Assembly (NCBI GenBank): GCA_903831815.1
Contig: CAIKZC010000005.1
Coordinates: 69 to 64,068, forward strand
From: an uncultured bacterium
GTDB taxonomy: Bacteria; Patescibacteriota; Minisyncoccia; Phycocordibacterales; UBA11359
Length of the DNA: 64,000 bases
Direction: 5' to 3'
In this document: piece by piece, positions 1 to 64,000 of the stretch
Layout of the letters: each line of letters begins with the position of its first letter
How positions within the stretch are numbered: the stretch's first letter is position 1
Notes under the pieces: model-generated
What the model saw: the letters and a program-made list of their open reading frames with translations, nothing else
Database searches by the model: none
Told to the model about the DNA's origin: nothing
Translations under genes and position numbers: made by a program

Positions 1-658
<658 letters not shown>

Positions 659-1876
659 CAATCTGGTCCCCTCTGGCGGTGACGCTAGAGAGTAAATTTG
701 GCTATATGCTGGAATATCTGAGTATTGAGCATTACTTTTTCTTTATATATAATTATATATAATTATAGAGAGAAAGTGAAAATATGTCTCATGCAGACAA
801 TCAGCAGGGAAGACTTATTAGTGTATTGAATAATGGATAAAGAGATTGTTCGTTGGATTCTAGAGTCTAGCGAACTATGCTGATTTGAAGAAATAGAAAG
901 TATGCGCGGGTCGCCCAGCTTTCTGACTTCAGCAAAGAAGTCTCTCTTTTCATTCCGGATGGTAGCAGACCACTGTCCATCCGGTCCATTATTCAATACA
1001 CTAATAAGAACCCTCAGAGACTATACGCCAAATATCTTACTATGAATAAAGCTACGGCAACTCTTATTGGAATTCTATTTACTGACGGCTGTCTTTCACC
1101 GAAAGGTAAAAACAGCTGGCGGTTTTACTTCAGCAATAAATCGGAAAAATTAATCTCTGTATTTCGAGATTGTATGATGCAAGTTTTTGCATTACCAACT
1201 ACTCGTATTCGTCTGGGTTTTACCCAAGATGGATTATACAGAGCAATTGTTGATTCTAAATCAGCGGGTGAATTATTTACCCAAAGATTTGGGACATTCC
1301 GAACATTGAAATATCACACAGGTGAGCTTACAAAAGCACATCTGCCGGTCAAAGAACTTCTTCAGCACAATGTTGCTGATGATTTTCTACGAGCGGCGTT
1401 TAGTTGTGACGGTGGAGTAAATTTGTATGCGGCTAGGCGTAGAAAAGGAAAACGCGAAACACTATGGTTGATTCGCGGAGTGTACCTTGCTTGTGCCCAT
1501 CCAATACTTCGAAATGAGTATTCTAATCTTCTGAAAGCACTAGGCGTTAATTCGCGTAATGTTGAGGGAGATGGAAAAATAAAAATAGAAACCAAGAAAG
1601 ATATACAAGTTTTCTATCAGAAAGTAGGATTTATTGAAGGTGTGCAAATAACACATACTTCTAAATTCTGGCCAAAGATAGAAAAGCAAAAATTACTTGA
1701 GAAAGTTATAAATTCTTATAACGATCCCAAGAGTGTGTATTTGTTGCCGCAATTTATTAAGTAAGATAATGATATAGTCCGGCCTCTATGGCGACATAGA
1801 GAGTTAAAGTAATTATTGGGTACTTTGACATTCTTCATTTCAATTTGATTAAGGAAATTTAGAATTAACATGTATG
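659..1876 (+). mobile_element. Intervening sequence (probable self-splicing intron) inside the 16S gene, carrying a homing-endonuclease ORF
   Basis: 16S similarity is lost after nt 658 and resumes at about 1877 with TAGATACCCCAGTAGTCCACGCC, the 785-805 region. The insert contains an ORF with two LAGLIDADG motifs, an (ATATATAATT)2 tandem repeat, and a perfect 24-bp inverted repeat (CTTATTAGTGTATTGAATAATGGA / TCCATTATTCAATACACTAATAAG) flanking about 120 nt. Boundaries are good to about +/-5 nt. Confidence 0.75.
1042..1764 (+). CDS. LAGLIDADG family homing endonuclease (double-motif, monomeric type) encoded in the 16S intron
   Basis: 240 aa. Motif 1 LIGILFTDGCLS and motif 2 LRAAFSCDGGVNL match LAGLIDADG/GIY-type spacing. 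Location inside an rRNA intron is typical for this family. Confidence 0.8.
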   Translation: MNKATATLIGILFTDGCLSPKGKNSWRFYFSNKSEKLISVFRDCMMQVFALPTTRIRLGFTQDGLYRAIVDSKSAGELFTQRFGTFRTLKYHTGELTKAHLPVKELLQHNVADDFLRAAFSCDGGVNLYAARRRKGKRETLWLIRGVYLACAHPILRNEYSNLLKALGVNSRNVEGDGKIKIETKKDIQVFYQKVGFIEGVQITHTSKFWPKIEKQKLLEKVINSYNDPKSVYLLPQFIK

Positions 1877-2645
<769 letters not shown>

Positions 2646-2796
2646 CAACGGTATTGTCACTTCGGTGGCACATACCTTATCGAGTCGATATTGTGGGTCT
2701 CGATCGAGTCCATAATGGATTTAGTAGCATCCTAAAAGCTACTGGACGATCAGGAAAGACTGGTAGAACGGAACAAAACAAAGAGTGGTATACAAC

Positions 2797-2838
2797 AAAA
2801 AACTTCGCCTTTAAACGGGCGAAGTTTTTTGTTTTCTC
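2797..2838 (+). terminator. Rho-independent terminator downstream of 16S
   Basis: AAACTTCGCC-TTTAAAC-GGGCGAAGTTT hairpin followed by TTTTTGTTTT. No 23S or tRNA follows. Confidence 0.7.
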
Positions 2839-2927
2839 AAAATTTTAAAAAAATATTAAATAAAAAAACACCACCGCGCCGATGAGGGCAAGGTGATGCT
2901 ACTTGTTGGTGTATCTTCGGGTATTGA

Positions 2928-3635
2928 TTATTGTGTTGGGGCTTCCTTCGGCAGATAAGCCTCATAACCACCATCGCGTAAGAAACCCAATGGTCTGAAC
3001 GGTTCGAGAACATTGAGTGCCGTGATTAGTTCTGGAATGAGGTATTTACGATCCATCTGTCCATATTCAATCATGACCGGATCTGCTACTTCTGGTTCGC
3101 TCTTTTGGCGTAAGAGCTGACTGTTTCCTTCCATGGCCAGCTGAACCAGATGGTCGTTTATGTGTCCACGCAGGTCTTCTGGGTCTGCACAAAGAACATA
3201 GTCGTCCGAACATCTGACACCTGCGCCACATACCTTGTAGTGCACATATTGGTAGGCTTTGCCAAGTTTCTCCACTTCTTCGTTTGGAGTGATTTTGTAG
3301 AGAAAACAGCAAAAGGCTCCAATAACGGAGAAGAACAGAAGTTGTGATGAAATCAGGATCAGTGCCAGCGATGGGTCTTTTCCGGTCCAAGTCTGGCTGA
3401 AGCCCAGACTCCACTCGAGATAGATAGTTGCTGACAGAAGGAGACATAAAATCAGGCAAATGAAACCGTAGCGGTGAATCCGGCGATTTCGATTGTAAGC
3501 ATTCATTGTGTCTCTGGTAGGATTGACACCCTTCGTACGCTCTTGCCACTCCACGCACAGTTCTTCGTTCACCAAGCCTTCCTGAATCAGTTCACGGAAG
3601 GTAAGCTCGCGACTCTTTCGTTCATGAACTTTCAT
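2928..3635 (-). CDS. Hypothetical membrane protein (GC-rich cassette A')
   Basis: 235 aa ORF with two predicted TM segments. It is GC-enriched relative to neighbours. Own promoter TTGCAA-17-TATGGT and SD AGGAGG 5 nt before the ATG. Divergent from cassette A. Confidence 0.55.
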   Translation of the reverse strand: MKVHERKSRELTFRELIQEGLVNEELCVEWQERTKGVNPTRDTMNAYNRNRRIHRYGFICLILCLLLSATIYLEWSLGFSQTWTGKDPSLALILISSQLLFFSVIGAFCCFLYKITPNEEVEKLGKAYQYVHYKVCGAGVRCSDDYVLCADPEDLRGHINDHLVQLAMEGNSQLLRQKSEPEVADPVMIEYGQMDRKYLIPELITALNVLEPFRPLGFLRDGGYEAYLPKEAPTQ

Positions 3636-3729
3636 AGAACCTCCTGTAAAAGGACGTCTTCAACCCATAACTCTGGTCAGACCATACAATATTTATTGAA
3701 ATATTGCAATAGTTTAGTTTTTTAAAAAA

Positions 3730-3757
3730 TTGACATTTGTATATACTCTGATATAAT
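3730..3757 (+). promoter_or_regulatory. Near-consensus sigma70 promoter for cassette A
   Basis: TTGACA-16nt-TATAAT, followed by an about 80-nt leader and SD TAGGAGAATACC-ATG. A CAATATTTATTGAAATATTG palindrome sits just upstream and overlaps the divergent A' promoter. Confidence 0.65.
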
Positions 3758-3842
3758 TTTGTTAGAAATGTTTGAAAAGAGGATAGACTGCGATTTTCGC
3801 AGCCACTCCGATTAAAACATCGTTCTCTGCTAGGAGAATACC

Positions 3843-4514
3843 ATGACCATGTCAATGGGCATGACCCAGAGTCTGAAGCCGGAAATGTCGCTTCGGCAGA
3901 CTCTGAAAGCCGAACAGCGACAGGAGATGGTGGCGTCCATGACTTTGAGCATTCGGCTCGAGTTGGTCGCAGCCCTGCACAACGGACCTAACGGCACCAC
4001 AACCATCAGACCGATGGCGAGTTGTGTCCATTGCGGTCGCAATCTCACACCGCTCGAGATCATTAAGGGATTCAACAACGACCCGAATGATTTCTCGACG
4101 GCATGCACTGGATGTAAGCGGCGTTTCGATCCGACGCTAGTCTGGCATGATAACGTTGGCTCCATCGAATTGCCGTTCTACTGCAATATGCAGACTCAGT
4201 CGCGACTCGCTGGTCTAGAGACTTTGAGTCCTGTGGATTTCAAGGCGAAGGAACCGGCCCTCTACCACAGTGCGATTGTGCATAACGGCACGCTCAAGGC
4301 AGCTTTCCAACGGCTTAACATCGAATACTCGTTTGTGGAGATCACTGATCCAGCTATCAAGGTGAAACAGTTCCTTGGTAGGTTGCCAGACACGATCATC
4401 GCAGAAGTGTCTGGTCTCAAGCTTGCTGTCGTTCGGCGTCTGCGCAAAAAGTATCGCATCAAAGCATGTACTCAACGTGTGATGCTGGAGCAAGCCCAGG
4501 AATCTGTGGCGTAG
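3843..4514 (+). CDS. Hypothetical protein with CxxC...CxxC zinc-ribbon (GC-rich cassette A)
   Basis: 223 aa ORF, GC-enriched. CVHCGRN...ACTGCKRRF zinc ribbon. Strong SD. Confidence 0.6.
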   Translation: MTMSMGMTQSLKPEMSLRQTLKAEQRQEMVASMTLSIRLELVAALHNGPNGTTTIRPMASCVHCGRNLTPLEIIKGFNNDPNDFSTACTGCKRRFDPTLVWHDNVGSIELPFYCNMQTQSRLAGLETLSPVDFKAKEPALYHSAIVHNGTLKAAFQRLNIEYSFVEITDPAIKVKQFLGRLPDTIIAEVSGLKLAVVRRLRKKYRIKACTQRVMLEQAQESVA

Positions 4515-4536
4515 TTGCGTATCACTACCAACAATA

Positions 4537-4576
4537 CCCACTCAAAGTCAAAGGACTGCGAGTGGGTTCTTTTTTA
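4537..4576 (+). terminator. Rho-independent terminator of cassette A
   Basis: ACCCACTC-...-GAGTGGGT stem followed by TCTTTTTT. Confidence 0.7.
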
Positions 4577-4663
4577 CTCCTCTTTCATTACGCAGTTTCA
4601 TGTTTCTTCAAGATACGGATTAAACTTGCTTGGTTTGGCAAAGCATGATAAAGTACTAAAACC

Positions 4664-4909
4664 ATGAAAAAAGATATCCATCCAACATACCAGGACGCCA
4701 AAGTGATCTGCGCTTGCGGTGCGACTTTTACTGTTGGTTCAACCAAAAAAGACATCAATATTGAAATCTGCAGTACTTGCCATCCATTCTATTCTGGCAC
4801 AGAGAAGTCCCTAGACGCTGCTGGTCGCGTTGAGAAATTTAAAGCTCGAGCTGCAAAAACCGTTGTCAAAACTCCAAAAGCCAAAAAGGCAGCTCCAAAA
4901 GCTGAATAG
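4664..4909 (+). CDS. rpmE: 50S ribosomal protein L31
   Basis: MKKDIHPTY...CACG...F...[12 protein letters not shown] is the L31 signature with its Cys pairs. Confidence 0.92.
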
Positions 4910-5902
4910 ATGTTGGATTTAACGAAATACAAACAGAATAAAAAGACAAGCTATCTTGCCGATAGTTTTGAGGATTTGGAGCGACGTGAAGCCGAACTGG
5001 TGTCTCTTTCTGCCAGCGATCCGTCCATGAAAGAATTAGCCGAAAGTGATTTGGCTGATTTTGCTGTGCAGAAAAAAGAACTTCTCGCTCAAATGGATTC
5101 AATTTTGAAAGCGGACGAAGAGGAAGAGGAGTTTCCCAATGAAATCGTCATGGAAATCCGAGCCGGAGCCGGAGGTGATGAAGCGGCGCTCTTTGCACGC
5201 AAGTTGGCTGACATGTACCAAGCTTTTGCGGTGCTTCAAGGGTGGGGAACTCGTATTTTGGATGAGTCAAAAACCGCTATTGATGGTTACAAGTTGGTCT
5301 CTATAGAAATTCGCGGCAAGGATGTCTACAAAAAGATGCGATACGAAACTGGCGTGCATCGTATTCAACGTGTGCCAGAAACGGAAAAGATGGGTCGCGT
5401 TCATACTTCGACGGCATCGGTCGCTGTGCTTCCAATGCGTAAAAAAATAAAGTATGAAATAAATCCTGCCGATATAGATATCGAATTTTCTCGAGCCGGA
5501 GGCAAAGGTGGGCAGAACGTCAACAAGGTTGAGTCGGCTGTGCGTATTGTGCATAAACCAACTGGTCTTGAGGTGCGCGCTACTACCGAACGTAGTCAGG
5601 GTGCCAACAAAGAGGCGGCTATGAACTTGCTCGGTGCCAAACTTCAAGCTCTTAAAGAAGAGGAAGATGCTAAGAAATATTCTAAGGAGCGTAAGGATCA
5701 AATTGGTACAGGTGACCGTTCGGAAAAAATCCGCACATACAACATTTTACAGGACCGTATCACTGACCATCGGCTCAAAAAATCATGGCACAATATTAGT
5801 GTAATTTTTGAAGGTCAATTAGGTGACATTATCGATTCTCTTGCCTCAGGCAAGCCTGCTGAAGGGTCCTCTGATGAAGATGTTTCTGAAAGCGAAGAAT
5901 AA
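4910..5902 (+). CDS. prfA: Peptide chain release factor 1
   Basis: GGQ motif RAGGKGGQNVNKVESAVRIVHKPTG. RF1-type tripeptide region QRVPETE (PxT-like). Start codon abuts the rpmE stop. Confidence 0.88.
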   Translation: MLDLTKYKQNKKTSYLADSFEDLERREAELVSLSASDPSMKELAESDLADFAVQKKELLAQMDSILKADEEEEEFPNEIVMEIRAGAGGDEAALFARKLADMYQAFAVLQGWGTRILDESKTAIDGYKLVSIEIRGKDVYKKMRYETGVHRIQRVPETEKMGRVHTSTASVAVLPMRKKIKYEINPADIDIEFSRAGGKGGQNVNKVESAVRIVHKPTGLEVRATTERSQGANKEAAMNLLGAKLQALKEEEDAKKYSKERKDQIGTGDRSEKIRTYNILQDRITDHRLKKSWHNISVIFEGQLGDIIDSLASGKPAEGSSDEDVSESEE

Positions 5903-5990
5903 GCCCTTTTGAGGGACTCACGGAAGGCGACGGCCTGAGTGTGAAGGAAATTTCCAGCAGGAAATTTACCTGTGCCCTCAAAAGGGCTTA
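5901..5990 (+). repeat. Palindromic intergenic element, copy 1 (core in B orientation)
   Basis: Outer stem AAGCCCTTTTGAGGG / CCCTCAAAAGGGCTT. Core contains AAATTTCC-AGCA-GGAAATTT and GGCGACGGCC hairpins. The core is the reverse complement of the core at 50300, identical over about 35 nt. Confidence 0.8.
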
Positions 5991-6041
5991 TTCGTAGCTT
6001 TCTGTTGCATTCCTAGGCATTATCTGCTAAAATCGTCGGAT

Positions 6042-6797
6042 ATGTCAGAAATTCAAAACAAAAACGCAACACTAGTGGAATCGATGTTTAAAGCTGGAAG
6101 TCATTTTGCTTACACCCGCGCACGACGCCACCCCACAGCAGCACCCTTCATTTTTGGCCTCAAAAACCGTGTCGAGATTTTCGATTTGGAGAAAACCAGT
6201 GAAAAGTTAGTTGAAGCCAAAGGATTCATCGCTTCTTGCGCACGAACAGGTAAAAAAGTCTTGTTTGTCGGTACCAAGAACGAAGCCCGAGACGCAGTTC
6301 TACGAATCGCTTCAGCTTTGGAAATGCCTTATGTTAACCTCCGATGGATCGGTGGCACTCTCACAAACTTCCCACAAATTCGAAAGAGAATTGATAAATA
6401 TGAGGATCTGATGGCAAAGCGTGAAAAAGGCGAGTTGGTAAAATACACGAAGAAAGAGCGCTTGCTTATCGATCGTGAAATCGCCAAACTTGAAAACTCT
6501 TTTTTAGGAATTGTGTCCATGAAAGAAATGCCGGCTGCCGTAGTGATTGTTGATTCAGAAAAAGAGCACATTGCTTTGGCTGAAATTAAAAAACAAGGTA
6601 TTCCGGTCATCGCTATTTGCGGTTCTGATTGCAATCTAAAAAAAGTTACATATCCTATCCCAGCTAACGACAGCGCAAAGGCTAGCGTTGAATTTCTCCT
6701 AAAAGAGCTGTCAGCTGCGTATACAGAAGGAACGAAAGAAGCGGCAAAAGCAAGAATAACAGAAGTAAAAGTTGCAACAGTCGAAGTTAAAAAGTAA
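6042..6797 (+). CDS. rpsB: 30S ribosomal protein S2
   Basis: N-terminal FKAGSHFAYTRARRHP and VLFVGTK...RWIGGTLTN are S2 signatures. Leaderless or SD-less start. Confidence 0.92.
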   Translation: MSEIQNKNATLVESMFKAGSHFAYTRARRHPTAAPFIFGLKNRVEIFDLEKTSEKLVEAKGFIASCARTGKKVLFVGTKNEARDAVLRIASALEMPYVNLRWIGGTLTNFPQIRKRIDKYEDLMAKREKGELVKYTKKERLLIDREIAKLENSFLGIVSMKEMPAAVVIVDSEKEHIALAEIKKQGIPVIAICGSDCNLKKVTYPIPANDSAKASVEFLLKELSAAYTEGTKEAAKARITEVKVATVEVKK

Positions 6798-6812
6798 TTT
6801 TAAAAAAACTCC

Positions 6813-7394
6813 ATGGTTACACTTGATCAAATCAAGTCACTTAGAGAGGCCACTGGTCTTTCGGTGATGCAAGTTAAAAAAGCACTTGAGGAAGCTGACG
6901 GTGATCCGGCTAAGGCCCTCGCTCTTCTTAAGAAAAAGAGTAAAGATGTTGCCGCTAAAAAAGCCGACCGTAAATTTAATGCCGGCGCTATGGCTGCGTA
7001 TATCCACAACAAAGGTGCCGTTGGTGCCATGGTTGAGCTTTTGTGCGAGACTGATTTCGTTTCAGGTAACGAGGGTTTTCAGAAGCTGGTATATGACATT
7101 GCTTTGCATGTCGCTGCGGCCAATCCGGAGTTCAACACTTTGGCTGATATTACTGATGCAGTCAAAGAATCCACTCGAGAATTGTTCATCAAAGAAGTTG
7201 AAGGAAAACCAAAAGATCTGCAAGAAAAAATCTTGCAAGGCAAACTCGATGCATATTTCAAAGAACGCGTTTTGGCTGAACAAATGTTCGTAAAAAATCC
7301 GGATATCACTATTACAGATTTGATCAATGAATCGATCCACAAGTTCGGCGAGAAGATCGCTGTCGGGCGATTTGTTCGTTTTTCAATAAAATAG
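6813..7394 (+). CDS. tsf: Elongation factor Ts (short form)
   Basis: IKSLREATGLSVMQVKKALEEADGDPAKALALLKKK matches the UBA-like N-terminus of EF-Ts. Gene order rpsB-tsf. Confidence 0.9.
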   Translation: MVTLDQIKSLREATGLSVMQVKKALEEADGDPAKALALLKKKSKDVAAKKADRKFNAGAMAAYIHNKGAVGAMVELLCETDFVSGNEGFQKLVYDIALHVAAANPEFNTLADITDAVKESTRELFIKEVEGKPKDLQEKILQGKLDAYFKERVLAEQMFVKNPDITITDLINESIHKFGEKIAVGRFVRFSIK

Positions 7395-7395
7395 T

Positions 7396-7776
7396 ATGAT
7401 AATCGCACTCGTCATATTGATACTTTCATTTTTGGCGATGACAGCAATGATTATAGCCAAGAATTATGAGTCCAAAGCCGGTCGGCAGGTCTTGGCAGTC
7501 AAAGCTCGTGATTGGACGGAGAAACAGGTACGCCAAAGTGCACATGTTGCGCGGGGCGTAGTGCAAGTGGCGGTCACCAAACATTTTTGGACCGGTTTAT
7601 CGTCATTTTTTTGGCAATCGTTTGTCGAAAAAGTTTGGCGACACCCACGAGTTCAAAATGTAGCCAAAAAAGCCAATGATGTGGTAAGAGGCAAGAAAGA
7701 GATAAAATCCACCGGTCCGGTTTCGTTTTATCTCAAAGATGTAAGCGATTACAAGGAACAAGTGAAGTCGAAGTAG
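7396..7776 (+). CDS. Hypothetical small membrane protein
   Basis: 126 aa with an N-terminal hydrophobic segment. No recognisable motif. Confidence 0.45.
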   Translation: MIIALVILILSFLAMTAMIIAKNYESKAGRQVLAVKARDWTEKQVRQSAHVARGVVQVAVTKHFWTGLSSFFWQSFVEKVWRHPRVQNVAKKANDVVRGKKEIKSTGPVSFYLKDVSDYKEQVKSK

Positions 7777-7834
7777 AAATAGGTTGTTGGTCGGTCAAAA
7801 TTGTGTTATCTTGTTGAAGTTGAAAATAGATATT

Positions 7835-7907
7835 GCCACCTTAGCTCATTCGGTAGAGCGCCACTTTTGTAAAGTGGATGCGCCCAGTTCGAATCTGGGA
7901 GGTGGCT
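7835..7907 (+). tRNA. tRNA-Thr (anticodon UGU)
   Basis: 73-nt cloverleaf. Acceptor GCCACCT/AGGTGGC, D stem GCTC/GAGC, anticodon stem CCACT/AGTGG with loop TTTGTAA (UGU), T arm CCCAG-TTCGAAT-CTGGG. CCA is not encoded. Confidence 0.88.
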
Positions 7908-7970
7908 CAGTAAAGTTCCTACTGTGTATAAAGTACATATCAATACAATCTTTTGGTGTATTTTATATAC

Positions 7971-8390
7971 ATGAAAAAAGAAAGATATTGTGTTGGTTGT
8001 AATAAATTATTGATTGAAAAATACAAAATAAAGTATTGTTCAAATCAATGTCAGATGTTTTATCAGCATAGAAAATGGATAAAATTATGGAAAGCTGGAT
8101 TACTGAAGGGTGATCGGGGAATAACAACAAAAAATATTTCCAAACATCTCCGAGGATATTTAATCGAAAAATTTAAAAATAAATGTTCCGAATGTGGTTG
8201 GGCTAAAAAGCATCCGATCACTGGAATTGTTCCATTGGATATCGAACATGTAGATGGAAATTCTGAAAATAATAATGAAGAAAATTTGAAATTGCTTTGT
8301 CCGAATTGTCATTCTTTAACACAGTTTTACAAAAATTTAAATAGGGGAAAGGGGAGAAAGTGGAGAATAAACAAGTATATCAAAAACTAA
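7971..8390 (+). CDS. HNH endonuclease (free-standing, extremely AT-rich)
   Basis: N-terminal CVGC...C..C zinc finger. IEHVDGNSENNNEENLKLLCPNCH is a textbook HNH/His-Me motif. Lies immediately 3' of tRNA-Thr. Alternative start at 7953. Confidence 0.75.
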   Translation: MKKERYCVGCNKLLIEKYKIKYCSNQCQMFYQHRKWIKLWKAGLLKGDRGITTKNISKHLRGYLIEKFKNKCSECGWAKKHPITGIVPLDIEHVDGNSENNNEENLKLLCPNCHSLTQFYKNLNRGKGRKWRINKYIKN

Positions 8391-8471
8391 AACGTTTTCT
8401 TTTCGTTGTGTTATAATTTCTGCAACAAACGGCTTTAAAAGAACGTGTATTACTAATTAATATTTAAAAAA

Positions 8472-8867
8472 ATGAGTTATCACACAAATATTATTAAGGA
8501 GACGGAGTCTAATAATAATTTCAGACGTGTATTATTTACCGGCCACAAAAGTCAGTTGGTTGTTATGAGTATTCCTACGGGTGGGGAAGTTGGAGAAGAG
8601 ATTCATAAATATACCGAGCAGATACTCTTCTTTCTCTCCGGCACAGGTACAGGGTCTCTTGATGATGAGAAATTTGCCATTGGTGCCGGTGATGTTGTGG
8701 TTGTGACGCCAGGCACGAAACATAATTTCGTGAACACCGGAATAGAAGATTTAAAAATTTATACCGTCTATGCTCCACCAAATCACATCGATGGACGTAT
8801 TCATGCCACCAAAGCTGATGCTGATGCAGATATGGAAGATGAAGCGATAGGAGAGAATGTGCAATAG
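8472..8867 (+). CDS. Cupin domain protein
   Basis: 131 aa. G(X)5HXH-like and GD...G...H motifs of the cupin barrel: HKSQ...GEVGEEIH... and GDVVVVTPGTKHNFVN. Confidence 0.6.
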   Translation: MSYHTNIIKETESNNNFRRVLFTGHKSQLVVMSIPTGGEVGEEIHKYTEQILFFLSGTGTGSLDDEKFAIGAGDVVVVTPGTKHNFVNTGIEDLKIYTVYAPPNHIDGRIHATKADADADMEDEAIGENVQ

Positions 8868-8884
8868 TGCTTCTCGAGTGTCTT

Positions 8885-9553
8885 TTACTTCTTAATACTT
8901 GTTGCACTTGTACTTGATGCGATAGGCAATAGTGGCTTAATTATTTTTTCTACCGCATCGCTCGACATAAAACCGTTATATGTTTTCCCATTTATAATAA
9001 GTGCGGGTAGTGTTGTCGGAATTTTATTGAGGCTGATTAATGTTTTTACGGCCGATAGATCGAGATTATAATCAAAAGTGTAAGTACGAAGACCTGGGTA
9101 TGTATCACGCAGGTATGTCAAAACATAGCCTTGTTTCTGACATTCTTGGCAATCGTTGGCGTAGAAGTAAACAATCGAAACCGGTTTTAGTTTGCATTCC
9201 TTGCCGTATGCGCTCATCAACAAATAATCCTTAATTTGCAAAATGGAGTAATATTTCTTGAGCTGGATCACTTCCGCATTGTCTGTTCCGATTTGAGTTT
9301 CCATTGAGCTTAATCTGCTGCCTAGAGTATCAAGTTCATCTGCCAAGATTGAATCATCCAGTTGGTTGCAGGAAGATTGTTTTAAAATATCGAATTGTGT
9401 TTCTGATGAAAGAAGGTCGATGGCGATCTGGTCTTCGGTGGCTTTGATGTCGGCCGTTTTCTTATTGGCAAAATAATTTGAAAGATAAAATGCGGTGACA
9501 AAAAGCAGAGAAGTAATGATAAAAGTGATTATGTATTTTGAAATATTTTTCAT
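8885..9553 (-). CDS. Membrane-anchored thioredoxin-like (DsbA/TlpA-like) protein
   Basis: N-terminal TM helix. YFYANDCQECQKQG carries a CxxC redox motif. Confidence 0.55.
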   Translation of the reverse strand: MKNISKYIITFIITSLLFVTAFYLSNYFANKKTADIKATEDQIAIDLLSSETQFDILKQSSCNQLDDSILADELDTLGSRLSSMETQIGTDNAEVIQLKKYYSILQIKDYLLMSAYGKECKLKPVSIVYFYANDCQECQKQGYVLTYLRDTYPGLRTYTFDYNLDLSAVKTLISLNKIPTTLPALIINGKTYNGFMSSDAVEKIIKPLLPIASSTSATSIKK

Positions 9554-9575
9554 TTTAATGAATTTATCAATTCTA

Positions 9576-10841
9576 TTATCGCCATTTGGTCTTTTTACCG
9601 AAAATCGTATTGTAAACTGATTTGCCGACCCATAAAGGAGCGATAAAAGGATAAATGATTATAAAGTAAATGATTTCTTTTGAAAATAGTTTTTCGTCCG
9701 AGATTTTTCGACCGATCACTAAGAGGGTTAACATTAAAGCTATTACCGTTAATCCGACGAATAGACTCGTTTTTGTGCTGAAATAAATAAAACTTGGATC
9801 AAAATGAAAATTGAAATGAAATCCAATAGTCATGATCCTTAGAATAAAATTGTAAATCCTTTCTACTACGTTCCAAACGGTCAAACATATCGTGCCTATC
9901 ACGGTCATAATCGATACGGCGGCAAAGGGAAGAGTAAAGAATGCGATGTTGCCATATTCCTTTTTGAAGAACAACGCTTTATAATCGATGGCATTTTCTA
10001 TGAAGCCGTGCGTCCATCTAACGCGTTGTTTGTAAAGTTTTTTAATTGTGTTTGGGCCGACCGTATAAATATAAGCTTTATGGCAATTCTCGATTTTCAA
10101 ATGATTTTTATGCATTCTGAGCGCTATCTCCATGTCTTCGGTATTGTGCGCATGCTTGAACATACCGATCTTTTGGAAAACTTCACGTCTAAAAATTGTA
10201 AAAGGTCCGGGAGTGACGTGGATTGCATTCAAATAGCAGAATATCTTTTTGATCATTATGCCTAATTGGTATTCGATATATTGGGCGCACTGAATAAAAC
10301 TTTTAGGTTTAAATATTTTAATGGCCGGAGTTACGGCCATGGTCTCTTTATTGTTGAAATATGGAACCATTCGTTTTAAAGCATTTTTATCAACAAACGA
10401 ATCCGCGTCTAAACAACCGATCAGGTCTGATGTGTTTCGTTCGATCCCGTAATTAAGGGCGGTGTACTTTCCGCCGTTTTCTTTTTTATAAATACTGATC
10501 TGCGGATTTTGAACAAACTTTTGAATATATTGCCAGGTGTTGTCAGTCGATCCGTCGTCCACGACGATAATGGAAAACTTGTCTTTTGGATAATCCATCG
10601 ATAAAAGCGAGTGGATGGTGCCTTCGACGGTTTTTTCTTCGTTAAAACAGGGGATAATGATGGTTGCACTGGGGAAATTAGTGACTTTGTCGTCCATAGT
10701 GGCGTTTTCTTGACGGAGTTTGTTTTTGTGTTCTAACAAAGTTACCATCAGAAAAACTTCAAAATATGTGGCAATGAACATACTGACATAGATGAAAATT
10801 GATTGAATGGAAGGGTATTCCATGAATGTGAATATACCCAT
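9576..10841 (-). CDS. Family 2 glycosyltransferase, integral membrane (start uncertain: TTG at 10871 or ATG at 10841/10823)
   Basis: IIIPCFNEEKTVEGTIHSL...FSIIVVDDGSTDNT is the GT-A fold. CLDADS is a DxD-like motif. Multiple C-terminal TM segments follow, as in synthase-type GT2 enzymes. Confidence 0.8.
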   Translation of the reverse strand: MGIFTFMEYPSIQSIFIYVSMFIATYFEVFLMVTLLEHKNKLRQENATMDDKVTNFPSATIIIPCFNEEKTVEGTIHSLLSMDYPKDKFSIIVVDDGSTDNTWQYIQKFVQNPQISIYKKENGGKYTALNYGIERNTSDLIGCLDADSFVDKNALKRMVPYFNNKETMAVTPAIKIFKPKSFIQCAQYIEYQLGIMIKKIFCYLNAIHVTPGPFTIFRREVFQKIGMFKHAHNTEDMEIALRMHKNHLKIENCHKAYIYTVGPNTIKKLYKQRVRWTHGFIENAIDYKALFFKKEYGNIAFFTLPFAAVSIMTVIGTICLTVWNVVERIYNFILRIMTIGFHFNFHFDPSFIYFSTKTSLFVGLTVIALMLTLLVIGRKISDEKLFSKEIIYFIIIYPFIAPLWVGKSVYNTIFGKKTKWR

Positions 10842-10857
10842 ATAGTATACATTTTTC

Positions 10858-10892
10858 GGCCCTTTTTTCAAACGAAGTTTGAAAAAAGGGCC
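10858..10892. promoter_or_regulatory. Perfect 11-bp-stem palindrome between divergent GT2 and pheS starts
   Basis: GGCCCTTTTTT-caaacgaagtttg-AAAAAAGGGCC overlaps the GT2 5' end and sits about 10 nt upstream of the pheS -10 box TATACT. Confidence 0.4.
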
Positions 10893-10921
10893 TTTTGCGC
10901 TATACTTTCACCCATAATCAT

Positions 10922-11617
10922 ATGAACAACAAAATTGGTCATCCTCATCCTCTAACTTCCGTAATCAGGGATATATATACTATTTTCCGCGAGATCGGTT
11001 ACGATGTTGCGCAAGGTCCGGAACTGGAAACCGAATTTTACAATTTTGATGCTCTTAATATTCCAAAAGACCATCCGGCTCGAGATATGCAGGACACTTT
11101 TTGGATAAAATCAAAAGAACGAAAGGTTTTGAGAACGCACACTTCGGCTGTGCAGATTAGATACATGGAAAAACATGAACCTCCTTTCAAAATTATCGTG
11201 CCAGGCAAAGTTTTTAGAAATGAGGCAACCGATGCGACACACGAAGCTCAATTTCATCAGATAGAAGCGCTTTGCGTAGGTAAGGACGTTTCGCTCGCAG
11301 ACCTCAAAGGTGTCCTTACTTATTTTTTCAAAAGATTTTTCGGTGATGATGTGGTCGTGCGATTCAGACCGAGTTTTTTTGCATTCACTGAGCCAAGTGT
11401 GGAGGTTGATATGGAGTGGAAAGGTAAATGGTTGGAAATGGGTGGTGCTGGAATGGTCCATCCAAAGGTCTTCGAATCTAGTGGTGTTGATGCTATAAAA
11501 TGGTCGGGCTTCGCTTTTGGTTTTGGAATTGATCGTTTAGTAATGCTTAAATATGGCATCGATGATATTCGACTTTTATATCAAGGCGATCTGCGATTAG
11601 TTAATCAATTTTCATGA
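10922..11617 (+). CDS. pheS: Phenylalanyl-tRNA synthetase alpha subunit (catalytic core only; start uncertain, TTG at 10895 possible)
   Basis: Class II motifs FRNEATDATHEAQFHQIE, FAFTEPSVEVD and GAGMVHPKV...GFAFGFGIDRL. The N-terminal extension seen in most PheS is missing. Confidence 0.88.
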   Translation: MNNKIGHPHPLTSVIRDIYTIFREIGYDVAQGPELETEFYNFDALNIPKDHPARDMQDTFWIKSKERKVLRTHTSAVQIRYMEKHEPPFKIIVPGKVFRNEATDATHEAQFHQIEALCVGKDVSLADLKGVLTYFFKRFFGDDVVVRFRPSFFAFTEPSVEVDMEWKGKWLEMGGAGMVHPKVFESSGVDAIKWSGFAFGFGIDRLVMLKYGIDDIRLLYQGDLRLVNQFS

Positions 11618-13590
11618 TAGTTTCATATAAATGGCTTCAAACATATTTCAAGGAAAAATTGCCAGCACCGGCAAAAGTGGCTGAAGCTTTTACTTTCGGC
11701 GCATTTGAGGTTGAGGTGGTGGAAGAAGTCCATGGCAAAAATGGTGCGGATGGAAACGATACGACTATCGATCTGAAAGTTTTGCCTGACCGCGCATGTT
11801 ACGCACTGTCGCACCGAGGCATTGCGTATGAGCTGTCGGCTATTACCGGTCAAAGCTCGCTGGTTTTTGAAAATAAAATTGTGGGAGAAATTGAAAATGA
11901 AAAAGCGGATTCCGAAGAAAAAGTTTCGGTAACCGTCATTGAACCGTCTTTGTGTCAGCGTTATTGCGCACGTTTTATAAAAAATGTTTCTGTCGGTGCT
12001 TCCCCAGAATGGTTGCAGGAAAGACTTACGGCTGTCGGACAACGTTCGATCAATAACATTGTTGATGTCACGAATTTTGTTATGCTCGATATAGGTCAAC
12101 CATTGCATGCTTTTGATGCCGATAAAGTAAAGGGCGGCATCGTGGTGCGATTGGCAAAAGAAGGAGAGGTTGTTGAATTGCTTCCCGAGAAAGGTTCCAC
12201 TGTTAGCCGCAGTATTACACTTCAATCATTCGATCTGATCATTGCTGATGATGAAGGTCCGATCGCGATAGCGGGTGTCAAAGGAGGAATACGCACGGCA
12301 GTAACGGCAACAACAAGAAATTTGATCATAGAGTCGGCCAATTTTGATGCAGTTTCGGTACGCAAAACTTCGACGCGACTCGCATTACGTAACGATGCTT
12401 CCAAACGTTTTGAAAATAGATTGTCGGTCGATTTCGCCGAGCAAGCTATGAAAGAAGTTTCAACTCTCATCAAAAAAGTTTCCACAAAAGCATCTCTCGG
12501 AGAAATCACGGATGTTTTTTCCGGTCAAACAAAGCAAACCAAGATTAGTGTGTCAAAAGATTTTATTTCCGCGCGATTGGGAGGTGAGTTTTCTACGGAG
12601 CAGATTGAAGATATTTTTTCTCGTTTGCAAATTGCGTTCGAGAAGAAAGGTAATGGTTACACACTGACTATACCGTCAGCTCGTTTGGATCTCAATATTC
12701 CCGAGGACATGGTTGAGGAAGTTGGCCGGATTTATGGGTATAACAAAATTACGCCGAAAATTCCCGAAAAAATTTCCGGAGCGATTCCTGTCAATCATGT
12801 TGCTTATTGGACGGAGAAAATAAAAGATTCATTGTTTGAAAACGGATTTTCTGAAGTTCAAACCTCTTCTTTTGCCGTAAGTGGCGACATCGAGATTCAA
12901 AACCCTTTAGCTTCGGACAAGAAATTTTTGCGCAATAACCTTTCCGAGAATTTGTTGTTAGCACTTGAGCAAAATAGCAAGAACGCACCTTTGTTTGGGA
13001 CGGATGAAATCAAAATATTCGAAGTTGGTACAGTATTTTCTTCCAAAGGCGAGTACGTTGCGCTCGGAATCGGTGCAAATATAACCAAAAACATAAAGAA
13101 AAAGGAGCAGATGACTGCCGAGATGGTAAATAAAGCTTTTCAGACTCTTTCTGAAGTTGTGGGCAAGAAATTAGAAATGCCAAAAATAAAGAATGGCACC
13201 GGTGCTGTCGCAGAAATCAATTTATCCGAGATTATTTCCAATCTATCGACCCCGACAAAATGGGATATTAATAAATTCTCAGGCAGTTCAAAATATGTTC
13301 CATTTTCCGCTTATCCTTTTATGGTCAGAGATGTGGCGGTCTTCGTGCCAGGCAATGTTTCTGAAAAAGAAGTTTCATCTGTGATCTCTTCCGCCACAAG
13401 CTCGCTCATGATCAGGCTCGATCTGTTTGATGTGTTTACCAAAAAGTTTGAGGGCGGGGAAGACAAAACATCATATGCGTTCCATATTGTTTTTCAGTCA
13501 TACGAGCGAACTTTGCGCGAAGAAGAAATAAATACGATCATGAAAAATGTTTCCGATGCATTGGCGGCAAAATCTTGGCAGGTGAGATAA
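11614..13590 (+). CDS. pheT: Phenylalanyl-tRNA synthetase beta subunit (reduced form)
   Basis: Overlaps the pheS stop by 4 nt. B3/4 domain-like N-terminus and a C-terminal FDVF anticodon-binding-like region. pheS-pheT synteny. Confidence 0.8.
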   Translation: MIVSYKWLQTYFKEKLPAPAKVAEAFTFGAFEVEVVEEVHGKNGADGNDTTIDLKVLPDRACYALSHRGIAYELSAITGQSSLVFENKIVGEIENEKADSEEKVSVTVIEPSLCQRYCARFIKNVSVGASPEWLQERLTAVGQRSINNIVDVTNFVMLDIGQPLHAFDADKVKGGIVVRLAKEGEVVELLPEKGSTVSRSITLQSFDLIIADDEGPIAIAGVKGGIRTAVTATTRNLIIESANFDAVSVRKTSTRLALRNDASKRFENRLSVDFAEQAMKEVSTLIKKVSTKASLGEITDVFSGQTKQTKISVSKDFISARLGGEFSTEQIEDIFSRLQIAFEKKGNGYTLTIPSARLDLNIPEDMVEEVGRIYGYNKITPKIPEKISGAIPVNHVAYWTEKIKDSLFENGFSEVQTSSFAVSGDIEIQNPLASDKKFLRNNLSENLLLALEQNSKNAPLFGTDEIKIFEVGTVFSSKGEYVALGIGANITKNIKKKEQMTAEMVNKAFQTLSEVVGKKLEMPKIKNGTGAVAEINLSEIISNLSTPTKWDINKFSGSSKYVPFSAYPFMVRDVAVFVPGNVSEKEVSSVISSATSSLMIRLDLFDVFTKKFEGGEDKTSYAFHIVFQSYERTLREEEINTIMKNVSDALAAKSWQVR

Positions 13591-13620
13591 TGAGTTAAGG
13601 GGTTAAAAAAATTTAAATAT

Positions 13621-13673
13621 AAAAAAGGAGACCCGTTTCGCGGAACCTGTTGTAGGTTCTTTGAAACGGGTCT
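13621..13673 (-). terminator. Rho-independent terminator acting on the minus strand
   Basis: On the minus strand, AGACCCGTTTC...GAAACGGGTCT is an 11-bp perfect stem followed by CCTTTTTT. On the plus strand the hairpin is preceded by an A-run and followed by no T-run. Confidence 0.7.
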
Positions 13674-14060
13674 AGTGCTCGGGCCTAGGTTGTACCTAAA
13701 CCTCTACACGGAGGATGGAGGCGGGTGGCAGTGTCATCGCATGTTCCAATCCAGGGTCACGCCGCGCGAGCCCTTTGTCGGAGACCGGACTTGATGCGCC
13801 GGATGCAGCGGATCGGAAGATCTATGGCCATCGCATTTCTTTTTGTGTCGACTCTCAAGATTTGCGTCGGCCACTTGATCGCCAGGGGCTCTGGGTCCTT
13901 CCTTCCGGTACTTGCCCAAGATGCCCAACCGATTCCAGGAATTGTCCTGGATACACAAACAAACACTTCTTTTCCCATGATATAAGTTCCTTTTCCCATA
14001 GCCGGGAACGGTACCTTGTAAGGCAGTTGTACCTGATCCATCAGGACAGCTTCATACTCC
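13674..14060 (-). ncRNA. Candidate structured RNA (identity unresolved; GC-rich, promoter-to-terminator unit of about 440 nt)
   Basis: GC-rich block with no convincing ORF: both strands carry overlapping short ORFs and there is no SD at candidate starts. Minus-strand promoter TTGACA-16-TATACT lies at about 14068-14095 and the terminator at 13621-13673. Contains a GNRA-capped CCGGAAGGAAGG hairpin reminiscent of SRP RNA helix 8 and an AAGUCCGGUCUCC 13-mer one substitution from RNase P CR-I, but the overall architecture fits neither. Confidence 0.4.
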
Positions 14061-14067
14061 GTCGTCA

Positions 14068-14095
14068 AGTATAGCACATTCAGAGCATTTGTCAA
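14068..14095 (-). promoter_or_regulatory. Sigma70-like promoter, minus strand, driving the candidate RNA
   Basis: Reverse complement reads TTGACA-aatgctctgaatgtgc-TATACT. Confidence 0.55.
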
Positions 14096-14188
14096 TGGAT
14101 AAAAATGTGTCTGTAAATGAATCAAAAATCACACGGTTTTTCAACACAAAAAGCCTTTGTAATTGCTTTCAAAAAATGCTATACTTAG

Positions 14189-16300
<2,112 letters not shown>

Positions 16301-16302
16301 GG

Positions 16303-16420
16303 AAGAAAAAATCCAAAGACACTTACAGGGTGCCTTGCGCAGCGCGACTGGCGCGAGCAGAGCGGCCGGCCAGTAGACCGGAACGCGTGCATCCCAAAAG
16401 TGTCGTCGGATTTTTTCTTA
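16303..16420 (+). repeat. Palindromic intergenic element, copy 2 (GC-stem subfamily)
   Basis: Outer arms GAAGAAAAAATCCAAAGACACTT / AAAAGTGTCGTCGGATTTTTTCTT. The core contains GCGCGACTGGCGCG, the reverse complement of the CGCGCCAGTCGCGC hairpin shared with copy 3, and a CCGGTC-TACT-GGCCGG hairpin. Lies between convergent gyrB and the membrane protein gene. Confidence 0.75.
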
Positions 16421-17182
16421 CTGAAGAATTGAGATTTGAATTGGGAGATCTTCGGTGGCGGTAAATGTAAGAGTGTAGATAACACCGCTTTTTGGAGCGA
16501 GAGGATTTTGAGCGACTGAATGATACGTTGGTGTAATTGAAGAAGGAAGGGTGGCGGTAAATGACCATGTTCCGGAAGTTGTGCCGCCAATATTTTGAAC
16601 ATTAAATCGCGCGATAATTCTATTTCCAATAGCTTGGGTTGAAATAAGATTTGAAACGATTTTAGCCGGTGCGGAATTTACAGGTGCATTATTTGTAGGT
16701 GTCGGCGTCGGCTGATTGTATGTTGGCGCGGTAGGAGACGGTGTCGGAGTTGAAACGATCGGAATCGTTGCCGTAACTGCCGGTGTGACATTTGTTGTTG
16801 TTGCAACTTTGTTCGACATAAAAAGAGAACCGAACGATTGGCTGAAATTTGTTACGTTTTTAAAAATTTTTGGAACAATCGTCAGTGTTAGAAAAATTCC
16901 AAAAATAACCAAAGCTACGAGACAGACCAAAATAATAACCCTAACCGAAAAAAGCTGATCTTTTTCTTCCTCTTTTACTATAACTTTTGCAGGTTCGCTC
17001 GGTTTGACGCGAATTTCAATTTTTGGTTTTTTTAGTTCTTTTTCAATTTCGGAAATTTTTTCTGCAGGAATTGGTGGATATGTCGAATCAATGACGTTTG
17101 TAACATCGTCATCGCTTGCGGCCTCCGTGCCGGGGAGGATAGGTAATTTGGCTATTGGATTGAATTTTTCTTCTTTAGGCAT
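16418..17182 (-). CDS. Membrane protein with a Thr/Pro-rich linker and a C-terminal beta-sandwich (CARDB-like) region
   Basis: Single TM segment (VIILVCLVALVIFGIFLTLTIV), a TPTPSPTAPT linker and a NVQNIGGTTSGTWSFTA block. Start assigned to ATG at 17182. Confidence 0.55.
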   Translation of the reverse strand: MPKEEKFNPIAKLPILPGTEAASDDDVTNVIDSTYPPIPAEKISEIEKELKKPKIEIRVKPSEPAKVIVKEEEKDQLFSVRVIILVCLVALVIFGIFLTLTIVPKIFKNVTNFSQSFGSLFMSNKVATTTNVTPAVTATIPIVSTPTPSPTAPTYNQPTPTPTNNAPVNSAPAKIVSNLISTQAIGNRIIARFNVQNIGGTTSGTWSFTATLPSSITPTYHSVAQNPLAPKSGVIYTLTFTATEDLPIQISILQ

Positions 17183-17248
17183 GTTTATTCGTACTATATA
17201 ATGACAAGGGATAATTGTCAAATTAAAATTTCGGTGTATAATATAGTT

Positions 17249-17869
17249 ATGAAATGGAAAAAATTCATCCACAAAAATGATATAAAGATTGCAATTATAT
17301 TTATTTGCGTTTTTGTGATTTCTTTTGGCGTTTTGTATCTACTAAATTTCGTGCCGAGCGAATTAAAAGATCAAAATATAACCACAGAATCAAGCGATGT
17401 GGCCTCCACGACTTTTATAGGAAAAATAGAATATGAATTACCGCTTCGAATCTCCATAGAAAAGATTGGAATTAACACTGTCGTGCAAAATCCGACGACG
17501 ACAAATGTCTATGCTCTCGACGATTTGCTTTTGCATGGAGTGGTACGCTATCCAGGTTCCGGCTTACCAGGTGAGGGAAATATGTTTTTCTTCGGACACA
17601 GTACCGGATTAAAGGTTGTAAACAACCAAGCTTTCAAAGCTTTTAATAATCTAAAAGATCTGTTGGCAGGAGATACGATCTTGGTCTATGGAGAAAAACA
17701 TGTCTATACATACAAAGTTAATAATGTTAGATTGGCCAACAGCAGCGACGTTTTGGTTGATTTTTCCGTAAAAAAGAACATGCTTACGCTGTCGACATGC
17801 AATACGTTCGGTCAGAAGCAGGAACGATACGTTGTTGAGGCGGATTTTGTTGGAAGTTCAACTTTGTAA
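17249..17869 (+). CDS. Sortase family transpeptidase
   Basis: N-terminal TM anchor, a conserved His region (FFFGHSTG) and the catalytic LTLSTCNTFG (TLxTC) motif. Leaderless-type start, with TATAAT 6 nt upstream of the ATG. Confidence 0.8.
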   Translation: MKWKKFIHKNDIKIAIIFICVFVISFGVLYLLNFVPSELKDQNITTESSDVASTTFIGKIEYELPLRISIEKIGINTVVQNPTTTNVYALDDLLLHGVVRYPGSGLPGEGNMFFFGHSTGLKVVNNQAFKAFNNLKDLLAGDTILVYGEKHVYTYKVNNVRLANSSDVLVDFSVKKNMLTLSTCNTFGQKQERYVVEADFVGSSTL

Positions 17870-17966
17870 TGTTCTTCTCTAATATACGGCTCAAATAATG
17901 GCATAATTGGATTTCTGGAAAATAGTGCTTGACTATTCAGCTCTTTTGAGGTATTATACGCTTGTA

Positions 17967-20510
17967 ATGATGAACGAGTTAATAATGATGAACACATTTA
18001 TGAATACTACAAAAAAGCTTTATATTTCTTGGTTAAAACAGGGTTTTGTTTTGTTTCTAGTTTTAATGGTCGTTTTTTTTAATGCCGGTGTAGTTATTGC
18101 CTCAACATCATCAAGCTCAAGTTCATCTTCCTCTTCAGCGAGCGCTTTTACTCAATCTATTGACGGATCATCGACATCTTCCGCTTCTGCCGACGCTTCG
18201 GCTGCTTCAACAGCCAGCGCATCATCAAACGGAAATGATTCCGCAAGTGCCGCTGCCGCGTCCGCATCTTCAAATTCAAATTCAAATACTTCGACTGCTT
18301 CTGCCGTAGCTGTTTCGTGTTCCGCTAGCGCTTCAAGTATTGCGCTCGGTTCGCTTGTAACTTACATTGCTCATGCAAGCGGTGGTTCTCTTTCCTATAC
18401 TTACTCTTGGAGCGGTGATGAAAGTTTGTCTGGATCTAACCCTTCCGTATTAAAAACTTATCTTTTTCCCGGCACAAAAACTGCGAATGTTGTTGTGAGT
18501 TCGGGTTCTGCAAGCGCAAGTGCGACTTGTTCAGTTGTTATTACGGAAACACCTCCGCCACCTCCGGCACCTTTGCAAGGTTCATGTTCAGCTGAAACGA
18601 CTGCCGCCGCACAAGTTGGTGATACTGTCACATGGTCAGCAACTGGCGTAACCGGTGGAAATGGAAACTATACATATTCATGGAGCGGTACGGATTCTCT
18701 TTCCGGTACCGAATCTTTAATTTCAAAAGCTTACTCAACTTCGGGCACTAAACATGCCACTTTGGTGATAACATCCGATGGTCAATCTATTGCCAGAAAT
18801 TGCAGTACTTATGTAAATCCTCTTCCAACCAATGATTTGATCGTCTCGTGTTCAGCGAGCGCTTCCGCTGTGGAGCTCAATTCACCTGTAACTTTTACCT
18901 CTAATGTTATCGGCGGTTCAGGCTCAAATACTTATTCATGGAGCGGATCTGATGCACTTTCGGGTACTGGAAGTTCAGTTTCAAAAACTTATACTTCAGC
19001 CGGAACGAAAACGGCAAGCGTTATTGTACATTCAGGAAGCGCTACAGCGACCGCAAATTGTTCAGTTGTTGTTACGCAAACTCCTCCACCGCCAGCAGAT
19101 CTGCAAGGTTCATGTATGGCTAATACTTCGGGATCTCAAGTTGGTGATACCGTAACATGGTCAACCGTTGGAGTAACCGGAGGAACAGGATCGTTCACTT
19201 ACTCTTGGAGCGGTGACGAAGGACTTTCGGGAAGCGGATCTTCCGTTTCAAAAGTTTATGCTACATCCGGTACTAAAAATGCGACTGTGGTTATATCTTC
19301 CGGCAATCAATCTATAACCAGAAATTGCAATACTTTCGTAAATCCAATACCACAACCCGGCGCTTTGACAGGTTCATGTATCGCTAACACTTCCAGTGCA
19401 CAAATTGGTGATGCTATTGTCTGGTCAACTACCGGCGTGACTGGCGGAACAGGTTCATATACTTATTCTTGGAGCGGAGATGATAATTTGACCGGTAGTT
19501 CTCAAAGCGTAAGTCATACATACGGAACATCTGGAAACAAAAATGCCTCTGTGATCATTGCATCTGGTAGTCAATCGATCACGCGCACCTGCAGCACCTT
19601 TATTAATACTTCAGGCAATCAATCGAACAATACGACAAATATAAATAATTCGTATAACACGACCAATAACACGACTTACAACAACACCACGAATAACAAT
19701 TACAATTCTAGCTCAAATCAACATTACTCAAATTATCAGTACCGTCCTTATCAATATCAAAATAATAATTACTATAATAATTTGAACGCGTCATGCGTTG
19801 CTAATCAGACATCGGCTTATGTTGGCGATGGTGTCTATTGGTCGGCAACTGGTGTGACCGGAGGTAACGGTCGTTACACCTACTCATGGAGTGGAACGGA
19901 TGGACTTTATGGTAACGGTTATTCTGTGTATAAAAATTATAATTATGTCGGGACAAAGTTTGCGTATCTAACCGTTTATTCCAATGGTCAATCGGTCACT
20001 CGAACTTGCAGTTTGTATGTGAACAATCGATATGCGCCGGTCACTTACATCAATCCGCAAATAAATTATCCGTATAACGGAGTATCACTTTCTCAAGTTC
20101 CTTACACGGGTTTGGAAAGTAATATGAAAGTCATTCTTTTCACTCTTGGTCTAATCTTCTGGAGCGCGATCGTGACATATGTCGTTATTTCTCGAAAGAA
20201 GTCATTGGCCTTGTCTAATGTTAAAGATGCTGGTGCGTCGACTGAATCTGCGGTGACGAGTGACGATGCAGAGCAATCGGCACGTCAGCAAGTGTTGATG
20301 GGTCATGACAATATGCTCAGCGATCTCGAAAGTTTTGCGCGAAATAAAAATGTGATCGTCTCGGTTGATGCGTTGGCTGCAATAGTGGACATTGCCGATA
20401 ATGATCAAAAACGAGCCGAAACACTTTTGAGCTCGTTGGCAAATAGACATGCAACCGACTCGGAATGGACAACGTTGGATTTGAGTAAAGTGCAGAGTGC
20501 TATTGCATAA
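17967..20510 (+). CDS. Large secreted surface protein with about 6 PKD-like repeats (YTYSWSGD...), a C-terminal VPYTG sorting-like motif, a TM segment and an about 100-aa tail
   Basis: Signal peptide. About 90-aa repeats, each with C...YTYSWSG...SK.Y...GTK.A.V. A Ser-rich N-terminus and an N/Y-rich low-complexity region. VPYTG lies directly before a hydrophobic span and SRKK. Adjacent to the sortase gene. Confidence 0.75.
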   Translation: MMNELIMMNTFMNTTKKLYISWLKQGFVLFLVLMVVFFNAGVVIASTSSSSSSSSSSASAFTQSIDGSSTSSASADASAASTASASSNGNDSASAAAASASSNSNSNTSTASAVAVSCSASASSIALGSLVTYIAHASGGSLSYTYSWSGDESLSGSNPSVLKTYLFPGTKTANVVVSSGSASASATCSVVITETPPPPPAPLQGSCSAETTAAAQVGDTVTWSATGVTGGNGNYTYSWSGTDSLSGTESLISKAYSTSGTKHATLVITSDGQSIARNCSTYVNPLPTNDLIVSCSASASAVELNSPVTFTSNVIGGSGSNTYSWSGSDALSGTGSSVSKTYTSAGTKTASVIVHSGSATATANCSVVVTQTPPPPADLQGSCMANTSGSQVGDTVTWSTVGVTGGTGSFTYSWSGDEGLSGSGSSVSKVYATSGTKNATVVISSGNQSITRNCNTFVNPIPQPGALTGSCIANTSSAQIGDAIVWSTTGVTGGTGSYTYSWSGDDNLTGSSQSVSHTYGTSGNKNASVIIASGSQSITRTCSTFINTSGNQSNNTTNINNSYNTTNNTTYNNTTNNNYNSSSNQHYSNYQYRPYQYQNNNYYNNLNASCVANQTSAYVGDGVYWSATGVTGGNGRYTYSWSGTDGLYGNGYSVYKNYNYVGTKFAYLTVYSNGQSVTRTCSLYVNNRYAPVTYINPQINYPYNGVSLSQVPYTGLESNMKVILFTLGLIFWSAIVTYVVISRKKSLALSNVKDAGASTESAVTSDDAEQSARQQVLMGHDNMLSDLESFARNKNVIVSVDALAAIVDIADNDQKRAETLLSSLANRHATDSEWTTLDLSKVQSAIA

Positions 20511-20545
20511 ACTGCAGAGGGGCAAGCTTCAACAAATGTAAAGTA

Positions 20546-20686
20546 GAAAGAAATAAATAAAAACACTAGATAAATAAGTAAAAAGCACTCTCGAAGCACA
20601 CGGAATTTTTCTTACTGAAAAATTCCTTATCCTCGCGCCAGTCGCGCTGCGGAGTGCTTCTGCGAGTGCTTTTTACTTATTTATTT
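20546..20686 (+). repeat. Palindromic intergenic element, copy 3
   Basis: Outer arms AAATAAGTAAAAAGCACTCTCGAAGCAC / GTGCTTCTGCGAGTGCTTTTTACTTATTT. Core hairpin 1 AATTTTTC-TTACT-GAAAAATT, hairpin 2 CTCGCGCCAGTCGCGCTGCG. Lies between convergent surface-protein and thrS genes; the thrS stop overlaps the right arm. Confidence 0.8.
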
Positions 20687-22435
20687 CTATAGAGCTTTGT
20701 CTTTAATTTCCGATTGGAGTTTGGCGAGGGTTTCTTCGACGGTCATTTGACCGAGTTGGCCTTTGGTGCGATGTTCGAGAGCGATCTTTTTAGCTTCAAC
20801 TTCTTTGGCTCCGATGACGATCCAGTACGGCAGTTTTTCAATCTTGGCATTTCGGACTTTTTTACCGAGACCGTCACGAGAGTTATCAAGCTCGGCGCGT
20901 ATACCGACGGCTTTTAGTTTTTCCGTGACTTCGAGCGCAAAATTTAAGAAATCATCAGTGACAGGCAAGACTGCAACTTGAACCGGTGAAAGCCAAAGAG
21001 GGAAGTTGCCGGCAAGGTGTTCTATGAGAGTTGCAGAAAAACGTTCGATGGAACCCATGATGGCACAGTGGATCATAACGATTTGCTCCTTCTTACCTTC
21101 TTCGTTAGTGCAAAAAAGTTTGAAGCGCTCCGGCATGTTGAAGTCGAGCTGAATCGTAGCAACTTGTAGCACTCGGCCGATAGAATCATGAGCGATGAAG
21201 TCAAGTTTTGGTCCGTAGAAAGCGGCCTCACCCGTACCATCTATCCACTCGACACCTCGTTTTTCAATAAGTTTTTTAATGGCATTTTCTGCTTTGTTCC
21301 ACGTTTCTTTTGTTCCTAAATATTTTTCAATGTGAGCCGGATCGTGGCGAGAGAATCTAACTTGAAGATTTGAGAAGCCAAAAGTTTTGTAAAATTTATC
21401 GACAATATCCCAAACGGCGAACATTTCATCTTCTATCTGATTTTCGCGACAGAAAACATGGGCATCATCTTGGGTGATTGAAAGCACGCGTGAAAGTCCG
21501 GAAAGCTCGCCTGATTGTTCGTCGCGATAGACCATCGTCGTCTCGGCATAGCGCTGAGGCATATCTCGGTAACTGCGCATGCTGGAATCGAAGATCTGCG
21601 TATGGTGGGGGCAGTTCATTGGTTTCAAAGCGTACTCATGACCCTCTCGTGTTTTTATTTTAAATAAATCATCGCCATATTTTGCCCAGTGACCCGAAGT
21701 TTCATAAAGAGCGCGCTTCGTGATGTGAGGAATCGTGACTCTTTGATATCCTTTAGCTTTTCGAAGTTCCCAAACGTAATCATTTAAAGCATCGCGCATG
21801 ATTGTGCCTTTTGGAGTCCAGAGTGGCAAACCGGGACCAACCAAATCGGAAAAGACAAAAAGGCCGAGCTCCTTGCCAAGTTTCTTGTGATCACGTTTCA
21901 AAGCTTCCTCTTTCTGAGCAAGGTACGCATCGAGCTCGGCCTTGCTTTCAAAAGCCAAACCGTAAATACGAGTCAACATTTTATTTTTCTCATCACCGCG
22001 CCAGTAAGCCCCGGCCACACGGTCTAGTTTGAAAGATTCGGGATCGATAGTTTGGGCGTCTTCCACGTGTCCTCCTCGACAGAGATCAGTAAATCTTCCG
22101 GAAGTATAGACCGTAACTTTTTCGCCTTTGGCAATAATTTCTTCAATGAGCTCAAGCTTGTAAGGATTATTTTTGAAAAGTTCACGAGCTTCGTCTGCGC
22201 TGATTTCTTTGCCTTCAAAAGTTTTCCAATCTTTGAGAGTGTCACGCATTTTCTTTTCTATTTTGGACAAATCTTTATCGGAAATCGGTGTGGCAAATTC
22301 AAAGTCATAATAAAAACCATTATCGACAGCAGGACCGATAGTGTTTTTAGTTTCAGGCCAAAGTCGTTGAACGGCGGCAGCCAAAAGGTGGGCGAGTGAG
22401 TGGCGAATAGACTCCATTTCTTGATGTGTTTTCAT
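20687..22435 (-). CDS. thrS: Threonyl-tRNA synthetase (no N-terminal TGS domain)
   Basis: HxxxH...CxxxH editing/second-domain motifs (IRHSLAHLL), class II catalytic motifs (FRDEQSGELSGLSRV, GTGEAAFYGPKLD) and a C-terminal anticodon-binding domain. Confidence 0.9.
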   Translation of the reverse strand: MKTHQEMESIRHSLAHLLAAAVQRLWPETKNTIGPAVDNGFYYDFEFATPISDKDLSKIEKKMRDTLKDWKTFEGKEISADEARELFKNNPYKLELIEEIIAKGEKVTVYTSGRFTDLCRGGHVEDAQTIDPESFKLDRVAGAYWRGDEKNKMLTRIYGLAFESKAELDAYLAQKEEALKRDHKKLGKELGLFVFSDLVGPGLPLWTPKGTIMRDALNDYVWELRKAKGYQRVTIPHITKRALYETSGHWAKYGDDLFKIKTREGHEYALKPMNCPHHTQIFDSSMRSYRDMPQRYAETTMVYRDEQSGELSGLSRVLSITQDDAHVFCRENQIEDEMFAVWDIVDKFYKTFGFSNLQVRFSRHDPAHIEKYLGTKETWNKAENAIKKLIEKRGVEWIDGTGEAAFYGPKLDFIAHDSIGRVLQVATIQLDFNMPERFKLFCTNEEGKKEQIVMIHCAIMGSIERFSATLIEHLAGNFPLWLSPVQVAVLPVTDDFLNFALEVTEKLKAVGIRAELDNSRDGLGKKVRNAKIEKLPYWIVIGAKEVEAKKIALEHRTKGQLGQMTVEETLAKLQSEIKDKAL

Positions 22436-22643
22436 ACAGGGAATATTAGCACTTTTCGTGCTTTAGGCAAAACGTCAGAAAAAAGTAAAAAGCACCCTGC
22501 AAGTATCTTTTACTTTATTCTAATGTCTTTACAAATATAATATATAATGTATAATAATTTCAGATGGAAAATTGAAAAACTTGCGGTTCGCTTTCCTCGC
22601 GTGTTACGAGGAAGGTACGCTGCACTGTGAAAGGAGGTAGCTA

Positions 22644-23291
22644 ATGGCTACCAAAACCATAGGTGTGGAGCAAAGGTTCGAATTGCTGGCTAAACTGGCA
22701 GCTCACCTTGATTGGGACTCGATTGACTCAAGGTCTGTCCAAGAGATAATCGATCATCCGGCCATTCCCGGCCAGCAGTTTACTCTCTTCCTCAAGAACG
22801 GTTGTAGATTTTCGTTTGGCGACCTAAAGATCGCTCCCGCGCCCTTTGATCCAGTCGCTTTCATTAGTAAAGGATGGAATATCGTCCTCGAAGAACATGA
22901 CAAGATGACAGGAGGTCTCGTTGAAGTTGATTTTAATCAGGTCGACTTCGAGGACTGTCTCGAGGAAGGTGAGACCATGATCACTGGTGAAGTGAAACTG
23001 ACGCGTCTCAAAGAGCGTAAGCGGATCCGTTACGGCGCCGTCACTTTTATGGGTCTTCTGAACGATTATCAGACTCGGGAAGTGAACAGTGTTCTTGAAA
23101 CGCTATTCCGCACCAAAAGTATTGTCCACCTCGATTTCTTTGGTGATGTTCTGCTTGGCCCAAACGGTAACCGATGCGTGTTGTGTCTCGATAGGGTCAG
23201 TGGTGGTCGGTGGATTGGTACCTACCGCCCCCTCGCGATTCATTGGTATCGTCGGTTTCTAACCCCCGTTTGTTCGCAAGTCAGTGTTTGA
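22644..23291 (+). CDS. Hypothetical protein, GC-rich cassette B (paralog of cassette C)
   Basis: 215 aa, GC-enriched, strong SD GAAAGGAGGTAGCTA-ATG. Shares FD..F...GW.IV.EH and CV.CL..R..G..W.GTYR.L...W blocks with C. Confidence 0.6.
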   Translation: MATKTIGVEQRFELLAKLAAHLDWDSIDSRSVQEIIDHPAIPGQQFTLFLKNGCRFSFGDLKIAPAPFDPVAFISKGWNIVLEEHDKMTGGLVEVDFNQVDFEDCLEEGETMITGEVKLTRLKERKRIRYGAVTFMGLLNDYQTREVNSVLETLFRTKSIVHLDFFGDVLLGPNGNRCVLCLDRVSGGRWIGTYRPLAIHWYRRFLTPVCSQVSV

Positions 23292-23353
23292 CGCATTCCA
23301 ACGCGTAATTGTAAAAAATGGAAAAGCCCCTGCACTTCAAGTGCGGGGGTTTA
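23291..23353 (+). repeat. Cassette-boundary repeat R, copy 1 (contains terminator hairpin)
   Basis: ACGCATTCCAACGCGTAATTGTAAAAAATGGAAAAGCCCCTGCACTTCAAGTGCGGGGGTTTA recurs almost identically at 24181-24243. A degenerate copy (GTAAAAAGCACCCTGCAAGTATCTTTTAC) lies at about 22485-22514 upstream of B. The similarity extends about 25 nt into the 3' coding ends of B and C. Confidence 0.8.
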
Positions 23354-23564
23354 TTATTTTCGGATACCTTTACAAATACCATCAAATAATGTATAATATA
23401 CCAAGATTGAACGTTGAAAAACTTGCAAGTGGTCATAGCCAAAAGGTGCGGAAAGGCTCAATAATTCGGCATTTATTGGCTATGACTACCAATGTGGTAC
23501 GTCCTCTAGCAAAAACTTGTCAGCGTGTCCGTATTACGGGCGTGCTAAAACAAAGGAGACTGTC

Positions 23565-24179
23565 ATGAAGGCGGCAACAGCTGTCAACGGCGGTCCAGAT
23601 GAAGTTCGGGAAGAGGGTCGTCGGTTGCCCTATGAATTGCAGGGGCAACTGCATGCCAAGTTTGTGGAGTGTCTGAACCAGATAAAAGCGGGAAATTTTA
23701 GCGCGCAATATTTTGGGAATCTCCTGCAGAAAACAACTGAAGGGGTAAGGTTCGTCGAAGAGTACATCATTGATTTCGACACTGCACCATTCTGTCCAGA
23801 AGGCTGGATTGTGGTTGAACACAAACCATGTGGAACATGGAAGTTTAATCCCGAGCATGTTATACCCCATCTTTTTCCAAGACAAGAGGGTAGTGGGAAG
23901 ATTTTGGGTATAAATCTCCGCAAAGACCTCGCTCTGATGCCAGTCGTGAATGCCAACTTGCTGGATCATTTCTACCTGAAGAACCCGGAGTTAATCCCCA
24001 AAGAATGGGAATGGAAAGAGGTCTACTTCTGGGGGACTATCTACGAGGATGAGTTTTACAAGCTGTGCGTTCGCTGCCTTACACATCGAGACGGCATGTG
24101 GAAGTGGGGATACAGACATCTAACTTCTTTTTGGGGGTACAACGCTCCTGCTCTTGTCTTTGCAAGTTTCAGTGCCTAA
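23565..24179 (+). CDS. Hypothetical Trp-rich protein, GC-rich cassette C (paralog of B)
   Basis: 205 aa from ATG 23565, with SD AAGGAGACTGTC-ATG. Promoter/leader homologous to that of B (CTTTACAAATA...AATGTATAATA...TTGAAAAACTTGC). Confidence 0.6.
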   Translation: MKAATAVNGGPDEVREEGRRLPYELQGQLHAKFVECLNQIKAGNFSAQYFGNLLQKTTEGVRFVEEYIIDFDTAPFCPEGWIVVEHKPCGTWKFNPEHVIPHLFPRQEGSGKILGINLRKDLALMPVVNANLLDHFYLKNPELIPKEWEWKEVYFWGTIYEDEFYKLCVRCLTHRDGMWKWGYRHLTSFWGYNAPALVFASFSA

Positions 24180-24180
24180 A

Positions 24181-24243
24181 ACGCATTCCAACGCGTGATT
24201 GTAAAAAATGGAAAAGCCCCTGCACTTCAAGTGCGGGGGTTTA
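24181..24243 (+). repeat. Cassette-boundary repeat R, copy 2
   Basis: 62/63 identical to copy 1; the hairpin AAAAGCCCCTGCAC-TTCAA-GTGCGGGGGTTT is identical. Confidence 0.8.
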
Positions 24244-24259
24244 ATATTTATATATTAAG

Positions 24260-24368
24260 AAAAACAAAAACACTAGTTTGAGGGGGTCCGAGCCGCGACT
24301 GGCGGCGAGATTCAGGAAATTTCTAGCAAGAAATTTCCGTACCCGAACAACTAGTGTTTTTGTTTTTC
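24260..24368 (+). repeat. Palindromic intergenic element, copy 4 (core in B orientation)
   Basis: Outer arms AAAAACAAAAACACTAGTT / AACTAGTGTTTTTGTTTTTC. The core reverse complement contains AAATTTCT-TGCT-AGAAATTT and GCCGCC-AGTC-GCGGC hairpins. Lies between cassette C and the convergent dnaE. Confidence 0.8.
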
Positions 24369-24371
24369 TTC

Positions 24372-27300
24372 TTATTGAACTTTCTTGATGATCTCCGCGA
24401 GGACGCTCATGGCGCCGTTGCGTTCGGTAATTTTTCCTTTGATGGCGATGCAGGTGTCGGCGACTAAAATATCCTTGTATTTTTCAAAAGTTTTTGGAAA
24501 GGCGACGGCCTCCATGCTGCCGCTTTTGTCGGTAATTTTTATGAAAGCCATTTCACTGTCGTTTTTGGTTTTGATGACGCGAATCGTTTCAATGACACCG
24601 CAAATAATCGTGACGACGCCGGCTTTGAGAGTTTCTTTGCATTTGGCGATTTGTCCAATCGATTTTACTTTTTCAGTGTAAAGATCGAGAGGGTGACCGG
24701 AAATGTACAAACCAAGCAACTCTTTTTCCCAAGCTAATTTATCGGTCATGGTGGCTTCCGGCATTTTTTCAAGTTTGAGCCCTGTTGAAGCGCTACTTAA
24801 TCCCAAAAATAGGGAATCCTGCGGTGCGGCACCTTTTTCTTTGTTGTATGAAAGTATTCCTTCAATATTGCCGAGCAATTGACCACGTTCGCCGAAAGCG
24901 TCCATGGCACCTGCTTTGATCAGAGCTTCCAAAGATTTTTTGTTGAGATTGCGATCCTTGATACGATCGAGGAAATTTTCGAGTGATGAAAATTTGCCAC
25001 CTTTTTTTCGTTCGGCAATGATGAAACCTGAAATACCTTCGCCAAAGTTTTTAATCGTGTTGAGTCCGAAGCGGATCACATTTTTCTTTACAATTGTGCC
25101 GTCCGTTTTTGCAACTTCTTTTTTCAAAATCGTAAACTCTTCATGACTTTGGTTGACGTCGGGTGGCAAAACTTCGATACCCATACGTTTACATTCGGCG
25201 ATAGATTCGGCAACTTTTTCCACGTCACCTGATTCGGCTGAAAGTACGGCGGCCATATATTCGCCTGGGTGATTGGCTTTGAGGTAGGCGGTGATGTAAG
25301 CGACGCGACCATAGGAAACGGAGTGAGCTTTGTTAAAACCGTAGGCAGCAAATGGCTCGATCCAGAGCCAAATTTCCTGAGCTTTTTTCTCAGGCCAACC
25401 GGAATGTTTGATACAACCTTGAATGAATTTTTCTTTTTGCTTAGCCATTTCCTCCGGAATTTTTTTACCGACAGCCTTGCGGAATTTATCAACTTCACCC
25501 CAACTGTAGCCGGCGAGTTTGTTGGCCATCATGAGCAAGTCGTCCTGATAAACGAGAATACCGTAAGTTTTTTCCAAAATCGGTTTAAGAGCGGGGTCGA
25601 GATATTTAATTTTTGAATTATCGTGTTTGCGGGCAATGTAATCGGGAATAAATTGAATTGGGCCAGGACGATAAAGCGCGACCATGGCGTTGATATCATG
25701 AATGGTTGTTGGTTTGAGTTCAACGAGGAATTTGGTCATACCACTACCGTTGAGTTGGAAAGTGTCGGCGGTTTCGCCGCGAGCCAACATCGCGAAAGTT
25801 TTTTTGTCAGTGACCGGAATTGTGTCGACATCAAGTTGGATTTTTTCAGTGATGGCAATTAAACGAATCGCATCGGCAATAATTGAAAGGTTTTTAAGTC
25901 CAAGAAAGTCGAATTTTAGAAGACCGGCTTCTTCGACCGAATACATATCATATTGAGTGATGATCTTGTTTTCGCCTTTTGGATCGAACTGAAGGGGAGT
26001 GAAATCCATCAAGTCGGTCGGGGCAATCACGACGCCGGCGGCGTGAATACCAACGTGACGAGCGGAGCCTTCGATCTTCATAGCCATGTCAACAATGGTT
26101 TTGACTTCTTCACTTTCGTCGTACATTTTTTTGAGTTCGGGGGCTTCTTCGAGAGCGCGCTCTAGGGTCATCGGGAAACCTTGCGAGCCCATTGGCACGG
26201 CTTTAGCGATTGTGTCACTGAGTTGTATCGCGTACCCTAGAGCGCGCGCCGCATCTCGCACAGACCCGCGAGCCGCCATCGTTCCGAAAGTTCCGATTTG
26301 CGCCACTTTGTCGTGTCCGTATTTTTGACGAGCATATTCCACCATTTCGTCACGTCGATCATCGGCAAAGTCCATATCAATATCGGGCGCCGATGGACGT
26401 TCAGGGTTCAAAAATCTTTCGAAAGGAATTTGATATTCAAGCGGGTCGATATTGGTAATACCGGAAAGATATGTGACCATCGAACCGGAAACCGAACCTC
26501 TAATGTTCGAGAGGATTCCGTGTGTGCGGGCATAGTGCAACAAGTCGGCCACGACCAAAAAGTAAGGTGAATAACCTTTGTTTTTAATAACTTCCAATTC
26601 ATATTCAACACGTTTCAGGATGTCTTCAGTTTTTTGAACATTTCTTTTTTCAAATCCGGCATAAACAGTATCACGCAAAGCTTCATCATACGTTTTGCCT
26701 GCCGGCGCTTCAATGGCAGGAAAAACCCATGAACCAAGTACGATCTCCAAATTGCATTTGTCGACGATTTTCTGGACGTTTTCAATCGCTTCCGGCGTAT
26801 CTTTAAAACTTTCTTCCATTTGTTCCGGAGATCTAAAAGAAAAATCTTCTTCGTCGTCACCCCGATCGCTCGGATCATTGTTGGATTGCACGGAAAGCAA
26901 AGTCTGACGAGCTTTGCGGTCTTCGGGATTCATATAATAGATCTCATGCGCGGCAATCAGCGGAACACTTTTAGCTTTACTCAATTTCTTGAGGTCTTTC
27001 ATCAACGTGTCGTGATTTTCCAATTCCGGATGATTGGTGATCTCGAGGTAAAAATCATCACCAAAAGTTTTTTTGTAAAAGTCCAAACGTTCTTCCGCTT
27101 TTTCATGATCGGACATGCGGAGTGCTGTCGTAATGTCGCTACCGAGTGCCGGAGCGATTGCAATAATTCCTTCGCGATATTTTTCAAGCAACTCTCTGTC
27201 TACGCGAGGTTTGTAATAAAAACCTTCGAGGTGAGAATAAGTGACGATTTTAATTAAATTTTTGTAACCGATTGCATCTTTGGCGATCAGAATAAGACGG

Positions 27301-27560
27301 GAACGACGTTTGTCGATAGACTCTTTATCTTTGCGACCGCGAAGCGCGACATACGCATCCACTCCGATGATCGGTTTGATTCCTTCCTTTTTGCATTCTT
27401 TATAAAACTCGATCGTGGCATACATGTTGCCATTATCTGTGAGGGCAAGAGCCGACATTTCATATTTTTTGGCGGCTTTTACGAGGTCCGGAATTTTAGG
27501 TAGGGCATTAAGCAGGGAGTAGTGGGAGTGGGTGTGGAGGTGCGAGAAGCGGGCTGTCAT
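24372..27560 (-). CDS. dnaE: DNA polymerase III alpha subunit
   Basis: N-terminal PHP domain (HLHTHSHYSLL), polymerase core motifs and a C-terminal OB region. 1062 aa. Leaderless-type start (TATAAT, then 6 nt, then ATG). Confidence 0.92.
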   Translation of the reverse strand: MTARFSHLHTHSHYSLLNALPKIPDLVKAAKKYEMSALALTDNGNMYATIEFYKECKKEGIKPIIGVDAYVALRGRKDKESIDKRRSRLILIAKDAIGYKNLIKIVTYSHLEGFYYKPRVDRELLEKYREGIIAIAPALGSDITTALRMSDHEKAEERLDFYKKTFGDDFYLEITNHPELENHDTLMKDLKKLSKAKSVPLIAAHEIYYMNPEDRKARQTLLSVQSNNDPSDRGDDEEDFSFRSPEQMEESFKDTPEAIENVQKIVDKCNLEIVLGSWVFPAIEAPAGKTYDEALRDTVYAGFEKRNVQKTEDILKRVEYELEVIKNKGYSPYFLVVADLLHYARTHGILSNIRGSVSGSMVTYLSGITNIDPLEYQIPFERFLNPERPSAPDIDMDFADDRRDEMVEYARQKYGHDKVAQIGTFGTMAARGSVRDAARALGYAIQLSDTIAKAVPMGSQGFPMTLERALEEAPELKKMYDESEEVKTIVDMAMKIEGSARHVGIHAAGVVIAPTDLMDFTPLQFDPKGENKIITQYDMYSVEEAGLLKFDFLGLKNLSIIADAIRLIAITEKIQLDVDTIPVTDKKTFAMLARGETADTFQLNGSGMTKFLVELKPTTIHDINAMVALYRPGPIQFIPDYIARKHDNSKIKYLDPALKPILEKTYGILVYQDDLLMMANKLAGYSWGEVDKFRKAVGKKIPEEMAKQKEKFIQGCIKHSGWPEKKAQEIWLWIEPFAAYGFNKAHSVSYGRVAYITAYLKANHPGEYMAAVLSAESGDVEKVAESIAECKRMGIEVLPPDVNQSHEEFTILKKEVAKTDGTIVKKNVIRFGLNTIKNFGEGISGFIIAERKKGGKFSSLENFLDRIKDRNLNKKSLEALIKAGAMDAFGERGQLLGNIEGILSYNKEKGAAPQDSLFLGLSSASTGLKLEKMPEATMTDKLAWEKELLGLYISGHPLDLYTEKVKSIGQIAKCKETLKAGVVTIICGVIETIRVIKTKNDSEMAFIKITDKSGSMEAVAFPKTFEKYKDILVADTCIAIKGKITERNGAMSVLAEIIKKVQ

Positions 27561-27613
27561 GGGTTCATTATACTATCAATTTTCAAAAAACTAAAAAGTA
27601 ACATTTGCTTCCA

Positions 27614-27709
27614 AAAATACTGTCTGCAGGGCACGGATAAATTTTTGCTAAAATTTTCCTCGTGTTCGCGCCGGTCGCGCTCACAAGTCCCTGCAGACAG
27701 TACTTTTGT
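27614..27709 (+). repeat. Palindromic intergenic element, copy 5 (core in A orientation)
   Basis: Outer arms AAAATACTGTCTGCAGGG / CCTGCAGACAGTACTTTT. Core GGGCACGG-ATAAATTTT-TGCT-AAAATTTTCC...TCGCGCCGGTCGCGCT...AGTCCC. Lies between the dnaE start and cassette D. Confidence 0.8.
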
Positions 27710-27838
27710 ACACAAATATTACATATTGCATTTATGTGTAATTTATGGCATTATGCAGCGCAGAATACGGTATCGAGCCACCTCAAACCCCGGCTATGTA
27801 GTCGGAAGGGGAATGTGCAGAAACCGTAAAGGAGTTCT

Positions 27839-28375
27839 ATGTCATACGTGTCACATTTTCTTTCTCTACCCTTTTACCAGCAAATTCCGGCGGCGGCACT
27901 CATCGTTTTGATTGCTGTCTGCCTACTCCGATTGGTCAGAAGACCTGGCTTATTTCGCGGTAGCAACTGGAAGCCTGTCGTTTGCATATGTTCTAATGGC
28001 CGTGGTCAAATTGGGGTTGTTCTCCAACGTGATAAGCGCAAAGCTTCCAAATCGCATTGGAAAGAAATGCGGAAGTATATCAAGGAAGATAAAAAGAAGG
28101 GGAAAATCTACTCACCCAGAGTGTGGCGTCCCGTAATCGAATACGGATCAAAATTCGATAGGGACATGGTCTTTGTTTTTGATCATGACAATAACGGGTT
28201 GAAACAATTACTCGACTTATGTCTTGTTGAAGAAGACAACTTTTTTGTTTATTTTGAGCCAGTTCCTGATGGAAACAAAACGTTCAAAGATGCCTACCGG
28301 CACTTCTTCGGTCGGGAATACCAACTTCCGTGGCCAGAGAATGACGATGCCTGTTGGTGGCTTGGTAAGGCTTGA
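27839..28375 (+). CDS. Hypothetical protein with N-terminal TM helix, GC-rich cassette D
   Basis: 178 aa, GC-enriched, SD AAAGGAGTTCT-ATG. Own terminator at 28398-28436 (CCCGAGGAAGCGC...GCGCTTTCTCGGG followed by a T-run). Confidence 0.55.
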   Translation: MSYVSHFLSLPFYQQIPAAALIVLIAVCLLRLVRRPGLFRGSNWKPVVCICSNGRGQIGVVLQRDKRKASKSHWKEMRKYIKEDKKKGKIYSPRVWRPVIEYGSKFDRDMVFVFDHDNNGLKQLLDLCLVEEDNFFVYFEPVPDGNKTFKDAYRHFFGREYQLPWPENDDACWWLGKA

Positions 28376-28474
28376 TTGAGTGGTGACGAGATTGTGTCCC
28401 GAGGAAGCGCTTGCGCTTTCTCGGGTCTTTTTTGTATTTTATATTCATCACATTTTGAGTGCTATAATTAAAAA

Positions 28475-29116
28475 GTGAAAGTTTCTAAAAATATTAAATA
28501 CATAATTGGCATTGATGAAGCAGGGAGAGGACCTCTGGCGGGACCGGTCTCCGTTGGTGTGTGTTTGTTGTCGGCTAAAATGACGCGAAATAATTTTAGA
28601 GGCATTCGCGACTCCAAAAAACTTTCGGAAAAAATGCGAGATGTGTGGTTTGCAAAAATGTGCGAGAAGCAAGAGAAATTTAATTACAAAAAATTAAATA
28701 CACCGGATGCTCTGGATTTTTCGGTGACCTTAATTTCAAATAAAATAATTGACCGACGTGGAATTAATTTTGCGATCAGAAAAGCCATGAACGACTCGCT
28801 TAAAAAACTTCAGTTAAAAAATAAATTAAAACCATGCGAGTGTCTGGTTTTACTGGATGGTGGACTTCGTGCGCCCGCGGAATTTCCTTTTCAAAAAACA
28901 ATCATCAAAGGCGACGAAAAAGAATTTTCAATTTCACTCGCGTCCATTGCAGCCAAAGTAACCCGTGATGCCTATATGAAAAAACTAGCCAAAAAGCACC
29001 CACTTTACGGTTTTGAAGTTCATAAGGGCTATGGCACTGCCAAACATATTACTGCTATCAAAAAAGAGGGAACTAGCCTTATTCATAGGGCTAGTTTCCT
29101 GCGAAATATCGTCTAA
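28475..29116 (+). CDS. rnhB: Ribonuclease HII (GTG start, leaderless-type)
   Basis: IIGIDEAGRGPLAGPV catalytic DEDD signature plus later D..KG motifs. Confidence 0.9.
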   Translation: MKVSKNIKYIIGIDEAGRGPLAGPVSVGVCLLSAKMTRNNFRGIRDSKKLSEKMRDVWFAKMCEKQEKFNYKKLNTPDALDFSVTLISNKIIDRRGINFAIRKAMNDSLKKLQLKNKLKPCECLVLLDGGLRAPAEFPFQKTIIKGDEKEFSISLASIAAKVTRDAYMKKLAKKHPLYGFEVHKGYGTAKHITAIKKEGTSLIHRASFLRNIV

Positions 29117-29124
29117 TTTAATGC

Positions 29125-29152
29125 TTGACTTTTAGGTCAAATATGCTATAAT
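29125..29152 (+). promoter_or_regulatory. Consensus sigma70 promoter for cassette E
   Basis: TTGACT-17nt-TATAAT, then an about 80-nt leader. Confidence 0.65.
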
Positions 29153-29233
29153 ACCTTCAGAGTGAATGGGGGCCAATTCGGCAACCTGCTCTTTGATACA
29201 AAGTAATGTTCTAGTTTGAAAGGCGGGTCAGCT

Positions 29234-30010
29234 ATGATCGGTGAACACCCTACAATCGTTCGTTTAGAGCCCTCGGTTCAGCAGAATCAGGGGGAGTCGG
29301 CAATTCCGGTTGAAAAACCTGTCGCGCCGGACGCAGTTGTTCGGCCGGCAACAGTTCAGCCAGCAAAGACACTTGAGGAAACTATTAAGCAGATTCCTCG
29401 TGTTCAGGCCTCGTGGGCAAAAGATGGTGTCACATCCTTCTATTGTGGAATCTTTGCGGCTCTTTGGCAGAATGAGGGACTTTGTTTCCGAACAATCCCC
29501 TCGTTCAGTCCGAAGTTCAGAACGACCCAGTTCAAGGCTCCTGGTGGAGACGATAACCAGACGTACGAGATTCCTGTTGATTGTGCCGCAAGGGAATGGA
29601 AAGAGGAGGTCATGAAGCCTCATTCCAAGGTTTTCTTGCCGACTGCGGATATCAGATGTATTTATGTGCGTGACGTTCAACCGGATGAAAAGTTCCCGGA
29701 CGGCATCCACAGGAAATCGTTCTGGTTCGTCTGGGAGAATTCTTTGCCGAACTACCGTAATGCGGGTGTTCATTTCCGGACGAACAATAAGGATGATGGC
29801 GACAACATCCTGCTCCCGCCTGTAATGAAGCAGGCCACTTGGCTTGCAGGCAATATCTACAAGACGCATCTGCACGCCTTGGCTCTTGCCATCTTGACTG
29901 CAGTCAATGATGACGATCGTCTTCTGGAAGTTGTTCCTGAGAGACTGCTCGATTGGGCAGAGCTTCCCGAACATGTCGTTGGTGGGAGGCCGATCTACTA
30001 CAGGGCCTGA
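29234..30010 (+). CDS. Hypothetical protein, GC-rich cassette E
   Basis: 259 aa from ATG 29234, GC-enriched. Own terminator at 30045-30094. Confidence 0.55.
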   Translation: MIGEHPTIVRLEPSVQQNQGESAIPVEKPVAPDAVVRPATVQPAKTLEETIKQIPRVQASWAKDGVTSFYCGIFAALWQNEGLCFRTIPSFSPKFRTTQFKAPGGDDNQTYEIPVDCAAREWKEEVMKPHSKVFLPTADIRCIYVRDVQPDEKFPDGIHRKSFWFVWENSLPNYRNAGVHFRTNNKDDGDNILLPPVMKQATWLAGNIYKTHLHALALAILTAVNDDDRLLEVVPERLLDWAELPEHVVGGRPIYYRA

Positions 30011-30138
30011 GACAAGACACAATCGCTTTCTTTTAGTAGGTCGCGAGCCGCTGAGATTTTACACACCAAGTGTGCGACTTCTCGGCGGTTTTTTCTTACG
30101 CTTGATAAATTTAATAAGTAGTGTATACTAGCCCTTAT

Positions 30139-30363
30139 ATGGTAAATCACATGCGACACACGCACTCTCAGAGTGCACAACGACGTTCACATCACGCCCT
30201 TGCTGGGGTGCGTGTTACCCTTTGTGAAAGCTGCGGATCACCCCGAATGAACCACCGAGCCTGCACCAATTGCGGTAAATACAACAAGCGCGAAGCTTTA
30301 AATGTTTATAAAAATTTAGATAAAAAAGCTAAAAAAACCAAAGAAAAAGTCGCAAGAAGTTAG
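30139..30363 (+). CDS. rpmF: 50S ribosomal protein L32
   Basis: RRSHHAL block and paired CxxC (CESCG...CTNCG). Leaderless-type: TATACT, then 9 nt, then ATG. GTG at 30121 is an alternative start. Confidence 0.8.
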   Translation: MVNHMRHTHSQSAQRRSHHALAGVRVTLCESCGSPRMNHRACTNCGKYNKREALNVYKNLDKKAKKTKEKVARS

Positions 30364-30406
30364 AAAAAATTAGAAGTTGTAGTTCTTTAAGTTCTTACAA
30401 AAAAAT

Positions 30407-31330
30407 ATGGCAAATCGTCACCTCGCTCGTTCCACAGTTCTCCAAGCTCTCTTTGAGTGGGACTTTAGTAACAGAAAAAACGACGAAGCGGTGGCGGTTT
30501 TGCGTCGTGACTCGGCTGAGTTTGCACCAAACGCCGGTGATCCTTCTTTCATGGAAAAACTCCTTGAAGGTGTGATTGCCAAACGTAAAGATATTGATTC
30601 TATTATTGAAAAGGCGGCACCGGATTGGCCGATTGAAAAGATCTCTATAATTGATCGAAATATTTTGCGTATCGGTTTATATGAACTGCTTTTTTCGGCT
30701 CGTAACGAAGTGCCGGCGAAGGTGGCGATCAACGAGGCGATTGAATTGGCCAAGACGTACGGCGGCGATACATCAGGTCGGTTTGTAAACGGAGTTTTGG
30801 GTGCAGTTTACAAAGAACTTGGCGAGCCTGGCAAAGACGAAGTTTCCAAAAAGAAAACCAAGGAAATTCCGCGAGCCGAAATGCCGCTTGAACGTTTAGG
30901 TGGTGCTATTATTTACGCCAAGAATGGTTCTGATATATATGTCGCTTTGGTGCATGATGTGTTTGGACACTGGACACTTTCCAAAGGCAAAATCGGCGAT
31001 CGAGAGGAGATTAAAAACGAAAGCGTTGAGGAAGGCACGGTGCGAGAAATAAAAGAAGAACTTGGTTTGGATATTACCATACAAGAAAAACTTGGTGAAA
31101 ATGAATACATTGCTTGCGATCCGGAGAAAGGCAAGAAACGAAAACATGTTCATTATTTTTTGGCCGAGTCACCTTATGTGGAAATAACACCAGAGAAGAA
31201 AGGGGGACTTGATGACGCGAAATGGTTCAAGCTTGCCGATATACTTGACTTAAATTTTTATAATGATATTTTGCCTATTGTGACCAAATCGGTAGAACTA
31301 ATCTTAAAAAGAACAGGTAGAGATAAATAA
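30407..31330 (+). CDS. nusB: NusB antitermination factor fused to a C-terminal NUDIX hydrolase domain
   Basis: The N-terminal 150 aa match NusB (LQALFEWDF...DRNILRIGLYELLF...EAIELAKTYGG...RFVNGVLG). The C-terminal half carries the Nudix box GKIGDREEIKNESVEEGTVREIKEELGL (Gx5Ex7REUxEExGU). Confidence 0.8.
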   Translation: MANRHLARSTVLQALFEWDFSNRKNDEAVAVLRRDSAEFAPNAGDPSFMEKLLEGVIAKRKDIDSIIEKAAPDWPIEKISIIDRNILRIGLYELLFSARNEVPAKVAINEAIELAKTYGGDTSGRFVNGVLGAVYKELGEPGKDEVSKKKTKEIPRAEMPLERLGGAIIYAKNGSDIYVALVHDVFGHWTLSKGKIGDREEIKNESVEEGTVREIKEELGLDITIQEKLGENEYIACDPEKGKKRKHVHYFLAESPYVEITPEKKGGLDDAKWFKLADILDLNFYNDILPIVTKSVELILKRTGRDK

Positions 31331-31336
31331 ACTTTT

Positions 31337-32035
31337 ATGCTTAATACGATAGATTTCTCAAAATTCGAAAATTACGCCGGAACGACTTTTAAAAACAAAC
31401 AACTTTTGCGACATGCTTTCGTGCATCGCTCTTATTTAAATGAAAATAAATCTTCAGTACTGGAACACAACGAACGTTTGGAATTTTTAGGAGATGCCGT
31501 ATTGGAATTGGTTGTGACGGAATTCCTTTTTAAAAAATTTCCGACAAAACCGGAAGGTGAATTGACCGCTTATCGTTCGGCTTTGGTGAACGCTAACACG
31601 CTCGCGTCCGTCGCCGAAGGTATTCATGTTAATGATTTTTTGCTGCTTTCCAAAGGTGAGGCTAAAGATAAAGGACGCGCTCGACAAGTGATCATGGCTA
31701 ATGCCATGGAGTCTATTATTGGTGCAATCTTTTTGGATAGCGGATATGCGGCGGCGGAAAAATTTGTGGCGCAACACATTTTACTTTTGACCGAAAAAAT
31801 TATTGAACAAGGTAGTTTTATCGATTCAAAAAGTTTATTTCAGGAAAAAGCTCAGGAAAATACCGGAATCACGCCGGCTTACAAAACGCTCAAAGAGGAA
31901 GGTCCGGATCACAGCAAAATTTTTACTATAGGTGTTTATCTTGAAACGGAACTAGTTGTTCAGGGTCAAGGTAAATCTAAACAAGAGGCTGAACAAGATG
32001 CCGCTCAAAAGGCCTTGAAAATCAAAGGCTGGTAA
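31337..32035 (+). CDS. rnc: Ribonuclease III
   Basis: ERLEFLGDAVLELVVTEFLF catalytic signature and a C-terminal dsRBD (GPDHSKIFTIGVYL...). Confidence 0.92.
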   Translation: MLNTIDFSKFENYAGTTFKNKQLLRHAFVHRSYLNENKSSVLEHNERLEFLGDAVLELVVTEFLFKKFPTKPEGELTAYRSALVNANTLASVAEGIHVNDFLLLSKGEAKDKGRARQVIMANAMESIIGAIFLDSGYAAAEKFVAQHILLLTEKIIEQGSFIDSKSLFQEKAQENTGITPAYKTLKEEGPDHSKIFTIGVYLETELVVQGQGKSKQEAEQDAAQKALKIKGW

Positions 32036-32130
32036 GGGTATTTTGGAATTAATTCTATACAACACTTCTCACTTGAAAAAGGCTTGAGGAGGTTTATAAT
32101 TACCTTAATTACCAAATAACTGAAATTCGT

Positions 32131-32703
32131 ATGAGTGAAAACAAGAACACGAGTGGGGGAAATGCAGAGGTGAGTCAGGGGTTGGCTGAAAATGTTTGGA
32201 CGGTCGGTGCCGTAATGTTGGTCGTCGGTTTGGTTGGAGGATTTTTTATCGGAAGATATTGGCAGACTGTAAAGCCATTGGTTGATAGCGATCAGGTAAA
32301 TGTTGCGACTAGCACGGAATCGACGTCTTCTTCTTTGACTTCGTCCGGTGCAGTGTTTGCGCCGACAAATACTTACAAAACTATCAATTCATCTTCATCC
32401 GTTTCGGTTGATGACCAACGTGCCGGTAGCTTGGTTTTTATCAAGCATGCGGAAGTTTCGGAACCGACATGGATCACGATTCGGGAAATTGTTGACGGCT
32501 CGATAGGAAATATCCTTGGTGCGGAAATGGTAACTAGTCCGACGGACGATGTACCCGTAACGTTACTTCGAGCGACGGTTGCCGGAAAGAAATACGCGAT
32601 CTTTCTCTATCAGGATGACGGCAATGGTCAGTTTGATTTCAAAAAGGATTTTCTCGTGATGCAAGGTCAAGCACCTGTAGCCGCTATGTTTACCGCAGAA
32701 TAA
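32131..32703 (+). CDS. Hypothetical membrane-anchored protein
   Basis: 190 aa with one TM segment after a short N-terminus and a Ser/Thr-rich linker. Confidence 0.5.
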   Translation: MSENKNTSGGNAEVSQGLAENVWTVGAVMLVVGLVGGFFIGRYWQTVKPLVDSDQVNVATSTESTSSSLTSSGAVFAPTNTYKTINSSSSVSVDDQRAGSLVFIKHAEVSEPTWITIREIVDGSIGNILGAEMVTSPTDDVPVTLLRATVAGKKYAIFLYQDDGNGQFDFKKDFLVMQGQAPVAAMFTAE

Positions 32704-32711
32704 GTGTATAT

Positions 32712-32820
32712 AAAATAAAAAATGTCGATTTCCGAGTGCCTTGCGCAGGCCGACGGGCCGAGCGGAGCAATCCGCCAGCAGGCGGATATGCGTGCATCTC
32801 GGAAACGACTTTTTTATTTT
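32712..32820 (+). repeat. Palindromic intergenic element, copy 6 (GC-stem subfamily)
   Basis: Outer arms AAAATAAAAAATGTCGATTTCCGAG / CTCGGAAACGACTTTTTTATTTT. The core reverse complement contains ATCCGCC-TGCT-GGCGGAT and GGCC-CGTC-GGCC, with the same loops and different stems as in other copies. Confidence 0.8.
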
Positions 32821-32836
32821 ATGCTATATTTAATGT

Positions 32837-35218
32837 ATGTATCTAAAGCGACTGGAGATCAACGGTTTTAAATCGTTCGCCAAAAAAAGCGAATTGGATT
32901 TCAAGACGCCGATTACTTCTATTGTTGGGCCGAATGGTTCGGGCAAGTCTAACGTGGCTGAAGCATTTCGATTTGTGTTGGGTGAGCAATCCATAAAATC
33001 TTTGCGTGGGAAGAAAGGCGAGGATTTGATTTTTAATGGATCGGTGGAGACGCCGCGCGCCAATCGCGCCGCGGTCAAAGTCGTGTTCGACAACGCGCGG
33101 CGTATTTTCAACATAGACTTTGATGAAGTTACACTTGAACGTATCGTGCACCGCGATGGTGTCAATCAATATTTTGTGAACGGCAGTCAGGTGCTACTGA
33201 GGGATATTGTGGAATTGCTTGCGCAGGCGCATATTGGAGCGTCCGGTCATCATATTATTTCGCAGGGAGAGGCAGATAGGGTCTTGAGTGCCAACCCGAA
33301 GGAAAGGCGAGAGATGATCGAGGACGCGCTGGGACTCAAGATCTATCAATATAAGAGACTGGAGAGCGAGCGAAAATTAATTAAAACCGAAGAAAATATT
33401 GCGCAAGTTGAAGGCTTGCGTCGAGAAATTGCGCCTCACATAAAATTTCTAAAAAAGCAGGTGGAGAAAGTGGAAAAAGCTGTCGAGCTCAAGGAACAGC
33501 TTACTCTCCTATATAAGGAGTACTTCAAGCGAGAGGAAATGTATTTGGCGTACCACAAAGGCAAAATCGAAGAGGAGAAACGGGAGCCGGCGCACGAACT
33601 GGCGAAACTCGAGAAAGAATTACAGAGCGCCAAAAAAGTTTTGGAAGATTCGGCCAGCGAAAATAAAAAACAATTCGAGATTGTTGATCTTGAAGGTAAA
33701 CTTAAAGGTGCTCGAACGCAATACGAAAACTTGAGTCGCGATAGTGGTCGCATTGAAGGTGAAATTTCTTCACTTGAACGTATGATTGCCCGCAAGGAAG
33801 AATTAGCCAAGGTTGATGAACATAAAACAGTATTGCTTCGAGAGGTTGAGGATACGGTCAAAGAAGCAATTTCCGAAACAGCCAATGTCGATCAAATTTC
33901 CGATTTAGAAAAGTTGCACACGATCATCAAAAAGATCACTGCCACTTTTTCCACTTTCATTTCCAAACATCGCGGAGAGACGCAAGTTAAAACGACGGAG
34001 GAAAAACAGGAAATTGAAAAACTTCAAAAGGAAAAGAAAACTTTGGAAAAACAGATCGCCGAAATCCGCGCGACCGAGAATTCACTGAATGAGCGCTATT
34101 TGGTTTTGAAACAGCAAATCGAGAAAGAAAAAGATTCAAGTCGCGATGCCGAGCGAGCTGTTTTCACAATCATGACTCGTCAGAACGAATTGCGAAGTAT
34201 TCTCAGTAATATAGCTGTTCGTGCCGAAAAGATTGAAATGGAAGAGCAAAATTTCAAACGCGAACTCGGCGAAGGTTCATCTATCGTCGGCCGCGATATT
34301 TTGGATTTTAAAAACTATGTCATTTCATATAAAAAAGGTGCTGATAAATCCGTAGGAGAAATCATTTCTGGTGATATTCCAGTAGACGGAAATATTTCTG
34401 GTGATGCTGTAGATGATGTTGCTTTTGTTGTTTCTGAACCTCGACAAGCGCAAGAAGATCGACGACGGACGATTTCTCGTATGCAGATTCGTTTGGAAGA
34501 AGCCGGAGCGGGTAATAGCGAAGAAGTATTAAAAGAATATCGTGAGACCAACGAGCGCGACATTTTCTTGATTCGCGAAATAGAAGATTTGCAAAAGTCG
34601 GCGGGAGATTTGAAAAACTTAATAAAAGATTTAACCGAACGTCTAAATACAGAATTTAAAACTGGTGTCGCTAAAATCAATACGCAATTCAGTGAATTTT
34701 TCAAACTGATGTTTGGTGGTGGTGTCGCTACACTCGAAATTGTACGCGAAGAGAAAAAGAAAAATAAAAATGTTGGAGACGAAGATATGGATGAGATGTC
34801 TAAAATATCGGCGATGGCAGAATCAGAAAATGCCGAATCTGAAAATGAACAAAAAGAACCAGAAGAGGGAATTGATGTGCATGTGGCACTACCTAACAAA
34901 AAAACCAAAGGTTTAATGATGCTTTCTGGTGGCGAGCGAGCGCTCACTTCCATTGCCCTTTTGTTTGCCATTTCGCAAGTTAATCCGCCTCCTTTTATTA
35001 TCCTCGACGAGACCGACGCCGCGCTCGATGAAGCCAATTCCCGAAAATACGGCGATATGATTGCCAATTTGGCCAAGTATTCTCAGCTGATATTAATCAC
35101 TCACAATCGCGAAACCATGTCTCGCGCAGGTGTCCTTTATGGTGTCACTATGGGCTCTGGTGGTGTCTCCAAACTTCTTTCAATCCAATTTGACGAAGCT
35201 GTTCAAGTGGCAAAATAA
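32837..35218 (+). CDS. smc: SMC-family chromosome segregation ATPase (short coiled-coil form)
   Basis: N-terminal Walker A (VGPNGSGKSN) in the canonical SMC head context. C-terminal signature LSGGERALTSIALLFA and Walker B FIILDETDAALD. 793 aa. Confidence 0.8.
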   Translation: MYLKRLEINGFKSFAKKSELDFKTPITSIVGPNGSGKSNVAEAFRFVLGEQSIKSLRGKKGEDLIFNGSVETPRANRAAVKVVFDNARRIFNIDFDEVTLERIVHRDGVNQYFVNGSQVLLRDIVELLAQAHIGASGHHIISQGEADRVLSANPKERREMIEDALGLKIYQYKRLESERKLIKTEENIAQVEGLRREIAPHIKFLKKQVEKVEKAVELKEQLTLLYKEYFKREEMYLAYHKGKIEEEKREPAHELAKLEKELQSAKKVLEDSASENKKQFEIVDLEGKLKGARTQYENLSRDSGRIEGEISSLERMIARKEELAKVDEHKTVLLREVEDTVKEAISETANVDQISDLEKLHTIIKKITATFSTFISKHRGETQVKTTEEKQEIEKLQKEKKTLEKQIAEIRATENSLNERYLVLKQQIEKEKDSSRDAERAVFTIMTRQNELRSILSNIAVRAEKIEMEEQNFKRELGEGSSIVGRDILDFKNYVISYKKGADKSVGEIISGDIPVDGNISGDAVDDVAFVVSEPRQAQEDRRRTISRMQIRLEEAGAGNSEEVLKEYRETNERDIFLIREIEDLQKSAGDLKNLIKDLTERLNTEFKTGVAKINTQFSEFFKLMFGGGVATLEIVREEKKKNKNVGDEDMDEMSKISAMAESENAESENEQKEPEEGIDVHVALPNKKTKGLMMLSGGERALTSIALLFAISQVNPPPFIILDETDAALDEANSRKYGDMIANLAKYSQLILITHNRETMSRAGVLYGVTMGSGGVSKLLSIQFDEAVQVAK

Positions 35219-35231
35219 TTTTGCCATCTTT

Positions 35232-37271
35232 TTAAACTAATTCACAATCGATCGTTTTGCGGTCTAGGTCGGTTTTAGTGATCTTGAATTTTACTTTATC
35301 CCCGAGAGTGTAACGTTTTTTGGTTTTGCGGCCGACAAGAGCATATTGTTTTTCTTGAAGTTCATAATAGTCATCGGAAAGAGCGCGAACACTGACCATA
35401 CCTTCGGCTTTGGTCTCGTCGTCTTCAACATAGACACCCCATTCGGTGACGCCAGTAATGGTGCCTTGCAGAAGTTTGCCGATTTTGTCACTCATAAATT
35501 CGACTTGTTTGTATTTTATGGATGAACGCTCGGCGTCGGCGGCGGCGATTTCTTTTTCAGTGATGTGAACAGCGGTGCGTTGATAGTTAGCAAGTTCGTT
35601 CGGATCAATTTTGGTGCCGTCGAGATGACTTTCGAGCAGGCGGTGTACAAGCAAGTCGGCGTAACGACGAATTGGGGAAGTGAAATGCGTATAATATTTA
35701 AAAGCCAAACCGAAATGACCGATATTTCTGGTCGAATAAATCGCTTTGGCCATCGAGCGAATAGCGGCAGTTTTGATGAGAGATTCTTGGGTTGTGCCGG
35801 TAACTTGCTTGAGTAATTTGCTGATATCGTCAGCGGTGATTTTACTGCCGTGAGGCATATGAAAACCGAGCGCTCGAGCAAATACGGAAAGGTTGGCGAG
35901 ACGGTCTTGATCAGGCAAATCGTGAATACGATAAATGAAAACAGGATCGTGACCGATTTTTTTGGCGACATGTTTATCGATGAATTCGGCCACTTCGCGG
36001 TTGGCCAGCAACATATATTCCTCGACCAGTTTGTGGGTATCTAGTCGTTCTTTTTTAAAAACGCGAAGTGGCTTGCCGTCTTTGTCTAGTTCAAATTTAA
36101 CTTCCTCTGATTCAAAATCAATAGCACCGGCCGCGAACTTTTTGGTTTGCAAAATTTTGGCGATTTTGTTTAGGGTGGTGAGAGGCGTGGCGAACAATTG
36201 CGCAGCCGCCGGCGTATTTCCAACCTGGTCTTTTTTATTATTTCCACTTTTTGGACTACCCTTGTGACCATCCAGAATATCTTGCGCACCCTCATAGCTG
36301 AAACGATTATTGGAATTGATAACGGTTTTGCCAAACCAGCGTTTGTGAATTTTTGCGTTTGCATCAATTTCAAAGATGGCGGAGAAGGCGAGTTTGTCTT
36401 CGTTGGGATTTAGACTGCAGAGGTCGTTGGAGAGAATTTCCGGCAACATTGGAATAGTGCGGTCAACTAAATAAACGGAAAAGCCGCGATTTTTCGCTTC
36501 TTCATCAAGTGCTGTTCCAGGACGCACATAATGTGAGACATCGGCAATGTGCACGCCGATCTCATACATTTTTACGCCGTTTTGTTCACCAAGTTCTTTG
36601 AAAGAAATAGCATCATCAAAGTCTTTAGCGTCAGCCGGGTCAATGGTGCAGGTGAGGGTATTACGCAAGTCTTTGCGTTTTGCGATATCGGATTGCGGAA
36701 TCGGTTTCTCGCGTTTTTCGATTGCGGCCGCTTCCTGCTCAACTTTTTCCGGATATTTTGATTCGAAACCTTTATCCAAAATAATGGATTGCATTTCAGC
36801 TTCGTGATCACCTTTTTTTCCGAGCAAGACGAGAATTTTTCCTTCCGGATCTCGGGTTGGATCGGTCCAATTAATGATTTGAACGAGAGCTTTGTTGCCG
36901 TCTAGATCCGCTGAAGTTTTGTCAGAGGGGGATTCGGTCACAACAATATTTTTATACATTTTTCGATTGTCCGGAATGAGGATCGGTTTCGGGCCGCTCG
37001 CATTCAGAACACCAACGAAAGTGCGCTTGGACTGTTTGAGTATTTTTGTCACCTCGCCCTGCTCGCGGCCCTTAATTTTCCCCGGCAAAATCTTAATTTC
37101 CACTTCATCTTTATCCAGTGCCAAATGTAACTTTTCATTCTGTATTTCAATATCTTCCTCGCGACCTGCCACTTCCAAAAAGCCGATACCTTTGGAATTG
37201 ATGTCAATAATACCTATATAGGCATTTTTCTCGTGTTTTTGGGGTTTTTGAGGCCCTTTTTTGTTATGCAT
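35232..37271 (-). CDS. rnr: Ribonuclease R / RNase II family 3'-5' exoribonuclease
   Basis: RNB catalytic block (HIADVSHYV...LVDRTIPMLPE...LCSL) and a C-terminal S1 domain. Leaderless-type start. Confidence 0.88.
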   Translation of the reverse strand: MHNKKGPQKPQKHEKNAYIGIIDINSKGIGFLEVAGREEDIEIQNEKLHLALDKDEVEIKILPGKIKGREQGEVTKILKQSKRTFVGVLNASGPKPILIPDNRKMYKNIVVTESPSDKTSADLDGNKALVQIINWTDPTRDPEGKILVLLGKKGDHEAEMQSIILDKGFESKYPEKVEQEAAAIEKREKPIPQSDIAKRKDLRNTLTCTIDPADAKDFDDAISFKELGEQNGVKMYEIGVHIADVSHYVRPGTALDEEAKNRGFSVYLVDRTIPMLPEILSNDLCSLNPNEDKLAFSAIFEIDANAKIHKRWFGKTVINSNNRFSYEGAQDILDGHKGSPKSGNNKKDQVGNTPAAAQLFATPLTTLNKIAKILQTKKFAAGAIDFESEEVKFELDKDGKPLRVFKKERLDTHKLVEEYMLLANREVAEFIDKHVAKKIGHDPVFIYRIHDLPDQDRLANLSVFARALGFHMPHGSKITADDISKLLKQVTGTTQESLIKTAAIRSMAKAIYSTRNIGHFGLAFKYYTHFTSPIRRYADLLVHRLLESHLDGTKIDPNELANYQRTAVHITEKEIAAADAERSSIKYKQVEFMSDKIGKLLQGTITGVTEWGVYVEDDETKAEGMVSVRALSDDYYELQEKQYALVGRKTKKRYTLGDKVKFKITKTDLDRKTIDCELV

Positions 37272-37299
37272 AGTTCACACTATACCAGAAAACTGTCAA

Positions 37300-37640
37300 A
37301 TCGCGAATTTTAAATAAAAAAACTGCCGACGATTTCATCGTCGGCAGTGAGGAAAGATGTGCGATACTCCTGAGGTTGTGTTAACGGAGTCACCGTATAG
37401 ACACAAGGTCAACTTCCAGATCGGTGGTATTCCATTTGTGACTGCCTGTGTTGCCGGAACAACAAGGTCTGCGTCTCCCACTCTATACTGCGAGCAAAGG
37501 AAGTTCCTCCAGTGGTTTACGGGACCACTAACTGCTTTGGGAAGCAGAAATGAAGCCAGCTGTAGGGATTCGAACCCCAATCACCAGGTTCTCATATAGA
37601 TGAGTCCTGAGCTTACCTATCTGTTTTCGCACTTTCCCTC
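37300..37640 (-). ncRNA. Candidate structured RNA with a tRNA-like T-arm near its 5' end (possibly a permuted or atypical tmRNA; identity unresolved)
   Basis: GC-rich about 340-nt interval with no credible ORF. Minus-strand terminator CTGCCGACGATGAAATCGTCGGCAG followed by T7 at 37311-37346. The minus strand reads TGGGG-TTCGAAT-CCCTA (a perfect T-arm consensus) followed by CAGCTGG-C at about 37555-37580. A candidate -35 TTGACA lies upstream, at about 37665. Confidence 0.45.
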
Positions 37641-37742
37641 TTTATCCAAATTAACCCTAGCAATTGAGGTAAATTTTGTCAAAAGATTCGCCAGTCATTG
37701 GCCACATTGACCAATTTGCCGGTATCTGTTAGTATCTTTCTT

Positions 37743-38114
37743 ATGTTAAAAATTAGATTACAACGAACAGGACGCAACCAAGAAAAGACTTTTCGTCTCG
37801 TCTTGACCGAATCAAAAAACTCCACCAAGAGTGGTAAGTTTTTGGAGATACTCGGCAACCATGATTTCCGTGTAAAAGACGGCACCAAGTTCAACAAAGA
37901 GCGTATTTTGTACTGGATGTCACAAGGTGTTAAACCAACTCCAACCGTTCACAACCTCTTGATTACTGAAAAAATTATTTCTGGCAAAAAAATCAACGTT
38001 CTCCCAAAGAAAACTGTACCTAAGAAAGAGGAAGTTGCAGCCGAAGCTCCTAAGGCCGAAAAAGCTGAAAAAACCGAAGCGAAATCTGAAGAAAAAGAAG
38101 CTCCTAAAGCGTAA
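37743..38114 (+). CDS. rpsP: 30S ribosomal protein S16 with a Lys/Glu/Ala-rich C-terminal tail
   Basis: MLKIRLQRTGRNQEKTFRLVL is the S16 N-terminus. Promoter TTGACC-17-TAGTAT with only 7 nt to the ATG (leaderless). Confidence 0.88.
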   Translation: MLKIRLQRTGRNQEKTFRLVLTESKNSTKSGKFLEILGNHDFRVKDGTKFNKERILYWMSQGVKPTPTVHNLLITEKIISGKKINVLPKKTVPKKEEVAAEAPKAEKAEKTEAKSEEKEAPKA

Positions 38115-38224
38115 TAACTCTTCTCTCTGTGGATAACCGATTGTGGGATGTTTTCGGTATGATACAATATATGTAGCAGTACCTTCGTAGCACTGCAAGA
38201 CTTACAAGTTAAGAATTACTCAAT

Positions 38225-38563
38225 ATGAATGAGATGGACAATCAGTTTCTAGAGTTTGTAGTGAAGGCTTTGGTGGACAATCCTAATGATGTAAAGATTA
38301 AAAGAACGGTCGACGAAATGGGAGTGCTTTTGACTCTCGATGTTAATGCCGCAGATATGGGTAAGGTGATTGGTCGCTCTGGCAATACTGCCAAGGCTAT
38401 TCGAACATTACTCCGAGTTGTCGGCATGAAGCACAATGCTCGAGTTAACCTCAAGATCAGTGAACCTGAAGGTGGCACTAAGGGACTCGGCGCTGCAGTT
38501 GGTCCAAATCCAAGTCCAGCTATGAAAACGGTGGACGAGGCGATGGCAGACCTAAAGTTGTAA
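38225..38563 (+). CDS. KH-domain RNA-binding protein (KhpA/YlqC-like)
   Basis: VIGRSGNTAKAIRTLL is a GxxG KH motif. Conserved position between rpsP and trmD. Confidence 0.75.
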   Translation: MNEMDNQFLEFVVKALVDNPNDVKIKRTVDEMGVLLTLDVNAADMGKVIGRSGNTAKAIRTLLRVVGMKHNARVNLKISEPEGGTKGLGAAVGPNPSPAMKTVDEAMADLKL

Positions 38564-38618
38564 AAAACTCAAATAGACAAGATGAAAAAACTGTGTTATC
38601 ATCAACACAGTTTTTTCA

Positions 38619-39335
38619 ATGATCAATTTTCACATCATAACTTTATTTCCGGAGTCTTTCAGCTCGTATTTAGGTGAGTCGATTTTGGCGCGCGCGCAAA
38701 AGCAAAAGAAAATTAATGTGAAATTTTATGACCCGCGCGATTTCGTGAAGCCGACCAAAAAGCAAGCCGGCAAAGACAAACCATATTTGCGAGTGGACGA
38801 TAGACCGTTTGGAGGTGGTCCAGGTATGGTCATGCAAGCTTTGCCTGTCATTAAAGCGATCGAGAAAGCTGTCGCGAATGCAAAACGAGCAGGCGCTTCT
38901 AAAACAAAAACTGGAACAAAATCCGCACCGAAAATTAAAATAGTTTTTCTTTCTCCATCCGGCAAGCAATTCGATACTCAGTACGCCAAAGAAACCGCGC
39001 AAAAATATCAGCATCTCGTCATCATTTGCGGACGATACGAAGGAATCGATGCTCGGGTCAAAAAAATATTCAAGACCGAAGATGTCTCGGTCGGTCCTTT
39101 CGTTTTGACCGGTGGGGAACTTGCGGCCATGATCATGATCGATTCTATTTCTCGACAGATCGAAGGAGTGCTTGGCGATTTTAATTCTCTTGAAGAGACA
39201 CGAGTAGCCTCGAGCGATGTTTATACCCGCCCGGAAATTCTGGTTTACAAGAAAAAGAAATACCAAGTGCCAAAAGTCTTGATTTCAGGCAATCATAAAG
39301 CCATAGAAGAGTGGCGCAGGGGTCAAAGTAAATAG
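38619..39335 (+). CDS. trmD: tRNA (guanine37-N1)-methyltransferase
   Basis: SPOUT/TrmD motifs: ITLFPE, DDRPFGGGPGMVM, ICGRYEGIDARV, LTGGELAAM. Confidence 0.9.
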   Translation: MINFHIITLFPESFSSYLGESILARAQKQKKINVKFYDPRDFVKPTKKQAGKDKPYLRVDDRPFGGGPGMVMQALPVIKAIEKAVANAKRAGASKTKTGTKSAPKIKIVFLSPSGKQFDTQYAKETAQKYQHLVIICGRYEGIDARVKKIFKTEDVSVGPFVLTGGELAAMIMIDSISRQIEGVLGDFNSLEETRVASSDVYTRPEILVYKKKKYQVPKVLISGNHKAIEEWRRGQSK

Positions 39336-39445
39336 CGAAGTTATCCACTTGCTTTGATTTTATGGTGTAGTAATATATAGGTCGGATGCGGACTATGGAC
39401 GGCCCGCAAAATCATGTCTCTTCTCAGAGAAGGTAGAGGTAGAAT

Positions 39446-39631
39446 ATGGGAGCGAAATGGGTAAGTTTCCACGTCGAAGGTCCAACTTTGGATCCAGCCG
39501 AGCGTGAACTTGAGGAAGTCCTCAGACGGACGAGCTCACCTGAGTACGATAATGCTCAATCGAGCGTGAAGGACAAAAAACCGCGAACGACCAAGAAGGT
39601 CAATAAGCGGGAACAGCTCGTTGCGGCGTGA
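39446..39631 (+). CDS. Small basic hypothetical protein, GC-rich mini-cassette F
   Basis: 61 aa. Promoter TTGCTT-16-TAATAT, about 65-nt leader, SD GAAGGTAGAGG, terminator GCGACGAG...CTCGCCGCGTTTTTTTT. Confidence 0.45.
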   Translation: MGAKWVSFHVEGPTLDPAERELEEVLRRTSSPEYDNAQSSVKDKKPRTTKKVNKREQLVAA

Positions 39632-39807
39632 GTTTTCACACCACCACGAACACAAACAAGAATCGCGACGAGTAGAGGACTCGCCGCGTTTTTTTTGTTT
39701 AGATAAATTTGCAATTATTAAAATTTGTGTTAATATATAGACAGAGCAGGTCAATGGATGACTTGCCATGTTGGGCTCTTTTAGAACAGGAATGTTGAGG
39801 CGTTGAT

Positions 39808-40050
39808 ATGGGTCGAGTAATCTTTATGGCGGAAACAGACGCGAGCGCTCCGTTTAATCGGAGGTCTTTGTTAAAAAGACCGCACGATTCGGTCGCAGTA
39901 TCCTCATCGAGACTTATTAGCGAATGTCCAAGTACGCGCAGGGATGTTGCCAAAAGTCTGACCAGATCGCTGTCCGGCTTTCCACCGCAAACGAACGGGA
40001 ATGCAAAACCTACTCTTCCAAGGGGAATGAAGCGACGGAAGCGGAGCTGA
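39808..40050 (+). CDS. Small basic hypothetical protein, GC-rich mini-cassette G
   Basis: 80 aa. Promoter TTTGCA-17-TAATAT, about 70-nt leader with resemblance to the F leader (AGGTC..ATGG..GACT..CATGT), terminator AGTGAG...CTCACTGCGGTTTCTTTTTT. Confidence 0.45.
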   Translation: MGRVIFMAETDASAPFNRRSLLKRPHDSVAVSSSRLISECPSTRRDVAKSLTRSLSGFPPQTNGNAKPTLPRGMKRRKRS

Positions 40051-40409
40051 AACAACGTTGATAGTTTAGAACTACCGTAGTGAGACAAAGGACTCACTGC
40101 GGTTTCTTTTTTATAAAATAGCCTAAAAATCCCCATTTTAATGACACTTTAACCTGTGGAAATCCTAATTAATACGCAGTATTACTAGGTGAATCCCTTG
40201 TGGATAAGAGGGTGATTGACAAATATTTCGTTTAGGTATACACTACCGCCACGTGTGCAAGATTTAGTTTTGGCTGGATCACACTGTTTTTAGATTGCGG
40301 CTAATAGAAAAGCAACCTTGCAAAAGCAGACTCGTTAAAATTATCAGAGAAAAATAGACCATCCCCGCACAGGTGGCCCATTTTTCGCGTTTTAATAAAT
40401 TATTAATAT

Positions 40410-43400
40410 ATGAAGCGCCAGAAAAAATATTTTGCGAAGCATAAACCGGCTCTCACCACGATGCCAAACTTGGTTGAGTCACAAACAACTTCTTTTAATT
40501 GGCTTTTGGAAAAAGGTCTCGGCGAAGTTTTCAAAGAATACTCATCTATTAAGGACTACTCGGAAAAAAAGTTCGAGTTGGATTTTGCCGACGTAAAACT
40601 CACGATGCCAAAGTACGATGAGTACTATGCCAAGGATAACAAACTTTCATATGAAGCTTCGATCAAGGTCATTGTGCGCTTCAAGAACAAGATCGTAAAT
40701 TCGGTCAAAGAGCAGGAGATCTTTATGGCGGATCTTCCGATCATGACTCCTCACGGTACGTTCATCATTGCGGGTATTGAACGTGTTATCGTTCCTCAAT
40801 TGGCGCGATCTTTTGGCGTGTTCTTCACAGCCAATGATATTCGCGGCAAAAACTATTTCGGCGCAAAAATTATTCCAGCTCGCGGGGCTTGGATTGAAAT
40901 TGAGACGGAAGCGGACGGTGGTGTCTATGTGCGTATTGACCGCAAACGAAAATTCCCGGTTACGATGCTTTTGCGTGTATTAGGTGCGGATACCAACGAA
41001 AAGATCATGCATCTTTTTGCAGGAAATGAAGCTGCACGGTCTTACATGGAGAAAACTATTGCCAAAGATCACACCAAGATCGCCGATGAAGCCTTCATCG
41101 AAATTCACAAGAAACTCCGCGACGGCGATCTTGCCACCGCAGAAAACGCTCGCGAATTCATCAATACTATTTTTGGAGCTGACCGATATGACCTTTCAAA
41201 AGTCGGTCGTTTTCGTTTCAATAAGCGATTTGGCAAGCCGATGACCGACAAGGAGATCGCTCGACATACCATTTCTCTTGATGACGCAATTACGATCATC
41301 AATAATATTGTCACTCTTAACACTACACCCGGCGCTGTTGAAGATGATATTGACCACCTCGGTTCTCGACGTGTGCGATACGTTGGAGAATTGCTCCAGC
41401 AAAAAATTCGCGTTGGTATGTCACAGATCAAGCGAAATATTCAAGATCGTATGTCGACCGCGGATCCCGATTCTGTTTTGCCGATAAACTTCATTTCACC
41501 AAAGCCTCTGCAAGCTCGAATTAAGGAATTCTTCACGACCAACCAGTTGTCACAGTTCATGGCCCAGGAAAACATCTTGACCGAACTTGAACATTTACGA
41601 ACTCTTTCGGCACTTGGCCCCGGTGGTCTAACACGAGAACGTGCCGGTTACGAAGTTCGTGACGTGCATCCTTCTCACTACGGTCGACTTTGTCCAATCC
41701 ACACTCCAGAAGGTCCGAACATCGGTCTTATCTTACGTCTTTCAACCTATGCTCGCATCAATGATTTCGGAATGATCGAAACTCCGTATGCCAAAGTTAA
41801 AAATGGAAAGGTCACTCCTGAGATCCATTATTTAAATGCTTTAGAAGAAGAAAACTTCGCCATCGCTCACGCCGCAATCGACCGCGATGAGGAAGGAAGA
41901 ATTAAAGACGACGAAGTCGAAGTGCGTGTTAACGGCGATCCAACAATGGTGCCTCGAGAAAAAGTGGACTACATCGACGTGGCGACTGAGCAAGCCTTTT
42001 CTATTGCCACTTCAATGATCCCATTTCTTAATCATGATGACTCGACACGAGCCTTGATGGGTTCGAACATGCAAAAACAAGCTACTCCTTGTATCTTGCC
42101 GGAAGCTCCGCTTGTTGCTACAGGCGTTGAAGCAGATGGTGCGCGAGATACCGGACGTATCGTTATCTCTCACGATGACGGCGTGGTTCATCATGTTGAT
42201 GCTCAAAAAATCACCGTTAAATCTAATAAAGGAAAGGATGTTGAATATAAATTAGTTAACTTCTCTCGAACCAACGGCTTTACCGTTTTCCATCAGCGAC
42301 CGATCGTCAATGTTGGAGATAAAGTGAAAAGAGGAGATGTTTTGGCTGACACTTCATCTTCAGACAACGGACAGATCGCACTGGGTCAAAATATTTTCGT
42401 GGCCTTCATGTCATGGTCAGGAGCCAACTACGAAGACGCCATCATTTTGTCTGAAAGATTAGTGCGCGACAATCGATTCACGTCTATTCATATAGAAGAG
42501 TTTATTGTCAACGTGCGTGATACCAAACTTGGACCTGAAGTCACCACTCCTGATATTCCAAACGTCAGTGAAAATAAACTTAAAAACCTCGATGAAGACG
42601 GAGTTGTGCGAATTGGAGCAGAAGTACGACCTGGGGATATTTTGGTTGGAAAAATTACACCAAAAGGCGAGACACAACTTACTCCTGAAGAGCGATTACT
42701 CCGATCATTGTTTGGTGAGAAGGCTCGCGATGTAAAGGATACTTCAAAACGACTTGAAAACGGAAAACAAGGTCGCATTATTTCTGTAAAAATATTCTCT
42801 CGAGAAAAAGGCGACAAACTTGAATCAGGAATCATCAAACGAATTCACATTGAAGTGGCAGAGCTCCGAAACGTACAAGTAGGCGATAAGCTCGCAGGAC
42901 GTCACGGTAACAAAGGTGTCATTTCAACTATACTTCCTATCGAAGATATGCCACACCTCGCTGACGGTACGGCAGTTGATATGATCCTTACGCCGCTCGG
43001 TGTGCCATCTCGTATGAACCTCGGTCAGATTATGGAATTGCACCTCGGTCTCGCTGCTCACACTCTTGGTTATCAAGCAGTCGTGCCTCCATTTGCCGGA
43101 GCAACTGACAAGGAAATTAAAAATGAACTTGTCGCTGCCGGATTTCCAGAAAACGGAAAAGTAAAACTTTTTGATGGACGAAACGGCGAAGCTTTCCAAC
43201 AAGATATCGCTATCGGATATATGTATGTTATGAAGCTTCATCACATGGTGGAAGACAAGATTCACATGCGTTCAATCGGACCTTATTCTCTCATTACACA
43301 ACAGCCACTTGGCGGTAAGGCTCAGGGAGGTGGACAGCGATTTGGAGAAATGGAAGTCTGGGCACTTCTTGGACACGGTGCAGCTCATAACTTGCGAGAA

Positions 43401-43601
43401 GTTTTGACGATCAAGTCTGACGATATTGTTGGCCGATCGAGCGCTTTCGATGCAATCGTGAAAGGAAATGAGATTTCGACCCCTTCGATTCCGGCATCAT
43501 TCAATGTTCTTATTAACAACCTCAAGGGACTAGGACTTGACGTTGACCTCATGAGTGAGAGTCAACCAAAAGCCGATGAGGATGAAGCTAATCAAGAATA
43601 A
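40410..43601 (+). CDS. rpoB: DNA-directed RNA polymerase beta subunit (compact)
   Basis: Conserved rpoB blocks throughout, including GLTRERAGYEVRDVHPSHYGR, NMQKQA and C-terminal GGQRFGEMEVWAL. 1063 aa. Confidence 0.95.
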   Translation: MKRQKKYFAKHKPALTTMPNLVESQTTSFNWLLEKGLGEVFKEYSSIKDYSEKKFELDFADVKLTMPKYDEYYAKDNKLSYEASIKVIVRFKNKIVNSVKEQEIFMADLPIMTPHGTFIIAGIERVIVPQLARSFGVFFTANDIRGKNYFGAKIIPARGAWIEIETEADGGVYVRIDRKRKFPVTMLLRVLGADTNEKIMHLFAGNEAARSYMEKTIAKDHTKIADEAFIEIHKKLRDGDLATAENAREFINTIFGADRYDLSKVGRFRFNKRFGKPMTDKEIARHTISLDDAITIINNIVTLNTTPGAVEDDIDHLGSRRVRYVGELLQQKIRVGMSQIKRNIQDRMSTADPDSVLPINFISPKPLQARIKEFFTTNQLSQFMAQENILTELEHLRTLSALGPGGLTRERAGYEVRDVHPSHYGRLCPIHTPEGPNIGLILRLSTYARINDFGMIETPYAKVKNGKVTPEIHYLNALEEENFAIAHAAIDRDEEGRIKDDEVEVRVNGDPTMVPREKVDYIDVATEQAFSIATSMIPFLNHDDSTRALMGSNMQKQATPCILPEAPLVATGVEADGARDTGRIVISHDDGVVHHVDAQKITVKSNKGKDVEYKLVNFSRTNGFTVFHQRPIVNVGDKVKRGDVLADTSSSDNGQIALGQNIFVAFMSWSGANYEDAIILSERLVRDNRFTSIHIEEFIVNVRDTKLGPEVTTPDIPNVSENKLKNLDEDGVVRIGAEVRPGDILVGKITPKGETQLTPEERLLRSLFGEKARDVKDTSKRLENGKQGRIISVKIFSREKGDKLESGIIKRIHIEVAELRNVQVGDKLAGRHGNKGVISTILPIEDMPHLADGTAVDMILTPLGVPSRMNLGQIMELHLGLAAHTLGYQAVVPPFAGATDKEIKNELVAAGFPENGKVKLFDGRNGEAFQQDIAIGYMYVMKLHHMVEDKIHMRSIGPYSLITQQPLGGKAQGGGQRFGEMEVWALLGHGAAHNLREVLTIKSDDIVGRSSAFDAIVKGNEISTPSIPASFNVLINNLKGLGLDVDLMSESQPKADEDEANQE

Positions 43602-43608
43602 AACTACC

Positions 43609-46600
43609 ATGTACAAAAATAACAAAACATCAAATACAGGCAGTTTCACTTCAATCTCTCTTAAGGTTGCCTCACCTCAGCGTATTAAGGAATGGTCAAA
43701 GGGCGAAGTTACCAAGCCGGAAACGATCAACTATCGAACCCAACGTTCTGAAAAGAGTGGTCTATTCGACGAAAAGATATTCGGACCGGACAAGGATTAT
43801 GAATGTTATTGCGGAAAATACCGTGGCATTCGTTATAAAGGAATTGTTTGCGAAAAATGTGGAGTCGAGATAACTCGTTCAATCGTTCGACGTGAGAGAA
43901 TGGGTCATATCGAGCTCGCGACACCGGTTTCTCACATCTGGTTCTTGCGTTCAACGCCTTCCCGAATCGGTTTGATTATGGGTATGACGGCTGCAGATCT
44001 TGAAAAAGTTATCTATTTTGCCGGATATATTATTACCAACGTGCACGAACAAGAACGCGCACAAGTCCTCCGTGATTTGGATTCTGAATTCAAGACAAAA
44101 ATAAAAACTGCGCAGGACGAAAAGACCAAAGAAGCTTTGAAAGAACGCCTAGTCAGTACAAAGAAAGAGATCGAAAGCTTGACTCTCGGCCGCGTGGTTG
44201 ATGAATTGCAATATCATTCATATTCTCTAAAATACGGAACAATTTTTGAGGCGGGAATTGGAGCAGAAGCTATTTACGATATTTTGAAAGATGTTGATCT
44301 CAAGAAATTGGAGAAAGAATTGGCAATCGATCTCGAAAAAGCCGGTTCAATTGAATCAGAAAGAATCAACAAGAGACTTTCTATCATTCGATCCATGATC
44401 AACTCAGGTATTCGACCTGAATGGATGTTCCTTACGAATATCCCGGTCATTCCTCCAGCTCTCCGACCAATGGTGCCGCTTGATGGTGGACGTTATGCAA
44501 CTTCGGATGTGAACGACCTCTATCGACGTGTTATCAACCGCAACAATCGTCTCAAGAAACTCAAGGAAATTCATGCGCCTGATGTTATTTTGCGAAACGA
44601 GAAACGTATTTTGCAAGAAGCTGTCGACTCTTTGATCGACAACTCTATTCGACATGGTTCAGCAAGTCAGGGAGCTTTGACTCAAGCACAGCGCCGACCT
44701 CTCAAGTCTCTTTCCGATAACTTGAAAGGCAAACGCGGTCTTTTCCGCCAGAACTTGCTCGGTAAACGTGTTGACTATTCAGGACGTTCTGTTATCGTCG
44801 TCGGTTCATCTTTGAAACTCAGTCAGTGTGGATTGCCAAAATTCATGGCACTCGAACTTTTCCGTCCATTCATTATTTCCAAACTTTTGGAAAAAGAATT
44901 GGCCTTCAACATTCGTGGCGCCAACAGACTTATCGAAGACGGTATTCCTGAAGTTTGGGCCATTCTCGAAGACGTTATCAAAGACAAATATGTCTTGCTA
45001 AACCGTGCACCTACATTGCACCGACTTGGTATTCAGGCTTTCCAACCAATTCTTATTGAAGGTTCAGCTATTCAAGTACACCCACTCGTTTGTTCCGCTT
45101 TCAACGCTGACTTCGACGGTGACCAAATGGCCGTTCACGTACCACTTTCTCATGCCGCTCAAATTGAGGCTCGAGAGATCATGGCATCGGATAAAAACAT
45201 TTTGAAACCTGGTTCAGGAGATCCAACTATTTCGGCAAAGATGCTCGATATTATTTTGGGATCTTATTGGATGACCACAATGATTGATGGCAAGCCCGGA
45301 GAAGGCGAAGCTTTTGCTTCACCTCGAATGGCGATACTTGCCAATGACTTTGGTGCCGTGGATTTTCGCGCCAAAATTAAAGTTATGGCGCCTGCAACTC
45401 CAAAATATACCGAATTTGCCGGAAAAATATTTGAGACATCCATTGGTCGCATTGTCTTTAATGATGTGCTACCTGAGGACTATCCTTTCATCAACAGTGA
45501 AATGAACCGTAAGCGTATGCAAGCTCTTGTTGACGATATGATCGAACGATACGGTATCGCTAATTTGCCGACAATTATCGACAAGATCAAAAATAACGGA
45601 TTCTATTATGCGACAGTTTCCGGTGTGACTTGGGGTATTGATGATGTTAAGGTTCCGGTTGAAAAAGATGCGATGATTACTGAGGCTCGCAAAAAGGCCG
45701 CTAAAGTTCAATCTCAGTTTGACGACGGTTTGCTTTCAGAAGATGAACGCGGACGAAAAAATATCGAAGTTTGGCATGAAGTCAAGAGCCAAATCGAAAA
45801 AATTATTCCGGGAACTTTGGAGAAACATGGTTCAGTTTATGATATGGTCAACTCCGGTGCTCGAGGTTCGATTGGTAACATTACTCAGATGGTTGGTATG
45901 AAAGGTCTCATCATCAACACGCAAGGAGAGACAATTCAGTTTCCAATTATTTCAAGCATGAAAGAAGGACTTACACCGATTGAATACTTTATTACGACTC
46001 ACGGCTCACGTAAAGGTTTGACGGACACCGCGCTCAACACCGCTAAAGCCGGATATTTGACTCGTAAATTGTTCGTGGTCGCTCAAGATACGATTGTTTC
46101 CGAAGATGATTGTGGAACCAAGCATGGAGTTACGATCCATAAAGGAACAGCTTCGGGCATCGAAGTCCCTCTTTCTCGAAATATCAAAGGACGTGTGCTT
46201 GCCGAAGATGCTGTAACCGCAGACGGAACCGTTGTCTTCAAACGAAATCACTTGTTAACTAAAATTGACGGTCAAAAAATTGAAGATGCCGGTATTACTT
46301 CAGTCAAGGTTCGATCACCGCTTACTTGTAACGCTCCGGTAGGTATTTGCGCCTTTTGTTATGGTGCTGATCTTGGTAAAAATAAATTAGTTGAACTCGG
46401 TGAAGCTGTCGGAACAGTTGCCGCTCAAGCTATCGGTGAACCGGGAACACAGCTGACGATGCGTACGTTCCACGCCGGTGGTACCGCTTCTGTTGGTGGA
46501 GACATCACGCAAGGTTTGCCTCGAGTCGAGGAAGTCTTTGAAAAACGAGCACCTCGTAACCCGGCTATTGTTTGTGAAGTTGACGGTACTGTTTCTGAGA

Positions 46601-47283
46601 TTAAGGAACTTGGTCGCGAAAAAACTTTGGTTATTTTGGCTGATTTACACGACAAGAAAACCAAAAAATCAGGTGAGATAGAATATTCTGTCAGCGCCAA
46701 TCGAACAATTTTGGTTAATCTTGGCGATAAGGTTGTTAAAGGTCAATTACTAACTGACGGTTCCGCAGTCATTGATGACATCTTCAAGTATGGCGGACGA
46801 GAACAAGCTCAAAATTACATTATTGCCGAAGTTTCAAAGTTGTATGAATTGCAAGGTGAAGCTGTTTCTCGAAAACACATTGAAGTTATCGTTCGACAAA
46901 TGTTCTCACGACGCAAGATCAAGGAAAACGGTTCGACTCCATTTTCTGTCGGTGATATTGTAGAGCATTATCAGTTGGCTTTGGAAAACAAGCATGTTAA
47001 AGAGGCTGGCGGTGATGAGGCTAAAGGTGAAGAAGTTGTCATGGGTATTACTGATGTTTCACTTTCTCGAAAGAGTTTCCTTTCAGCTGCTTCCTTCCAA
47101 CACACCACTCGTGTCCTCATCAACAGCGCCGTTCGCGGTAGCAAAGACAAATTGGTGGGTCTCATGGAAAACGTTATTATCGGACGACTCATTCCTGCCG
47201 GAACCGGTTTCAAAGGTAGTCCAAAGCAAAAGATGATCGAAGAGCAGACTCGTGTTGAATCGAGTGACGAAGAAGTGGAATAA
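43609..47283 (+). CDS. rpoC: DNA-directed RNA polymerase beta' subunit
   Basis: Zn finger CYCGKY...CEKCGVE, catalytic NADFDGDQM and trigger-loop/bridge-helix blocks. ATG 43609 is 7 nt after the rpoB stop. Confidence 0.95.
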   Translation: MYKNNKTSNTGSFTSISLKVASPQRIKEWSKGEVTKPETINYRTQRSEKSGLFDEKIFGPDKDYECYCGKYRGIRYKGIVCEKCGVEITRSIVRRERMGHIELATPVSHIWFLRSTPSRIGLIMGMTAADLEKVIYFAGYIITNVHEQERAQVLRDLDSEFKTKIKTAQDEKTKEALKERLVSTKKEIESLTLGRVVDELQYHSYSLKYGTIFEAGIGAEAIYDILKDVDLKKLEKELAIDLEKAGSIESERINKRLSIIRSMINSGIRPEWMFLTNIPVIPPALRPMVPLDGGRYATSDVNDLYRRVINRNNRLKKLKEIHAPDVILRNEKRILQEAVDSLIDNSIRHGSASQGALTQAQRRPLKSLSDNLKGKRGLFRQNLLGKRVDYSGRSVIVVGSSLKLSQCGLPKFMALELFRPFIISKLLEKELAFNIRGANRLIEDGIPEVWAILEDVIKDKYVLLNRAPTLHRLGIQAFQPILIEGSAIQVHPLVCSAFNADFDGDQMAVHVPLSHAAQIEAREIMASDKNILKPGSGDPTISAKMLDIILGSYWMTTMIDGKPGEGEAFASPRMAILANDFGAVDFRAKIKVMAPATPKYTEFAGKIFETSIGRIVFNDVLPEDYPFINSEMNRKRMQALVDDMIERYGIANLPTIIDKIKNNGFYYATVSGVTWGIDDVKVPVEKDAMITEARKKAAKVQSQFDDGLLSEDERGRKNIEVWHEVKSQIEKIIPGTLEKHGSVYDMVNSGARGSIGNITQMVGMKGLIINTQGETIQFPIISSMKEGLTPIEYFITTHGSRKGLTDTALNTAKAGYLTRKLFVVAQDTIVSEDDCGTKHGVTIHKGTASGIEVPLSRNIKGRVLAEDAVTADGTVVFKRNHLLTKIDGQKIEDAGITSVKVRSPLTCNAPVGICAFCYGADLGKNKLVELGEAVGTVAAQAIGEPGTQLTMRTFHAGGTASVGGDITQGLPRVEEVFEKRAPRNPAIVCEVDGTVSEIKELGREKTLVILADLHDKKTKKSGEIEYSVSANRTILVNLGDKVVKGQLLTDGSAVIDDIFKYGGREQAQNYIIAEVSKLYELQGEAVSRKHIEVIVRQMFSRRKIKENGSTPFSVGDIVEHYQLALENKHVKEAGGDEAKGEEVVMGITDVSLSRKSFLSAASFQHTTRVLINSAVRGSKDKLVGLMENVIIGRLIPAGTGFKGSPKQKMIEEQTRVESSDEEVE

Positions 47284-47319
47284 AGAACACGTAGCTCGTA
47301 GATTTCTCCTTAATTCTAA

Positions 47320-49035
47320 ATGAGCACTGTCGACACAATTAAAGATCGCTTGTCCATAACCGACATTGTTGGCACGTATGTTAAGCTTGAAAAAGCGGGC
47401 GCCAATTTGAAAGGTTTGTGTCCTTTCCATCAAGAAAAAACTCCGTCATTTATGGTTTCTCCTGCGCGTGGATCGTATTATTGTTTTGGTTGCGGGGCCA
47501 AAGGCGATATCTTTTCTTTTGTTGAACAGTTTGAGGGGCTCGATTTTATGGGAGCTCTGAAAGTGTTGGCTGACAGGGCGGGGGTGGAGATTGAGAAGCA
47601 AAATCCAGCCGAGAAAACCGAACGTGAAAGGCTATTCCAGATTATGGATTTTGCGTCACTTTTTTACCACAAAGGTTTGTCGGAAAATGTGGCAGCTATT
47701 GAATATTTGAAAAAAAGAGGTGTGGAAGTGGGAACTATTCGCGCATGGCGCCTGGGTTATGCTGTGCCGGAGTGGCGAACACTTTTCAATTATTTGATCT
47801 CAAAAAAATTTAGTTCTCAAGAAATGTTAAAAGCAGGATTGGTAAAACCTGCCGATAAAGGTTTTTACGATACTTTCCGTAGTCGCATTATTTTTCCGAT
47901 TGGTAATAGCGCCGGAAGGGTTGTGGCGTTTTCCGGTCGCATTTTTCCTGTTGATGATACGGCGGCCAAATATCTGAACTCGCCGGAAACTTCGCTTTTC
48001 AACAAATCGGCGGTGTTGTATGGATATGATAAAGCGAAGTTTGAAATTCGCAAGAAAAATACGGCGATATTAGTTGAAGGGCAGATGGATCTAATATTGT
48101 CGCATCAGGTTGGTATTACTAATACCGTGGCAACTTCCGGAACCGCATTTACCGATCTGCATGCCGGACTCATCAAGCGTTTTGCCGAGAAATTAATAAT
48201 TTGTTATGACGGTGACAAGGCTGGAGTATCGGCCGCGCTGCGCGCGGCCGTCGTGGCCCTCCGCTCCGGACTCGACGTGCATATTGTGCGTTTGCCTGAT
48301 GACAAAGATCCGGCCGACATGTGTATAGAAAATAAACAAGCTTACTTGGATTTTTTGTCCGGTGCCGAACATGTCATTGATTTTGCCCTCGGCACGGCAC
48401 TTCGCGCTTCAACTGACAAGCGTCAGCAAGAAAAAAACATTGTCGCCAGCGTTTTGCCTTATGTAAAAGTATTGGAAAGCGCGGTTGAACAAGGACATTT
48501 CATTGCTCGCATTGCACAAGCTAGCCGAATTCGTGAAGATGACTTGCGAGCGGAACTTCGAAAATTACCGATGCCGATTGCTAATGCGTCAATCAGCAGC
48601 GTTTCCGGAAAAACGCCAAATACTGTAAATAACGCAACATCAGAGCGGCCTATCCGTGAGCAGGTTGTAGTTCGCCAGCTTTTTGGTATCATGTTTTTGT
48701 TGGAACAAAAAGAAGAAAAGAAAAAGGTTGATGAAATAAAAAACGAGCTCGTGCGTATAGAAGGCAAGGAAGGGCTCGAAGTTTTGATGAAGCGCTACAG
48801 TAATCAGAAAGAAGAATTGCTTTTTGAAACCGAAAGGGCATATAATTCACCTGATTTTATTGAAACGGACATTAAAGAACTTTTGAAGAGATTGGAGATA
48901 GAGAGACTAGAACGGCGATATGCCGAAGCTACCGATACGCTGGCCCAAGCTGAACGTGAACATGATGAAGGGAAGACCGCCGAACTTCTCGAAACATGCA
49001 AAGAAATTTCAAAAAGACTTTCAATACTTAAATAA
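47320..49035 (+). CDS. dnaG: DNA primase
   Basis: Zinc ribbon [11 protein letters not shown]...CFGCG, RNA polymerase core motifs and Toprim ([14 protein letters not shown]). Confidence 0.9.
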
Positions 49036-49040
49036 AACAT

Positions 49041-50267
49041 ATGAAAAAGAAAAACGGATCAAAGAAAATAAAAAAGACCAAAGCGGCAAAACCGAAAGCG
49101 ATAAAGCGCATAAAAAAATCTGCACGCACGCACGCTATTTTTCGTAAAGATCCGGCAGCCAAAAAAGCGGCTGGCCCCATCAAGAAATTTACCGTGGCCG
49201 AAAAAGCCAAAAACATGGACGATAAGGCTAATCGACTTTTGTTAAAAGGTCGCGATCGCGGTTTTGTGACTTATGATGAAATTTTGAAAGAATTTCCAAC
49301 TATTGAGGATGATATTGTTTTTCTAGATGATTTGTATCAAAAATTTAATGCCGCCGGAATCGATGTTTTGGAAGGAGGAGGACTTCTTGATGTTTCCGAT
49401 GAAATTTTGGCTAAAAAATTAGCCAAGGATTCTTCGTATGACTCGATTCAGATGTATTTGAAAGAAATTGGACAATATCCACTTCTAAGTGGTAGCGAGG
49501 AAAAAGAATTGGCCAAACGAATCGAATTGGAAGATGAAGATGCCAAGACTTTGCTTATGCGCGCCAACTTACGTCTCGTGGTTTCGATTGCCAAAAAATA
49601 TGTTGGCCGAAGTCCGGATTTAACATTACTTGATTTGATTCAGGAAGGAAATTTAGGTTTGCATAAAGCGGTAGATAAATTTGATTGGACCAAAGGTTAT
49701 AAGTTTTCAACTTATGCTACTTGGTGGATTCGCCAAGCTATCACTCGCGCACTAGCCGATCAGTCTCGTACGATTCGAGTGCCGGTACACATGGTTGAAA
49801 CGATCGCTAAATACAAGCAAGTTTTTCGTCGTTTGTCGCAAGATTTGGGACGAGATCCATTGCCTGAGGAAATTGCCAATGAAATGGGTGTTGATGTTGA
49901 TAAAATTTATACTATTGAAAAAATCGATCAAAGTACTGTCTCTTTGGAGAGCAAAGTTGGTGATGATGATGATGACAAGGGATCTACTTTGGGTGATTTT
50001 GTAGCTGATGACAAGATCCTTTCGCCTGATCAAGAATCATCACGAAGAATTATTGCCGATCAGGTCAAAGAAATTTTAGGTGATTTGTCAGAAAAGGAAC
50101 GCGAGATTTTGGAACTTCGACACGGACTCACTGATGGCATTCAGCATACACTTGAGGAAGTAGGGAAGAGATTTGGGGTTACGCGTGAACGTATTCGACA
50201 GATTGAGGCGAAGGCGCATGAGAAGATAAGACAGCATGATAAGATAAATAGACTGAGGAACTATTAG
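49041..50267 (+). CDS. rpoD: RNA polymerase primary sigma factor (sigma70 family)
   Basis: Region 1.2 ([12 protein letters not shown]), region 2 ([17 protein letters not shown]...[13 protein letters not shown]) and region 4 ([20 protein letters not shown]). Confidence 0.93.
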
Positions 50268-50268
50268 A

Positions 50269-50388
50269 GAAAAAGCAAACCAAAAGAGCAGTTTTAAGGG
50301 CACAGGTAAATTTCCTGCTGGAAATTTCCTTCCAACTCGCGCCGTCGCGCTCCGTTAGTCCCTTAAAACTGCTCTTTTGGTTTGCTTC
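50269..50388 (+). repeat. Palindromic intergenic element, copy 7 (core in A orientation)
   Basis: Outer arms about 29 bp perfect: GAAAAAGCAAACCAAAAGAGCAGTTTTAAGGG / CCCTTAAAACTGCTCTTTTGGTTTGCTTC. Core GGGCACAGGT-AAATTTCC-TGCT-GGAAATTT-CC...CTCGCGCCGTCGCGCT...AGTCCC. Confidence 0.85.
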
Positions 50389-50581
50389 ATGACTGACAGT
50401 TTCAAAAATATTGCAAATTTAGGCCGTTTTTTGGAAAACAAGAATACATAGACCTATCGTAATACCTCGGGATTTCAAGGGATGAATATATTAAAATTAT
50501 TGATTCGTTTTGATTTTTTTAAAAAAACCACCCGCGAGCGCAAGGTGGTTTTTCCTTGGTTCGAAGGTGGGTTTGAGACGG

Positions 50582-50956
50582 TTAATTCCCGGTGGCGTGG
50601 ACAGGCGTCGCAGGTGATGATATTGGTGCACAGCCATTTTGCTCAACCGGCGGTCTCCTGGTTCGAGGCAATGTCTTTGCATTCCTCGATTTGTCCAGAT
50701 CATCGCGCCAGCGTTGGATCTCATCAAGATCGATCGCCGGTAGAACGAACGTCAGGCCACAATTACGCGCGAAATTGATCGCGTCATGGAATGTTGGCGT
50801 TTTTTTCGTCTTCTGGCAATGAACTGCCCATTGGCTTGAAACGATCCAACCTTCTTTTGAGGCATCATCTAATGCCGAGAGTTGAAGGACACTAACTTCC
50901 TTGCTACGCGTCACCACGGTATGTGATGAAGTTCCCGGTAGGTCTTTGAGGGGCAC
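50582..50956 (-). CDS. Hypothetical protein, GC-rich cassette H (GTG start)
   Basis: 124 aa. Minus-strand promoter TTGACT-17-TATGCT at about 51020-51050, about 75-nt leader, SD GGAGGG 5 nt before GTG. Terminator on the minus strand at about 50515-50560. Confidence 0.5.
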   Translation of the reverse strand: MPLKDLPGTSSHTVVTRSKEVSVLQLSALDDASKEGWIVSSQWAVHCQKTKKTPTFHDAINFARNCGLTFVLPAIDLDEIQRWRDDLDKSRNAKTLPRTRRPPVEQNGCAPISSPATPVHATGN

Positions 50957-51140
50957 AATGGCCCTCCTATTCTCCTCCCGCGCAGGGAGAGTAAATGACT
51001 AAGAACACGCTAACAAAAATCTGGTTTCTAGCATAGCATAAGACTTTATAAAAGTCAAGCTAGGGTGTGGATAACTCTTAATATTTATGGTGAATTTGCA
51101 TGACTGCCGGTGAATTGGCGTGTCGTGATATACTGTTTGA

Positions 51141-54100
51141 ATGACAGTTTCGATTGCGTTTAAGGAGCGCTATGCAAATCTCAATAATGAGCAGAAAAAG
51201 GCCGTAGACGCCATTGAGGGGTCTTTAATGGTGGTTGCAGGACCGGGTTCGGGAAAGACCGAGATCTTGAGTTTGCGTGTTGCGAACATTTTGAATAAAA
51301 CGCAGGTGCGACCAAATAATATTTTGTGTCTAACTTTTACCGATTTGGCTGCTATCAATATGCGTAAGCGTTTGACACCACTTCTTGGCGTTGATGCGTA
51401 TCGTGTGGCGATTCATACTTTTCACAGTTTTTGCGTTGATATAATCGATCGCTTTCCGGAATATTTTTATCACGGAGCAACATTTGTGGCGGCTGATGAA
51501 TTGGTGCAAATTCAGATGTTAGAAGAGATCATCAATAGTTTGCCGTACGATAATCCGTTGAAGGCCGCGCACTCGGAAGAAGGTTTTGTTTATCTTAAAG
51601 ATGCAAAGTTTGCTATCGGAAATTTGAAAAAAGCCGGTTTGACGCCGGAGGAATTTTCAAAAATATTGGATCATAATGAAGAATCTTTCGCTTACATCAA
51701 TCCGTCGTTGGAAGAAGTTTTTGCGCCGCGTGTTTCCAAAGAAACGATTGTGGCGGTGGAGGGTTTGGTAAAAAAGTTAAAAGAAAAACACGCGGCGCTG
51801 ATTAAGAAAAATCCGTTTCCGGTACCACACTTGCAATCTTTTTTGCAAAGTTTGATCGATTCACTGGAGTTGCTTATAGAAAGAGCGGAAAACGCCGAGA
51901 AACCGACCTCATTATTTTCAGAATGGAAATCGGATCATTTGGAGAAAAGCACTAGCGGAAAGTTGGTTTGCAAGGAAACTAACCGGATAGAAAAATTGCG
52001 CGCCTTGGCGGATCTTTATGCCAAATATAAAGAATTAATGTGGAAGCGCGGATACTATGATTTTGACGATATGATTTTGGATGTCATGTTGACGCTCGAG
52101 AAAAATGAAACTTTGCGATATCAAATTCAAGAGCAATTCCAGTATATTTTGGTCGACGAATTTCAAGATACCAACGACGGACAGATGAGACTTTTGCGAG
52201 CGATTACTGACGCGCCGCAAAATGAAGGACGACCGAACATTATGGTGGTTGGTGATGATGATCAGGCTATTTACAAATTTCAAGGCGCGGAAATTTCCAA
52301 TATTATAAATTTTAGTCGCTTGTACAAAGATGTGAAAATCGTGACGATGGTTCAGAACTATCGTTCGACTCAAACGATATTGGACTTGGCTCAGCACGTG
52401 ATCCGCAAAGGTTCGGAGAGGTTGGAAACTATTTTGCCGGACATCGAAAAAACTTTGACTGCGCAGAACAAAAAGTTGACGAAAGGCAGGATTATAAATA
52501 AAAATTTGGCATCGCGTGAAGAAGAATATCATTATGTGGCTAATGAGATAAAACGGCTGATTGGAACCGGTATAGAGTCATCGGAAATTGCCGTGATTTC
52601 CCGTAAACACGACTTGTTGGAGTCTATTGTGCCTCATTTACACAAAGCCGGTGTACCGGTGAGGTACGAACGTCAGCAGGATGTTTTGCATGAACCTCAT
52701 ATTCATCAGATCATTCAAATTGCGCGTTTTGCCGCTTCCTATGCTCGTAAAGATGTCGAAGAAGCTGATTATTTATTGCCGGAGATTTTGAGTTATCCGT
52801 TTTGGAATTTGGATAGATTGGATATTTGGAATGTCTCGATCGCGGCGAAAGAAAGTTCCGACAAAACACTTTGGCTTTCGGCCATGAGAAAGAGCGAGAA
52901 TAAGCATGTGCGTGAAATCGCTGATTTCTTACTGGATCTTTCAGTGCGCTCATTATCTGAACCACTCGAATATATTGTGGACAGAATTATTGGAGCGCAT
53001 ATTAAAACTTTGAATTCTGATGATGATGCGGATGAGAATGGAAATATTTCCGAGCTCGCAGTAGGGAATCCGTTTGGTCGACTAGAAGGTGATACTAAAA
53101 CTTTCCGTAGTCCGTTCAAGAGTTTTTATTTCAGTAAGGAGCGATTTGAAAAGCAAAAAGGGAATTATCTGACCTTTCTTTCCAGTTTGCGTGTATTTAT
53201 GTACGCTTTGCGTGAATATAAAAAAGGCGAAATGCTTTCCATTTCCGACTTGGTTTCGTATGTCGATACTCATGAAAAAAATGGATTGTTGGTAACTGAC
53301 AATAGTCCATATATTTCGGCTATCTCGGCAGTTTCTTTGCTTTCGGCCCATAAAGCCAAAGGATTGGAATTTAAAGTTGTTTTTGTGCTGGCTTGTCAGG
53401 ATTCGGTGTGGATGGCCCGCGGGCGCGGCACAAAACTCCCGATGCCAAACAACCTGCCGATCGCGCCCGCGGGCGACACATTCGATGATAAATTGAGATT
53501 ATTTTTCGTCGCACTGACGAGAGCAAAAGAATATTTGTATATAACTGCTGCAACAAGCGGCGACGATGGCGGCGCGGAACTTCCTTTGCAGTTTATTGCC
53601 GATGTTCCAAAGGAAATGTTTGGTCTTGAATCCGGTAGTGAAATTAAAAGTGGCAAAGTTGAAAATGAACTTGCACTTCCAAATATTGCCGACATTTTGG
53701 CAGATTCATGGCGCACCTATCATCGACCACCGACCACGATAGACGAATCGGCACTTCTTTCAACTTTGGTGGAAAATTATCAAATGAGTGTTACTCATCT
53801 CAATAATTTTTTGGATGTGACTAACGGCGGCCCGCAAAATTTCCTGGAAACCAATCTCTTGCGTTTCCCTCAAGCAAAAACAACTTCAGCTGCTTACGGT
53901 ACGGCTGTGCATGCGACGATTGAGAGGTTATATTTCGAACTTCGCGGTGAAGCAAAGGTGCCGCCACTTGCAAAAGTTCTTGGATATTTCAAGGATGTCT
54001 TGCGTAAAGAACGTTTGAGCCAACGTGAATATTCCGAACAAGAAGAGCGAGGTGTTGAAAGTTTGACGGCTTTTTACAAAGCTAAAAAAGATTCATTTAA

Positions 54101-54602
54101 AGCCGAACATCGTGTTGAAGTAAATTTCAAAACTCAAGGCGTAGTGATAGACGGTGCACATTTGACAGGCAAGATCGACAAGATCGAACAGGTTGGAGAA
54201 GACGAAAAGGGAGAAGTTCGTGGCACCTGGCGCGTACACGATTTTAAAACAGGTTCTCCTGTGCATGAGTGGAAAGGAACGACTGATTACGAAAAGGTAA
54301 AATTGTACAAATACAAACAACAAATTATTTTTTATAAATTGCTTGTTGAAAATGCCCGTGATTTTATCGGAAAACAAAAAGTCGAGAGTGGGGTAATCGA
54401 ATTTGTGGAGCCGGACGATAATGGAAACATTGTCGATCTACCATTAACGATCGAACCATCCGATGTTGAACGCACCAAAAAACTTATTTCAATCGTTTAC
54501 AAAAAGATTATCGCCTTAGATTTTCCGGATGTAACAAAATACCCTTCAACACTGAAGGGTATCGTGACTTTCGAAGATGACCTTCTCTCTAAGAAACTAT
54601 AG
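51141..54602 (+). CDS. UvrD/PcrA-family SF1 helicase with a C-terminal RecB-like PD-(D/E)xK nuclease domain (AddA-like)
   Basis: Helicase motifs I (VVAGPGSGKTE), II (VDEFQDTN) and IV (QNYRST). C-terminal nuclease motifs GKIDKIEQ, HDFKTG and QQIIFYKLL (QxxxY). Confidence 0.8.
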   Translation: MTVSIAFKERYANLNNEQKKAVDAIEGSLMVVAGPGSGKTEILSLRVANILNKTQVRPNNILCLTFTDLAAINMRKRLTPLLGVDAYRVAIHTFHSFCVDIIDRFPEYFYHGATFVAADELVQIQMLEEIINSLPYDNPLKAAHSEEGFVYLKDAKFAIGNLKKAGLTPEEFSKILDHNEESFAYINPSLEEVFAPRVSKETIVAVEGLVKKLKEKHAALIKKNPFPVPHLQSFLQSLIDSLELLIERAENAEKPTSLFSEWKSDHLEKSTSGKLVCKETNRIEKLRALADLYAKYKELMWKRGYYDFDDMILDVMLTLEKNETLRYQIQEQFQYILVDEFQDTNDGQMRLLRAITDAPQNEGRPNIMVVGDDDQAIYKFQGAEISNIINFSRLYKDVKIVTMVQNYRSTQTILDLAQHVIRKGSERLETILPDIEKTLTAQNKKLTKGRIINKNLASREEEYHYVANEIKRLIGTGIESSEIAVISRKHDLLESIVPHLHKAGVPVRYERQQDVLHEPHIHQIIQIARFAASYARKDVEEADYLLPEILSYPFWNLDRLDIWNVSIAAKESSDKTLWLSAMRKSENKHVREIADFLLDLSVRSLSEPLEYIVDRIIGAHIKTLNSDDDADENGNISELAVGNPFGRLEGDTKTFRSPFKSFYFSKERFEKQKGNYLTFLSSLRVFMYALREYKKGEMLSISDLVSYVDTHEKNGLLVTDNSPYISAISAVSLLSAHKAKGLEFKVVFVLACQDSVWMARGRGTKLPMPNNLPIAPAGDTFDDKLRLFFVALTRAKEYLYITAATSGDDGGAELPLQFIADVPKEMFGLESGSEIKSGKVENELALPNIADILADSWRTYHRPPTTIDESALLSTLVENYQMSVTHLNNFLDVTNGGPQNFLETNLLRFPQAKTTSAAYGTAVHATIERLYFELRGEAKVPPLAKVLGYFKDVLRKERLSQREYSEQEERGVESLTAFYKAKKDSFKAEHRVEVNFKTQGVVIDGAHLTGKIDKIEQVGEDEKGEVRGTWRVHDFKTGSPVHEWKGTTDYEKVKLYKYKQQIIFYKLLVENARDFIGKQKVESGVIEFVEPDDNGNIVDLPLTIEPSDVERTKKLISIVYKKIIALDFPDVTKYPSTLKGIVTFEDDLLSKKL

Positions 54603-55377
54603 CTCCGATGATTTGCTGAATAAATTCATAAGGTAGATTGCCGCTGATGACAATTTTACCATCGGTGGTCACATAACCAAGTTTGTCCGGCGTGACTTGA
54701 TATTGCATGGCCATCGTGGTAAACAGATCTTTGATTTGTTTTGTCTGATTATCACTTAGCTTGTTTTTTGGAATCAAAACTGTGAATGGAGTGCCTTGCG
54801 CGCCTGCTCCGGCAGCATCATCAACGCTCGCATTTACGTTTGCGGTGAAAGTTCCGCTATCCAAACAAGTTTGAAAAGCTGTTTTATCCACACCAAAACT
54901 TGCTGCTAAGATCGGCAATTGCGCCGCATCTAAATTGTTGTTGCTAGGTGTTACGGTATAAATTTTCTGCAGATATTTCCAGAATACATCGTTACCGGCT
55001 AATTTATTCACACACTCAGTAGCCTCAGCTTCCTTCGGAGATTTTGGATGAAGTTGAACGATTGGATATTGTCGATAGACCCAGGCGACGGTACTGTCTT
55101 TGCCGTAAGTGTCGATAATTTTGTTTAGTGTTGTATTAAACAATTTACAATACGGGCATTCGGTGTCCGAATATTCAACCATCAGTACCTTGGCGTTAGG
55201 ATTACCTAAAATATGATCATTAGACGTAATTGGTTTGATGTTGGCCGTTTTTGGGGTATTCACTGATTGATCTACAGGATTTTGCGTTCCGACAGGTTTG
55301 TTGGTGTAAATAACAGCTCCGCCAATTAGCAATCCGGCTATGATTATTGAGATTGGTACGGTAAGTTTGTTTTCCAT
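54589..55377 (-). CDS. DsbA-family thiol-disulfide oxidoreductase, membrane-anchored
   Basis: N-terminal TM segment and SDTECPYCKLF (CPYC active site). Confidence 0.75.
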   Translation of the reverse strand: MENKLTVPISIIIAGLLIGGAVIYTNKPVGTQNPVDQSVNTPKTANIKPITSNDHILGNPNAKVLMVEYSDTECPYCKLFNTTLNKIIDTYGKDSTVAWVYRQYPIVQLHPKSPKEAEATECVNKLAGNDVFWKYLQKIYTVTPSNNNLDAAQLPILAASFGVDKTAFQTCLDSGTFTANVNASVDDAAGAGAQGTPFTVLIPKNKLSDNQTKQIKDLFTTMAMQYQVTPDKLGYVTTDGKIVISGNLPYEFIQQIIGAIVS

Positions 55378-55430
55378 AATTTATGATAATTGATAATTAA
55401 AATACAACTCGTATTATACCTTAAAGGACC

Positions 55431-56015
55431 CTAAAACGGCAAAGTGTAAGTCATGGTTGAATGTTCGATATGTTCCCAATCTTTTGGATCAAGTTTTATT
55501 TCTTGGATCGGCCCCTGTCCCTCTTTGTATAAAAGTTTTTTATTTTTCATCGCGTAATCGTAAATGTCTTTGGTGATACGTACGTCTTCGATGCAGTATT
55601 TGGCAATCTCGTCGATTTTGCCTTCTTTCCACCAGCGGACGGCCTCCAAACCGTGACTGATTTTGTTTCGACCGAGTGTACCGGCGGCAACATAATCAAG
55701 TTTAATACGTCGTCCAAGTGTTGCTCGAATTTCTTTCATAATATCTAGACTTTTTATTCTAGTCAGATCGCCGGGGTAATATTTTGCGAGTAACGGAATA
55801 TCAAAATGATCAGAATTGTAACCAATCAGCATATCCGCTCTTTCCAAAATCGGCCAAAGTTTTGAAAATTGTTCCTGCGTGAATGATTGATATGCGTCAG
55901 TTTCTGAATCGTAAATAGCCACAACTGAAATCTCAAGGTCAGCCGGGTTATTTGAACCAACTTCTTCAAAAATATTTCGCGTTTCAACATCAAAAACAAC
56001 TTTTCGAATGGACAT
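55431..56015 (-). CDS. DEDD-family 3'-5' exonuclease (DEDDy type)
   Basis: Exo I FDVETRN, Exo II YNSDHFDIPLL, Exo III YCIEDVRITKDIYDY. Confidence 0.65.
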   Translation of the reverse strand: MSIRKVVFDVETRNIFEEVGSNNPADLEISVVAIYDSETDAYQSFTQEQFSKLWPILERADMLIGYNSDHFDIPLLAKYYPGDLTRIKSLDIMKEIRATLGRRIKLDYVAAGTLGRNKISHGLEAVRWWKEGKIDEIAKYCIEDVRITKDIYDYAMKNKKLLYKEGQGPIQEIKLDPKDWEHIEHSTMTYTLPF

Positions 56016-56024
56016 AGGCAGATA

Positions 56025-57263
56025 TTATAGCAGGGTTTTCAAAGAGTCTGAAATTTCAGTCGCTTTCAAGATTTTTTCGATGCCATCGGCTAAATTTTTG
56101 ATTCGATAAGCGCCACTTTTTACTTCCTCGGCGCCGACGGCCGTCACAAACGGAATTTTTTGCCGATCGGCAATTTTAATTTGATCGCCAAGTTTCTTTT
56201 GTGAAATATCAAGAACGACATCGGTACCATTGCGACGTAAAGTTGCCGCCAACATTTCGGCACTTTCTCGGCAAGTCTCATCTTGAATAGCGATGTAAAG
56301 CTGTGCGGAAGGTTTATATGTCGGCAAAAGTCCATGTGTTTCCAAAAAGTCTCGAATTGTTACGTCACCGGCACCGAATCCAACAGCCGGAATTTTATCG
56401 CCATCAAAAAGACTGGCTAAATCGTCATATCGTCCGCCACCAAATAGAGCACGACGGTTTTCTGGGTTTGTGTCATAAACTTCAAAAACAATTCCGGTGT
56501 AATAATCAAAACCGCGAACAATACTTGGATCAAAAACGATATTTTCAATATTATTTTTCTTGAGTAGGGAGATTACTTTTTCGACGTCATTGCTCGCCAC
56601 CTGACTCAGCTCAAAATTGTCGCCAGCGATAGCTTTTATTTTTTGTTGGAATTCTTCATGAGGCATTTTGCCTTTTTTGTCGATTATAAGGCGAAGTTCC
56701 TTGGCTTTTTCAGGCGTGAGATTGTATTTGGTTGCTTGCTCCTCCAACATTTTTCGACTGTTGATCCTGATCTCAAAATCACCGGCTTTAGCGCCAAAAG
56801 AAAGCATTATTTCGTGCGCGACAGCCAAAATTTCAACATCTGCCTGAATATTATCAACACCAAATAAGTCAACGTTTAACTGCCAGTGCTCGCGGGTGCG
56901 GCCACGTTGAGGCTTTTCGTATCGGAAAAGGTTAGGAATGGAATACCATCGTAAAGGAAAAACAAGTTCGCGACGTTTTGCGGCGACCATGCGAGCAACA
57001 GTTGGAGTCATTTCGGGGCGGAGTGTGACTTCACGATCACCTCGATCAGTAAAAGTGTATGTTTGTTCATTAACGATCTCTTCACCCGATTTTGCGCGAT
57101 ACAGTTCGGCAGGTTCCAAGACCGAAGCGCCATATTCCACATAACCAAACTTTTCAACCGCTTTGCGCATGCGTTCAAAAATATGTTTTTGTATAAACAT
57201 ATCTTCCGGATAAAAATCACGCACACCTTTGTAGCTTTCCGTCGAAAGTTTATTTGTTGCCAT
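56025..57263 (-). CDS. hisS: Histidyl-tRNA synthetase
   Basis: Class II motifs plus HisRS-specific GFDYYTGIVFEV and GGGRYDDL. C-terminal anticodon-binding domain. Confidence 0.9.
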   Translation of the reverse strand: MATNKLSTESYKGVRDFYPEDMFIQKHIFERMRKAVEKFGYVEYGASVLEPAELYRAKSGEEIVNEQTYTFTDRGDREVTLRPEMTPTVARMVAAKRRELVFPLRWYSIPNLFRYEKPQRGRTREHWQLNVDLFGVDNIQADVEILAVAHEIMLSFGAKAGDFEIRINSRKMLEEQATKYNLTPEKAKELRLIIDKKGKMPHEEFQQKIKAIAGDNFELSQVASNDVEKVISLLKKNNIENIVFDPSIVRGFDYYTGIVFEVYDTNPENRRALFGGGRYDDLASLFDGDKIPAVGFGAGDVTIRDFLETHGLLPTYKPSAQLYIAIQDETCRESAEMLAATLRRNGTDVVLDISQKKLGDQIKIADRQKIPFVTAVGAEEVKSGAYRIKNLADGIEKILKATEISDSLKTLL

Positions 57264-57398
57264 AATGCGTTTATTTTAACAGAAATTGAGTAATTCACAA
57301 TACATGATAATCTTGATTACCAAATTCAAATTGAGTATTTAAGTTATCCACACTTTTTCTTTTTTTGGCTATATATTTGATATAATGTACTCAATAAT

Positions 57399-58184
57399 AT
57401 GGCAAAAATCCTCGATCTTCGCAAAGATATCAATCCTCGTGTCAAAATCATCTACCGAACAATTACCAAGCGTCAACCTTGGTATGTAGAAATGACGAAA
57501 GTCTTAATTACCATAGCAGTAGTCACCACTATCGTTTGGGGAACCTCTCGTGCCGACAATCCAGGTAACACCGAAGTCAAAAACTTCAGTGCTATTGGTC
57601 TTGTATCTAATCTCTCCGACAAATCTCTTTCAATTGATCATGCTCGAAGCTCCGACAAAACCAATTCCGATAACTACAAATTCGACATTTCATCGGTGCA
57701 AAAGATTGAAACCGACGCCTACCTTGCTATGCTCTTTTCCGATATCAAGGTTGGTGACAAAGTTATCGTGCAAGGTCTACTAGATAATGGTGTTATCACT
57801 GCACGCCGCATTGTTGATTTTAGTTTCTCTTCTTCAACCGCGACAACTACTGCCACCACCACGGATGAAACTGCAACTTCAACTGCTACGACAACTGATA
57901 CAACTATCGACACAGGGACCGACACAACCATAGCAACAACTACTGACACCTTGATCTCAACATCAACCGACAACATAACTTCAATTACAACCGACGACTC
58001 GATTGCAACTTCTACTGGCAACGATTCAAATTCAAATGCTACAAGTTCAAACGACACATCAACTACTACTCCTGATCTAAACAACAACGCCGATATTTCT
58101 TCTTCAACCGAGGATGTTGTTTTACCTCCTCCGCCAATTCTTCCTGATCAAACCGATTCCACTTCGACGGAAAATAATATTTAA
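57399..58184 (+). CDS. Hypothetical membrane-anchored Thr/Asp-rich low-complexity protein
   Basis: TM segment LITIAVVTTIVWG, then TTDTT/TSTDN low-complexity repeats and a PPPP segment. Confidence 0.5.
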   Translation: MAKILDLRKDINPRVKIIYRTITKRQPWYVEMTKVLITIAVVTTIVWGTSRADNPGNTEVKNFSAIGLVSNLSDKSLSIDHARSSDKTNSDNYKFDISSVQKIETDAYLAMLFSDIKVGDKVIVQGLLDNGVITARRIVDFSFSSSTATTTATTTDETATSTATTTDTTIDTGTDTTIATTTDTLISTSTDNITSITTDDSIATSTGNDSNSNATSSNDTSTTTPDLNNNADISSSTEDVVLPPPPILPDQTDSTSTENNI

Positions 58185-58187
58185 AAA

Positions 58188-58808
58188 ATGAAATTTGGTT
58201 CACACACAAAACAATTTCTCTTTGGAATGATACTCATCATTCCTTTGTTGTTTCTTGCTAATCTCGCGCACGCTAAAGTAATCGATCCTGATCCATCAGG
58301 TACGACCGTTCTCACCAGTTGTGGCGAGTTGGCATATCCTGGAACATATCTCATCAACAGTGTCTTAACTAACACCGACAACCTTGATCCTTGTATTACC
58401 ATTACTTCTGATGACGTGATTATTGGTGGTGACGGCAGTGTTGGTTTTAATCAAGATATTTCCGCAACAGGATTATTACCTGGCGACCGAGGTTTAAATT
58501 TCACACTTCAGGATATTACTTTCTCCGGTGATGTTTCTTCACAAGGTAATGGAGAAGCCTTTGGTGGAACAATTACGTTTGGTGGAGACGCTGATCTTAG
58601 CGGTACAGCGATAGCTTCCTCAACTATATTTAATGGAAATAGTTACAACGAAGGTGACATCACAGCTTCCTCGACTATTTTTAATGGTAGTAGTTACAAT
58701 GATTCAAATGGTACTGTAAATGGTGATGCGGTTTTAATAATAATGGTAGAATCGATTGGCTTAAAACTTCTGCCCTCCAAGATGACGCTTGGCGTTCGAT
58801 TGCGATGA
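58188..58808 (+). CDS. N-terminal segment (signal peptide and beta-helix-like repeats) of a giant BNR-repeat surface protein; frame breaks near 58735-58745
   Basis: Signal peptide MKFGSHTKQFLFGMILIIPLLFLANLAHA. The downstream frame (58727 onward) is open and continues with ...AWRSIAMSADGNRMFG, which is already a BNR repeat unit. A frameshift at the AATAATAATGG run joins the two ORFs. Confidence 0.6.
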   Translation: MKFGSHTKQFLFGMILIIPLLFLANLAHAKVIDPDPSGTTVLTSCGELAYPGTYLINSVLTNTDNLDPCITITSDDVIIGGDGSVGFNQDISATGLLPGDRGLNFTLQDITFSGDVSSQGNGEAFGGTITFGGDADLSGTAIASSTIFNGNSYNEGDITASSTIFNGSSYNDSNGTVNGDAVLIIMVESIGLKLLPSKMTLGVRLR

Positions 58809-61120
58809 GCGCTGATGGTAATCGAATGTTTGGCACTAGTTACAATGGAGGAATTTTTGAATATTCGAGCACCACGGATACATGGAATCAAATGTCAGGT
58901 ATAAGTGGGCAGCATACTTTATTTTCAATTGTCTCAAATGCTGCCGGAAATAAATTGGCCGCAACTGATTATGGTGGTTCCATTTGGGTATATTCGGATT
59001 CTTCGAGAGTTTGGACTGAAGCCACTGGGACAAGTGGACAAAATTGGGATGCGATAACTTCGAACGCCGCCGGAGATCGCTTGTTTGCGACTATTGATGG
59101 CAATTCCTCGATTTGGAAGTATTCAGATTCGGTCGGTAGTTGGGCAGAAATGCCTAATACCAGTGATCAGTATGGTTGGTATGGGATTACTTCAAACTCG
59201 GCAGGCGATCGACTCTTTGCTTTTGATGCCCATAATAATATTTGGACTTATTCAGATGTTTCAGGCGTTTGGGTTCAGCCGGCAGAAACGGAAGGTCATT
59301 ATTTTGCTAATAGCATTGCTTCAAATGCCGCCGGGGATAGAGCATATGCAATAGAAGTTAATAACGGAACATCTATATGGACATATTCCAGTGGATCGGG
59401 CTGGGCGAAAGCGACATCGACGGATGGGTATGGTTGGCAATCGGTAACATCAAATGCTGCTGGTGACAAAGTGGCAGCAGTCGACGGAAGCAACGGTGCA
59501 ATTTGGACATCATCTGATTATGGTGATCACTGGACTAAATTAAGTGAAACCGATAACAATAGTTGGTGGCGAATAGTTTCGAATGCTAATGGTGAGAAAT
59601 TGGCTGCAATAGATCAGGGTCATGGTTTTGTTTGGACCCATAGCGATGGGGTTTTTGGATCTCGTTATCTAACTTACAATGCAGGTGTAATTAATGGTGA
59701 TGCGACATTTACTGCCGATTCATATTCTTGGAACTCGGGCACTGCTCCCTTTCCTCAATTGGGAGACGTTACCGGAAACATCAAATTTATTCCTTCTTCG
59801 GGAACGACGACAATAACGTTTAACATTGGAATTAAGGAAACCAATTATGCTTGCGGTGAGGATATCTGTGTCTTTGGAGACGATACGTCCAATTGGGATT
59901 TTGGCGATTTTAATTCCGTATTTAATTTCTATGGTAATAGTCAATTTTATTCGGAAATTAAAGCTAGTACTGTAGTATTCAATGATATTAGTGTCAGTAA
60001 TTCCAATGAGATCATTGCTTCTACGACAATTTTTAATGATAATTCTGTTAATTTTACAAACAATATTATTGCCTCCCAAGCAATTTTCAATGACGGATGT
60101 TCTGGTAGTGGTTCAATAACCGCAAATTCAGTAGTATTTAATGATGAGAGTGTTATTTACGGTAATATTGATGCGGAATCTGTAGTTTATAATGATCAAA
60201 GTTTCAACGGAAGTTCGGTTTATGCGTCTACGACGATATTTAATAATGGGAGTAATAATGCAGGTGAGGTCAATGCCGAGATGACAACTTTTAACGATGA
60301 AAGTCACAATGATAGTGAAATAAACGGAAACGCCACGTTTAATATATCATGGGTTGATTGGACGAACATCCCTGAAACAAATGAACACAATTGGGATTCA
60401 GTTGTCTCAAACTCTGTTGGTGACAGACTGGCTGCGACAGTATACTACGGTTCCATCTGGATGTATTCAACTTCGACTGGTGTGTGGGCAGAAGCACCGG
60501 GCACAAGTGGTCAAGGTTGGGGGACTATCGCCTCAAACTCTGTCGGAGATCGTCTGGCTGCTGTTAGTCAAGGAGGTTCCATTTGGTCATACTCAGACTC
60601 AACCGGAGTATGGACTGAGTTTCCCGGTACCGACGAGCATAATTGGCAATCCGTTACCTCAAACTCTGTCGGAGATCGTTTAGCTGCAGTAGAGTATAGG
60701 GGTTCTATCTGGATGTATTCAGACTCAGACGGTGTTTGGACCGAAGCCACCGGTACCAGCGAGCATTCTTGGTATTCTATTGTTTCAAATGCTGTCGGAG
60801 ACAGACTAGCTGCTGTTGATAGTAGTGGTTCAATCTGGACATACTCAGACTCAACAGGTGTCTGGGCTGAAATTCCTAATACCAGCGGACCTAGTTGGCA
60901 ATCCCTCACGTCTAATGCTGAAGGTGACCGATTAGCGGCAGTTGATTACAATAACGATGGTTCTATTTGGACTTCATCTGATTATGGTGATCACTGGAGT
61001 GAAGTTCCTAATACAATAGGACAGGGTGGTGGTTGGTATTCTGTTGCTTCAAATGCCGAAGGTGATCGATTGGTCGCCGGCGAGTACTCCGGTGGTTCAC
61101 TTTGGACTTCTTCTGACTAG
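58805..61120 (+). CDS. BNR/Asp-box repeat beta-propeller surface protein, middle segment, ending at an in-frame TAG
   Basis: Dozens of repeats of the form W.SITSNAAGDRLAA...SIWTYSDS.GVWTE (SxDxGxTW Asp-box). The TAG at 61118-61120 interrupts a repeat (SSD-TAG-GVTWT), and the same frame stays open to the window end. Confidence 0.7.
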   Translation: MSADGNRMFGTSYNGGIFEYSSTTDTWNQMSGISGQHTLFSIVSNAAGNKLAATDYGGSIWVYSDSSRVWTEATGTSGQNWDAITSNAAGDRLFATIDGNSSIWKYSDSVGSWAEMPNTSDQYGWYGITSNSAGDRLFAFDAHNNIWTYSDVSGVWVQPAETEGHYFANSIASNAAGDRAYAIEVNNGTSIWTYSSGSGWAKATSTDGYGWQSVTSNAAGDKVAAVDGSNGAIWTSSDYGDHWTKLSETDNNSWWRIVSNANGEKLAAIDQGHGFVWTHSDGVFGSRYLTYNAGVINGDATFTADSYSWNSGTAPFPQLGDVTGNIKFIPSSGTTTITFNIGIKETNYACGEDICVFGDDTSNWDFGDFNSVFNFYGNSQFYSEIKASTVVFNDISVSNSNEIIASTTIFNDNSVNFTNNIIASQAIFNDGCSGSGSITANSVVFNDESVIYGNIDAESVVYNDQSFNGSSVYASTTIFNNGSNNAGEVNAEMTTFNDESHNDSEINGNATFNISWVDWTNIPETNEHNWDSVVSNSVGDRLAATVYYGSIWMYSTSTGVWAEAPGTSGQGWGTIASNSVGDRLAAVSQGGSIWSYSDSTGVWTEFPGTDEHNWQSVTSNSVGDRLAAVEYRGSIWMYSDSDGVWTEATGTSEHSWYSIVSNAVGDRLAAVDSSGSIWTYSDSTGVWAEIPNTSGPSWQSLTSNAEGDRLAAVDYNNDGSIWTSSDYGDHWSEVPNTIGQGGGWYSVASNAEGDRLVAGEYSGGSLWTSSD

Positions 61121-64000
61121 GGTGTCACCTGGACAAAAGTACCTTATACCGGTGACGATTCTCATGATTGGTTCGCAGTTTCTTCAAATGCCACCGGTGA
61201 TAGATTAACTGCAGCAGATGAAGGCAGTGTTGGATCCCTTTGGACTCATACCGACGGTGCCTATGAATTTAAACCACTTAGCTACAATGATGGAACGATA
61301 AACGGTGACGCAATATTTACAGCTGACTCATACCCATTTGATATGTGGGATGGAGGACGTTATGAAGGATGGGCCCCTCAATTTGGTAATGTTTCCGAGA
61401 AGGTTCGTTTCTTTCCATCATCCGGCACAACAACAGTAACCTTTAATATTGGGACAAAAGGAGTTGATTCTGCTTGCGATGGCGAGACGTGTGTTTTTGG
61501 AGACGACACTTCCAATTGGGATTTTGGTGATTTAAATTCCGTATTTAATTTTTATGGAAACAGTAAAAATGATGCGGTTGTTTTCGGAAAAACTTTTGTG
61601 TTCAATGACGAAAGTGCTGTCGAAACTGGCATTATTACCGCTTCCTCAACAATTTTTAACGATTCTAGTTACAATAATTCTGAAATATACGGCGATGCTA
61701 TTTTCAATACTTCCAGAGTTGCTGTTGGTTGGCTACCAAATAACGTAGGAAATGGAGATCAATATTGGGTTTCAATTGCTTCCAATTCCACTGGCGATCG
61801 GTTGGTCGCTGTTGATAATAATCATGGTTCAATTTGGACATACTCCGATGCAACAGGCTCATGGACTGAAGCTCCGGGAACCAATGGACATAATTGGTGG
61901 TCGGTCACCTCAAACGCCGCCGGTGACCGACTAGCTGCCGTTAACTATGATAATAACATTGGTACAATTTGGACATACTCGGATGCTTCCGGCGTTTGGA
62001 CTGAAATACCTGGAATAAGCGGACATTCTTGGGAATCAATAACTTCAAACGCCGCCGGTGACCGATTGACTGCTGTTTACGATGATTATGTTGATCATGT
62101 TCCTTCCGGCACCATTTGGACATACTCGGATGCATCTGGAGTTTGGGTCGAAGCGTCGGAAGCTAGTGGACATAATTGGTATTCTGTAACTTCAAACGCC
62201 GCCGGTGACCGACTAGCTGCAGTTAGTTATGATTATGATATACCTGGCTCAATTTGGACCTACTCAGCCACTTTGGGAGTTTGGACAGAAGCAGAAGGCA
62301 CAAGCGGACACAATTGGTATGGTATCACATCAAATGCTGCTGGAGATCGACTGGCTGCAGTTGAAATGGGCGGCTCAATTTGGACCTACTCAGACACTTC
62401 GGGAGTTTGGACAGAAGCACCCGGTACAAGTGGTAGTAGTTGGCAATCGATCACCTCAAACGCCGCTGGCGACAGATTGGTTGCGTCAGACTATGCTTCT
62501 GGAGCAATTTGGACATATTCAGACTCAATAGGTGTTTGGACAGAAGAACCGGGAACAGATGGACATCGATGGAATTCAATAACTTCAAACGCTACCGGCG
62601 AACGACTGGCTGCGGTTGATAATGATAATATCTTTACATATACGGATGGTCTTTTTGAGAATAAGTCTTTGAGTTACAATCACGGTGTGATATATGGCGA
62701 CGCCACTTTCACAGCCGATTCATATTCGTGGAATTCTTGGGGCGGCGGTAATTTGGAGGATTTTGTTCCTCAGGTAGGAGGAGTTTCTGGAAAAGTAAAA
62801 TTTGTTCCACAATCTGGCACAACCACGATCACATTTAATATTGGGACAAATTCTGCTTGCGATGGCGAGACGTGTGTTTTTGGAGACGACACTTCCAATT
62901 GGGATTTTGGTGATTTAAATTCCGTATTTAATTTCTATGGAGATAGTGAAAGTTATCCAAATATTTCAGCAAAAAATGTCGCTTTTTATGACAATAGCGT
63001 TAATGGATCTAATTTAATAGTCACAAACTGTGAATTCAATGATAACAGTACTAATAGTAATTACATAACCGGTCACTCAATAATATTTAAAGATAATTCA
63101 AGTAATAGTAGCTCGGTTTTTGGTGACAACGTCGATATTTATTTCCCAGTTAACAAACCTTTGGGTGGAACAGTATCGGGTATTGTAACTTACCACGGAT
63201 ATCCGGGATTCTATTTCAACGATCAAGCAGACGGCGCTGCCGGAGACGGGGATTGGAATAACGATCTAAATTGGTGGAGTGACGATGCTTTTACCACTCC
63301 TGCCGATGCAATTCCAACCGCAACTGATGATGTTTATATTTACACAGACATCTTGACTGGCAGTGGTTTAGCGCAAACCATTACATTCGAAAATGGTGCT
63401 AAAAACAAATCTACCGTGACCTCTGTTAATGGCACCACGTTCACCGCAACTTCGAGCAACGAAGGTACAGTTCATGGCAAAACCACCTTCTATGGTGACA
63501 AGACAAATAACACGGGAACTATCTCTAGTCCTAGTTGGAGCAAAGTGGATAATTCTGCAGTTTATTGGCAGTCTGTAGCTTCGAACGCTGCTGGCGATAA
63601 GTTATTTGCAGTCGACAGCAACAATAATGGCGCTATTTGGAAATATACAGACGCTTCCGGAAAGTGGGCTGAGGTGAATGGAACAGAATACGAAAGTGGG
63701 TGGATGTCTATCGCCTCAAACTCTGTCGGAGATCGTTTGGCCGCAATCGATTATGATGGAAATATTTGGGCATACACAGATACTTCCGGAGTTTGGACCG
63801 AGGTACAGGAAAATATTTTTAACGGATGGTACTTTCAAATTACTTCAAACGCCGATGGGGATCGCTTGGCGGCAGTTGATAATAATAAGGGTTCCATTTG
63901 GACATACTCAGATTCTTCCGGTGTTTGGGCTGAAGCTACAGGAACAAGTGGACATGATTGGATGAGTATCGCTTCTAACGCCGTCGGAAATCGATTGGCT
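61121..64000 (+). CDS. BNR/Asp-box repeat protein, continuation in the same frame (partial; runs off the window)
   Basis: No stop in frame from 61121 to 64000. Same repeat architecture. Contains the three about 1.4-kb intragenic direct repeats (ACDGETCVFGDDTSNWDFGDLNSVFNFYG modules). Confidence 0.65.

Follow-up and report, generated by a model that had tools for sequence, protein, structure and literature searches.

Seven intergenic hairpin elements in the window (the whole stretch of DNA analyzed, 64 kb) probably belong to a palindromic, non-autonomous mobile DNA repeat found in Parcubacteria-group (CPR) bacteria. We favor mobile DNA because the elements vary in presence and absence between relatives, recur as whole-hairpin paralogs, turn over by subfamily and flip their cores, show no orientation bias, keep Watson-Crick pairing and also occur as in-frame copies inside genes. 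No earlier description of such a CPR repeat was found among the papers listed by literature searches, and the hairpin family has apparently gone undescribed until now.

The elements were identified with a covariance model, R1, built from 15 copies of the hairpin family. This model took over from a hand-written structural descriptor, which was dropped because bulges made it miss most true copies and because it gave about 0.8 false matches per shuffled window (8 in 5). R1 detected exactly seven copies in the window, both with default filters and with filters off, at scores of 56-73 bits (E 1.6e-17 to 2.2e-23):

c1, 5897..5993 (core 5908-5981), + strand: between the co-directional release-factor gene and rpsB; R1 69.5 bits
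c2, 16304..16418 (core 16325-16398), + strand: between gyrB (+) and a convergent gene (-); R1 56 bits
c3, 20567..20689 (core 20590-20664), - strand: between a convergent PKD-repeat gene (+) and thrS (-); R1 66.8 bits
c4, 24252..24375 (core 24277-24350), + strand: between a convergent 220-aa ORF (+) and dnaE (-); R1 60.2 bits
c5, 27612..27708 (core 27623-27696), - strand: in the spacer between the dnaE 5' end (-) and a divergent 178-aa ORF (+); R1 68.4 bits
c6, 32709..32823 (core 32731-32803), + strand: between the co-directional DUF7282 and SMC genes; R1 66.6 bits
c7, 50272..50388 (core 50294-50367), - strand: 3' of rpoD, with co-directional genes on either side; R1 72.6 bits

All seven elements claimed in a preliminary description of this DNA were located where it had placed them. 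It had counted "at least seven"; since R1 gives seven matches and the next-best full-length match in the window has 11 bits, the window count is seven. A 24-nt partial match of 17 bits lies on the reverse strand within c4. A strict structural pattern matched five of the seven elements, compared with two matches in 30 shuffled windows. Whole elements fold far better than their shuffles, both as RNA (z -5 to -12) and, for either strand, as DNA (z -8 to -11.6); c1, for example, has a fold of -56.4 kcal/mol (z -8.5). Three intragenic inverted repeats in the window (I15, I21 and I24) were considered as decayed copies and rejected, their core motifs being missing; I21 falls within conserved, unbroken DnaE sequence.

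The window copies are about 97-123 nt long, and the median hairpin length of the family is about 115 nt. The core had been described as two small hairpins. Both are present, as P2b and P3, but they are not the whole core: they are carried by a three-way junction inside a long outer stem, and the core further includes P2a, a short third helix, and an SSA/GA internal loop, which is conserved. The conserved part covers about 75 nt, and the arms vary between copies. In the "A" orientation the order is SSA, P2b with loop GACG, GAG, P3 with loop AGCA, and GU. The conserved features of the tip are the SSA/GA internal loop, the GAC(N)G and AGCA loops, an invariant A before P3, a bulged A and the 3' GU. 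The loops first read as TGCT or TACT and C(N)GTC were borne out, with TTACT in c3, as was the exact reverse complementarity of the c1 and c7 cores, which extends over 36 nt. The "A" orientation lies on the + strand in c1 and on the - strand, antisense to rpoD, in c7. The P3 hairpin GGAAATTTCT-AGCA-AGAAATTTCC is a 22-mer and was found on either inner arm; c2 and c6 form a GC-rich P3 subfamily, and the outer stem of c3 carries a second internal loop, GCA/GA.

The proposal that stem changes are compensated while loops are conserved was confirmed on 31 distinct copies, in which pairing reached 99.2% in P2b and 97.1% in P3, with double changes in 13 of the 14 pairs of these two stems. The covariation score was 0.564, compared with 0.203 in shuffles (0 of 500 reached 0.564) and 0.05-0.13 in slid controls. 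Unpaired core positions are near-invariant in copies from several Parcubacteria-group candidate phyla. The arms had been called perfectly complementary and different in every copy. They do pair, but near-perfectly rather than perfectly, the outer stems in the window ranging from 21 nt at 100% to 59 nt at 73% complementarity; likewise, they differ among the window copies but are common to paralogous copies in relatives. The arms of c1 (5888-5915 and 5975-6002) are 93% complementary, and one overlaps the release-factor ORF (end 5902) by 15 nt. An Rfam gathering scan of the whole window returned only 16S rRNA and one tRNA, and a permissive scan of positions 5800-50500 (E<=10) gave no match on any element. 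Thus, the comparison with Rfam proposed earlier revealed no matching family; the small ribozymes, such as hammerhead, twister, hatchet and pistol, were among those covered. The core was also considered as a k-turn, a hammerhead, group II intron D5/D6 or an SRP-like motif, and each reading was rejected, given the unfit spacing of the motifs and the absence of an Rfam match.

Orthologous sites in relatives show copies to be gained and lost between close relatives and replaced or inverted at hot spots. At the 3' end of thrS, where the window has c3, L031 and L033 carry plain terminators between the same conserved flanks, and the window is longer by about 110-115 bases; this is the kind of relative, with a plain terminator at an orthologous site, that the preliminary description had suggested looking for. 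Element c4 is absent 3' of dnaE in L031, L032 and L033, although the neighboring gene differs there and the alignment is unreliable past the stop codon, the flanking genes differing between relatives. Upstream of dnaE, both L032 and L033 have the c5 site filled; in L031 it is empty. A site upstream of rpoB is filled in L026 only; its spacer gave no insertion boundaries, as the upstream genes differ between relatives. The c2 site is also filled in L031, with the core flipped relative to gyrB. The c7 site is filled at the same position and in the same orientation in L026, L027 and L028-L030, by other subfamilies, and three different subfamilies occupy it among genomes with RpoD 94% identical. 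Element density and positions likewise differ between close relatives.

Further evidence comes from paralogs and intragenic copies, all of them on metagenome contigs of relatives rather than in this window. L063 and L080 have identical 54-nt cores and about 138 nt in common between unrelated flanks, and the same holds for L026:20569 and L031:18407, with identical 54-nt cores and about 119 nt in common. L069 is related to the second pair (43 of 53 core positions, about 112 nt in common). Arm differences within pairs look compensated by inspection. These comparisons show that the copied unit, as read from the shared stretches, is usually the whole hairpin (median about 115 nt). The ends defined from the three paralog comparisons are fuzzy and A/T-rich, with no direct target duplication of at least 4 bp and no conserved terminal inverted repeats. 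The two ends of each copy are inverted repeats of one another, yet they differ between copies, and conservation is central.

Five copies in relatives are in frame inside genes, two in Dus, one in PGM/PMM and two in TsaD, with the downstream domains intact. The Dus copies (L034 and L054) add about 27 residues compared with the L042 ortholog, and their arms are still paired after divergence. The L075 copy sits in the linker between PGM/PMM domains I and II, and the TsaD copies (L101 and L106) have opposite orientations. A composite peptide query for further in-frame proteins, made with a word index unsuited to short peptides, returned 189 candidates and one weak TsaD match. Copies accumulate just 3' of stop codons and at other tolerated spots, including in-frame linker or probable surface positions of housekeeping proteins.

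The three-way-junction tip may be the part recognized when the DNA is extruded or single-stranded, and recognition would then fall to the agent that copies the element, possibly an enzyme acting in trans. Recognition of the folded tip would account for a structure kept by compensatory changes. The arms could be kept Watson-Crick by selection for the hairpin or by arm-to-arm correction (template switching at quasi-palindromes). A more specific proposal, which is conceivable but doubtful, is that the junction acts as the recognition or priming structure of an undescribed hairpin-copying mobility common to the Parcubacteria group. It would operate without terminal inverted repeats or target duplications, possibly via an unrecognized single-strand DNA enzyme, and strand-switch synthesis would maintain the arms and perhaps lengthen them into the flanks. 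When 507 ORFs from 59 element-bearing loci (about 520 kb) were clustered all against all, the clusters were of syntenic housekeeping genes only, with no recurrent transposase-like gene, and a scan of 20 window ORFs gave no transposase domain.

Besides the lack of a recurrent transposase-like gene, of conserved terminal inverted repeats and of target duplications at the fuzzy ends, two observations argue against mobility. A purely selfish MITE would be expected to decay, whereas near-invariant unpaired nucleotides combined with covarying stems are the pattern expected for selection on each copy. In addition, the rpoD, gyrB and dnaE-5' sites remain filled across relatives, which could mean a host function. 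Both the conserved nucleotides with their covarying stems and the filled rpoD and gyrB sites are in line with the suggestion of the preliminary description that the elements are structured 3'-UTR or terminator RNA modules binding a common factor. Each copy would then be a cis-acting module at an mRNA 3' end, under selection as a terminator or stabilizer, with its junction tip bound by a common protein or RNase. Most copies do lie 3' of stop codons, as had been claimed, although c5 lies between divergent genes. The RNA fold is slightly more stable in the A orientation for six of the seven window copies, and the arm pairs, 976 of them Watson-Crick, include 30 G-U pairs on strand A against 17 on the other strand. 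However, G-U pairs are near-absent in P2b and P3 and have no clear strand preference overall. Relative to transcription (heuristic ORF calls), 7 copies are sense, 12 antisense, 12 convergent and 5 in divergent spacers. With respect to replication, GC skew is positive across the window, where four copies lie on the + strand and three on the - strand. Together with the in-frame copies in Dus, PGM and TsaD, which occur in both orientations, and the lack of an Rfam match, these counts make a sense-strand 3'-UTR RNA module unlikely, and the suggestion is not supported in that form.

T-runs after or within the 3' arm, seen by eye in six of the seven window copies, also point to an RNA role. For the reported framing of the arms by A- and T-runs, a strict test at the arm ends was positive in four of seven window copies and in only about one-third (17 of 51) of copies elsewhere. 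A consensus terminator scan showed mild enrichment (30 vs 21.6 +/- 4.5). Intergenic window copies with A/T-framed arms probably double as bidirectional terminators or 3'-end stabilizers, a role that we infer to be secondary and not to define the hairpin family.

The second suggestion of the preliminary description was that a mobile core, taken here as about 65-80 nt, inserts into existing terminator hairpins at their loops, so that the outer stems would be host terminators. Of the sites compared, only the rpoD site fits this idea, as insertion or replacement inside an older hairpin, since only the outermost arm bases (AGCAAA...TTTGCT) are common to three genomes and the interior is completely different. 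The plain terminators at the orthologous thrS site and the L101 intragenic copy, which is nearly core-only, speak in its favor. As a general rule, however, it is improbable. Paralogs at unrelated loci have 20-45 nt of arm in common, the copied hairpin being whole at about 112-138 nt, and c4 adjoins a separate, intact plain terminator (24214-24242) rather than lying inside it. Arms of about 21-34 nt are present on four of the five intragenic copies, at positions where no terminator can pre-exist. Flanks just outside the paralog units pair over 3-7 bp by eye, but this pairing vanishes with automated boundary definition.

Copies were also sought in other CPR genomes, as had been proposed, and were found. 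The exact P3 22-mer occurs in 25 genome-collection contigs from about 22 MAGs of several CPR candidate phyla (by title); nearly all of its matches are titled Patescibacteria MAGs, and none is in a viral contig. The element is present at about 35 of 80 metagenome loci, and the family is widespread in Parcubacteria-group MAGs and in metagenomes from groundwater or sediment. This exact conservation, the use of either inner arm by the P3 hairpin, the irrelevance of orientation, the Watson-Crick-only pairing and the folding of both strands would suit a host-functional DNA site (e.g. one bound, as a cruciform or as double-stranded DNA, by a nucleoid, replication or uptake protein) spread and homogenized by gene conversion, but this is highly improbable, because a fixed host site would hardly explain in-frame intragenic copies or the fast replacement of subfamilies at a single site, density and positions vary between close relatives, and we know of no protein partner for the hairpin family.

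By analogy, the closest counterparts of the mobile palindromic repeat appear to be the Rickettsia palindromic elements (RPEs) and the SPRITE, Correia and REPIN repeats. RPEs are palindromic, about 100-150 bp long and abundant in a reduced genome, occupy intergenic and coding positions, have no known transposase and are tolerated by housekeeping proteins as peptides inserted in frame (PMC10969869, PMC1166351). The hairpin family is like them in behavior, with its similar median length and its intergenic and in-frame coding copies. It comes from an unrelated phylum and differs in having a conserved three-way-junction center, covarying, swappable hairpins and variable arms, and the seven window copies are all intergenic. 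SPRITE, BOX and RUP of Streptococcus pneumoniae, Correia and ERIC are short, non-coding repeats located at the ends of genes, where they give stable hairpins in the transcript; SPRITE resembles a terminator, Correia elements are RNase III substrates and can invert, and BOX, RUP and SPRITE insert into each other (PMC10969869, PMC1166351). Comparable features here are the A/T-framed window arms, the flipped core at gyrB and the subfamily replacement at rpoD.

As the preliminary description had held, the layout, with a conserved center and variable ends, differs from those of classic MITEs, REP elements and attC sites. Classic MITEs conserve their terminal inverted repeats and are flanked by direct target duplications, whereas the copies here differ at their ends, are conserved in their centers and showed no target duplication at the fuzzy paralog-defined ends. 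The attC sites of integrons are imperfect palindromes of similar size at gene 3' ends, are recognized as folded single strands and can have a branched central part. However, they have conserved outer R''/R' (R and L) boxes, a variable center and a fixed orientation to the cassette ORF, whereas the hairpin family has variable outer sequence, a conserved center and mixed orientation. A REP element is conserved over its full 20-40 nt, carries a GTAG or CGTC tag at the foot of its hairpin and is mobilized by RAYT transposases (Y1 HUH). The hairpin family resembles REP, BIME and REPIN sequences as extragenic palindromes in both orientations with compensatory pairing and, presumably, as single-stranded DNA hairpins recognized in trans. 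Its P2b loop reads CGTC on the B strand, and CGTC is named as the tag of one REP superfamily in a published report (PMC3733652). In contrast to REP, the CGTC lies in a loop on one strand, about 75 conserved nt are flanked by variable arms, and copies are intragenic too. No RAYT gene was found in the element flanks, a limited sample of genome pieces of 8-23 kb.

Mobile DNA is usually described as scarce in the small genomes of CPR bacteria. In this case, one repeat family, at seven copies per 64 kb, fills about 1.2% of a housekeeping region, recurs in MAGs titled under several CPR candidate phyla and enters essential genes. Its layout reverses that of known bacterial MITEs and gives a defined structural target for finding the copying agent. 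To our knowledge, the spread of RPEs is still unresolved, and if hairpin-copying mobility is true, the family could be a tractable model for spread of the RPE type. In CPR annotation, the hairpins can break assemblies, yield spurious ORFs and be mistaken for terminators or non-coding RNAs, and they can add about 27-34 residues to annotated proteins.

The seven intervals of the preliminary description, read directly in the sequence, are all imperfect palindromes of about 97-123 nt, and no inverted repeats in the window are longer than their outer stems. Folded as RNA or as single-stranded DNA, on either strand, all seven share one architecture, in which a three-way junction sits on top of a long outer stem (P1). 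The first junction arm comprises a short helix (P2a), an asymmetric internal loop (5'-(S)SA / GA-3') and a G+C-rich hairpin of 4-5 bp with the loop GAC(N)G (P2b), whereas the second is a 6-10 bp hairpin (P3) with the loop AGCA or AGUA and a frequent bulged A. The strand reading P1-P2a-internal loop-P2b-P3 with the loops GAC(N)G and AGCA/AGUA was defined as strand A.

Hairpin elements of the window (coordinates, position of strand A, neighbouring genes)
c1: 5897-5993, + strand, release-factor gene/rpsB
c2: 16304-16418, + strand, gyrB
c3: 20567-20689, - strand, PKD-repeat gene/thrS
c4: 24252-24375, + strand, 220-aa ORF/dnaE
c5: 27612-27708, - strand, dnaE 5' end
c6: 32709-32823, + strand, DUF7282 gene/SMC gene
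c7: 50272-50388, - strand, rpoD

The outer stems of these copies vary in length and match, the extremes being 21 nt (100% complementary) and 59 nt (73%). A covariance model built from 15 copies recovers exactly these seven elements in the window with 56-73 bits, filters default or off, and the best full-length match beyond them scored 11 bits. A scan of Rfam revealed no family matching the elements, at gathering thresholds or at E<=10.

Among 31 distinct copies from the window and its relatives, pairing was kept in 99.2% (P2b) and 97.1% (P3) of cases, with both-sided changes in 13 of the 14 pairs of the two helices. The covariation score was 0.564 versus 0.203 for shuffles, 0 of 500 of which reached the observed value, and 0.05-0.13 in slid controls. 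Across an alignment of 67 copies, hardly any variation was seen at the unpaired positions. In the internal loop these are G-C-A and G-A, in the loop of P2b GAC and in that of P3 AGCA; the A directly 5' of P3 (67/67) and the 3' GU complete the set. Thus, the structural claim of a conserved core with covarying stems was right, and the core is richer than the two hairpins originally proposed.

Ordinary housekeeping genes and a 16S gene split by an intron lie in the window, whose closest named DnaE homolog (87% identity) is labelled Candidatus Taylorbacteria (Parcubacteria group, Patescibacteria). An exact 22-mer of the A/T-rich P3 hairpin occurs in 25 contigs of a species-level genome collection, almost all of them Patescibacteria MAGs by title (Paceibacterota, Taylorbacteria, Nomurabacteria, Parcubacteria, and some labelled Saccharibacteria), with zero exact matches among viral contigs. 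About half of these contigs have the A/T-rich hairpin at the P2b position, and P3 then holds a different hairpin with the loop UGCA, UUGCAA or GACG. Since the same hairpin is found at P2b or P3, the hairpins behave as swappable modules between constant junction and loop nucleotides. A metagenome scan with the P2 module produced over 120 loci, and full elements were present in about 35 of the 80 examined, mostly of groundwater or sediment origin. Frequently, two elements of opposite orientation lie 57-110 nt from each other, or three are grouped within about 3 kb (L021 5409-5614, L051 3603-3858, L004 1179-1333 and L113 640-3822; L-numbers denote loci from relatives and metagenomes). One partial match (L012 2771-2846, 34.5 bits, a single hairpin) lies on a contig titled Methanosarcinales archaeon; some Patescibacteria live on methanogens, so this may be a mis-binned CPR contig.

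Comparison with relatives showed gain and loss of elements. The flanks on the 3' side of thrS are conserved; c3 lies between them in the window, simple terminators in L031 and L033. The spacer upstream of dnaE is occupied in the window, L032 and L033 but empty in L031, and that upstream of rpoB contains an element in L026 only. On the 3' side of dnaE, L031, L032 and L033 have no equivalent of c4, and the adjoining gene differs in these relatives. Whole hairpins are also common to non-orthologous loci: the 54-nt cores are identical between L063 and L080, which have about 138 nt in common, and between L026:20569 and L031:18407, with about 119 nt in common, and L069 is akin to the latter pair (43/53 core positions, about 112 nt), all with unrelated flanks. 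The few arm differences between such paralogs are complemented in the opposite arm (by inspection). Downstream of rpoD, the site is occupied in all four relatives in one orientation (RpoD 94% identical), by elements of three different subfamilies whose common bases are limited to the outermost arms, and downstream of gyrB the core orientation relative to the gene is flipped between the window and L031. Insertion of the core into the loops of existing terminator hairpins, as initially suggested, is therefore not general, given the whole-hairpin paralogs and the position of c4 beside a separate, intact plain terminator.

That 29-nt terminator (AAGCCCCTGCACTTCAAGTGCGGGGGTTT, 24214-24242), directly adjoining c4, has an identical copy about 890 bp away at 23324-23352, which may mark a tandem duplication of small genes at 22644-24179. 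Next to c3, a solitary half-arm (AAATAAATAAAAACACTAG, 20551-20569) is similar to one side of the plain terminator hairpins found at thrS in L031 and L033, has the 11-mer AAAAACACTAG in common with the 5' arm of c4 (24264-24274), and may be left over from a hairpin that once stood here.

Several copies lie inside genes. Dus of L034 and L054 contains an in-frame element adding about 27 residues relative to the element-free L042 ortholog; a PGM/PMM-family enzyme (L075) carries one in frame in the linker between domains I and II; and TsaD of L101 and L106 has elements in the same protein region in opposite orientations. The downstream domains are intact in all of these, and four of the five copies retain arms of about 21-34 nt. 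The arms of the two Dus copies differ in sequence and keep their pairing within the coding sequence. Inverted repeats of 14-17 nt with 50-65 nt spacers, exceeding chance expectation and without the family core, were also seen inside thrS, dnaE and the RNase R gene of the window (21860-21943, 26155-26247 and 35989-36072); that in dnaE falls in conserved, uninterrupted protein sequence.

In the window, A and T runs frame the arms and operon ends are the usual location, so the copies there could plausibly serve, as a secondary function, to terminate transcription in both directions or to protect 3' ends. Such runs are found at the arm ends of only about a third of copies elsewhere; hence terminator-like framing is not a family trait, and copies in genes and divergent spacers cannot be required terminators. 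A sense-specific RNA module binding a common factor is unlikely in view of the intragenic copies and the orientation to flanking ORFs (7 sense, 12 antisense, 12 convergent and 5 divergent by heuristic ORF calls), as well as the near absence of G-U pairs. The arms contain 976 Watson-Crick pairs and 30 G-U pairs on strand A (17 on strand B), and P2b and P3 are nearly devoid of G-U; under an RNA-only constraint, wobble pairs would be tolerated on the functional strand. GC skew is positive along the entire window, which therefore represents a single replichore, with four copies on one strand and three on the other.

Taken together, presence/absence, whole-hairpin paralogs, turnover, intragenic copies, lack of orientation bias and symmetric pairing indicate that the family is most likely a non-autonomous palindromic repeat copied as a hairpin and surviving where harm is small, for example immediately behind stop codons, in spacers or within protein loops that tolerate insertion. 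Of the preliminary readings, mobility and selected structure are both retained, whereas the particulars of core insertion and of an RNA module are not. The copying machinery would recognise the conserved junction, presumably while the DNA is extruded or single-stranded, and arm pairing would be maintained via selection for the hairpin or arm-to-arm correction. In c1, the 28-nt arms (5888-6002) are complementary at 26/28 positions, and one enters the release-factor coding sequence by 15 nt (last codons and stop at 5902), mirrored downstream. Growth of the palindrome into neighbouring DNA is one reading suggested by this overlap, an ORF end within the element the other; the overlap is compatible with outward growth. 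Neither conserved terminal repeats nor target duplications were seen at the element ends, and about 520 kb of flanking sequence contained no candidate copying enzyme, for which the junction offers a concrete search handle.

Judged on behaviour, the closest match is the Rickettsia palindromic elements (RPEs), which have a high copy number in a reduced genome, invade housekeeping genes in frame and have no known transposase (PMC10969869, PMC1166351); the present family has all of these features. SPRITE, Correia and ERIC are similar as terminator-like or invertible MITE-type repeats, and REP/REPIN as hairpins. Nevertheless, the family is outside all these classes by their defining features: its ends are variable, a foot-of-hairpin tag is lacking, no target duplication was seen, and what is conserved is a structured centre. 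An attC site has the opposite layout. A literature search of limited reach found no prior description of such CPR repeats, which is absence of evidence only.

Variable accessory genes (ORF6N/KilA-N-like, RhuM, Fic) adjoin elements in relatives (L026 11502-12970, L028 11492-13192, L031 8628-8897, L032 4374-4901 and L033 3778-4377), some within the ribosomal-protein gene cluster, others 3' of rpoD, where the small ORF of the window differs from them. Genes may insert preferentially at element sites.

An insertion of about 1.23 kb interrupts the 16S rRNA gene of the window (Rfam matches 1-739 and 1973-2628); the insertion encodes a LAGLIDADG protein (ORF 1042-1764) and holds a perfect 24-bp inverted repeat (814-837/985-1008). 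The 16S gene appears to be unlinked from 23S, as no 23S rRNA follows it within the window. Finally, a leader of about 200 nt preceding rpoB is almost invariant in the window (about 40200-40409), L026 (about 1180-1379) and L028 (about 1140-1339), with diverging sequence further upstream. Its hairpin (..CCATCCCCGCACAGGTGG..) is apparently compensated, by eye, in the L026 version (CGGAGTACGGG); the region is a candidate cis-regulatory leader.

Follow-up and report, generated by a model that had tools for sequence, protein, structure and literature searches.

The target signature of CsrA/RsmA proteins is a GGA in an A-NGGA-N hairpin loop combined with a GGA at the start site (PMC7652899). CsrA-repressed leaders that follow this pattern, such as those of B. 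subtilis hag and E. coli glgC, are among the described systems closest to the element reported here. Another group comprises the dual-function sRNAs SgrS/SgrT, SR1/SR1P and RNAIII/hld, which are, like this element, short stand-alone transcripts with their own promoter and terminator, and which join a conserved RNA domain to a 40-70-codon ORF that drifts between relatives. The CsrB and RsmY/Z sponges share with it a strong promoter, a rho-independent terminator, poor conservation and GGA in loops. Finally, RNase P RNA (RF00010/RF00011) bears a superficial resemblance, being ~400 nt long, GC-rich in an AT-rich genome, and furnished with its own promoter and terminator.

The element lies between pheT (11614-13590, plus strand) and gyrB (14234-16300, plus strand), both with full Pfam domain sets, in a 64,000-nt stretch of DNA from an uncultured Patescibacteria bacterium, hereafter called the window. 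The nearest PheT proteins in species-level genomes are 43-45% identical, and these genomes carry the labels Kaiserbacteria, Patescibacteria and Saccharibacteria. A preliminary description of this DNA had proposed a GC-rich non-coding island encoding a structured RNA. Its physical observation was correct, as the GC content, promoter, terminator and quoted strings are all present where it placed them. The block at 13621-14095 has 52-59% GC compared with ~40% for its surroundings (0.525-0.59 over 13600-13900 vs ~0.38-0.45 either side, in 200-nt windows). The label ‘non-coding’ probably does not hold for the minus strand, where a frame of 73 codons follows an AAGGAA motif (Table 1). The adjoining stretch, 14100-14233, is conserved among relatives.

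Table 1. Features of the pheT-gyrB gap, in window coordinates
Feature	Position	Strand	Description and basis
gyrB promoter-like site	14157-14185	+	TTGTAA-17-TATACT; context, outside the small unit; divergent, back to back with the unit's promoter
Sigma-70-type promoter	14068-14095	-	-35 TTGACA 14095-14090, 16-nt spacer, extended -10 TGcTATACT 14076-14068
5' leader	13979-14062	-	~84 nt; degenerate version of the P1/P2/P3 leader typical of the clade; retains P2 and P3, P1 largely lost
P2 hairpin	14028-14048	-	UGU-CCUGA-[UGGA]-UCAGG-u-ACA; full-transcript MFE, covariance model alignment, alignment A1
P3 hairpin	13987-14011	-	CC-g-UUCCC-[GGCUAU]-GGGAA-aa-GG; from folds; hides the GG of AAGGAA (13992-13987)
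Small ORF	13757-13978	-	Predicted 73 aa (MGKEVFVCVS...GLRQRARAA), pI 11.4; ATG 13978 to TGA 13759-13757
3' UTR	13674-13756	-	C-rich, two CCUCC motifs; sequence, MFE
Two-tier intrinsic terminator	13621-13673	-	11-bp outer stem, internal loop, inner stem, CC, U6; sequence and MFE fold

The minus-strand promoter that had been read as TTGACA-16-TATACT shares 11 of its 12 bases with the consensus and also carries a TG extension. Transcription would start at ~14061. About 440 nt downstream on the same strand, the 11-bp hairpin terminator reported just past the pheT stop is borne out by both sequence and MFE fold. Its outer stem (AGACCCGUUUC...GAAACGGGUCU, 13673-13629, minus strand) is joined by a 6-bp inner stem (GAACCU/AGGUUC), and the CC and U6 tail ends at 13621, 31 nt from the pheT stop. 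Both stems, followed by CCUUUUUU, provide the G+C-rich hairpin directly before a U-run that defines an intrinsic terminator. A simple terminator scan missed this structure because the loop is longer than 8 nt. Judged by these signals, the block constitutes a separate transcription unit on the minus strand, equipped with a strong promoter and a terminator of its own.

Ten independent relatives with PheT ~40-78% identical (L161, L163, L164, L166, L167, L168, L169, L084, L171 and L172) carry the unit at the same place. They derive from a PheT protein search, which returned relatives at 61-72% identity, supplemented by two at ~50% and by L084, a distant metagenome locus. In the window and in the 10 relatives the unit is flanked by pheT and gyrB; in L172 it adjoins pheT and is separated from gyrB by ~1.9 kb. 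The layout is consistent: a promoter, a leader of ~65-110 nt, GGAG/AGGA, an ORF of 39-73 codons, and a strong terminator facing pheT. The promoters conform to TTGAC(A/T)-17-TG(n)TATA(A/C)T, showing the same TTGACAAA...TG(c/a)TATA(A/C)T as the window, with a weaker -10 in L168. The terminators of L163, L167, L168 and L169 have the same outer-stem / AAA / GAAC...GUUC / outer-stem architecture, and the P2 hairpin, P3 hairpin and two-tier terminator are recognisably alike between window and relatives. Among the closer relatives, promoter, leader and terminator are also similar in sequence.

Between the window and its relatives, the promoter is the sole part of the element that BLAST aligns. Searches with nhmmer and blastn against 160-168 loci aligned the promoter alone, and even relatives with ~70% identical PheT have nothing alignable to 13680-14060. 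Two public contig scans returned distant relatives only, with pheT-gyrB synteny conserved and no nucleotide homologue, and BLAST of phage and plasmid collections gave no match. By position and architecture, the unit is orthologous to one kept by a Patescibacteria clade between pheT and gyrB. In L170 and L171 the gap is occupied by genes of 155-163 aa, which appeared ClpP-like by eye and were set aside, having no Pfam support.

The proximity to gyrB allows one explanation in which the product is immaterial. Gyrase promoters are supercoiling-sensitive, and the unit could serve as a strong divergent promoter that sets local supercoiling and thereby tunes a relaxation-sensitive gyrB promoter, its leader and ORF merely giving a stable, cleanly terminated transcript. 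The divergent promoters are indeed ~60-100 nt apart in the window and closest relatives, most genomes with the unit have it linked to gyrB, and the sequence of its product is unconstrained. However, L001, L079 and L085 keep pheT and gyrB adjacent without the unit, and the distance from gyrB in L172 also counts against such a role. Covarying helices, an NGGA loop, a fixed spacing between motif and start, and open frames, all described below, would also be left unexplained, and we regard this explanation as very improbable.

The preliminary description had pointed to possible RNase P and SRP signatures. When the proposed Rfam check was run, no RNase P, SRP, tmRNA, 6S or other family was detected in 13500-14300 (Rfam 15, E<=10). 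Nor were RNase P, SRP, tmRNA or 6S RNAs detected anywhere in the 64-kb window (gathering score or E<=1); the Rfam matches in the window were the 16S gene, a single tRNA and a group-I-intron signal below threshold. ARAGORN found no tmRNA in the window, only tRNA-Thr at 7835-7908, and the orthologous gaps of the relatives gave no Rfam match.

The strings themselves exist. The CR-I-like 13-mer AAGUCCGGUCUCC (13792-13780) is one base off CR-I/P5 of E. coli M1 RNA, and a P4-like helix could form between it and CCCGGCUA. The hairpin compared with SRP helix 8 (CCGGAAGGAAGG, 13908-13897) has UGGG...CCCA strands and a GGAA-rich loop. Both strings lie inside the small ORF, and the CR-V-like GUUCCCGGCUAUGGG (14009-13995) is the leader P3 hairpin, beside the start codon. 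It was rightly noted that the order is wrong and that CR-II/III are missing: the CR-V-like string is 5' of the CR-I-like string. Unlike RNase P RNA, the unit has no covariance model match and lacks CR-II/III/IV, and none of the three look-alikes is conserved in the orthologous units. Catalytic cores that are conserved universally could not vary in this way between genomes whose PheT is still ~70% identical. The idea of a classical structured RNA (RNase P, SRP, tmRNA or 6S) in divergent, permuted or degenerate form is effectively refuted already. This removes a false lead, as the pheT-gyrB gap hides neither an RNase P nor an SRP RNA.

What the block does contain is an ORF with a consistent start. 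The region had been described as having only SD-less ORFs; instead, AAGGAA lies 8 nt before ATG 13978, where a frame opens for 73 codons, and this arrangement recurs in every relative. In 9 units measured, the start codon is 8-13 nt after GGAG/AGGA, at +63 to ~+110, and L171 and L172 show the same motif-to-start arrangement when read from sequence. Start codons in the units examined are ATG or TTG. The frame set by the start contains 0 stops over the 9 units, compared with 20 and 11 in the two alternative frames. When the bodies are shuffled with their composition preserved, frames this open arise over the 9 units with a joint probability of ~1e-9.

The nine predicted peptides analysed are all basic (pI 9.2-12.0) and hydrophilic (GRAVY -0.24 to -2.08). 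A type I toxin mRNA was considered and rejected, since none of the nine is a hydrophobic membrane peptide. The peptides cannot be aligned, with 15-39% pairwise identity vs 63-78% for PheT among the closer relatives, and each of them is an orphan. Pfam, NCBIfam and PADLOC have no family for the candidate ORFs. A conserved protein homologue was looked for and none was found: a HMMER search of 1.84 billion representatives with the 73-aa ORF gave a single match, to a junk repeat, its sequence is absent from the protein collection, and the L171 ORF matched itself alone in a word-index search.

The GC-rich part is thus in all likelihood a small ORF that is translated, evolves fast and encodes a basic peptide. 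What seems to be under selection is its translation and a basic, hydrophilic character, not the peptide sequence, and the peptide is probably disordered. The block is a genuine transcription unit that had not been called before, and it adds a probable unannotated small gene to this genome. It may also serve as an example of a syntenic microprotein, in which sequence drifts and the expression signals are conserved.

The composition of the ORF is unusual. GC3 is 0.58 in the window ORF vs 0.41 +/- 0.07 for 38 long ORFs, and 0.43-0.82 in the bodies of the units vs 0.27-0.51 in the neighbouring pheT genes. Third-position T, pooled, is 0.16 vs 0.38 in pheT, and the bodies are U-poor (13-19% U). This codon usage, unlike that of host genes, suggests that selection on the RNA itself may shape the composition. 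Depletion of stop codons by a U-poor composition (A-poor on the plus strand) also accounts for the presence on both strands of long ORFs that overlap. The U-poor, GC3-rich composition is what mainly keeps confidence in the peptide as a selected product from being higher.

No unusual folding accompanies this composition. The full transcript folds better than shuffles to a near equal degree on the minus (z -3.2) and plus (z -3.9) strands, as expected from the palindromic terminator. With leader and terminator removed, the window body has a z of -1.35, and the bodies of the relatives range from +1.8 to -3.2. The GC-rich body is not unusually folded, and k-mer enrichment found no shared motif in the bodies. 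Of the structured RNA originally proposed, conserved structure is present in a 5' leader of ~85-100 nt, and is not supported for the body.

These properties bring in a second alternative, a non-coding or dual-function sRNA whose conserved 5' domain does the work, for example as a decoy titrating a GGA-binding protein or other factor, and whose ORF-like body is a U-poor spacer with secondary openness. Such a role would fit the restriction of conservation to promoter, leader and terminator, with a body that evolves at the speed of neutral sequence and has GC3 and U-poverty unlike host coding sequence. The very strong promoter and strong terminator are typical of abundant sRNAs, and GGA is located in hairpin loops. 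Yet the frames are open far beyond what composition predicts, always in the frame of the start that follows GGAG/AGGA at 8-13 nt, and there is no repeated motif in the bodies. GGA is also not enriched: the transcript has 12 vs 8.1 +/- 2.4 expected, its reverse complement has 14, and the relatives' transcripts have 6-12 vs 5-7 expected. We consider the sRNA explanation unlikely, while giving it some weight.

The absence of GGA enrichment and of a motif common to the bodies makes a Csr/Rsm sponge sRNA unlikely in particular, and this candidate was rejected. The unit has 2-4 sites, all in the leader, and GGA is equally frequent on the opposite strand, unlike in CsrB or RsmY/Z. The unit also differs from SgrS/SgrT, SR1/SR1P and RNAIII/hld. 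No base-pairing seed or target was identified in it, and its conserved RNA part immediately precedes the ORF and extends over the ORF's translation signals, as in a cis-regulatory leader.

Six independent leaders from relatives were aligned to three helices: P1 of 10 bp, P2 of 7 bp, whose NGGA loop is closed by an A-U pair, and P3 of 9 bp, in which CC-n-UUUCC pairs with the GGAA..GG of the ribosome-binding-like motif. In this alignment 90.3% of cells are paired, with compensatory changes at 16 of the 26 pairs. Observed values were reached by 0 of 500 shuffles, and slid controls gave <=5 pairs changed on both sides. Helix 3 is 85% paired in the relatives, with 4 pairs changed on both sides. The conserved bases are the NGGA loop, an A-rich linker and the UUUCC/GGAA strands. 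Homologous P2 hairpins have covarying stems and the NGGA loop, which was found in L161, L163, L164, L166, L167, L168, L169 and L084. In most relatives the leader folds with a z-score between -3 and -5.8. The leader of the relatives is a real structured RNA with three covarying helices.

The window has a reduced version of this leader, and its own z-score is weak, about -0.8 to -1.5. Its P2 core, CCUGA-UGGA-UCAGG, is at 14045-14032, and closure of the UGGA loop by an A-U pair (14041-14036) fits A-NGGA-U; the P3 stem UUCCC...GGGAA occupies 14008-13993. A covariance model built from the leaders of five relatives aligns the window leader end to end, weakly, with a score of 6.5 bits when filters are off (E 0.22 over 641 nt), compared with 51-102 bits for the relatives. 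The model recovered the independent sixth leader, that of L169, at 50.8 bits with no false positives in 1.78 Mb. It found no further copies over the window (default filters) and these 1.78 Mb of loci. No Rfam family matches the window or L163 leader, and the analysis adds a covariation-supported leader motif of a kind absent from Rfam 15.

A three-helix covarying leader, with one helix sequestering a ribosome-binding-like motif and no family in Rfam, could be a new riboswitch or an RNA thermometer acting on the small ORF without a protein factor. P1 and P2 are, however, separated by a large internal loop that is not conserved in sequence and so provides no obvious ligand pocket. The hypervariable downstream gene gives no metabolic clue, and we find this possibility rather improbable.

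The context in which the start-site motif functions is itself unusual. The 16S gene in the window ends ...GCUCGUGGAAUAUUUCAAUUG, not ...GGAUCACCUCCUUA, with no CACCUCCUU nearby; it has no canonical CCUCC tail, so AAGGAA may not act as a classical Shine-Dalgarno sequence. Of the gene starts checked, 3 of 35 in the window and 7 of 52 in the relatives follow an SD-like 4-mer, as do those of all the small units. Housekeeping genes have no SD-like 4-mer, and in several of them a -10 box lies 6-12 nt ahead of the start. Translation in the host seems to be largely independent of SD sequences. Against this rare background, the GGAG/AGGA before the start of every unit is clearly selected. The unit is therefore among very few genes with a conserved pre-start GGA motif in an SD-poor, leaderless-leaning CPR lineage, and this rarity gives a handle on translation control in reduced genomes.

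One possible reader of this motif is CsrA. The leader has a GGA in an ANGGAN hairpin loop, as in hag and glgC, and a second GGA ~50 nt downstream that overlaps the ribosome-binding-like motif, at a spacing that a dimer could bridge (consensus and spacing from PMC7652899). The gene downstream differs from those of the known CsrA-repressed leaders in being a hypervariable small ORF, and the SD-independence of the host is a further difference. In addition, tblastn with E. coli and B. subtilis CsrA found no csrA in the 64-kb window or in 168 fetched loci, which represent a fraction of each genome. Transcripts of csrA have been reported from ultra-small groundwater prokaryotes (PMC9938205); for Patescibacteria, our literature search on CsrA or the anti-SD found one passing mention.

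We consider it fairly probable that the block is a monocistronic minus-strand mRNA composed of a folded regulatory leader and a short, basic, fast-diverging ORF. The near-consensus extended -10 promoter would fire at ~14061, and the ~84-nt leader would fold so that P2 displays GGA in an A-NGGA-U loop. In P3, the pyrimidine strand ACC-n-UUCCC would pair with GGGAA..GG, hiding the GGA-containing motif before the AUG, and opening of P3 may gate translation. The gate could be operated by a trans-acting reader of the GGA loop (CsrA/RsmA-like), or by the P2-loop GGA competing for the UUCC strand. Initiation at AUG 13978 would yield the strongly basic 73-aa peptide, and the two-tier terminator facing the pheT stop would end transcription. 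A bolder version is possible but doubtful: that a Patescibacteria clade which starts most of its genes without a Shine-Dalgarno sequence maintains beside gyrB a riboregulatory leader of a kind not described before, that this leader gates a highly expressed, hyper-evolving basic microprotein, that a CsrA-like protein and not the ribosome reads the GGA, and that RNA-level selection shapes the U-poor, GC3-rich body. The practical weight of these proposals is for now modest.

Two smaller observations concern the 3' UTR and variation among close copies. In the window MFE, the 3' UTR motif CAUCCUCCG (~13716-13708) can pair with the 5' end of the transcript, CGGAGUAUG (14061-14053); this pairing was not seen in the relatives. 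Peptide cluster look-ups gave singletons, or one protein called at two lengths, and so no micro-diversity was available for dN/dS. At the nucleotide level, L164 and L165 are identical over the unit, as are L161 and L162.

The gap between pheT and gyrB is a hotspot of variable accessory genes. In L169, L170, L171, L082 and L172, it holds genes on either strand that encode proteins of 141-186 aa, most of them without a Pfam domain. AAA_17/AAA_18 domains occur in one gap protein of the L172 locus, and the gap proteins of L170 and L171 look related to each other. L161 has another short unit (~200 nt; about 5990-6200, minus strand) between the terminator of the small ORF and pheT; this second unit has a terminator of its own, and an Rfam search with it returned no match. 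Just downstream of pheT in L086, behind a long perfect hairpin, is a GC-rich block (6133-6460; 52-55% GC vs 44% for the locus). Its minus strand is rich in C, and the block lacks an Rfam match at E ≤ 10.

The region upstream of gyrB is nearly identical in relatives with diverged coding sequences and is a conserved regulatory region of gyrB. In the small unit, the minus-strand transcription unit between pheT and gyrB, the 5′ end CGGAGUAUG (14053-14061) could pair at 9 of 10 positions with CAUCCUCCG in the 3′ UTR (about 13708-13716). This pairing is present in the MFE fold of the unit and was not seen in relatives. The same 3′ UTR contains CCUCC twice.

Coordinates of features in the window and, where a locus is named, in relatives
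Feature	Position	Strand	Detail
16S rRNA gene	1-739 + 1973-2628		split by insertion 740-1972
LAGLIDADG ORF, 240 aa	1042-1764		inside 16S insertion; Pfam PF14528, E 1.5e-9
Doubtful ORF in 2629-4900	2928-3635	minus	
Doubtful ORF in 2629-4900	3843-4514	plus	GC3 0.63
gyrB upstream region	14100-14233		promoter-like TTGTAA-17-TATACT and 48-nt leader containing GCAGATAATTGC
Hairpin-bearing upstream region	22540-22643		before gene 22644
Hairpin-bearing upstream region	23520-23564		before gene 23565
Hairpin-bearing upstream region	27740-27838		before gene 27839
124-aa ORF	50582-50956	minus	AGGAGG-N6-GTG at start
Accessory genes in pheT-gyrB gap	L169 2751-3209; L170 3593-4084; L171 5026-5511; L082 6920-7396; L172 5392-6959		

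The 3′ tail of the window's 16S rRNA (2629-2645) reads GGAAUAUUUCAAUUG, with the canonical CCUCC anti-SD absent. Only 3 of the 35 long ORFs of the window have an SD-like motif, and all seven SD-like starts among 52 in relatives belong to accessory or hypothetical genes. Several window genes have a TATAAT-like box 6-12 nt upstream of the start codon, and these look leaderless. Besides the small unit, the genes in which a strong AAAGGAG precedes the ATG are three Pfam-less ones starting at 22644, 23565 and 27839, each preceded by a hairpin-bearing region. The leader of gene 27839 shares CCCGGCUAUG with P3, the leader hairpin that buries the GG of AAGGAA in the small unit. The three may belong together as one class of accessory genes led by an SD. 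Part of the 124-aa ORF falls within a further GC-rich intergenic patch (50551-50800).

GC content also rises 3′ of the 16S rRNA gene (2629-4900), reaching 57%, especially at 3801-4300; this is probably what the preliminary description counted as a first GC-rich island. Neither a 23S match nor an Rfam match at E ≤ 1 was found in this stretch, and its ORFs are all doubtful. The 16S rRNA gene itself is interrupted by an insertion of ~1.2 kb that encodes the LAGLIDADG ORF and gives sub-threshold matches to group I introns (E 7e-5 and 8e-5). The insertion is separated from the 3′ half of the gene by a 16S fragment (1901-1968).

Follow-up and report, generated by a model that had tools for sequence, protein, structure and literature searches.

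Two ancient paralogues in a Patescibacteria genome are probable orphan targets of diversity-generating retroelements

What kind of genes make up the small tandem array between thrS and dnaE in this Patescibacteria genome, and how did the array come about? In the window, by which we mean the whole 64-kb stretch of DNA analysed, thrS (minus strand, 20687–22435) and dnaE (minus strand, 24372–27560) flank two plus-strand ORFs, B and C. Each lies in a unit of the same build on the same strand: a sigma-70 promoter, a leader, an RBS, the ORF and a 69-nt repeat, called R below. An earlier note on this DNA had described two diverged paralogous cassettes with related promoters and leaders, and had suggested that GC-rich cassettes may propagate in this form. 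All the elements that it listed were found where it had placed them. The region is not notably GC-rich, however (0.44–0.48 vs ~0.43 for the window).

The B promoter (TTTACA-16 nt-TATAAT, 22528–22555) matches 11 of 12 consensus positions and is homologous to that of C. It is followed by a 5' box, TTGAAAAACTTGCG (22572–22585), by a predicted leader hairpin (22582–22624) that is also kept in L094, the closest B relative, and by the RBS AAGGAGG (22631–22637). Gene B (22644–23291) encodes 215 aa. Its variable-region (VR) equivalent runs from V169 to ...TTCGCAA (23148–23279), aligns to the template repeats (TRs) of B-type relatives and is a weak nhmmer match to a TR profile. The 3' box TTCGCAAGT (23273–23281), a VR boundary motif, precedes the stop codon (23289–23291). 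The unit closes with the first copy of R (23291–23359), a 33-nt spacer and an intrinsic terminator with a stem-loop at 23324–23352 and then a T tract (dG -30.6, z -4.1).

The C promoter (TTTACA-17 nt-TATAAT, 23369–23397) likewise matches 11 of 12 consensus positions. The C leader is longer than that of B (~165 vs ~85 nt) and holds a 5' box, TTGAAAAACTTGCAA (23414–23428), a hairpin termed P1 (23429–23489), predicted by folding and covariation, and a second predicted hairpin (23517–23553) directly before the RBS AAGGAG (23553–23558). The RBS is strong in both units. Gene C (23565–24179) encodes 204 aa when counted from the ATG with a good RBS. Its decayed VR equivalent (24042–24165) includes the best match of the TR profile in the window (24059–24114, E 0.047, nhmmer). 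The 3' box TTTGCAAGTTT (24159–24169) shares 10 complementary nt with the C 5' box; the stop codon (24177–24179) and the second copy of R (24181–24249; stem-loop 24214–24242, dG -30.1, z -3.4) follow.

R is 97% identical between its two copies over 69 nt, with 0 such matches expected by chance. It starts at the stop codon or 2 nt past it and consists of the 33-nt spacer, a 13-bp G+C-rich stem-loop and the T tract, and its folding energy (dG ~-30 kcal/mol, z -3.4 to -4.1) predicts a canonical intrinsic terminator. When indels are allowed, the similarity extends ~20 nt into both coding ends (TTCGCAAGT-CAGTG and TTTGCAAGTTTCAGTG), which brings it to the 85–90 bp reported previously. The promoters and leader starts are also related: 22509–22584 aligns to 23350–23426 with a local score of 37, whereas 1000 shuffles reach 16 at most. 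These promoter/5'-box modules are ~80% identical across the near-consensus promoter and the first ~25 nt of the leader, and the 13-mer TTGAAAAACTTGC is the same in both. The earlier note had also placed a decayed repeat copy ahead of B. Upstream of the B promoter, in the divergent thrS/B intergenic region, a possible remnant of the 5' arm of the terminator repeat (22479–22501, AAAAAAGTAAAAAGCACCCTGCA) does align to 23313–23335, and the homology runs on through 22509–22537; support for this copy is modest, a score of 13 being reached by 2 of 1000 shuffles (p ~0.002).

Are B and C related? The pairwise protein match is weak (25% over 134 aa, E 0.026), and global identity is 28% at the amino acid and 38% at the nucleotide level. 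Comparison of profiles built on their own homologue sets (10 and 14 matches) was far clearer: hhalign joined them over 181 columns (probability 97.4%, E 1.1e-11), and each profile detected the other gene in the window (E 3.5e-4 and 4.7e-3). By the measure of these alignments, B and C are real but ancient paralogues, as had been proposed. A profile search detected no third copy of the family in the 64-kb window. A recent tandem duplication was rejected: B-type and C-type proteins are separate, widely distributed subfamilies, so the two ORFs must have split long before this genome existed.

Sequence searches of Pfam, NCBIfam, PHROGs and PDB with B and C returned nothing significant. Members of the B/C family, which the earlier note had proposed to seek in related genomes, were nevertheless numerous: a combined profile retrieved 4392 clusters at 50% identity (E <= 1e-3), some of them carrying 2–4 tandem copies of a ~135-aa C-terminal domain, and 344 loci in GTDB species-representative genomes, 80 of which were fetched for locus analysis. 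Their taxon labels are mostly Patescibacteria/CPR, with a minority of Gammaproteobacteria or other taxa. B and C themselves match the family profile with E 1e-66 and 1e-59.

At many of the fetched loci the profile matched a second time, 250–450 nt downstream of the gene and only over its last ~40 positions. In 19 pairs of gene and downstream copy, the two align gap-free over ~123 nt at 81–93% identity, and of 318 mismatches 304 are at positions where the downstream copy has an adenine. The two sequences are therefore a VR/TR pair of the kind that characterises diversity-generating retroelements (DGRs). Among related loci, 31 of the C type and 6 of the B type carry the final ~123 nt of the gene a second time downstream, as a TR, and the TRs usually adjoin genes for Avd and reverse transcriptase (RT). 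At L084, for example, an Avd gene on the opposite strand (PF22296, 2e-13) and an RT gene (PF00078, 6e-25) come after the TR. The 80 C-type loci hold 25 RT and 27 Avd genes; among 18 B-type metagenome loci, six have a TR and four have Avd and/or RT, and TR, Avd and RT occur together in the B-type relatives L095/L104, L097, L098 and L106. DGRs with several targets are known from Treponema and cyanobacteria, and at L014 two adjacent same-strand paralogues match a single TR, with mismatches at adenines in 20/20 and 17/19 cases; this locus is an active counterpart of the B/C arrangement. Judged from sequence, the family is a target ("variable protein") of DGRs in Patescibacteria, and the B and C subfamilies both appear to be targets elsewhere. 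Thus B and C are recognisable members of the known DGR variable-protein class, in a family that is itself unannotated and large.

Among the closest known systems are the solved DGR variable proteins TvpA (2y3c) and Mtd (1yu0) and C-type-lectin folds of the FGE type. The VR-bearing domain of C (residues ~62–204) has a putative C-type-lectin-like fold. We propose that B and C are independently transcribed DGR-type variable-protein genes of a Patescibacteria (CPR) bacterium, each protein having a small helical N-terminal part and then a putative C-type-lectin-like ligand-binding domain. The last ~40 codons of this domain would be the VR, which in relatives a DGR rewrites from a TR by adenine-specific mutagenic reverse transcription. 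Each unit would then read, in order, sigma-70 promoter, 5' UTR with a 5' box (and P1 in C), RBS, ORF, VR, a CGCAAGT boundary box leading into the stop codon, and the 69-nt spacer-plus-terminator.

In ~30 DGR-linked loci of relatives, VR/TR homology ends within the CGCAAGT box, between CGCAA and GT. On the VR side the stop codon follows almost at once; on the TR side CGCAA continues into CTCTCTTCATTTCTCTCC plus a hairpin. A [GA]CAAGT box lies at the stop codon in 60 of 80 loci and its reading frame relative to the stop varies, so the box is conserved as nucleotides and not as codons. The corresponding sequences are TTCGCAAGT in B (23273–23281) and TTTGCAAGT in C (24159–24167), again in different frames, and a GC-rich hairpin lies 33 nt past the stop codon in both. 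The reach of the repeat into the coding ends, which had been observed previously, is explained by this conserved box, because B and C both keep it at the stop codon.

Do B and C still bear the marks of diversification? Where a TR has an AAY codon, adenine mutagenesis turns the VR codon into NNY. At ten such AAY positions the third base is a pyrimidine in 97.9% of cases in DGR-linked VRs and in 94.5% in unlinked family members. B has NNY at 10/10 of its subfamily-specific AAY positions, compared with a background of 62% in the rest of the gene (p ~0.008); two scaffold Trp codons that never vary among B-type TRs are missing from it, however. C has NNY at 4/10 positions, against a 48% background, the lowest count among ~90 family genes examined, and keeps 9 of 14 scaffold codons.

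The machinery of diversification was absent from the window. No TR copy of either VR was found in the 64 kb by blastn (word size 7), and a profile of 31 TRs (nhmmer) matched only the two VRs themselves, weakly. RT and Avd were likewise absent from the 64-kb window, the best hits of hmmsearch with profiles built from related loci having E ~1. Seven C-bearing contigs from different samples, all consensus assemblies, showed no VR variation and were identical across both VRs. Because the 64-kb window is without TR, Avd and RT, we read B and C as orphan DGR targets, and we hold this explanation, taken as a whole, to be probable. B may be a remote or a recently abandoned target; C seems to be a fixed former target that has lost its signature, and both genes may now be inactive as targets. 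A single TR serving both VRs was ruled out by alignment, since they differ in length (by one codon), end frame and sequence.

Could a DGR encoded elsewhere in the genome instead still be acting at a distance on B, or less likely on C? The stretch from the 3' box through the terminator hairpin would then be a common cis-acting recognition element, and one retroelement would act on both genes. The complete NNY signature of B fits this idea, as do the retention of the CGCAAGT box in both genes exactly where the VR/TR homology of relatives ends, and the GC-rich hairpin after the VR, which recalls DGR-linked L084. Moreover, for ~60% of family members no DGR lies within 4 kb, yet these show 94.5% NNY, and remote targets are a recognised blind spot (PMC8144416). 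A shared remote DGR is, however, hard to reconcile with VRs whose codon length, end frame and low nucleotide identity show that they do not come from one TR; C has lost the NNY signature, the VRs are invariant in the seven population contigs, and B and C lack the CTT[ATG]G array that typically follows the VR in the family. Finally, a comparison within one MAG, of the unlinked paralogue L089 with the TR of L051, was negative (68% identity, 17 non-A mismatches). We therefore regard active remote targeting as unlikely, and retain orphan targets as the preferred reading.

Why are the flanks so much more alike than the genes? The terminators are 97% and the promoters ~80% identical beside ORFs at 28%, and this likeness cannot date from the original duplication because the ORFs diverged long before this genome. 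A plain old duplication is thus insufficient, as the earlier note had argued. The simplest explanation would be local homogenisation, in which two homologous neighbours had their non-coding flanks evened out by a process such as gene conversion or unequal exchange. In the rest of the family, the region between stop codon and terminator usually holds an array of CTT[ATG]G / GTCCTTTGGAC mini-hairpins (mean 2.95 per 80 nt vs 0.07 in coding sequence; at least three in 53/83 loci). This array is absent after B and C, which have the shared 69-nt repeat there instead; relatives have other 3' UTRs and do not keep R.

That R takes the place of the family-typical 3' UTR in both genes, and is 97% identical where all else is far more diverged, would also be expected of a dispersed, genome-specific terminator or REP-like module that was independently acquired, or recently spread, behind both genes; an element of 124 nt that neighbours the array (see below) seems to recur in the genome. 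The near-identity of R would then say nothing about the history of B and C. Such a module should have further copies, which the earlier note had suggested looking for, but none was found in the 64-kb window or in JGI metagenome contigs, and this makes it the weaker alternative to local homogenisation. In addition, the similarity spills over at both ends, upstream to the VR boundary and, from the first copy of R, downstream to the C promoter, and there is a remnant ahead of B. For these reasons a single duplicated or converted block fits better, and a dispersed module is improbable in our view. Local homogenisation thus stays the favoured account of the flanks.

The succession of repeat, promoter, ORF and repeat had led the earlier note to prefer a cassette array to a simple duplication. 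The layout is as described; its integron-like or mobile sense is not supported. Integron cassettes are promoterless, each ends in an attC site, and they lie next to an intI integrase. B and C resemble such arrays in that the ORFs stand in series and an inverted-repeat element recurs behind each, but differ in having their own promoters, a U-tailed terminator repeat and no adjacent integrase, and in numbering only two. Mobility, either integron-like or by recombination through R, with the array growing by insertion, could account for relatives that stand as lone units in unrelated housekeeping contexts (between secG and groES, between SDR and ACS, within a mur cluster), and for a variant contig, L005, that appears to join the array to rplL in place of dnaE. 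Yet the breakpoint of L005 lies inside a separate 124-nt inverted-repeat element (24252–24375; dG -56.6, z -8.8) that overlaps the dnaE stop codon, and not in R. Each unit also has its own 11/12 sigma-70 promoter, R would by its features be a canonical U-tailed terminator rather than an attC-like site, it occurs only twice in the window, is absent from JGI contigs and is not conserved in relatives, and the neighbours of the array are thrS and dnaE, with no recombinase gene adjoining. We consider mobile cassettes very improbable. The 124-nt element adjoins the array and is probably not a component of the B/C units; it seems to recur in the genome.

What, then, are the boxes and hairpins of the leaders? 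A 5' box, (W)AACTTGCG, occurs family-wide ~10–25 nt past the inferred transcription start, and in many members, including C, it is followed by the 18-bp hairpin P1. The B leader has the box and lacks P1; its own hairpin is the one shared with L094. In 15 hand-aligned leaders P1 is 89% paired, compared with ~40% in slid controls, and 14/18 pairs show compensatory changes. The figures for 40 sequences, 91% paired with 17/18 pairs compensatory, come from an alignment fitted to the model. A covariance model (R1) of box and hairpin found the motif just upstream of the family gene, on the plus strand, in ~55/99 loci and nowhere else in 716 kb. Its sole match in the 64-kb window is the C leader (23407–23490, 61.9 bits, E ~4e-10). 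Rfam gave no match at the gathering threshold in the window, and for the leaders none with E <= 5 over 22300–24500. This 5'-UTR motif, a 5' box with a covarying hairpin, is previously unreported.

The 5' box is the reverse complement of the 3' boundary box. In C the two match over 10 nt (AAACTTGCAA with TTGCAAGTTT). Complementarity beyond the ACTTG/CAAGT core covaries within loci: it extends by 3.25 nt on average, compared with 1.69 +/- 0.25 nt when box pairs are permuted. None of 2000 permutations reached the observed extension, a statistic that shared ancestry of variant types could inflate. An IS200/IS605-like or terminal-inverted-repeat transposon was rejected as the source of the boxes, as no transposase-like protein is present and the boxes enclose neither promoter nor terminator.

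Because the leader motif is about equally frequent in DGR-linked (22/35) and unlinked loci (32/64), and does not separate the two, it is a property of the gene family. Its putative roles are expression control, mRNA stability or retrohoming. It is a tentative and rather doubtful idea that the 5' box AACTTGCG with P1 constitutes an undescribed cis-acting element of Patescibacteria DGRs. If so, the boundary of retrohoming would be marked or regulated by the target transcript's 5' end, or by a DNA site in inverted orientation, or else the motif would tie the expression of the variable protein to its diversification; gene B would then be targeted remotely and still make use of the element.

How do B and C compare with known targets? 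The first survey of CPR/Patescibacteria DGRs is said to be that of Paul et al. in 2017. Like the multi-target loci, for example L014, B and C are tandem same-strand paralogues with homologous post-VR sequence; at L014, however, both VRs match the adjacent TR, whereas the DNA of the B and C VRs is unrelated and the window holds no TR. B and C are homologous to proteins with an adenine-mutagenised C-terminal ~123 nt, as in the CPR/Patescibacteria targets of clade 2 (Roux et al. 2021, PMC8144416), and share with them a VR at the extreme C-terminus. Those targets were reported (PMC8144416) to have no signal peptide or known domain, as is the case for B and C. Unlike them, B and C have no TR, Avd or RT within 64 kb and no population variation, the VR of C is without the NNY signature, and both genes are without the CTT[ATG]G array.

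B and C would thus be a case of DGR targets that outlive, or lie far from, their retroelement, B keeping the mutagenesis footprint and C having decayed, and they may be useful for asking how reduced symbiont genomes gain, share and retire such targets. The undescribed signals of the family, namely the 5'-UTR hairpin, the 5'/3' box pair at the VR boundary and the CTT[ATG]G array, are candidates for poorly understood steps of DGR target recognition or regulation. Elsewhere in the 64-kb window, the 16S rRNA gene is interrupted by a ~1.2-kb insertion.

What does an active version of the window's arrangement look like? At a related locus, L014 (positions 3231-5000), two genes of the variable-protein family to which B and C belong lie in tandem and are followed by a single template repeat (TR). 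Both variable regions (VRs) match this one TR, and the mismatches fall at adenines in 20 of 20 cases for one and 17 of 19 for the other. L014 is thus a DGR array with two targets, and it represents the active counterpart to how B and C are arranged in the window. Across about 30 DGR-linked Patescibacteria loci (for example L084, 4600-4830), the TR flanks are conserved: AGAGTATTCAAGGGGTAGTGG.ACGGA.GGCACTCT upstream, and CGCAA|CTCTCTTCATTTCTCTCC with a short hairpin (GGGAGAG) downstream, the bar marking where VR/TR homology ends. Presumably, these flanks are the spacer and priming region of the DGR RNA. In the DGR-linked loci, the accessory gene Avd lies between the TR and the reverse transcriptase gene, on the opposite strand.

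Most family members also carry arrays of a CTT[ATG]G motif in their 3' UTRs, between the VR and the terminator, often arranged as mini-hairpins of the GTCCTTTGGAC type. In the 80 nt following the stop codon (loci L013-L112), the motif averages 2.95 copies per 80 nt compared to 0.07 in coding DNA, and at least three copies were found in 53 of 83 loci. The array is absent after both window genes, B and C. Some family proteins recovered with the combined profile (P0025-P0029) reach 300–800 aa and contain two to four tandem copies of the VR-bearing domain, each of about 135 aa.

A protein search with B (22644-23291) returned a best match of 58% identity and its own sequence was not among the results; contigs that share the window's exact sequence nevertheless have a 215-aa gene called at this position, and for C the search gave matches of 100% identity on 13 contigs. 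The missing self-match of B is probably a database indexing gap and not biology.

Beyond C lies a near-perfect inverted-repeat element of 124 nt (24252-24375; 27-nt arms, dG -56.6, z -8.8), which overlaps the stop codon of dnaE. A contig from another sample that matches the window array, L005, differs from the window by nine mismatches, all inside 24226-24370, and past this zone it continues into rplL/rplJ, not dnaE; at a repeated element, either the DNA has been rearranged or the assembly has switched. A sequence related to the arm of the element lies at 20555-20571, at the convergent junction of thrS and the gene for an 867-aa protein (17907-20510) just upstream of thrS. This protein begins with a long, low-complexity stretch rich in Ser, Ala and Asn, bears repeated PKD domains (PF18911, 2e-21), carries a membrane anchor at its C-terminus, and is probably a surface protein.

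At the start of the window (1-2628), the 16S rRNA gene is split into two Rfam matches (1-739 and 1973-2628) by an insertion of about 1.2 kb, within which a 240-aa ORF (1042-1764) encodes a LAGLIDADG domain (PF14528, 1.5e-9). The insertion resembles an intron, or an intervening sequence, that carries a homing endonuclease, a feature common in CPR bacteria.

Follow-up and report, generated by a model that had tools for sequence, protein, structure and literature searches.

The spacer between rpsP and rnr in this genome carries a 396-bp insertion (positions 37,311–37,706) that is confined to a single strain among the loci compared and matches no known family in the searches described below. On motif grounds it is clearly tRNA-derived, by what we take to be descent from tRNA genes. 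Our preferred explanation, held tentatively and at somewhat less than even confidence, is that the insert is a recently acquired tRNA-gene cassette that has since decayed and now persists as a largely neutral relic. The first-pass annotation had proposed a permuted or otherwise atypical tmRNA, or else a novel tRNA-like RNA. The former proposal failed, and the latter survives in a modest form only, in that the element appears tRNA-derived and is plausibly transcribed; any conservation or function would be hypothetical.

An insertion between two divergent promoters

The window, by which we mean the whole 64-kb stretch of DNA analysed, comes from a Paceibacteria-type member of the Patescibacteria, a candidate-phyla-radiation bacterium, and has rpsP and rnr divergently transcribed around the insert, with an SMC-like gene, rnr, rpsP, khpA, trmD and rpoB in the neighbourhood. 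Its rpsP–rnr spacer is 474 nt long, and the rnr ATG lies at 37,271. We compared this region with 80 rnr loci from GTDB species and with nine closer contigs found via a protein index. In the 7 relatives with kept rpsP–rnr synteny and an RNase R 76–85% identical, the spacers measure 20–90 nt and the element is absent; across all 80 loci and nine contigs, the only one carrying it was L086, which represents the same strain (99.95% identical). Alignment of the spacers, which took in L135, L081, L082, L083 and L085, showed that the relatives have GGTCAA followed by 3–25 nt and then AAATTCGCGATTTGACA, and that the window has 396 additional bases after GGTCAA, a feature assigned to neither strand. Were this genome sister to every relative sampled, parsimony would formally not distinguish a gain here from one loss in the ancestor of those relatives.

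On either side, the insert is flanked by an intact native promoter (TTGACC-17-TAGTAT for rpsP and TGGTATAGT for rnr). The rnr promoter, located 7 nt 5′ of the ATG and kept in all relatives, sits downstream of the terminator of the element, so that rnr keeps its own, probably leaderless, start. Neither terminal inverted repeats nor a clear target-site duplication were found at 37,311 and 37,706, and the element is present as a single copy within the 64-kb window, on which grounds a MITE or insertion sequence was rejected. A likeness of the form GCGA..TTTGACA on both sides was considered as a target-site duplication and discarded, since alignment with L135, the closest relative, identified the right copy as native, and the left copy, which lies within the insert, matches only weakly. 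In two other Paceibacteria (L028 and L053), the same spacer holds GC-rich, terminator-bearing segments.

Searches for homologues and for a donor of the insert were negative throughout. The signature combining the T-arm with CAGCTGG (GGTTCGAATCCNNNCAGCTGG) occurred at 48 loci in JGI metagenomes, none of them a homologue: these were chance matches in coding sequence, two tRNA-His genes and one unrelated unannotated family. Scans of IMG/VR with various segments of the element returned chance matches or tRNA genes only, both sets of scans being restricted to exact patterns, and blastn against phage and plasmid records gave no match to the element. At E ≤ 10, Rfam 15 cmscan with 801-nt and 171-nt queries detected no tmRNA, alpha-, beta- or cyano-tmRNA, tRNA or RNase P, and no SRP, 6S, group I or II intron, T-box, riboswitch, HEARO, OLE, GOLLD or ROOL RNA.

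A predicted transcript with tRNA-like segments

A promoter-like site on the minus strand (37,654–37,682) is made up of a perfect −35 hexamer, TTGACA (37,682–37,677), a 17-nt spacer and a −10 hexamer, TAGGGT (37,659–37,654), that agrees with the consensus at 3 of 6 positions and therefore fell below the threshold of the consensus scan; the predicted start is near 37,647. At the other end lies an intrinsic terminator (37,315–37,348, minus strand) with a 12-bp stem (37,348–37,322, seven G-C pairs), a 3-nt loop and a U7 tract (37,321–37,315), which has a pair probability of ~1.0 and ends 44 nt before the rnr ATG. The perfect −35, weak −10 and strong terminator suggest that the unit is probably transcribed from the minus strand, yielding a structured RNA of ~330 nt (37,315–37,647, ~333 nt as predicted) with paired ends. 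The terminator with its seven T upstream of rnr is thus as the first-pass annotation had it, and its promoter-to-terminator unit stands for the terminator and the −35 but only partially for the promoter. The label "GC-rich" is true in a relative sense, the element having 48.5% GC against 42.8% for the window, similar to rRNA (49%).

Two open reading frames of 80–81 aa span the element, but their codon-usage scores (−0.32 and −0.27, compared to +0.32 ± 0.12 for the real genes of the window) mark them as non-coding, so that the absence of a plausible ORF, claimed earlier, holds. When the two translations were compared with predicted proteins, one had no match, and the matches of the other were confined to repeat or low-complexity proteins. 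The predicted transcript folds with a minimum free energy (MFE) of −114 kcal/mol (z = −3.7), and the antisense strand comes close to this stability (z = −3.3). Its predicted 5′ end is linked to the base of the terminator by a 13-bp closing helix, in which GAGGGAA-A-GUGCGA (37,627–37,640) pairs with UCGCAC-AUC-UUUCCUC (37,349–37,364), located directly 5′ of the terminator on the same minus strand; the duplex energy of −17.2 kcal/mol was equalled by 52 of 5000 shuffles (~1%). As a candidate stand-alone small RNA gene, the unit combines a strong terminator, a perfect −35, a weak −10, non-coding character and a fold z of −3.7.

Within this predicted transcript, a degenerate tRNA-like module, here called module A (37,555–37,621, minus strand), contains in tRNA order a D-loop-like segment (GAUAGGUA), a CAGG/CCUG stem, a variable loop (GUGAU), a T-arm, the heptamer CAGCUGG and a final C. 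The T-arm (37,563–37,579, minus strand; UGGGGUUCGAAUCCCUA) is canonical, with UGGGG at 37,579–37,575, the loop UUCGAAU at 37,574–37,568 and CCCUA at 37,567–37,563. By chance, 64 kb should hold 0.22 copies of the T-loop motif GGTTCRANTCC and a 474-nt spacer ~0.002, so the T-arm is not a product of chance; over 120 phage tRNA genes of differing specificity contain an identical 18-mer. Its pair probability in the thermodynamic ensemble is only ~0.5. The CAGG/CCUG stem encloses an expanded 17-nt loop, which forms CUCAU/AUGAG. The segment following the T-arm (37,555–37,562, minus strand), consisting of CAGCUGG (37,562–37,556) and C (37,555), resembles a 3′ acceptor strand with a discriminator base, and is unpaired in the MFE fold; the label "acceptor-like" is itself an interpretation rather than an observation. 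As reported earlier, its partner strand is missing: no CCAGCTG lies nearby on the minus strand, upstream or downstream, where the only match nearby is the site's own reverse complement, and no G:U variant exceeds 5 bp, the best being a chance-level match at CCGGC.

In nhmmer and local alignments with phage tRNAs, module A keeps their linear order between the D-loop and the acceptor strand, apart from 8 inserted nucleotides in the anticodon loop (nhmmer E = 0.056 for tRNA-likeness). The best matches to its flanks (AACCU.G.GAU before the T-arm) were all tRNA-Trp(CCA) genes, and the module accordingly seems to resemble phage tRNA-Trp genes most. We also considered a copy of a host-type tRNA-Trp, but the T-arm of a Paceibacteria tRNA-Trp (L023) differs and no copy is obvious. 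Neither ARAGORN nor the Rfam tRNA model RF00005 detected the module.

A second degenerate module, module B (37,488–37,554, minus strand), comprises the hairpin CUGCUU-CCCA-AAGCAG (37,547–37,532), an anticodon-like arm GUGGU-CCCGUAA-ACCAC (37,528–37,512; anticodon CGU) and a stub (GGAGGAACUUCC). With one further pair, the arm reads AGUGGU-CCCGUAA-ACCACU (37,529–37,511, minus strand; pair probability >0.9), so that the T-arm, CAGCTGG-C and both hairpins quoted in the first-pass annotation are all present on the minus strand. The arm begins 26 nt after the end of module A, which is the canonical tRNA distance, and shares 20 of 21 positions with its counterpart in a phage tRNA-Thr(CGU) (L137), a match subject to ascertainment bias in that the search used this 17-mer. 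The two modules together follow the layout of two tandem tRNAs in L186. Further downstream, a minihelix-like hairpin (UUGUGU-CUAU-ACGG-UGACU-CCGU-UA-ACACAA; 37,376–37,406, minus strand) might, on weak evidence, be a T-arm with a 2-nt loop deletion; its best local match, to a tRNA-Ala over the variable loop and T-arm, was not above shuffles (39/60). Outside the T-arm, tRNA-likeness is statistically weak: the nhmmer E-value is that given above, the matches of this hairpin and of the D-loop-like AUAGGUA do not exceed shuffles, and the Thr-arm match derives from a pattern of the element itself.

Relic, small RNA or known RNA gene

Under the relic explanation, the 396-bp insert would have been recently gained in the rpsP–rnr spacer and would have tRNA-gene DNA as its source, a short tandem tRNA cassette such as phages carry being the most likely one. 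Module A would have kept its D-loop-like segment, anticodon-like stem, variable loop, perfect T-arm and 3′ acceptor strand, while its D-stem and the 5′ partner of that strand were lost and its anticodon loop gained 8–9 nt; module B would have kept a Thr(CGU)-type anticodon arm, with its D-arm and T-arm truncated. The resulting ~330-nt RNA would not be processable into an aminoacylatable tRNA or a tmRNA. Such an insert, most likely young and largely neutral, would be tolerated because it lies between two intact native promoters and because its own terminator insulates rnr. Phage tandem tRNA cassettes and tRNA pseudogenes are matched in the T-arm shared with many phage tRNAs, in the D-loop-, anticodon-stem- and variable-loop-like segments in tRNA order, in the second anticodon-arm-like hairpin at the canonical distance, and in being framed, like a small RNA operon, by promoter and terminator. 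Unlike in such cassettes, no module of the element folds as a cloverleaf: only the T-arm and the variable loop are canonical, the acceptor strands are unpaired, no D-stem is left, the anticodon loop has grown to 17 nt and the remaining T-arms are cut short. Moreover, the element goes unscored by tRNA models and no donor was identified. Attachment-site tRNA 3′ remnants of integrative elements likewise comprise a portion from the T-arm to the discriminator without the 5′ half, in lineage-specific inserted DNA; here, the element has neither an intact tRNA gene nor an integrase or direct repeat on its flanks, and the tRNA similarity reaches the D-loop.

Some of the data fit a neutral relic less well. 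The T-arm is perfect (17 of 17 positions canonical) beside badly decayed tRNA-like pieces, unlike what uniform neutral decay predicts, and the closing helix, at ~1% of shuffles, is of a kind that one would expect in a stable RNA. The rRNA-level GC content and the fold z of −3.7 are further observations of this kind. These features could instead reflect a functional, lineage-specific tRNA-mimic small RNA with paired ends, whose intact T-arm may serve as a handle for T-arm-binding enzymes or tRNA-binding proteins, that is, a tRNA-derived RNA with a regulatory or scaffolding role, comparable in principle to YrlA or to the tRNA-like domain of tmRNA. The terminator, the perfect −35 and the lack of coding potential would also be expected of such an RNA, and YrlA RNAs likewise join a closing stem, a T stem-loop and further hairpins (PMC4201824). 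Against it, no homologue was found in the loci and databases searched, and consequently there is neither covariation nor any sign of selection on the element; it is missing from all close relatives, the antisense strand folds almost equally well, and the T-arm pairs in only about half of the ensemble. We consider this alternative possible but rather unlikely.

The resemblance to YrlA extends to a stem formed by the two ends of the RNA, a hairpin 5′ of a canonical T stem-loop, more hairpins after it, and the status of a tRNA-derived non-coding RNA that is not aminoacylated. YrlA is a tRNA mimic of ~100–150 nt bound by Rsr/Ro60 and encoded on the same strand as rsr, at most 4 kb away, with a nearly invariant D stem-loop after an acceptor-like hairpin and a 5′ GNCGAAN0-1G motif (PMC4201824). 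Its order, V – T – acceptor-like hairpin – D stem-loop with G18 G19, differs from that of the element, in which the D-loop-like AUAGGUA precedes the T-arm and the loops after the T-arm (CCCA and CCCGUAA) lack GG. In the 5′ strand of the element (GUGCGAAAACAG), UGCGAA is a near miss to the motif, with no G within 0–1 nt, and no rsr or TROVE-domain gene was found among the window ORFs scanned, let alone an adjacent one. A permuted tRNA or YrlA-like order was rejected given the D-like segment before the T-arm and later loops without tRNA invariants. The earlier "T-arm-first" argument falls as well: a D-loop-like segment, then an anticodon-like stem and then a variable loop come before the T-arm, as in normal tRNA order. 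A bolder version, which we regard as improbable, would make the element a new kind of functional RNA: a ~330-nt end-paired, tRNA-derived scaffold gained beside the RNase R gene, perhaps tethering or modulating an exoribonuclease or another tRNA-binding factor by analogy with Y RNAs.

An unconventional functional tRNA gene missed by standard tools would require an undetected intron or large insertion separating the T-arm from a distant 3′ acceptor strand. The hexamer GUGCGA (37,632–37,627), at approximately the right distance 5′ of AUAGGUA, does pair with UCGCAC (37,364–37,359) some 200 nt past the T-arm, and divergent group I (IA) introns in Patescibacteria tRNA genes have been reported to escape both RF00028 and ARAGORN (PMC13011429). 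Bacterial tRNA introns are known in the anticodon loop, not past the T-stem. In addition, the D-stem cannot form, the anticodon loop has 17 nt, no 5′ splice-site U plus terminal G restores a T-stem and acceptor, no exon pair restores a tRNA, no group I model including RF00028 matched at E ≤ 10, and relatives lack the element, all of which makes this reading very improbable.

Lying immediately 5′ of rnr on the same strand, with a terminator at its end, the element might also be taken for a cis-regulatory leader (attenuator) of that gene. The conserved native rnr promoter lies past the terminator, relatives do without a leader, and no riboswitch or T-box was matched, leaving a leader with hardly any likelihood.

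The tmRNA proposal is largely refuted. Its appeal lay in a structured unit of ~330 nt with paired ends and a T-arm towards its 5′ side, in the CAGCU after the T-arm, which resembles the start of a tmRNA 3′ acceptor strand and places a U at position 70, and in the neighbouring rnr, which is functionally tied to trans-translation. ARAGORN, which is able to detect permuted genes, found nothing in the element under default settings with the permuted search included. Thresholds relaxed to 50–80% returned only noise, some of it in neighbouring coding sequence (for example the tag "AKTDR*" at 50%). No model of the Rfam tmRNA clan matched at E ≤ 10. For smpB, a motif search whose scope was the window and the collected loci gave no match. 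Compared to ssrA, the element lacks an acceptor stem (the missing 5′ strand finding only the 5-bp match at CCGGC), CCA, A73, a G3:U70 pair with a real partner, the pseudoknot pattern and an ORF with a hydrophobic tag end, the frames read giving no A/L/V-rich terminal tag. A one-piece layout does not fit either, as the T-arm lies ~70 nt from the 5′ end and the end pairing has no G:U at position 3. The segments preceding the T-arm follow ordinary tRNA order, and an essential RNA is not expected as a strain-specific insertion absent from 7 syntenic relatives. RNase P RNA, expected to show CR-I GAGGAAAGUCC with CR-V ACAGAA..GGCUUA and a P4 pseudoknot, was rejected, because the likeness at GAGGGAAAGUGCG is superficial and pairs with the extreme 3′ end and no Rfam model matched.

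Implications for Patescibacteria genomes

The main value of these results is negative: what looked like a permuted tmRNA is a strain-specific, apparently tRNA-derived insertion, and annotation of the locus as ssrA or as a tRNA is therefore unwarranted. The case suggests that the tiny genomes of Patescibacteria can take foreign tRNA-like DNA into a promoter spacer and retain it there while leaving two flanking, apparently leaderless genes undisturbed, and that unannotated structured segments have repeatedly settled in the rpsP–rnr spacer within this group. Were the element a new functional RNA, the spacer segments of the other two Paceibacteria would be analogous fast-evolving RNAs. If its transcript is stable and functional, the insert would represent a young case of a tRNA piece re-used as a small RNA.

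The element and its genomic setting

The window belongs to the genome of a member of the Patescibacteria (CPR), and the element lies in the spacer between rnr (35232–37271, minus strand; RNB, CSD and S1 domains) and rpsP, encoding S16 (ATG at 37743, plus strand), which is followed by khpA and trmD. No GTDB species representative has an RNase R more than 56% identical to that of the window, and the best GTDB matches are all Paceibacteria or Parcubacteria-type MAGs. The −10 hexamers of rnr (TATAGT, 37279–37284) and rpsP (TAGTAT, 37730–37735) each end 7 nt ahead of the respective ATG (37271 and 37743), an arrangement also kept in the spacers of relatives; judging from the sequence, both divergent genes look leaderless.

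Elsewhere in the window, the 16S rRNA gene (1–2628) is split by a ~1.2-kb insertion (about 740–1972) encoding a LAGLIDADG-type homing endonuclease (ORF 1042–1764, plus strand; Pfam LAGLIDADG_3, E = 1.5e-9). The rRNA genes are apparently unlinked, since no 23S rRNA, tRNA-Ile or tRNA-Ala gene follows the 16S gene within the window. Sizeable ORFs without Pfam domains (178–771 aa; 2928–4514, 22644–24179, 27839–28375, 29216–30010 and 58805–61120) include one of 771 aa and two between the 16S gene and prfA.

The observation that singled out this spacer is real: every sequence quoted in the first-pass annotation was found on the minus strand by direct reading. These comprise a T-arm, UGGGG-UUCGAAU-CCCUA (37579–37563), directly followed by CAGCUGG-C (37562–37555), two hairpins (37547–37532 and 37529–37511), and a terminator with a 12-bp stem (37348–37322) and then U7. 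By chance, the T-loop motif would be expected 0.22 times across the whole window. It was also correctly noted that the minus strand lacks the acceptor partner CCAGCTG and that there is no plausible ORF: two ORFs of 80–81 aa cross the element, but both score as non-coding in codon usage (−0.3 each, versus +0.32 ± 0.12 for window genes). The proposed promoter stood in part, having a perfect TTGACA and 17-nt spacing, but its TAGGGT matches the −10 consensus at 3/6 positions and is not listed by the promoter scan. The GC content of the element (48.5%, versus 42.8% for the window) is close to that of rRNA. The minus strand folds at −114 kcal/mol (z = −3.7), and the plus strand nearly as stably (z = −3.3).

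The rpsP–rnr spacer in relatives

Relatives were taken from protein-index RNase R sequences 76–86% identical to that of the window. In every one with a known upstream region (loci L081, L082, L083, L085 and L135, and the gene maps of contigs P0008 and P0011), S16 and rnr lie side by side in divergent orientation, as in the window, only 20–90 nt apart. Spacer alignment to these relatives delimits the extra window DNA to 396 bp (37311–37706), inserted after a conserved GGTCAA and ahead of AAATTCGCGATTTGACA. Beside it, the native promoters of rpsP (TTGACC-17-TAGTAT) and rnr (TGGTATAGT, 7 nt ahead of the ATG) are intact. The insert shows neither terminal inverted repeats nor a clear target duplication, and the window holds no second copy.

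Apart from the window, only L086 carried the element; it is another assembly of this strain, with 99.95% identity across 8 kb. Neither nhmmer on 80 rnr loci from related species nor blastn against phage and plasmid collections returned a match; the T-arm + CAGCTGG signature retrieved 48 loci from JGI metagenomes, none element-like beyond the pattern; IMG/VR scans with other element segments gave chance matches only; and the two translated open frames yielded either no match or repeat-protein noise. The element is thus an orphan in all collections searched.

Both flanks of rnr are variable, because a PemK-family toxin gene lies just downstream in three relatives (L082 7338–7814, L083 3722–4114, L135 2626–3018), where the window has an SMC-like gene. 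In Paceibacteria, the rpsP–rnr spacer itself repeatedly holds lineage-specific additions (L028 3680–3960 and L053 3785–3960, both minus; L036 3691–3960; L084 1868–2378). That of L084 is a small protein-coding gene upstream of rnr (called gene 76 aa). L028 and L053 carry GC-rich structured segments with terminators on the strand opposite rnr (~270 nt, z = −3.0, with paired ends, and ~170 nt, z = −4.5, respectively); neither segment matches Rfam or resembles the window element, and the two are unlike each other.

An unannotated intergenic motif, GGTTCGAATCCCC[ACT]CAGCTGG[AG], is common to about 20 JGI metagenome contigs, lying around the GGTTCGAATCC...CAGCTGG match (L091, L096, L098, L102, L103, L106, L108, L111, L113, L115, L118, L120, L123, L126, L129, L131, L132). 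Its CC.CAGC forms a stem with GCUG.GG further downstream, in which the inner pairs covary and the loop is UGGA; the motif often lies between an upstream AAGGTAGAAC..AACCTT and a downstream D-arm-like GUAUCAAUAGGUAGUAC. It matched no Rfam family (gathering threshold or E ≤ 1) and drew no ARAGORN call, and its varied neighbours (IS110 transposase, Cas3/WYL, dnaN and others) include no TROVE-domain gene. The motif may mark a tRNA-like RNA or a recombination site that is as yet undescribed, and appears unrelated to the window element except through the search pattern.

Likeness to tRNA and tmRNA

Many phage-encoded tRNA genes, of several specificities, contain the exact T-arm 18-mer UUGGGGUUCGAAUCCCUA. 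Among these carriers, those that best match the 13 nt preceding the T-arm (8–9/13) are tRNA-Trp(CCA) genes, one non-tRNA-Trp match tying at 8/13; the flank reads AACCUUGCGAU-UGGGG... in tRNA-Trp(CCA) genes versus AACCUGGUGAU-UGGGG... in the element. The T-arm of a Paceibacteria tRNA-Trp (L023) differs from that of the element, and a host-type tRNA-Trp therefore gains no support as the source. In nhmmer and local alignments, GAUAGGUAAGCU-CAGG of the element is collinear with the D-loop, the 3' strand of the D-stem and the 5' strand of the anticodon stem of real tRNAs. Because of this upstream collinearity the T-arm is not 'first', as had been claimed, and belongs instead to a degenerate tRNA-like module with its parts in the usual order (module A, 37555–37621, minus), whose anticodon loop has an 8-nt insertion relative to real tRNAs and in which the D-stem and the 5' acceptor strand have lost their pairing.

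A second module (B, 37488–37554, minus) directly follows the discriminator of module A. Its hairpin GUGGU-CCCGUAA-ACCAC begins 26 nt after that discriminator, the canonical anticodon-arm position, and is identical at 20/21 positions to the corresponding arm of a phage tRNA-Thr(CGU). In the tRNA-Thr(CGU) of phage contig L137 (7831–7904), the anticodon loop is unusual (CCCGUAA): position 33, almost universally U, is C, and window hairpin 37529–37511 has this loop too. A tandem tRNA pair in L186 can be aligned along the entire stretch, given deletions in the D-arm (11 nt), variable loop (2 nt) and T-loop (4 nt). Another hairpin (37396–37384) is T-arm-like with a 2-nt loop deletion, a match not above shuffles. 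Individually these similarities are weak (nhmmer E = 0.056; two segment tests not significant), and one was ascertained through a pattern drawn from the element itself; together they fit an origin in a small tandem tRNA cassette.

The proposal of a permuted or atypical tmRNA is rejected. The sole ARAGORN call in the window, with permuted tmRNA genes included, was a tRNA-Thr outside the element; thresholds lowered to 50–80% yielded implausible 'permuted tmRNA' calls, which we regard as noise because they fall on both strands and in neighbouring coding sequence. Rfam 15 matches at gathering thresholds were limited to 16S pieces and the tRNA-Thr outside the element. At E ≤ 10 (801 nt, then 171 nt) there was no match to tmRNA, permuted tmRNA families, tRNA, RNase P, SRP, 6S or introns, the top tRNA-like match being the T-arm to mascRNA (13 bits). 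A complementary acceptor strand, CCA and A73 are all missing from the element, and no frame holds a tag-like peptide. Relatives lack the element, and an essential RNA such as tmRNA is not expected as a strain-specific insertion, though relocation is formally possible.

A predicted RNA and its possible roles

The 5' end of the predicted transcript (~37647–37315, minus), GAGGGAA-A-GUGCGA, pairs with UCGCAC-AUC-UUUCCUC just ahead of the terminator (−17.2 kcal/mol, equalled by only 52 of 5000 shuffles). Pair probability is >0.9 for several internal hairpins and the terminator and ~0.5 for the T-arm, which is flawless, the remaining tRNA-like parts having decayed. The rare end-pairing helix, the hairpins and terminator and the flawless T-arm all favour the main alternative, namely that the ~330-nt RNA has been co-opted as a functional mimic of tRNA, as does an overall layout resembling YrlA-type Y RNAs, with a closing stem, a hairpin, a T stem-loop and more hairpins (PMC4201824). 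The defining features of YrlA are nevertheless absent: the acceptor-like hairpin is not followed by a D stem-loop bearing G18 G19, the element lacks the 5' GNCGAAN0-1G motif, and rsr was not found within 4 kb. We consider such re-use unlikely, and an unconventional tRNA, an rnr leader and a tmRNA, taken together, highly improbable.

Our preferred reading, advanced tentatively, is that the element is a recently acquired insertion derived from tRNA genes: a small tandem tRNA cassette would have been acquired in the rpsP–rnr spacer and then decayed, and the insert is probably still transcribed into a predicted ~330-nt structured RNA that would have neither tRNA nor tmRNA function.

Follow-up and report, generated by a model that had tools for sequence, protein, structure and literature searches.

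Bacterial genes for large surface proteins and adhesins are known to become pseudogenes through frameshift and nonsense mutations. The frame is cut by an indel of a single base within a short homopolymer and by a single-base nonsense change but is otherwise intact, homologues are uninterrupted, and the population is fixed for the lesions. In programmed -1 frameshifting, as in dnaX and the IS3-family transposases, overlapping frame 0 and frame -1 ORFs encode one protein. In contingency loci the 5' coding region contains either a long homopolymer (about seven or more) or a tract of several repeat units. The proteins with BNR/Asp-box propellers (BNR_6 PF15899, Sortilin-Vps10 PF15902, PSII_BNR/Ycf48 PF14870) are seven-bladed propellers with canonical S-x-D-x-G-x-x-W boxes between the blades. 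Giant repeat proteins of uncultured bacteria are very long extracellular proteins with amplified propeller or beta-helix modules; short-read assemblies break up their genes, and in one case adjacent ORFs were merged after curation (bioRxiv 10.1101/2023.11.21.568195).

The giant gene described here starts at position 58188, on the plus strand, of a 64-kb window (the whole stretch of DNA that was analysed, 64,000 nucleotides) and runs past the window end at 64000. The source organism probably belongs to the CPR (Candidate Phyla Radiation) bacteria. A preliminary description had read the gene as a BNR/Asp-box surface protein gene broken by one frameshift and one in-frame TAG, and had left four options: a recent pseudogene, sequencing or assembly errors, programmed frameshift and readthrough, or simple-repeat phase variation. 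The gene resembles those of the giant repeat proteins in its modules and in its fragmentation in short-read assemblies, but its split is not an assembly error and the protein is smaller, about 2000-3300 aa rather than of the >10,000 aa class. The first of the four options is the one that the evidence favours: the gene is very probably a young pseudogene, recently inactivated in this lineage.

Results

The gene begins with two overlapping ORFs in different frames, ORF1 (58188-58808; 206 aa, stop TGA) and ORF2 (58805-61120; 771 aa, stop TAG). The suggestion that they are parts of one gene held: the ORF2 frame is open from 58727 and is homologous before its first ATG, where it encodes ..FNNNGRIDWLKTSALQDDAWRSIA, alignable with the intact relative P0001. 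Reconstructed across both lesions, the gene spans 1938 codons or more up to the window end, and the whole is probably about 3000 codons. It is one coding unit, in which a signal peptide and a small head at the N-terminus precede a chain of seven-bladed propellers with linker modules between them.

All the modules lie on the plus strand. The signal peptide (58188..58274), read off the sequence, is MKFGSHTKQFLFGMILIIPLLFLANLAHA followed by KV, and N-termini of the same kind are found in P0001 and seven metagenome relatives. The head (CGELAYPGTY..C.TITSDDVII) and the short FN-type repeats after it complete the frame 0 stretch 58188..58735, which covers ancestral residues 1-182. Propeller 1 (58736..59668, seven blades) is in frame -1 with respect to the start codon and aligns with propeller 3. 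Linker module 1 (59669..60331) has a '..TFNIG..CGEDICVFGDDTSNWDFG..' domain and then FND repeats (families D5, D6 and D8). The TAG falls between blades 6 and 7 of the seven-bladed propeller 2 (60332..61270). Linker modules 2 (61271..61702) and 3 (62666..63520) flank the seven-bladed propeller 3 (61703..62665), which is 3' of both lesions and undamaged. Propeller 4 (63521..64000) is represented by its first four blades before the gene exceeds the window. The linkers are ~140-285 aa each. An exact 85-nt repeat (61467..61551, plus strand, identical to 62850-62934) lies within linkers whose identity is about 70% elsewhere, and the blades are mutually only 60-78% identical.

Three nucleotides 5' of the giant gene is a gene for a 261-aa protein (57399..58184, plus strand) that has a hydrophobic segment at its N-terminus and a tail rich in Thr/Ser, and the two are probably co-transcribed. 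P0001 is also preceded by a small gene, of 263 aa. A promoter and terminator scan gave hits at chance level only.

The BNR/Asp-box label proved partly right. In its favour are three canonical boxes among the 24 blades, the propeller fold, and homologues with precomputed BNR_6 and Sortilin-Vps10 matches. Against it, most blades are variant, with 11 exact matches among the 24 to a shifted S-D-x-x-G-x-W, and BNR_6 scores 18.5 bits on the giant protein, short of its cut-off of 27. The three fragments and the upstream 261-aa gene had no match above threshold in Pfam or NCBIfam scans, and a PDB sequence search with one propeller and one linker (linker 2) gave no match at E <= 1. The AlphaFold2 model of propeller 3 (61703-62665; pLDDT 84.5, pTM 0.87) has 7 x 4 strands, and its best Foldseek matches in the PDB are seven-bladed propellers (TM about 0.7) of the generic WD40 type. 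The giant protein is thus predicted to carry the beta-propeller fold with four-stranded blades. Unlike the known BNR/Asp-box proteins, it chains at least four propellers, and its head and linker modules are novel.

Homology to P0001 follows frame 0 up to '..TVNGDAV' and frame -1 from 'FNNNG' onward, which places lesion 1 in the T4 run at 58732..58735 (plus strand). The ancestral reading is GTT TTY AAT ('..GDAVFNNNG..'); one base of GTT TTY (Val-Phe) is missing, the -1 frame follows, and the junction TVNGDAV/FNN aligns with P0001 'TVNGNANFND'. The shift had been placed near 58735-58745. A one-base shift was correct, but its site is the T4 run and not the adjacent AAT run, three units at 58736-58744 directly 3' of it. 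Beyond the lesion ORF1 continues out of frame (58736..58808, plus strand) as LIIMVESIGLKLLPSKMTLGVRLR and ends at a TGA, which overlaps the first ATG of the ORF2 frame as ATGA (58805-58808).

Lesion 2 (61118..61120, plus strand) is a TAG in place of a Tyr codon in a canonical Asp-box (SSD-Y-GVTW), read as LWTSSD(stop)GVTWTK. The TAG thus interrupts an Asp-box as SSD-TAG-GVTW, as had been described. The paralogous boxes (family D7) read SSDYGDHW with Tyr as TAT, so the lesion is one third-position change from TAY. Blades of P0001 have 'SADYGVTW' and 'STDFGVTW' at the equivalent motif.

As first described, the frame past the TAG is uninterrupted to the window end, with no stops in 960 codons against 30 and 101 in the two other forward frames. 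Over both stretches after the lesions (797 + 960 codons) the gene's frame has none, against 22-101 in other frames. TAG is also a genuine stop elsewhere in the 64-kb window, where it ends tsf, trmD, rpoD and thrS, and the Pfam domains of all four reach the C-termini. This speaks against reassignment or pyrrolysine-type decoding of TAG. The only tRNA in the window is a tRNA-Thr.

P0001 (3274 aa) is one continuous ORF that aligns colinearly across both lesion sites. Behind the same head, seven loci from metagenomes have frames of 900-2842 codons or frames open to the contig end. P0001 and the loci L011, L013, L014, L017, L018 and L019 each have a single frame, and the frameshift is not conserved. 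By sequence comparison, intact homologues have conserved coding sequence at the positions of both lesions. A short relative, P0052, was considered as a recurrent frameshift and rejected, as it is a truly small protein of 168 aa whose C-terminus is different.

The family is rare and unannotated, its architecture being a string of seven-bladed propellers behind a conserved secreted head. An exhaustive HMMER search found only 18 head relatives among 1.84 billion representative proteins; the complete ones are mostly the starts of 1000-3300 aa proteins. Neither that exhaustive search nor a word-indexed search of 5.8 billion clusters found an intact close allele. A scan for orthologues in JGI metagenomes and in the representative genomes of GTDB yielded only relatives at 30-47% identity, and the nearest orthologue available is 42% identical in the head domain and 27-28% over the whole protein.

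Short-read metagenome contigs from other samples match the window at 99.9-100% identity and share the T4 run (ERZ18626762, ERZ27313102, ERZ18625277, ERZ27313089, ERZ27313080, ERZ18625396 and ERZ18626558). The lesion 1 site is identical in L001/L005, L004, L006, L007, L008, L028 and L029, and the exact 206-aa frameshift product is on record for 16 contigs, with the frameshift in 16/16. Both DNA contigs that extend to 61118 carry the TAG (ERZ18626762 and ERZ27313102). ERZ1426681 has the same 206/771-aa gene sizes, from which its TAG is inferred, so that the TAG is present in all four contigs reaching 61118 (L001/L005, L004 and, by gene sizes, ERZ1426681). The identical contigs cover at least seven samples and come from MEGAHIT-style (k141) and two other assembly series. 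They differ elsewhere by a few SNPs or indels, so the lesions are common to more than one haplotype; the only SNP inside the gene is synonymous (position 59203) and without statistical weight.

These contigs make an artefact extremely unlikely. The gene is repetitive, the short-read contigs do break off at the 85-nt exact repeat (61467..61551), and one lesion sits in a homopolymer. The same bases nevertheless recur in all three assembly series. Collapse or chimerism is not expected at the lesions, since the surrounding DNA is only 60-78% identical to the paralogous blades, and a T-to-G or C-to-G substitution is an atypical systematic error. Both lesions are genuine and not errors of sequencing or assembly. 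They are fixed in the sampled population, and the contigs may share one study site. A search of the literature for the sample accessions returned nothing.

The same contigs speak against the idea that slipped-strand mispairing, in the T-run or in the AAT repeat, makes a surface antigen phase-variable; we regard this idea as almost certainly wrong. The protein is of a surface type and the lesion adjoins two short simple repeats, but T4 and (AAT)3 are much shorter than the tracts that switch usefully in known contingency loci. They are the only tracts there; the 5' coding region has no long homopolymer or multi-unit tract. Each has one length in every contig with DNA (8/8), while a nearby intergenic T7/T8 tract varies. 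The second lesion, a nonsense mutation further downstream, is also non-reversible.

The interruptions could instead be kept on purpose, with -1 slippage at GTT-TTA and readthrough of a leaky UAG throttling a costly giant adhesin so that little full-length protein is made. That the frames are perfectly preserved past both interruptions, and that the lesions are fixed in all contigs, would fit such recoding. The known cases of dnaX and IS3 have what this junction lacks. There is no X_XXY_YYZ slippery heptamer among the zero-frame codons of the 27-codon overlap (58727-58808), no hairpin or pseudoknot was found 5-9 nt downstream of the slip site, and an Rfam E-value scan returned no frameshift or readthrough element. 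A strong hairpin does begin about 40 nt 3' of the T-run. We rejected it as a stimulator, as the spacing is wrong and sliding-window z-scores are similar in other windows of the gene. Re-pairing of the tRNAs from GTT to GGT or from TTA to TTT would be poor, TAG is a normal stop in this genome's tsf, trmD, rpoD and thrS, and neither interruption recurs in the relatives compared by head domain, all <=42% identical in the head. A simple deletion in the ancestral GTT TTY explains the junction. We consider programmed frameshifting and readthrough very unlikely, and deliberate throttling equally so. If throttling were true, selection would be keeping the undamaged 1750-codon downstream frame, and a CPR bacterium would have a non-canonical, double-recoding form of control.

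It is also quite improbable that the gene is split but still expressed, its pieces acting separately or assembling: a secreted ORF1 product (206 aa), ORF2 translated by termination-reinitiation at the ATGA, and a third piece after the TAG. The stop/start overlap at 58805-58808 would permit reinitiation, a stable hairpin surrounds it (z = -3.1), and the long downstream frames are undamaged. An A preceding a TGA stop arises by chance ~30% of the time, however, and hairpins with a similar z-score occur elsewhere in the gene. The ORF2 ATG lies in the middle of blade 1, so its product would be short of part of a propeller. Within 450 nt after the TAG there is a single in-frame start, an ATG 74 codons further along that falls inside a domain. 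Both downstream pieces lack a signal peptide, though the protein is built for export, and the relatives are single ORFs. A check for Shine-Dalgarno sequences was uninformative, as bona fide genes in the window have no such motifs and their leaders are AT-rich.

Discussion

Recent decay accounts for a gene with lesions at conserved positions, intact relatives and an otherwise undamaged frame. A one-base deletion in the T-run at codon 183 would have reduced the product to a 206-aa secreted stub. The TAY-to-TAG nonsense change at codon 978, an independent point lesion, was probably a later, neutral hit. The downstream 1750+ codons would no longer give rise to an exported product, though a little translation beyond either lesion may still take place.

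The inactivation appears to be young, as the gene has gathered no more damage. Of the possible substitutions about 4.5% create a stop, so a single nonsense change points to only a few tens of neutral substitutions.

The gene differs from the described adhesin pseudogenes in its setting. The genome is probably of the CPR type, in which one would expect few pseudogenes and their rapid deletion, and at 5.8 kb or more the gene is probably about 1% of such a genome.

The result is a clean negative: a frameshift and an in-frame stop in a repetitive metagenomic gene turn out most likely to be ordinary recent decay, and not artefact or recoding. It indicates that streamlined CPR-type genomes can hold a 6-10 kb pseudogene, fixed across samples. 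The intact giant surface protein may mediate attachment, and a pseudogene of this size at fixation suggests that the loss of such a large surface protein was recent and possibly selected.

Results

The giant gene occupies the forward strand from 58188 to the end of the window in three pieces. ORF1 (58188-58808, 206 aa) ends at TGA and ORF2 (58805-61120, 771 aa), in a different frame, at TAG. As the preliminary description reported, the two overlap and the ORF2 frame is open already from 58727. Beyond the TAG (61118-61120) that frame has no stop in the 960 codons left in the window, against 30 and 101 in the two remaining forward frames, so the long frames are coding sequence rather than chance. 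The joined pieces make 1938 codons, in keeping with the earlier figure of more than 1,900.

The signal peptide at the start of the protein ends in AHA|K; next is a head of about 150 aa that carries the motif CGELAYPGTY...C.TITSDDVII along with short FN repeats. Seven-bladed propellers are encoded at 58736-59668, 60332-61270 and 61703-62665, and a further propeller from 63521 onward. The linker modules between them share '..TFNIG..C(D/G)GE(T/D)CVFGDDTSNWDFG..' and FND repeats. An AlphaFold2 model of the third propeller (pLDDT 84.5, pTM 0.87) has 7 x 4 strands, and the top PDB hits that Foldseek gave for it are 7-bladed propellers of generic type (TM about 0.7). A PDB sequence search found no match and curated-library scans gave none above threshold (BNR_6 reached 18.5 bits, cut-off 27), but homologues carry precomputed BNR_6, Sortilin-Vps10 and PSII_BNR matches. 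The original BNR/Asp-box label thus stands as a likeness rather than as Pfam-threshold membership, and 'BNR/Asp-box-like propeller protein' is a fair description. Within two linkers that are otherwise about 70% identical, an 85-nt block (61467-61551 and 62850-62934) is exactly identical, synonymous sites included, which suggests recent intragenic gene conversion; the short-read contigs L001/L005 and L004 stop at this block.

The best homologue, P0001, is an intact protein of 3274 aa from the same ENA series, 27-28% identical over 92% of the query, with head, propellers and linkers in the same order. As a 263-aa gene precedes P0001 and a 261-aa gene (57399-58184) precedes the giant gene, the small and giant genes may form a conserved pair. 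The 261-aa protein, which had no family match, carries a hydrophobic segment at its N-terminus and a long low-complexity tail rich in Thr, Ser and Asp. Relatives of the head are rare: an exhaustive HMMER search of 1.84 billion representatives found only 18, the closest 42% identical. Seven metagenome head loci have frames open for 900-2842 codons or up to the contig end. When the reconstructed junction was used as query in a word-indexed search, the 206-aa product of the frameshift was the only match, and no intact allele came up. We rejected the idea that the short head relatives are shifted genes, as P0052 (L030:260-766, L031:113-619) is a real, small secreted protein of 168 aa with a different tail. 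It has the same head (CGELAAPGTY..TVTSSGVII) followed by CYQCH, a haem-binding-like CxxCH motif, so the head is also used outside giant proteins.

At the frameshift, frame 0 gives '..SSYNDSNGTVNGDAV' and frame -1 carries on as 'FNNNGRIDWLKTSALQDDAWRSIAMSADGNRMF..', while P0001 reads '..NNTVNGNANFNDLSYNAARSWAEQTVPGFRNWKSIASSGNGTKLV' across this point, placing the junction inside GTT-TT|AAT. An ancestral GTT TTY AAT AAT AAT is thus one base short, the loss being at the T4 run 58732-58735; the AAT run (58736-58744) to which the shift had first been assigned directly adjoins it but is not the lesion. The TAG, which had first been described as lying in an Asp-box, occupies the x4 residue of the protein's best such box, SSD*GVTW. 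Paralogous boxes of repeat family D7 read SSDYGDHW (codons GAT TAT GGT) and those of P0001 SADYGVTW and STDFGVTW; the second lesion is explained by one substitution in the third codon position, from TAY to TAG.

Discussion

Sequencing or assembly error was one of the four explanations initially left open. Searching public assemblies for neighbouring proteins yielded contigs that come from several samples and belong to three assembly series (ERZ1426xxx, ERZ186xxxxx 'BUCK21-1' scaffolds and ERZ273130xx k141 contigs). Through the frameshift, L001/L005, L004, L006, L007, L008, L028 and L029 match the window at 99.9-100% identity, and L001/L005 and L004 reach past the TAG. The exact 206-aa product with its out-of-frame tail occurs in 16 contigs, and ERZ1426681 has a matching 261/206/771-aa series, judged from gene sizes rather than DNA. 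The contigs differ from the window elsewhere, at 56215, at 59203 (synonymous) and in an intergenic T7/T8 tract (57353-57359), so the lesions are common to more than one haplotype. The blades are only 60-78% identical in DNA, so neither lesion lies in near-identical repeats. On the assembled DNA, then, both lesions are real and an artefact is very unlikely. All the assemblies may come from one study site; a literature search found no paper citing the sample accessions.

Two contigs depart from the window upstream. In L006:1-1246 (upstream of 57338), from one sample, the 261-aa gene and frameshifted giant gene follow iPGM-like and DUF6943 genes, not hisS, with the join in the promoter region beside the T7/T8 polymorphism. 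The strain may be rearranged here, there may be a second copy, or the contig may be chimeric. L029:1-184 diverges upstream of 57971, inside the Thr/Ser-rich part of the 261-aa gene, and may reflect variation or misassembly in that tract.

Phase variation, another of the early options, is unlikely, as the T4 and (AAT)3 tracts fall short of what contingency-type slippage needs and do not vary in length between contigs.

Programmed frameshifting and readthrough fare no better. Reading the 27-codon overlap revealed no X_XXY_YYZ heptamer, and an Rfam scan returned nothing at E <= 1. The T-run lies within a weak 8-bp hairpin. A strong hairpin (about 58774-58851; 141-nt fold, -42.5 kcal/mol, z = -3.1), its apical part surrounding the ATGA overlap of ORF1 and ORF2, starts about 40 nt 3' of the T-run, mis-spaced for recoding; it may be incidental, since other windows of the gene have equal or stronger z-scores (comparable at about 59110 and 61540-61570). 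The genes tsf, trmD, rpoD and thrS have complete domains and terminate at TAG, as had been said of tsf and rpoD, and TAG is an ordinary terminator here. P0001 and the metagenome relatives are open across the sites, and non-canonical recoding is very unlikely.

An expressed split gene could use the ATGA (58805-58808), where the ORF1 stop overlaps an ATG and might permit reinitiation. However, this Met lies inside blade 1 and its product would have no signal peptide, while the sole in-frame start within 450 nt after the TAG is 74 codons on, mid-domain. These four alternatives share only a small part of the probability.

The window begins with a 16S rRNA gene in two parts (1-739 and 1973-2628), between which lies an insertion, about 1.23 kb long, whose ORF (889-1764, 292 codons) encodes a LAGLIDADG-type homing endonuclease (Pfam LAGLIDADG_3, E 1.7e-9). 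Such insertions are typical of CPR bacteria. Gene starts (e.g. 57399, 40410, 32837, 6813) lack Shine-Dalgarno motifs, and MAGs of Candidatus Taylorbacteria and Paceibacterota hold the giant protein's nearest named relatives. From these features the genome is probably of the CPR/Patescibacteria. The same gene starts follow AT-rich regions, and the 261-aa gene has a TTGATA..TATAAT-like promoter no more than about 10-30 nt 5' of its ATG, as if leaders were very short or mRNAs leaderless.

All the results are explained most simply if the giant gene is a young pseudogene, which we consider likely: its lesions are real, its relatives are uninterrupted and its frame is otherwise intact. The 5' frameshift, at codon 183, would remove more than 90% of the exported protein, and the nonsense codon would be a second hit. 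About 4.5% of possible substitutions would make a stop. At that rate a nonsense change and an indel within 5.8 kb or more would correspond to no more than a few tens of neutral changes, which fits a frame that is pristine in all other respects.
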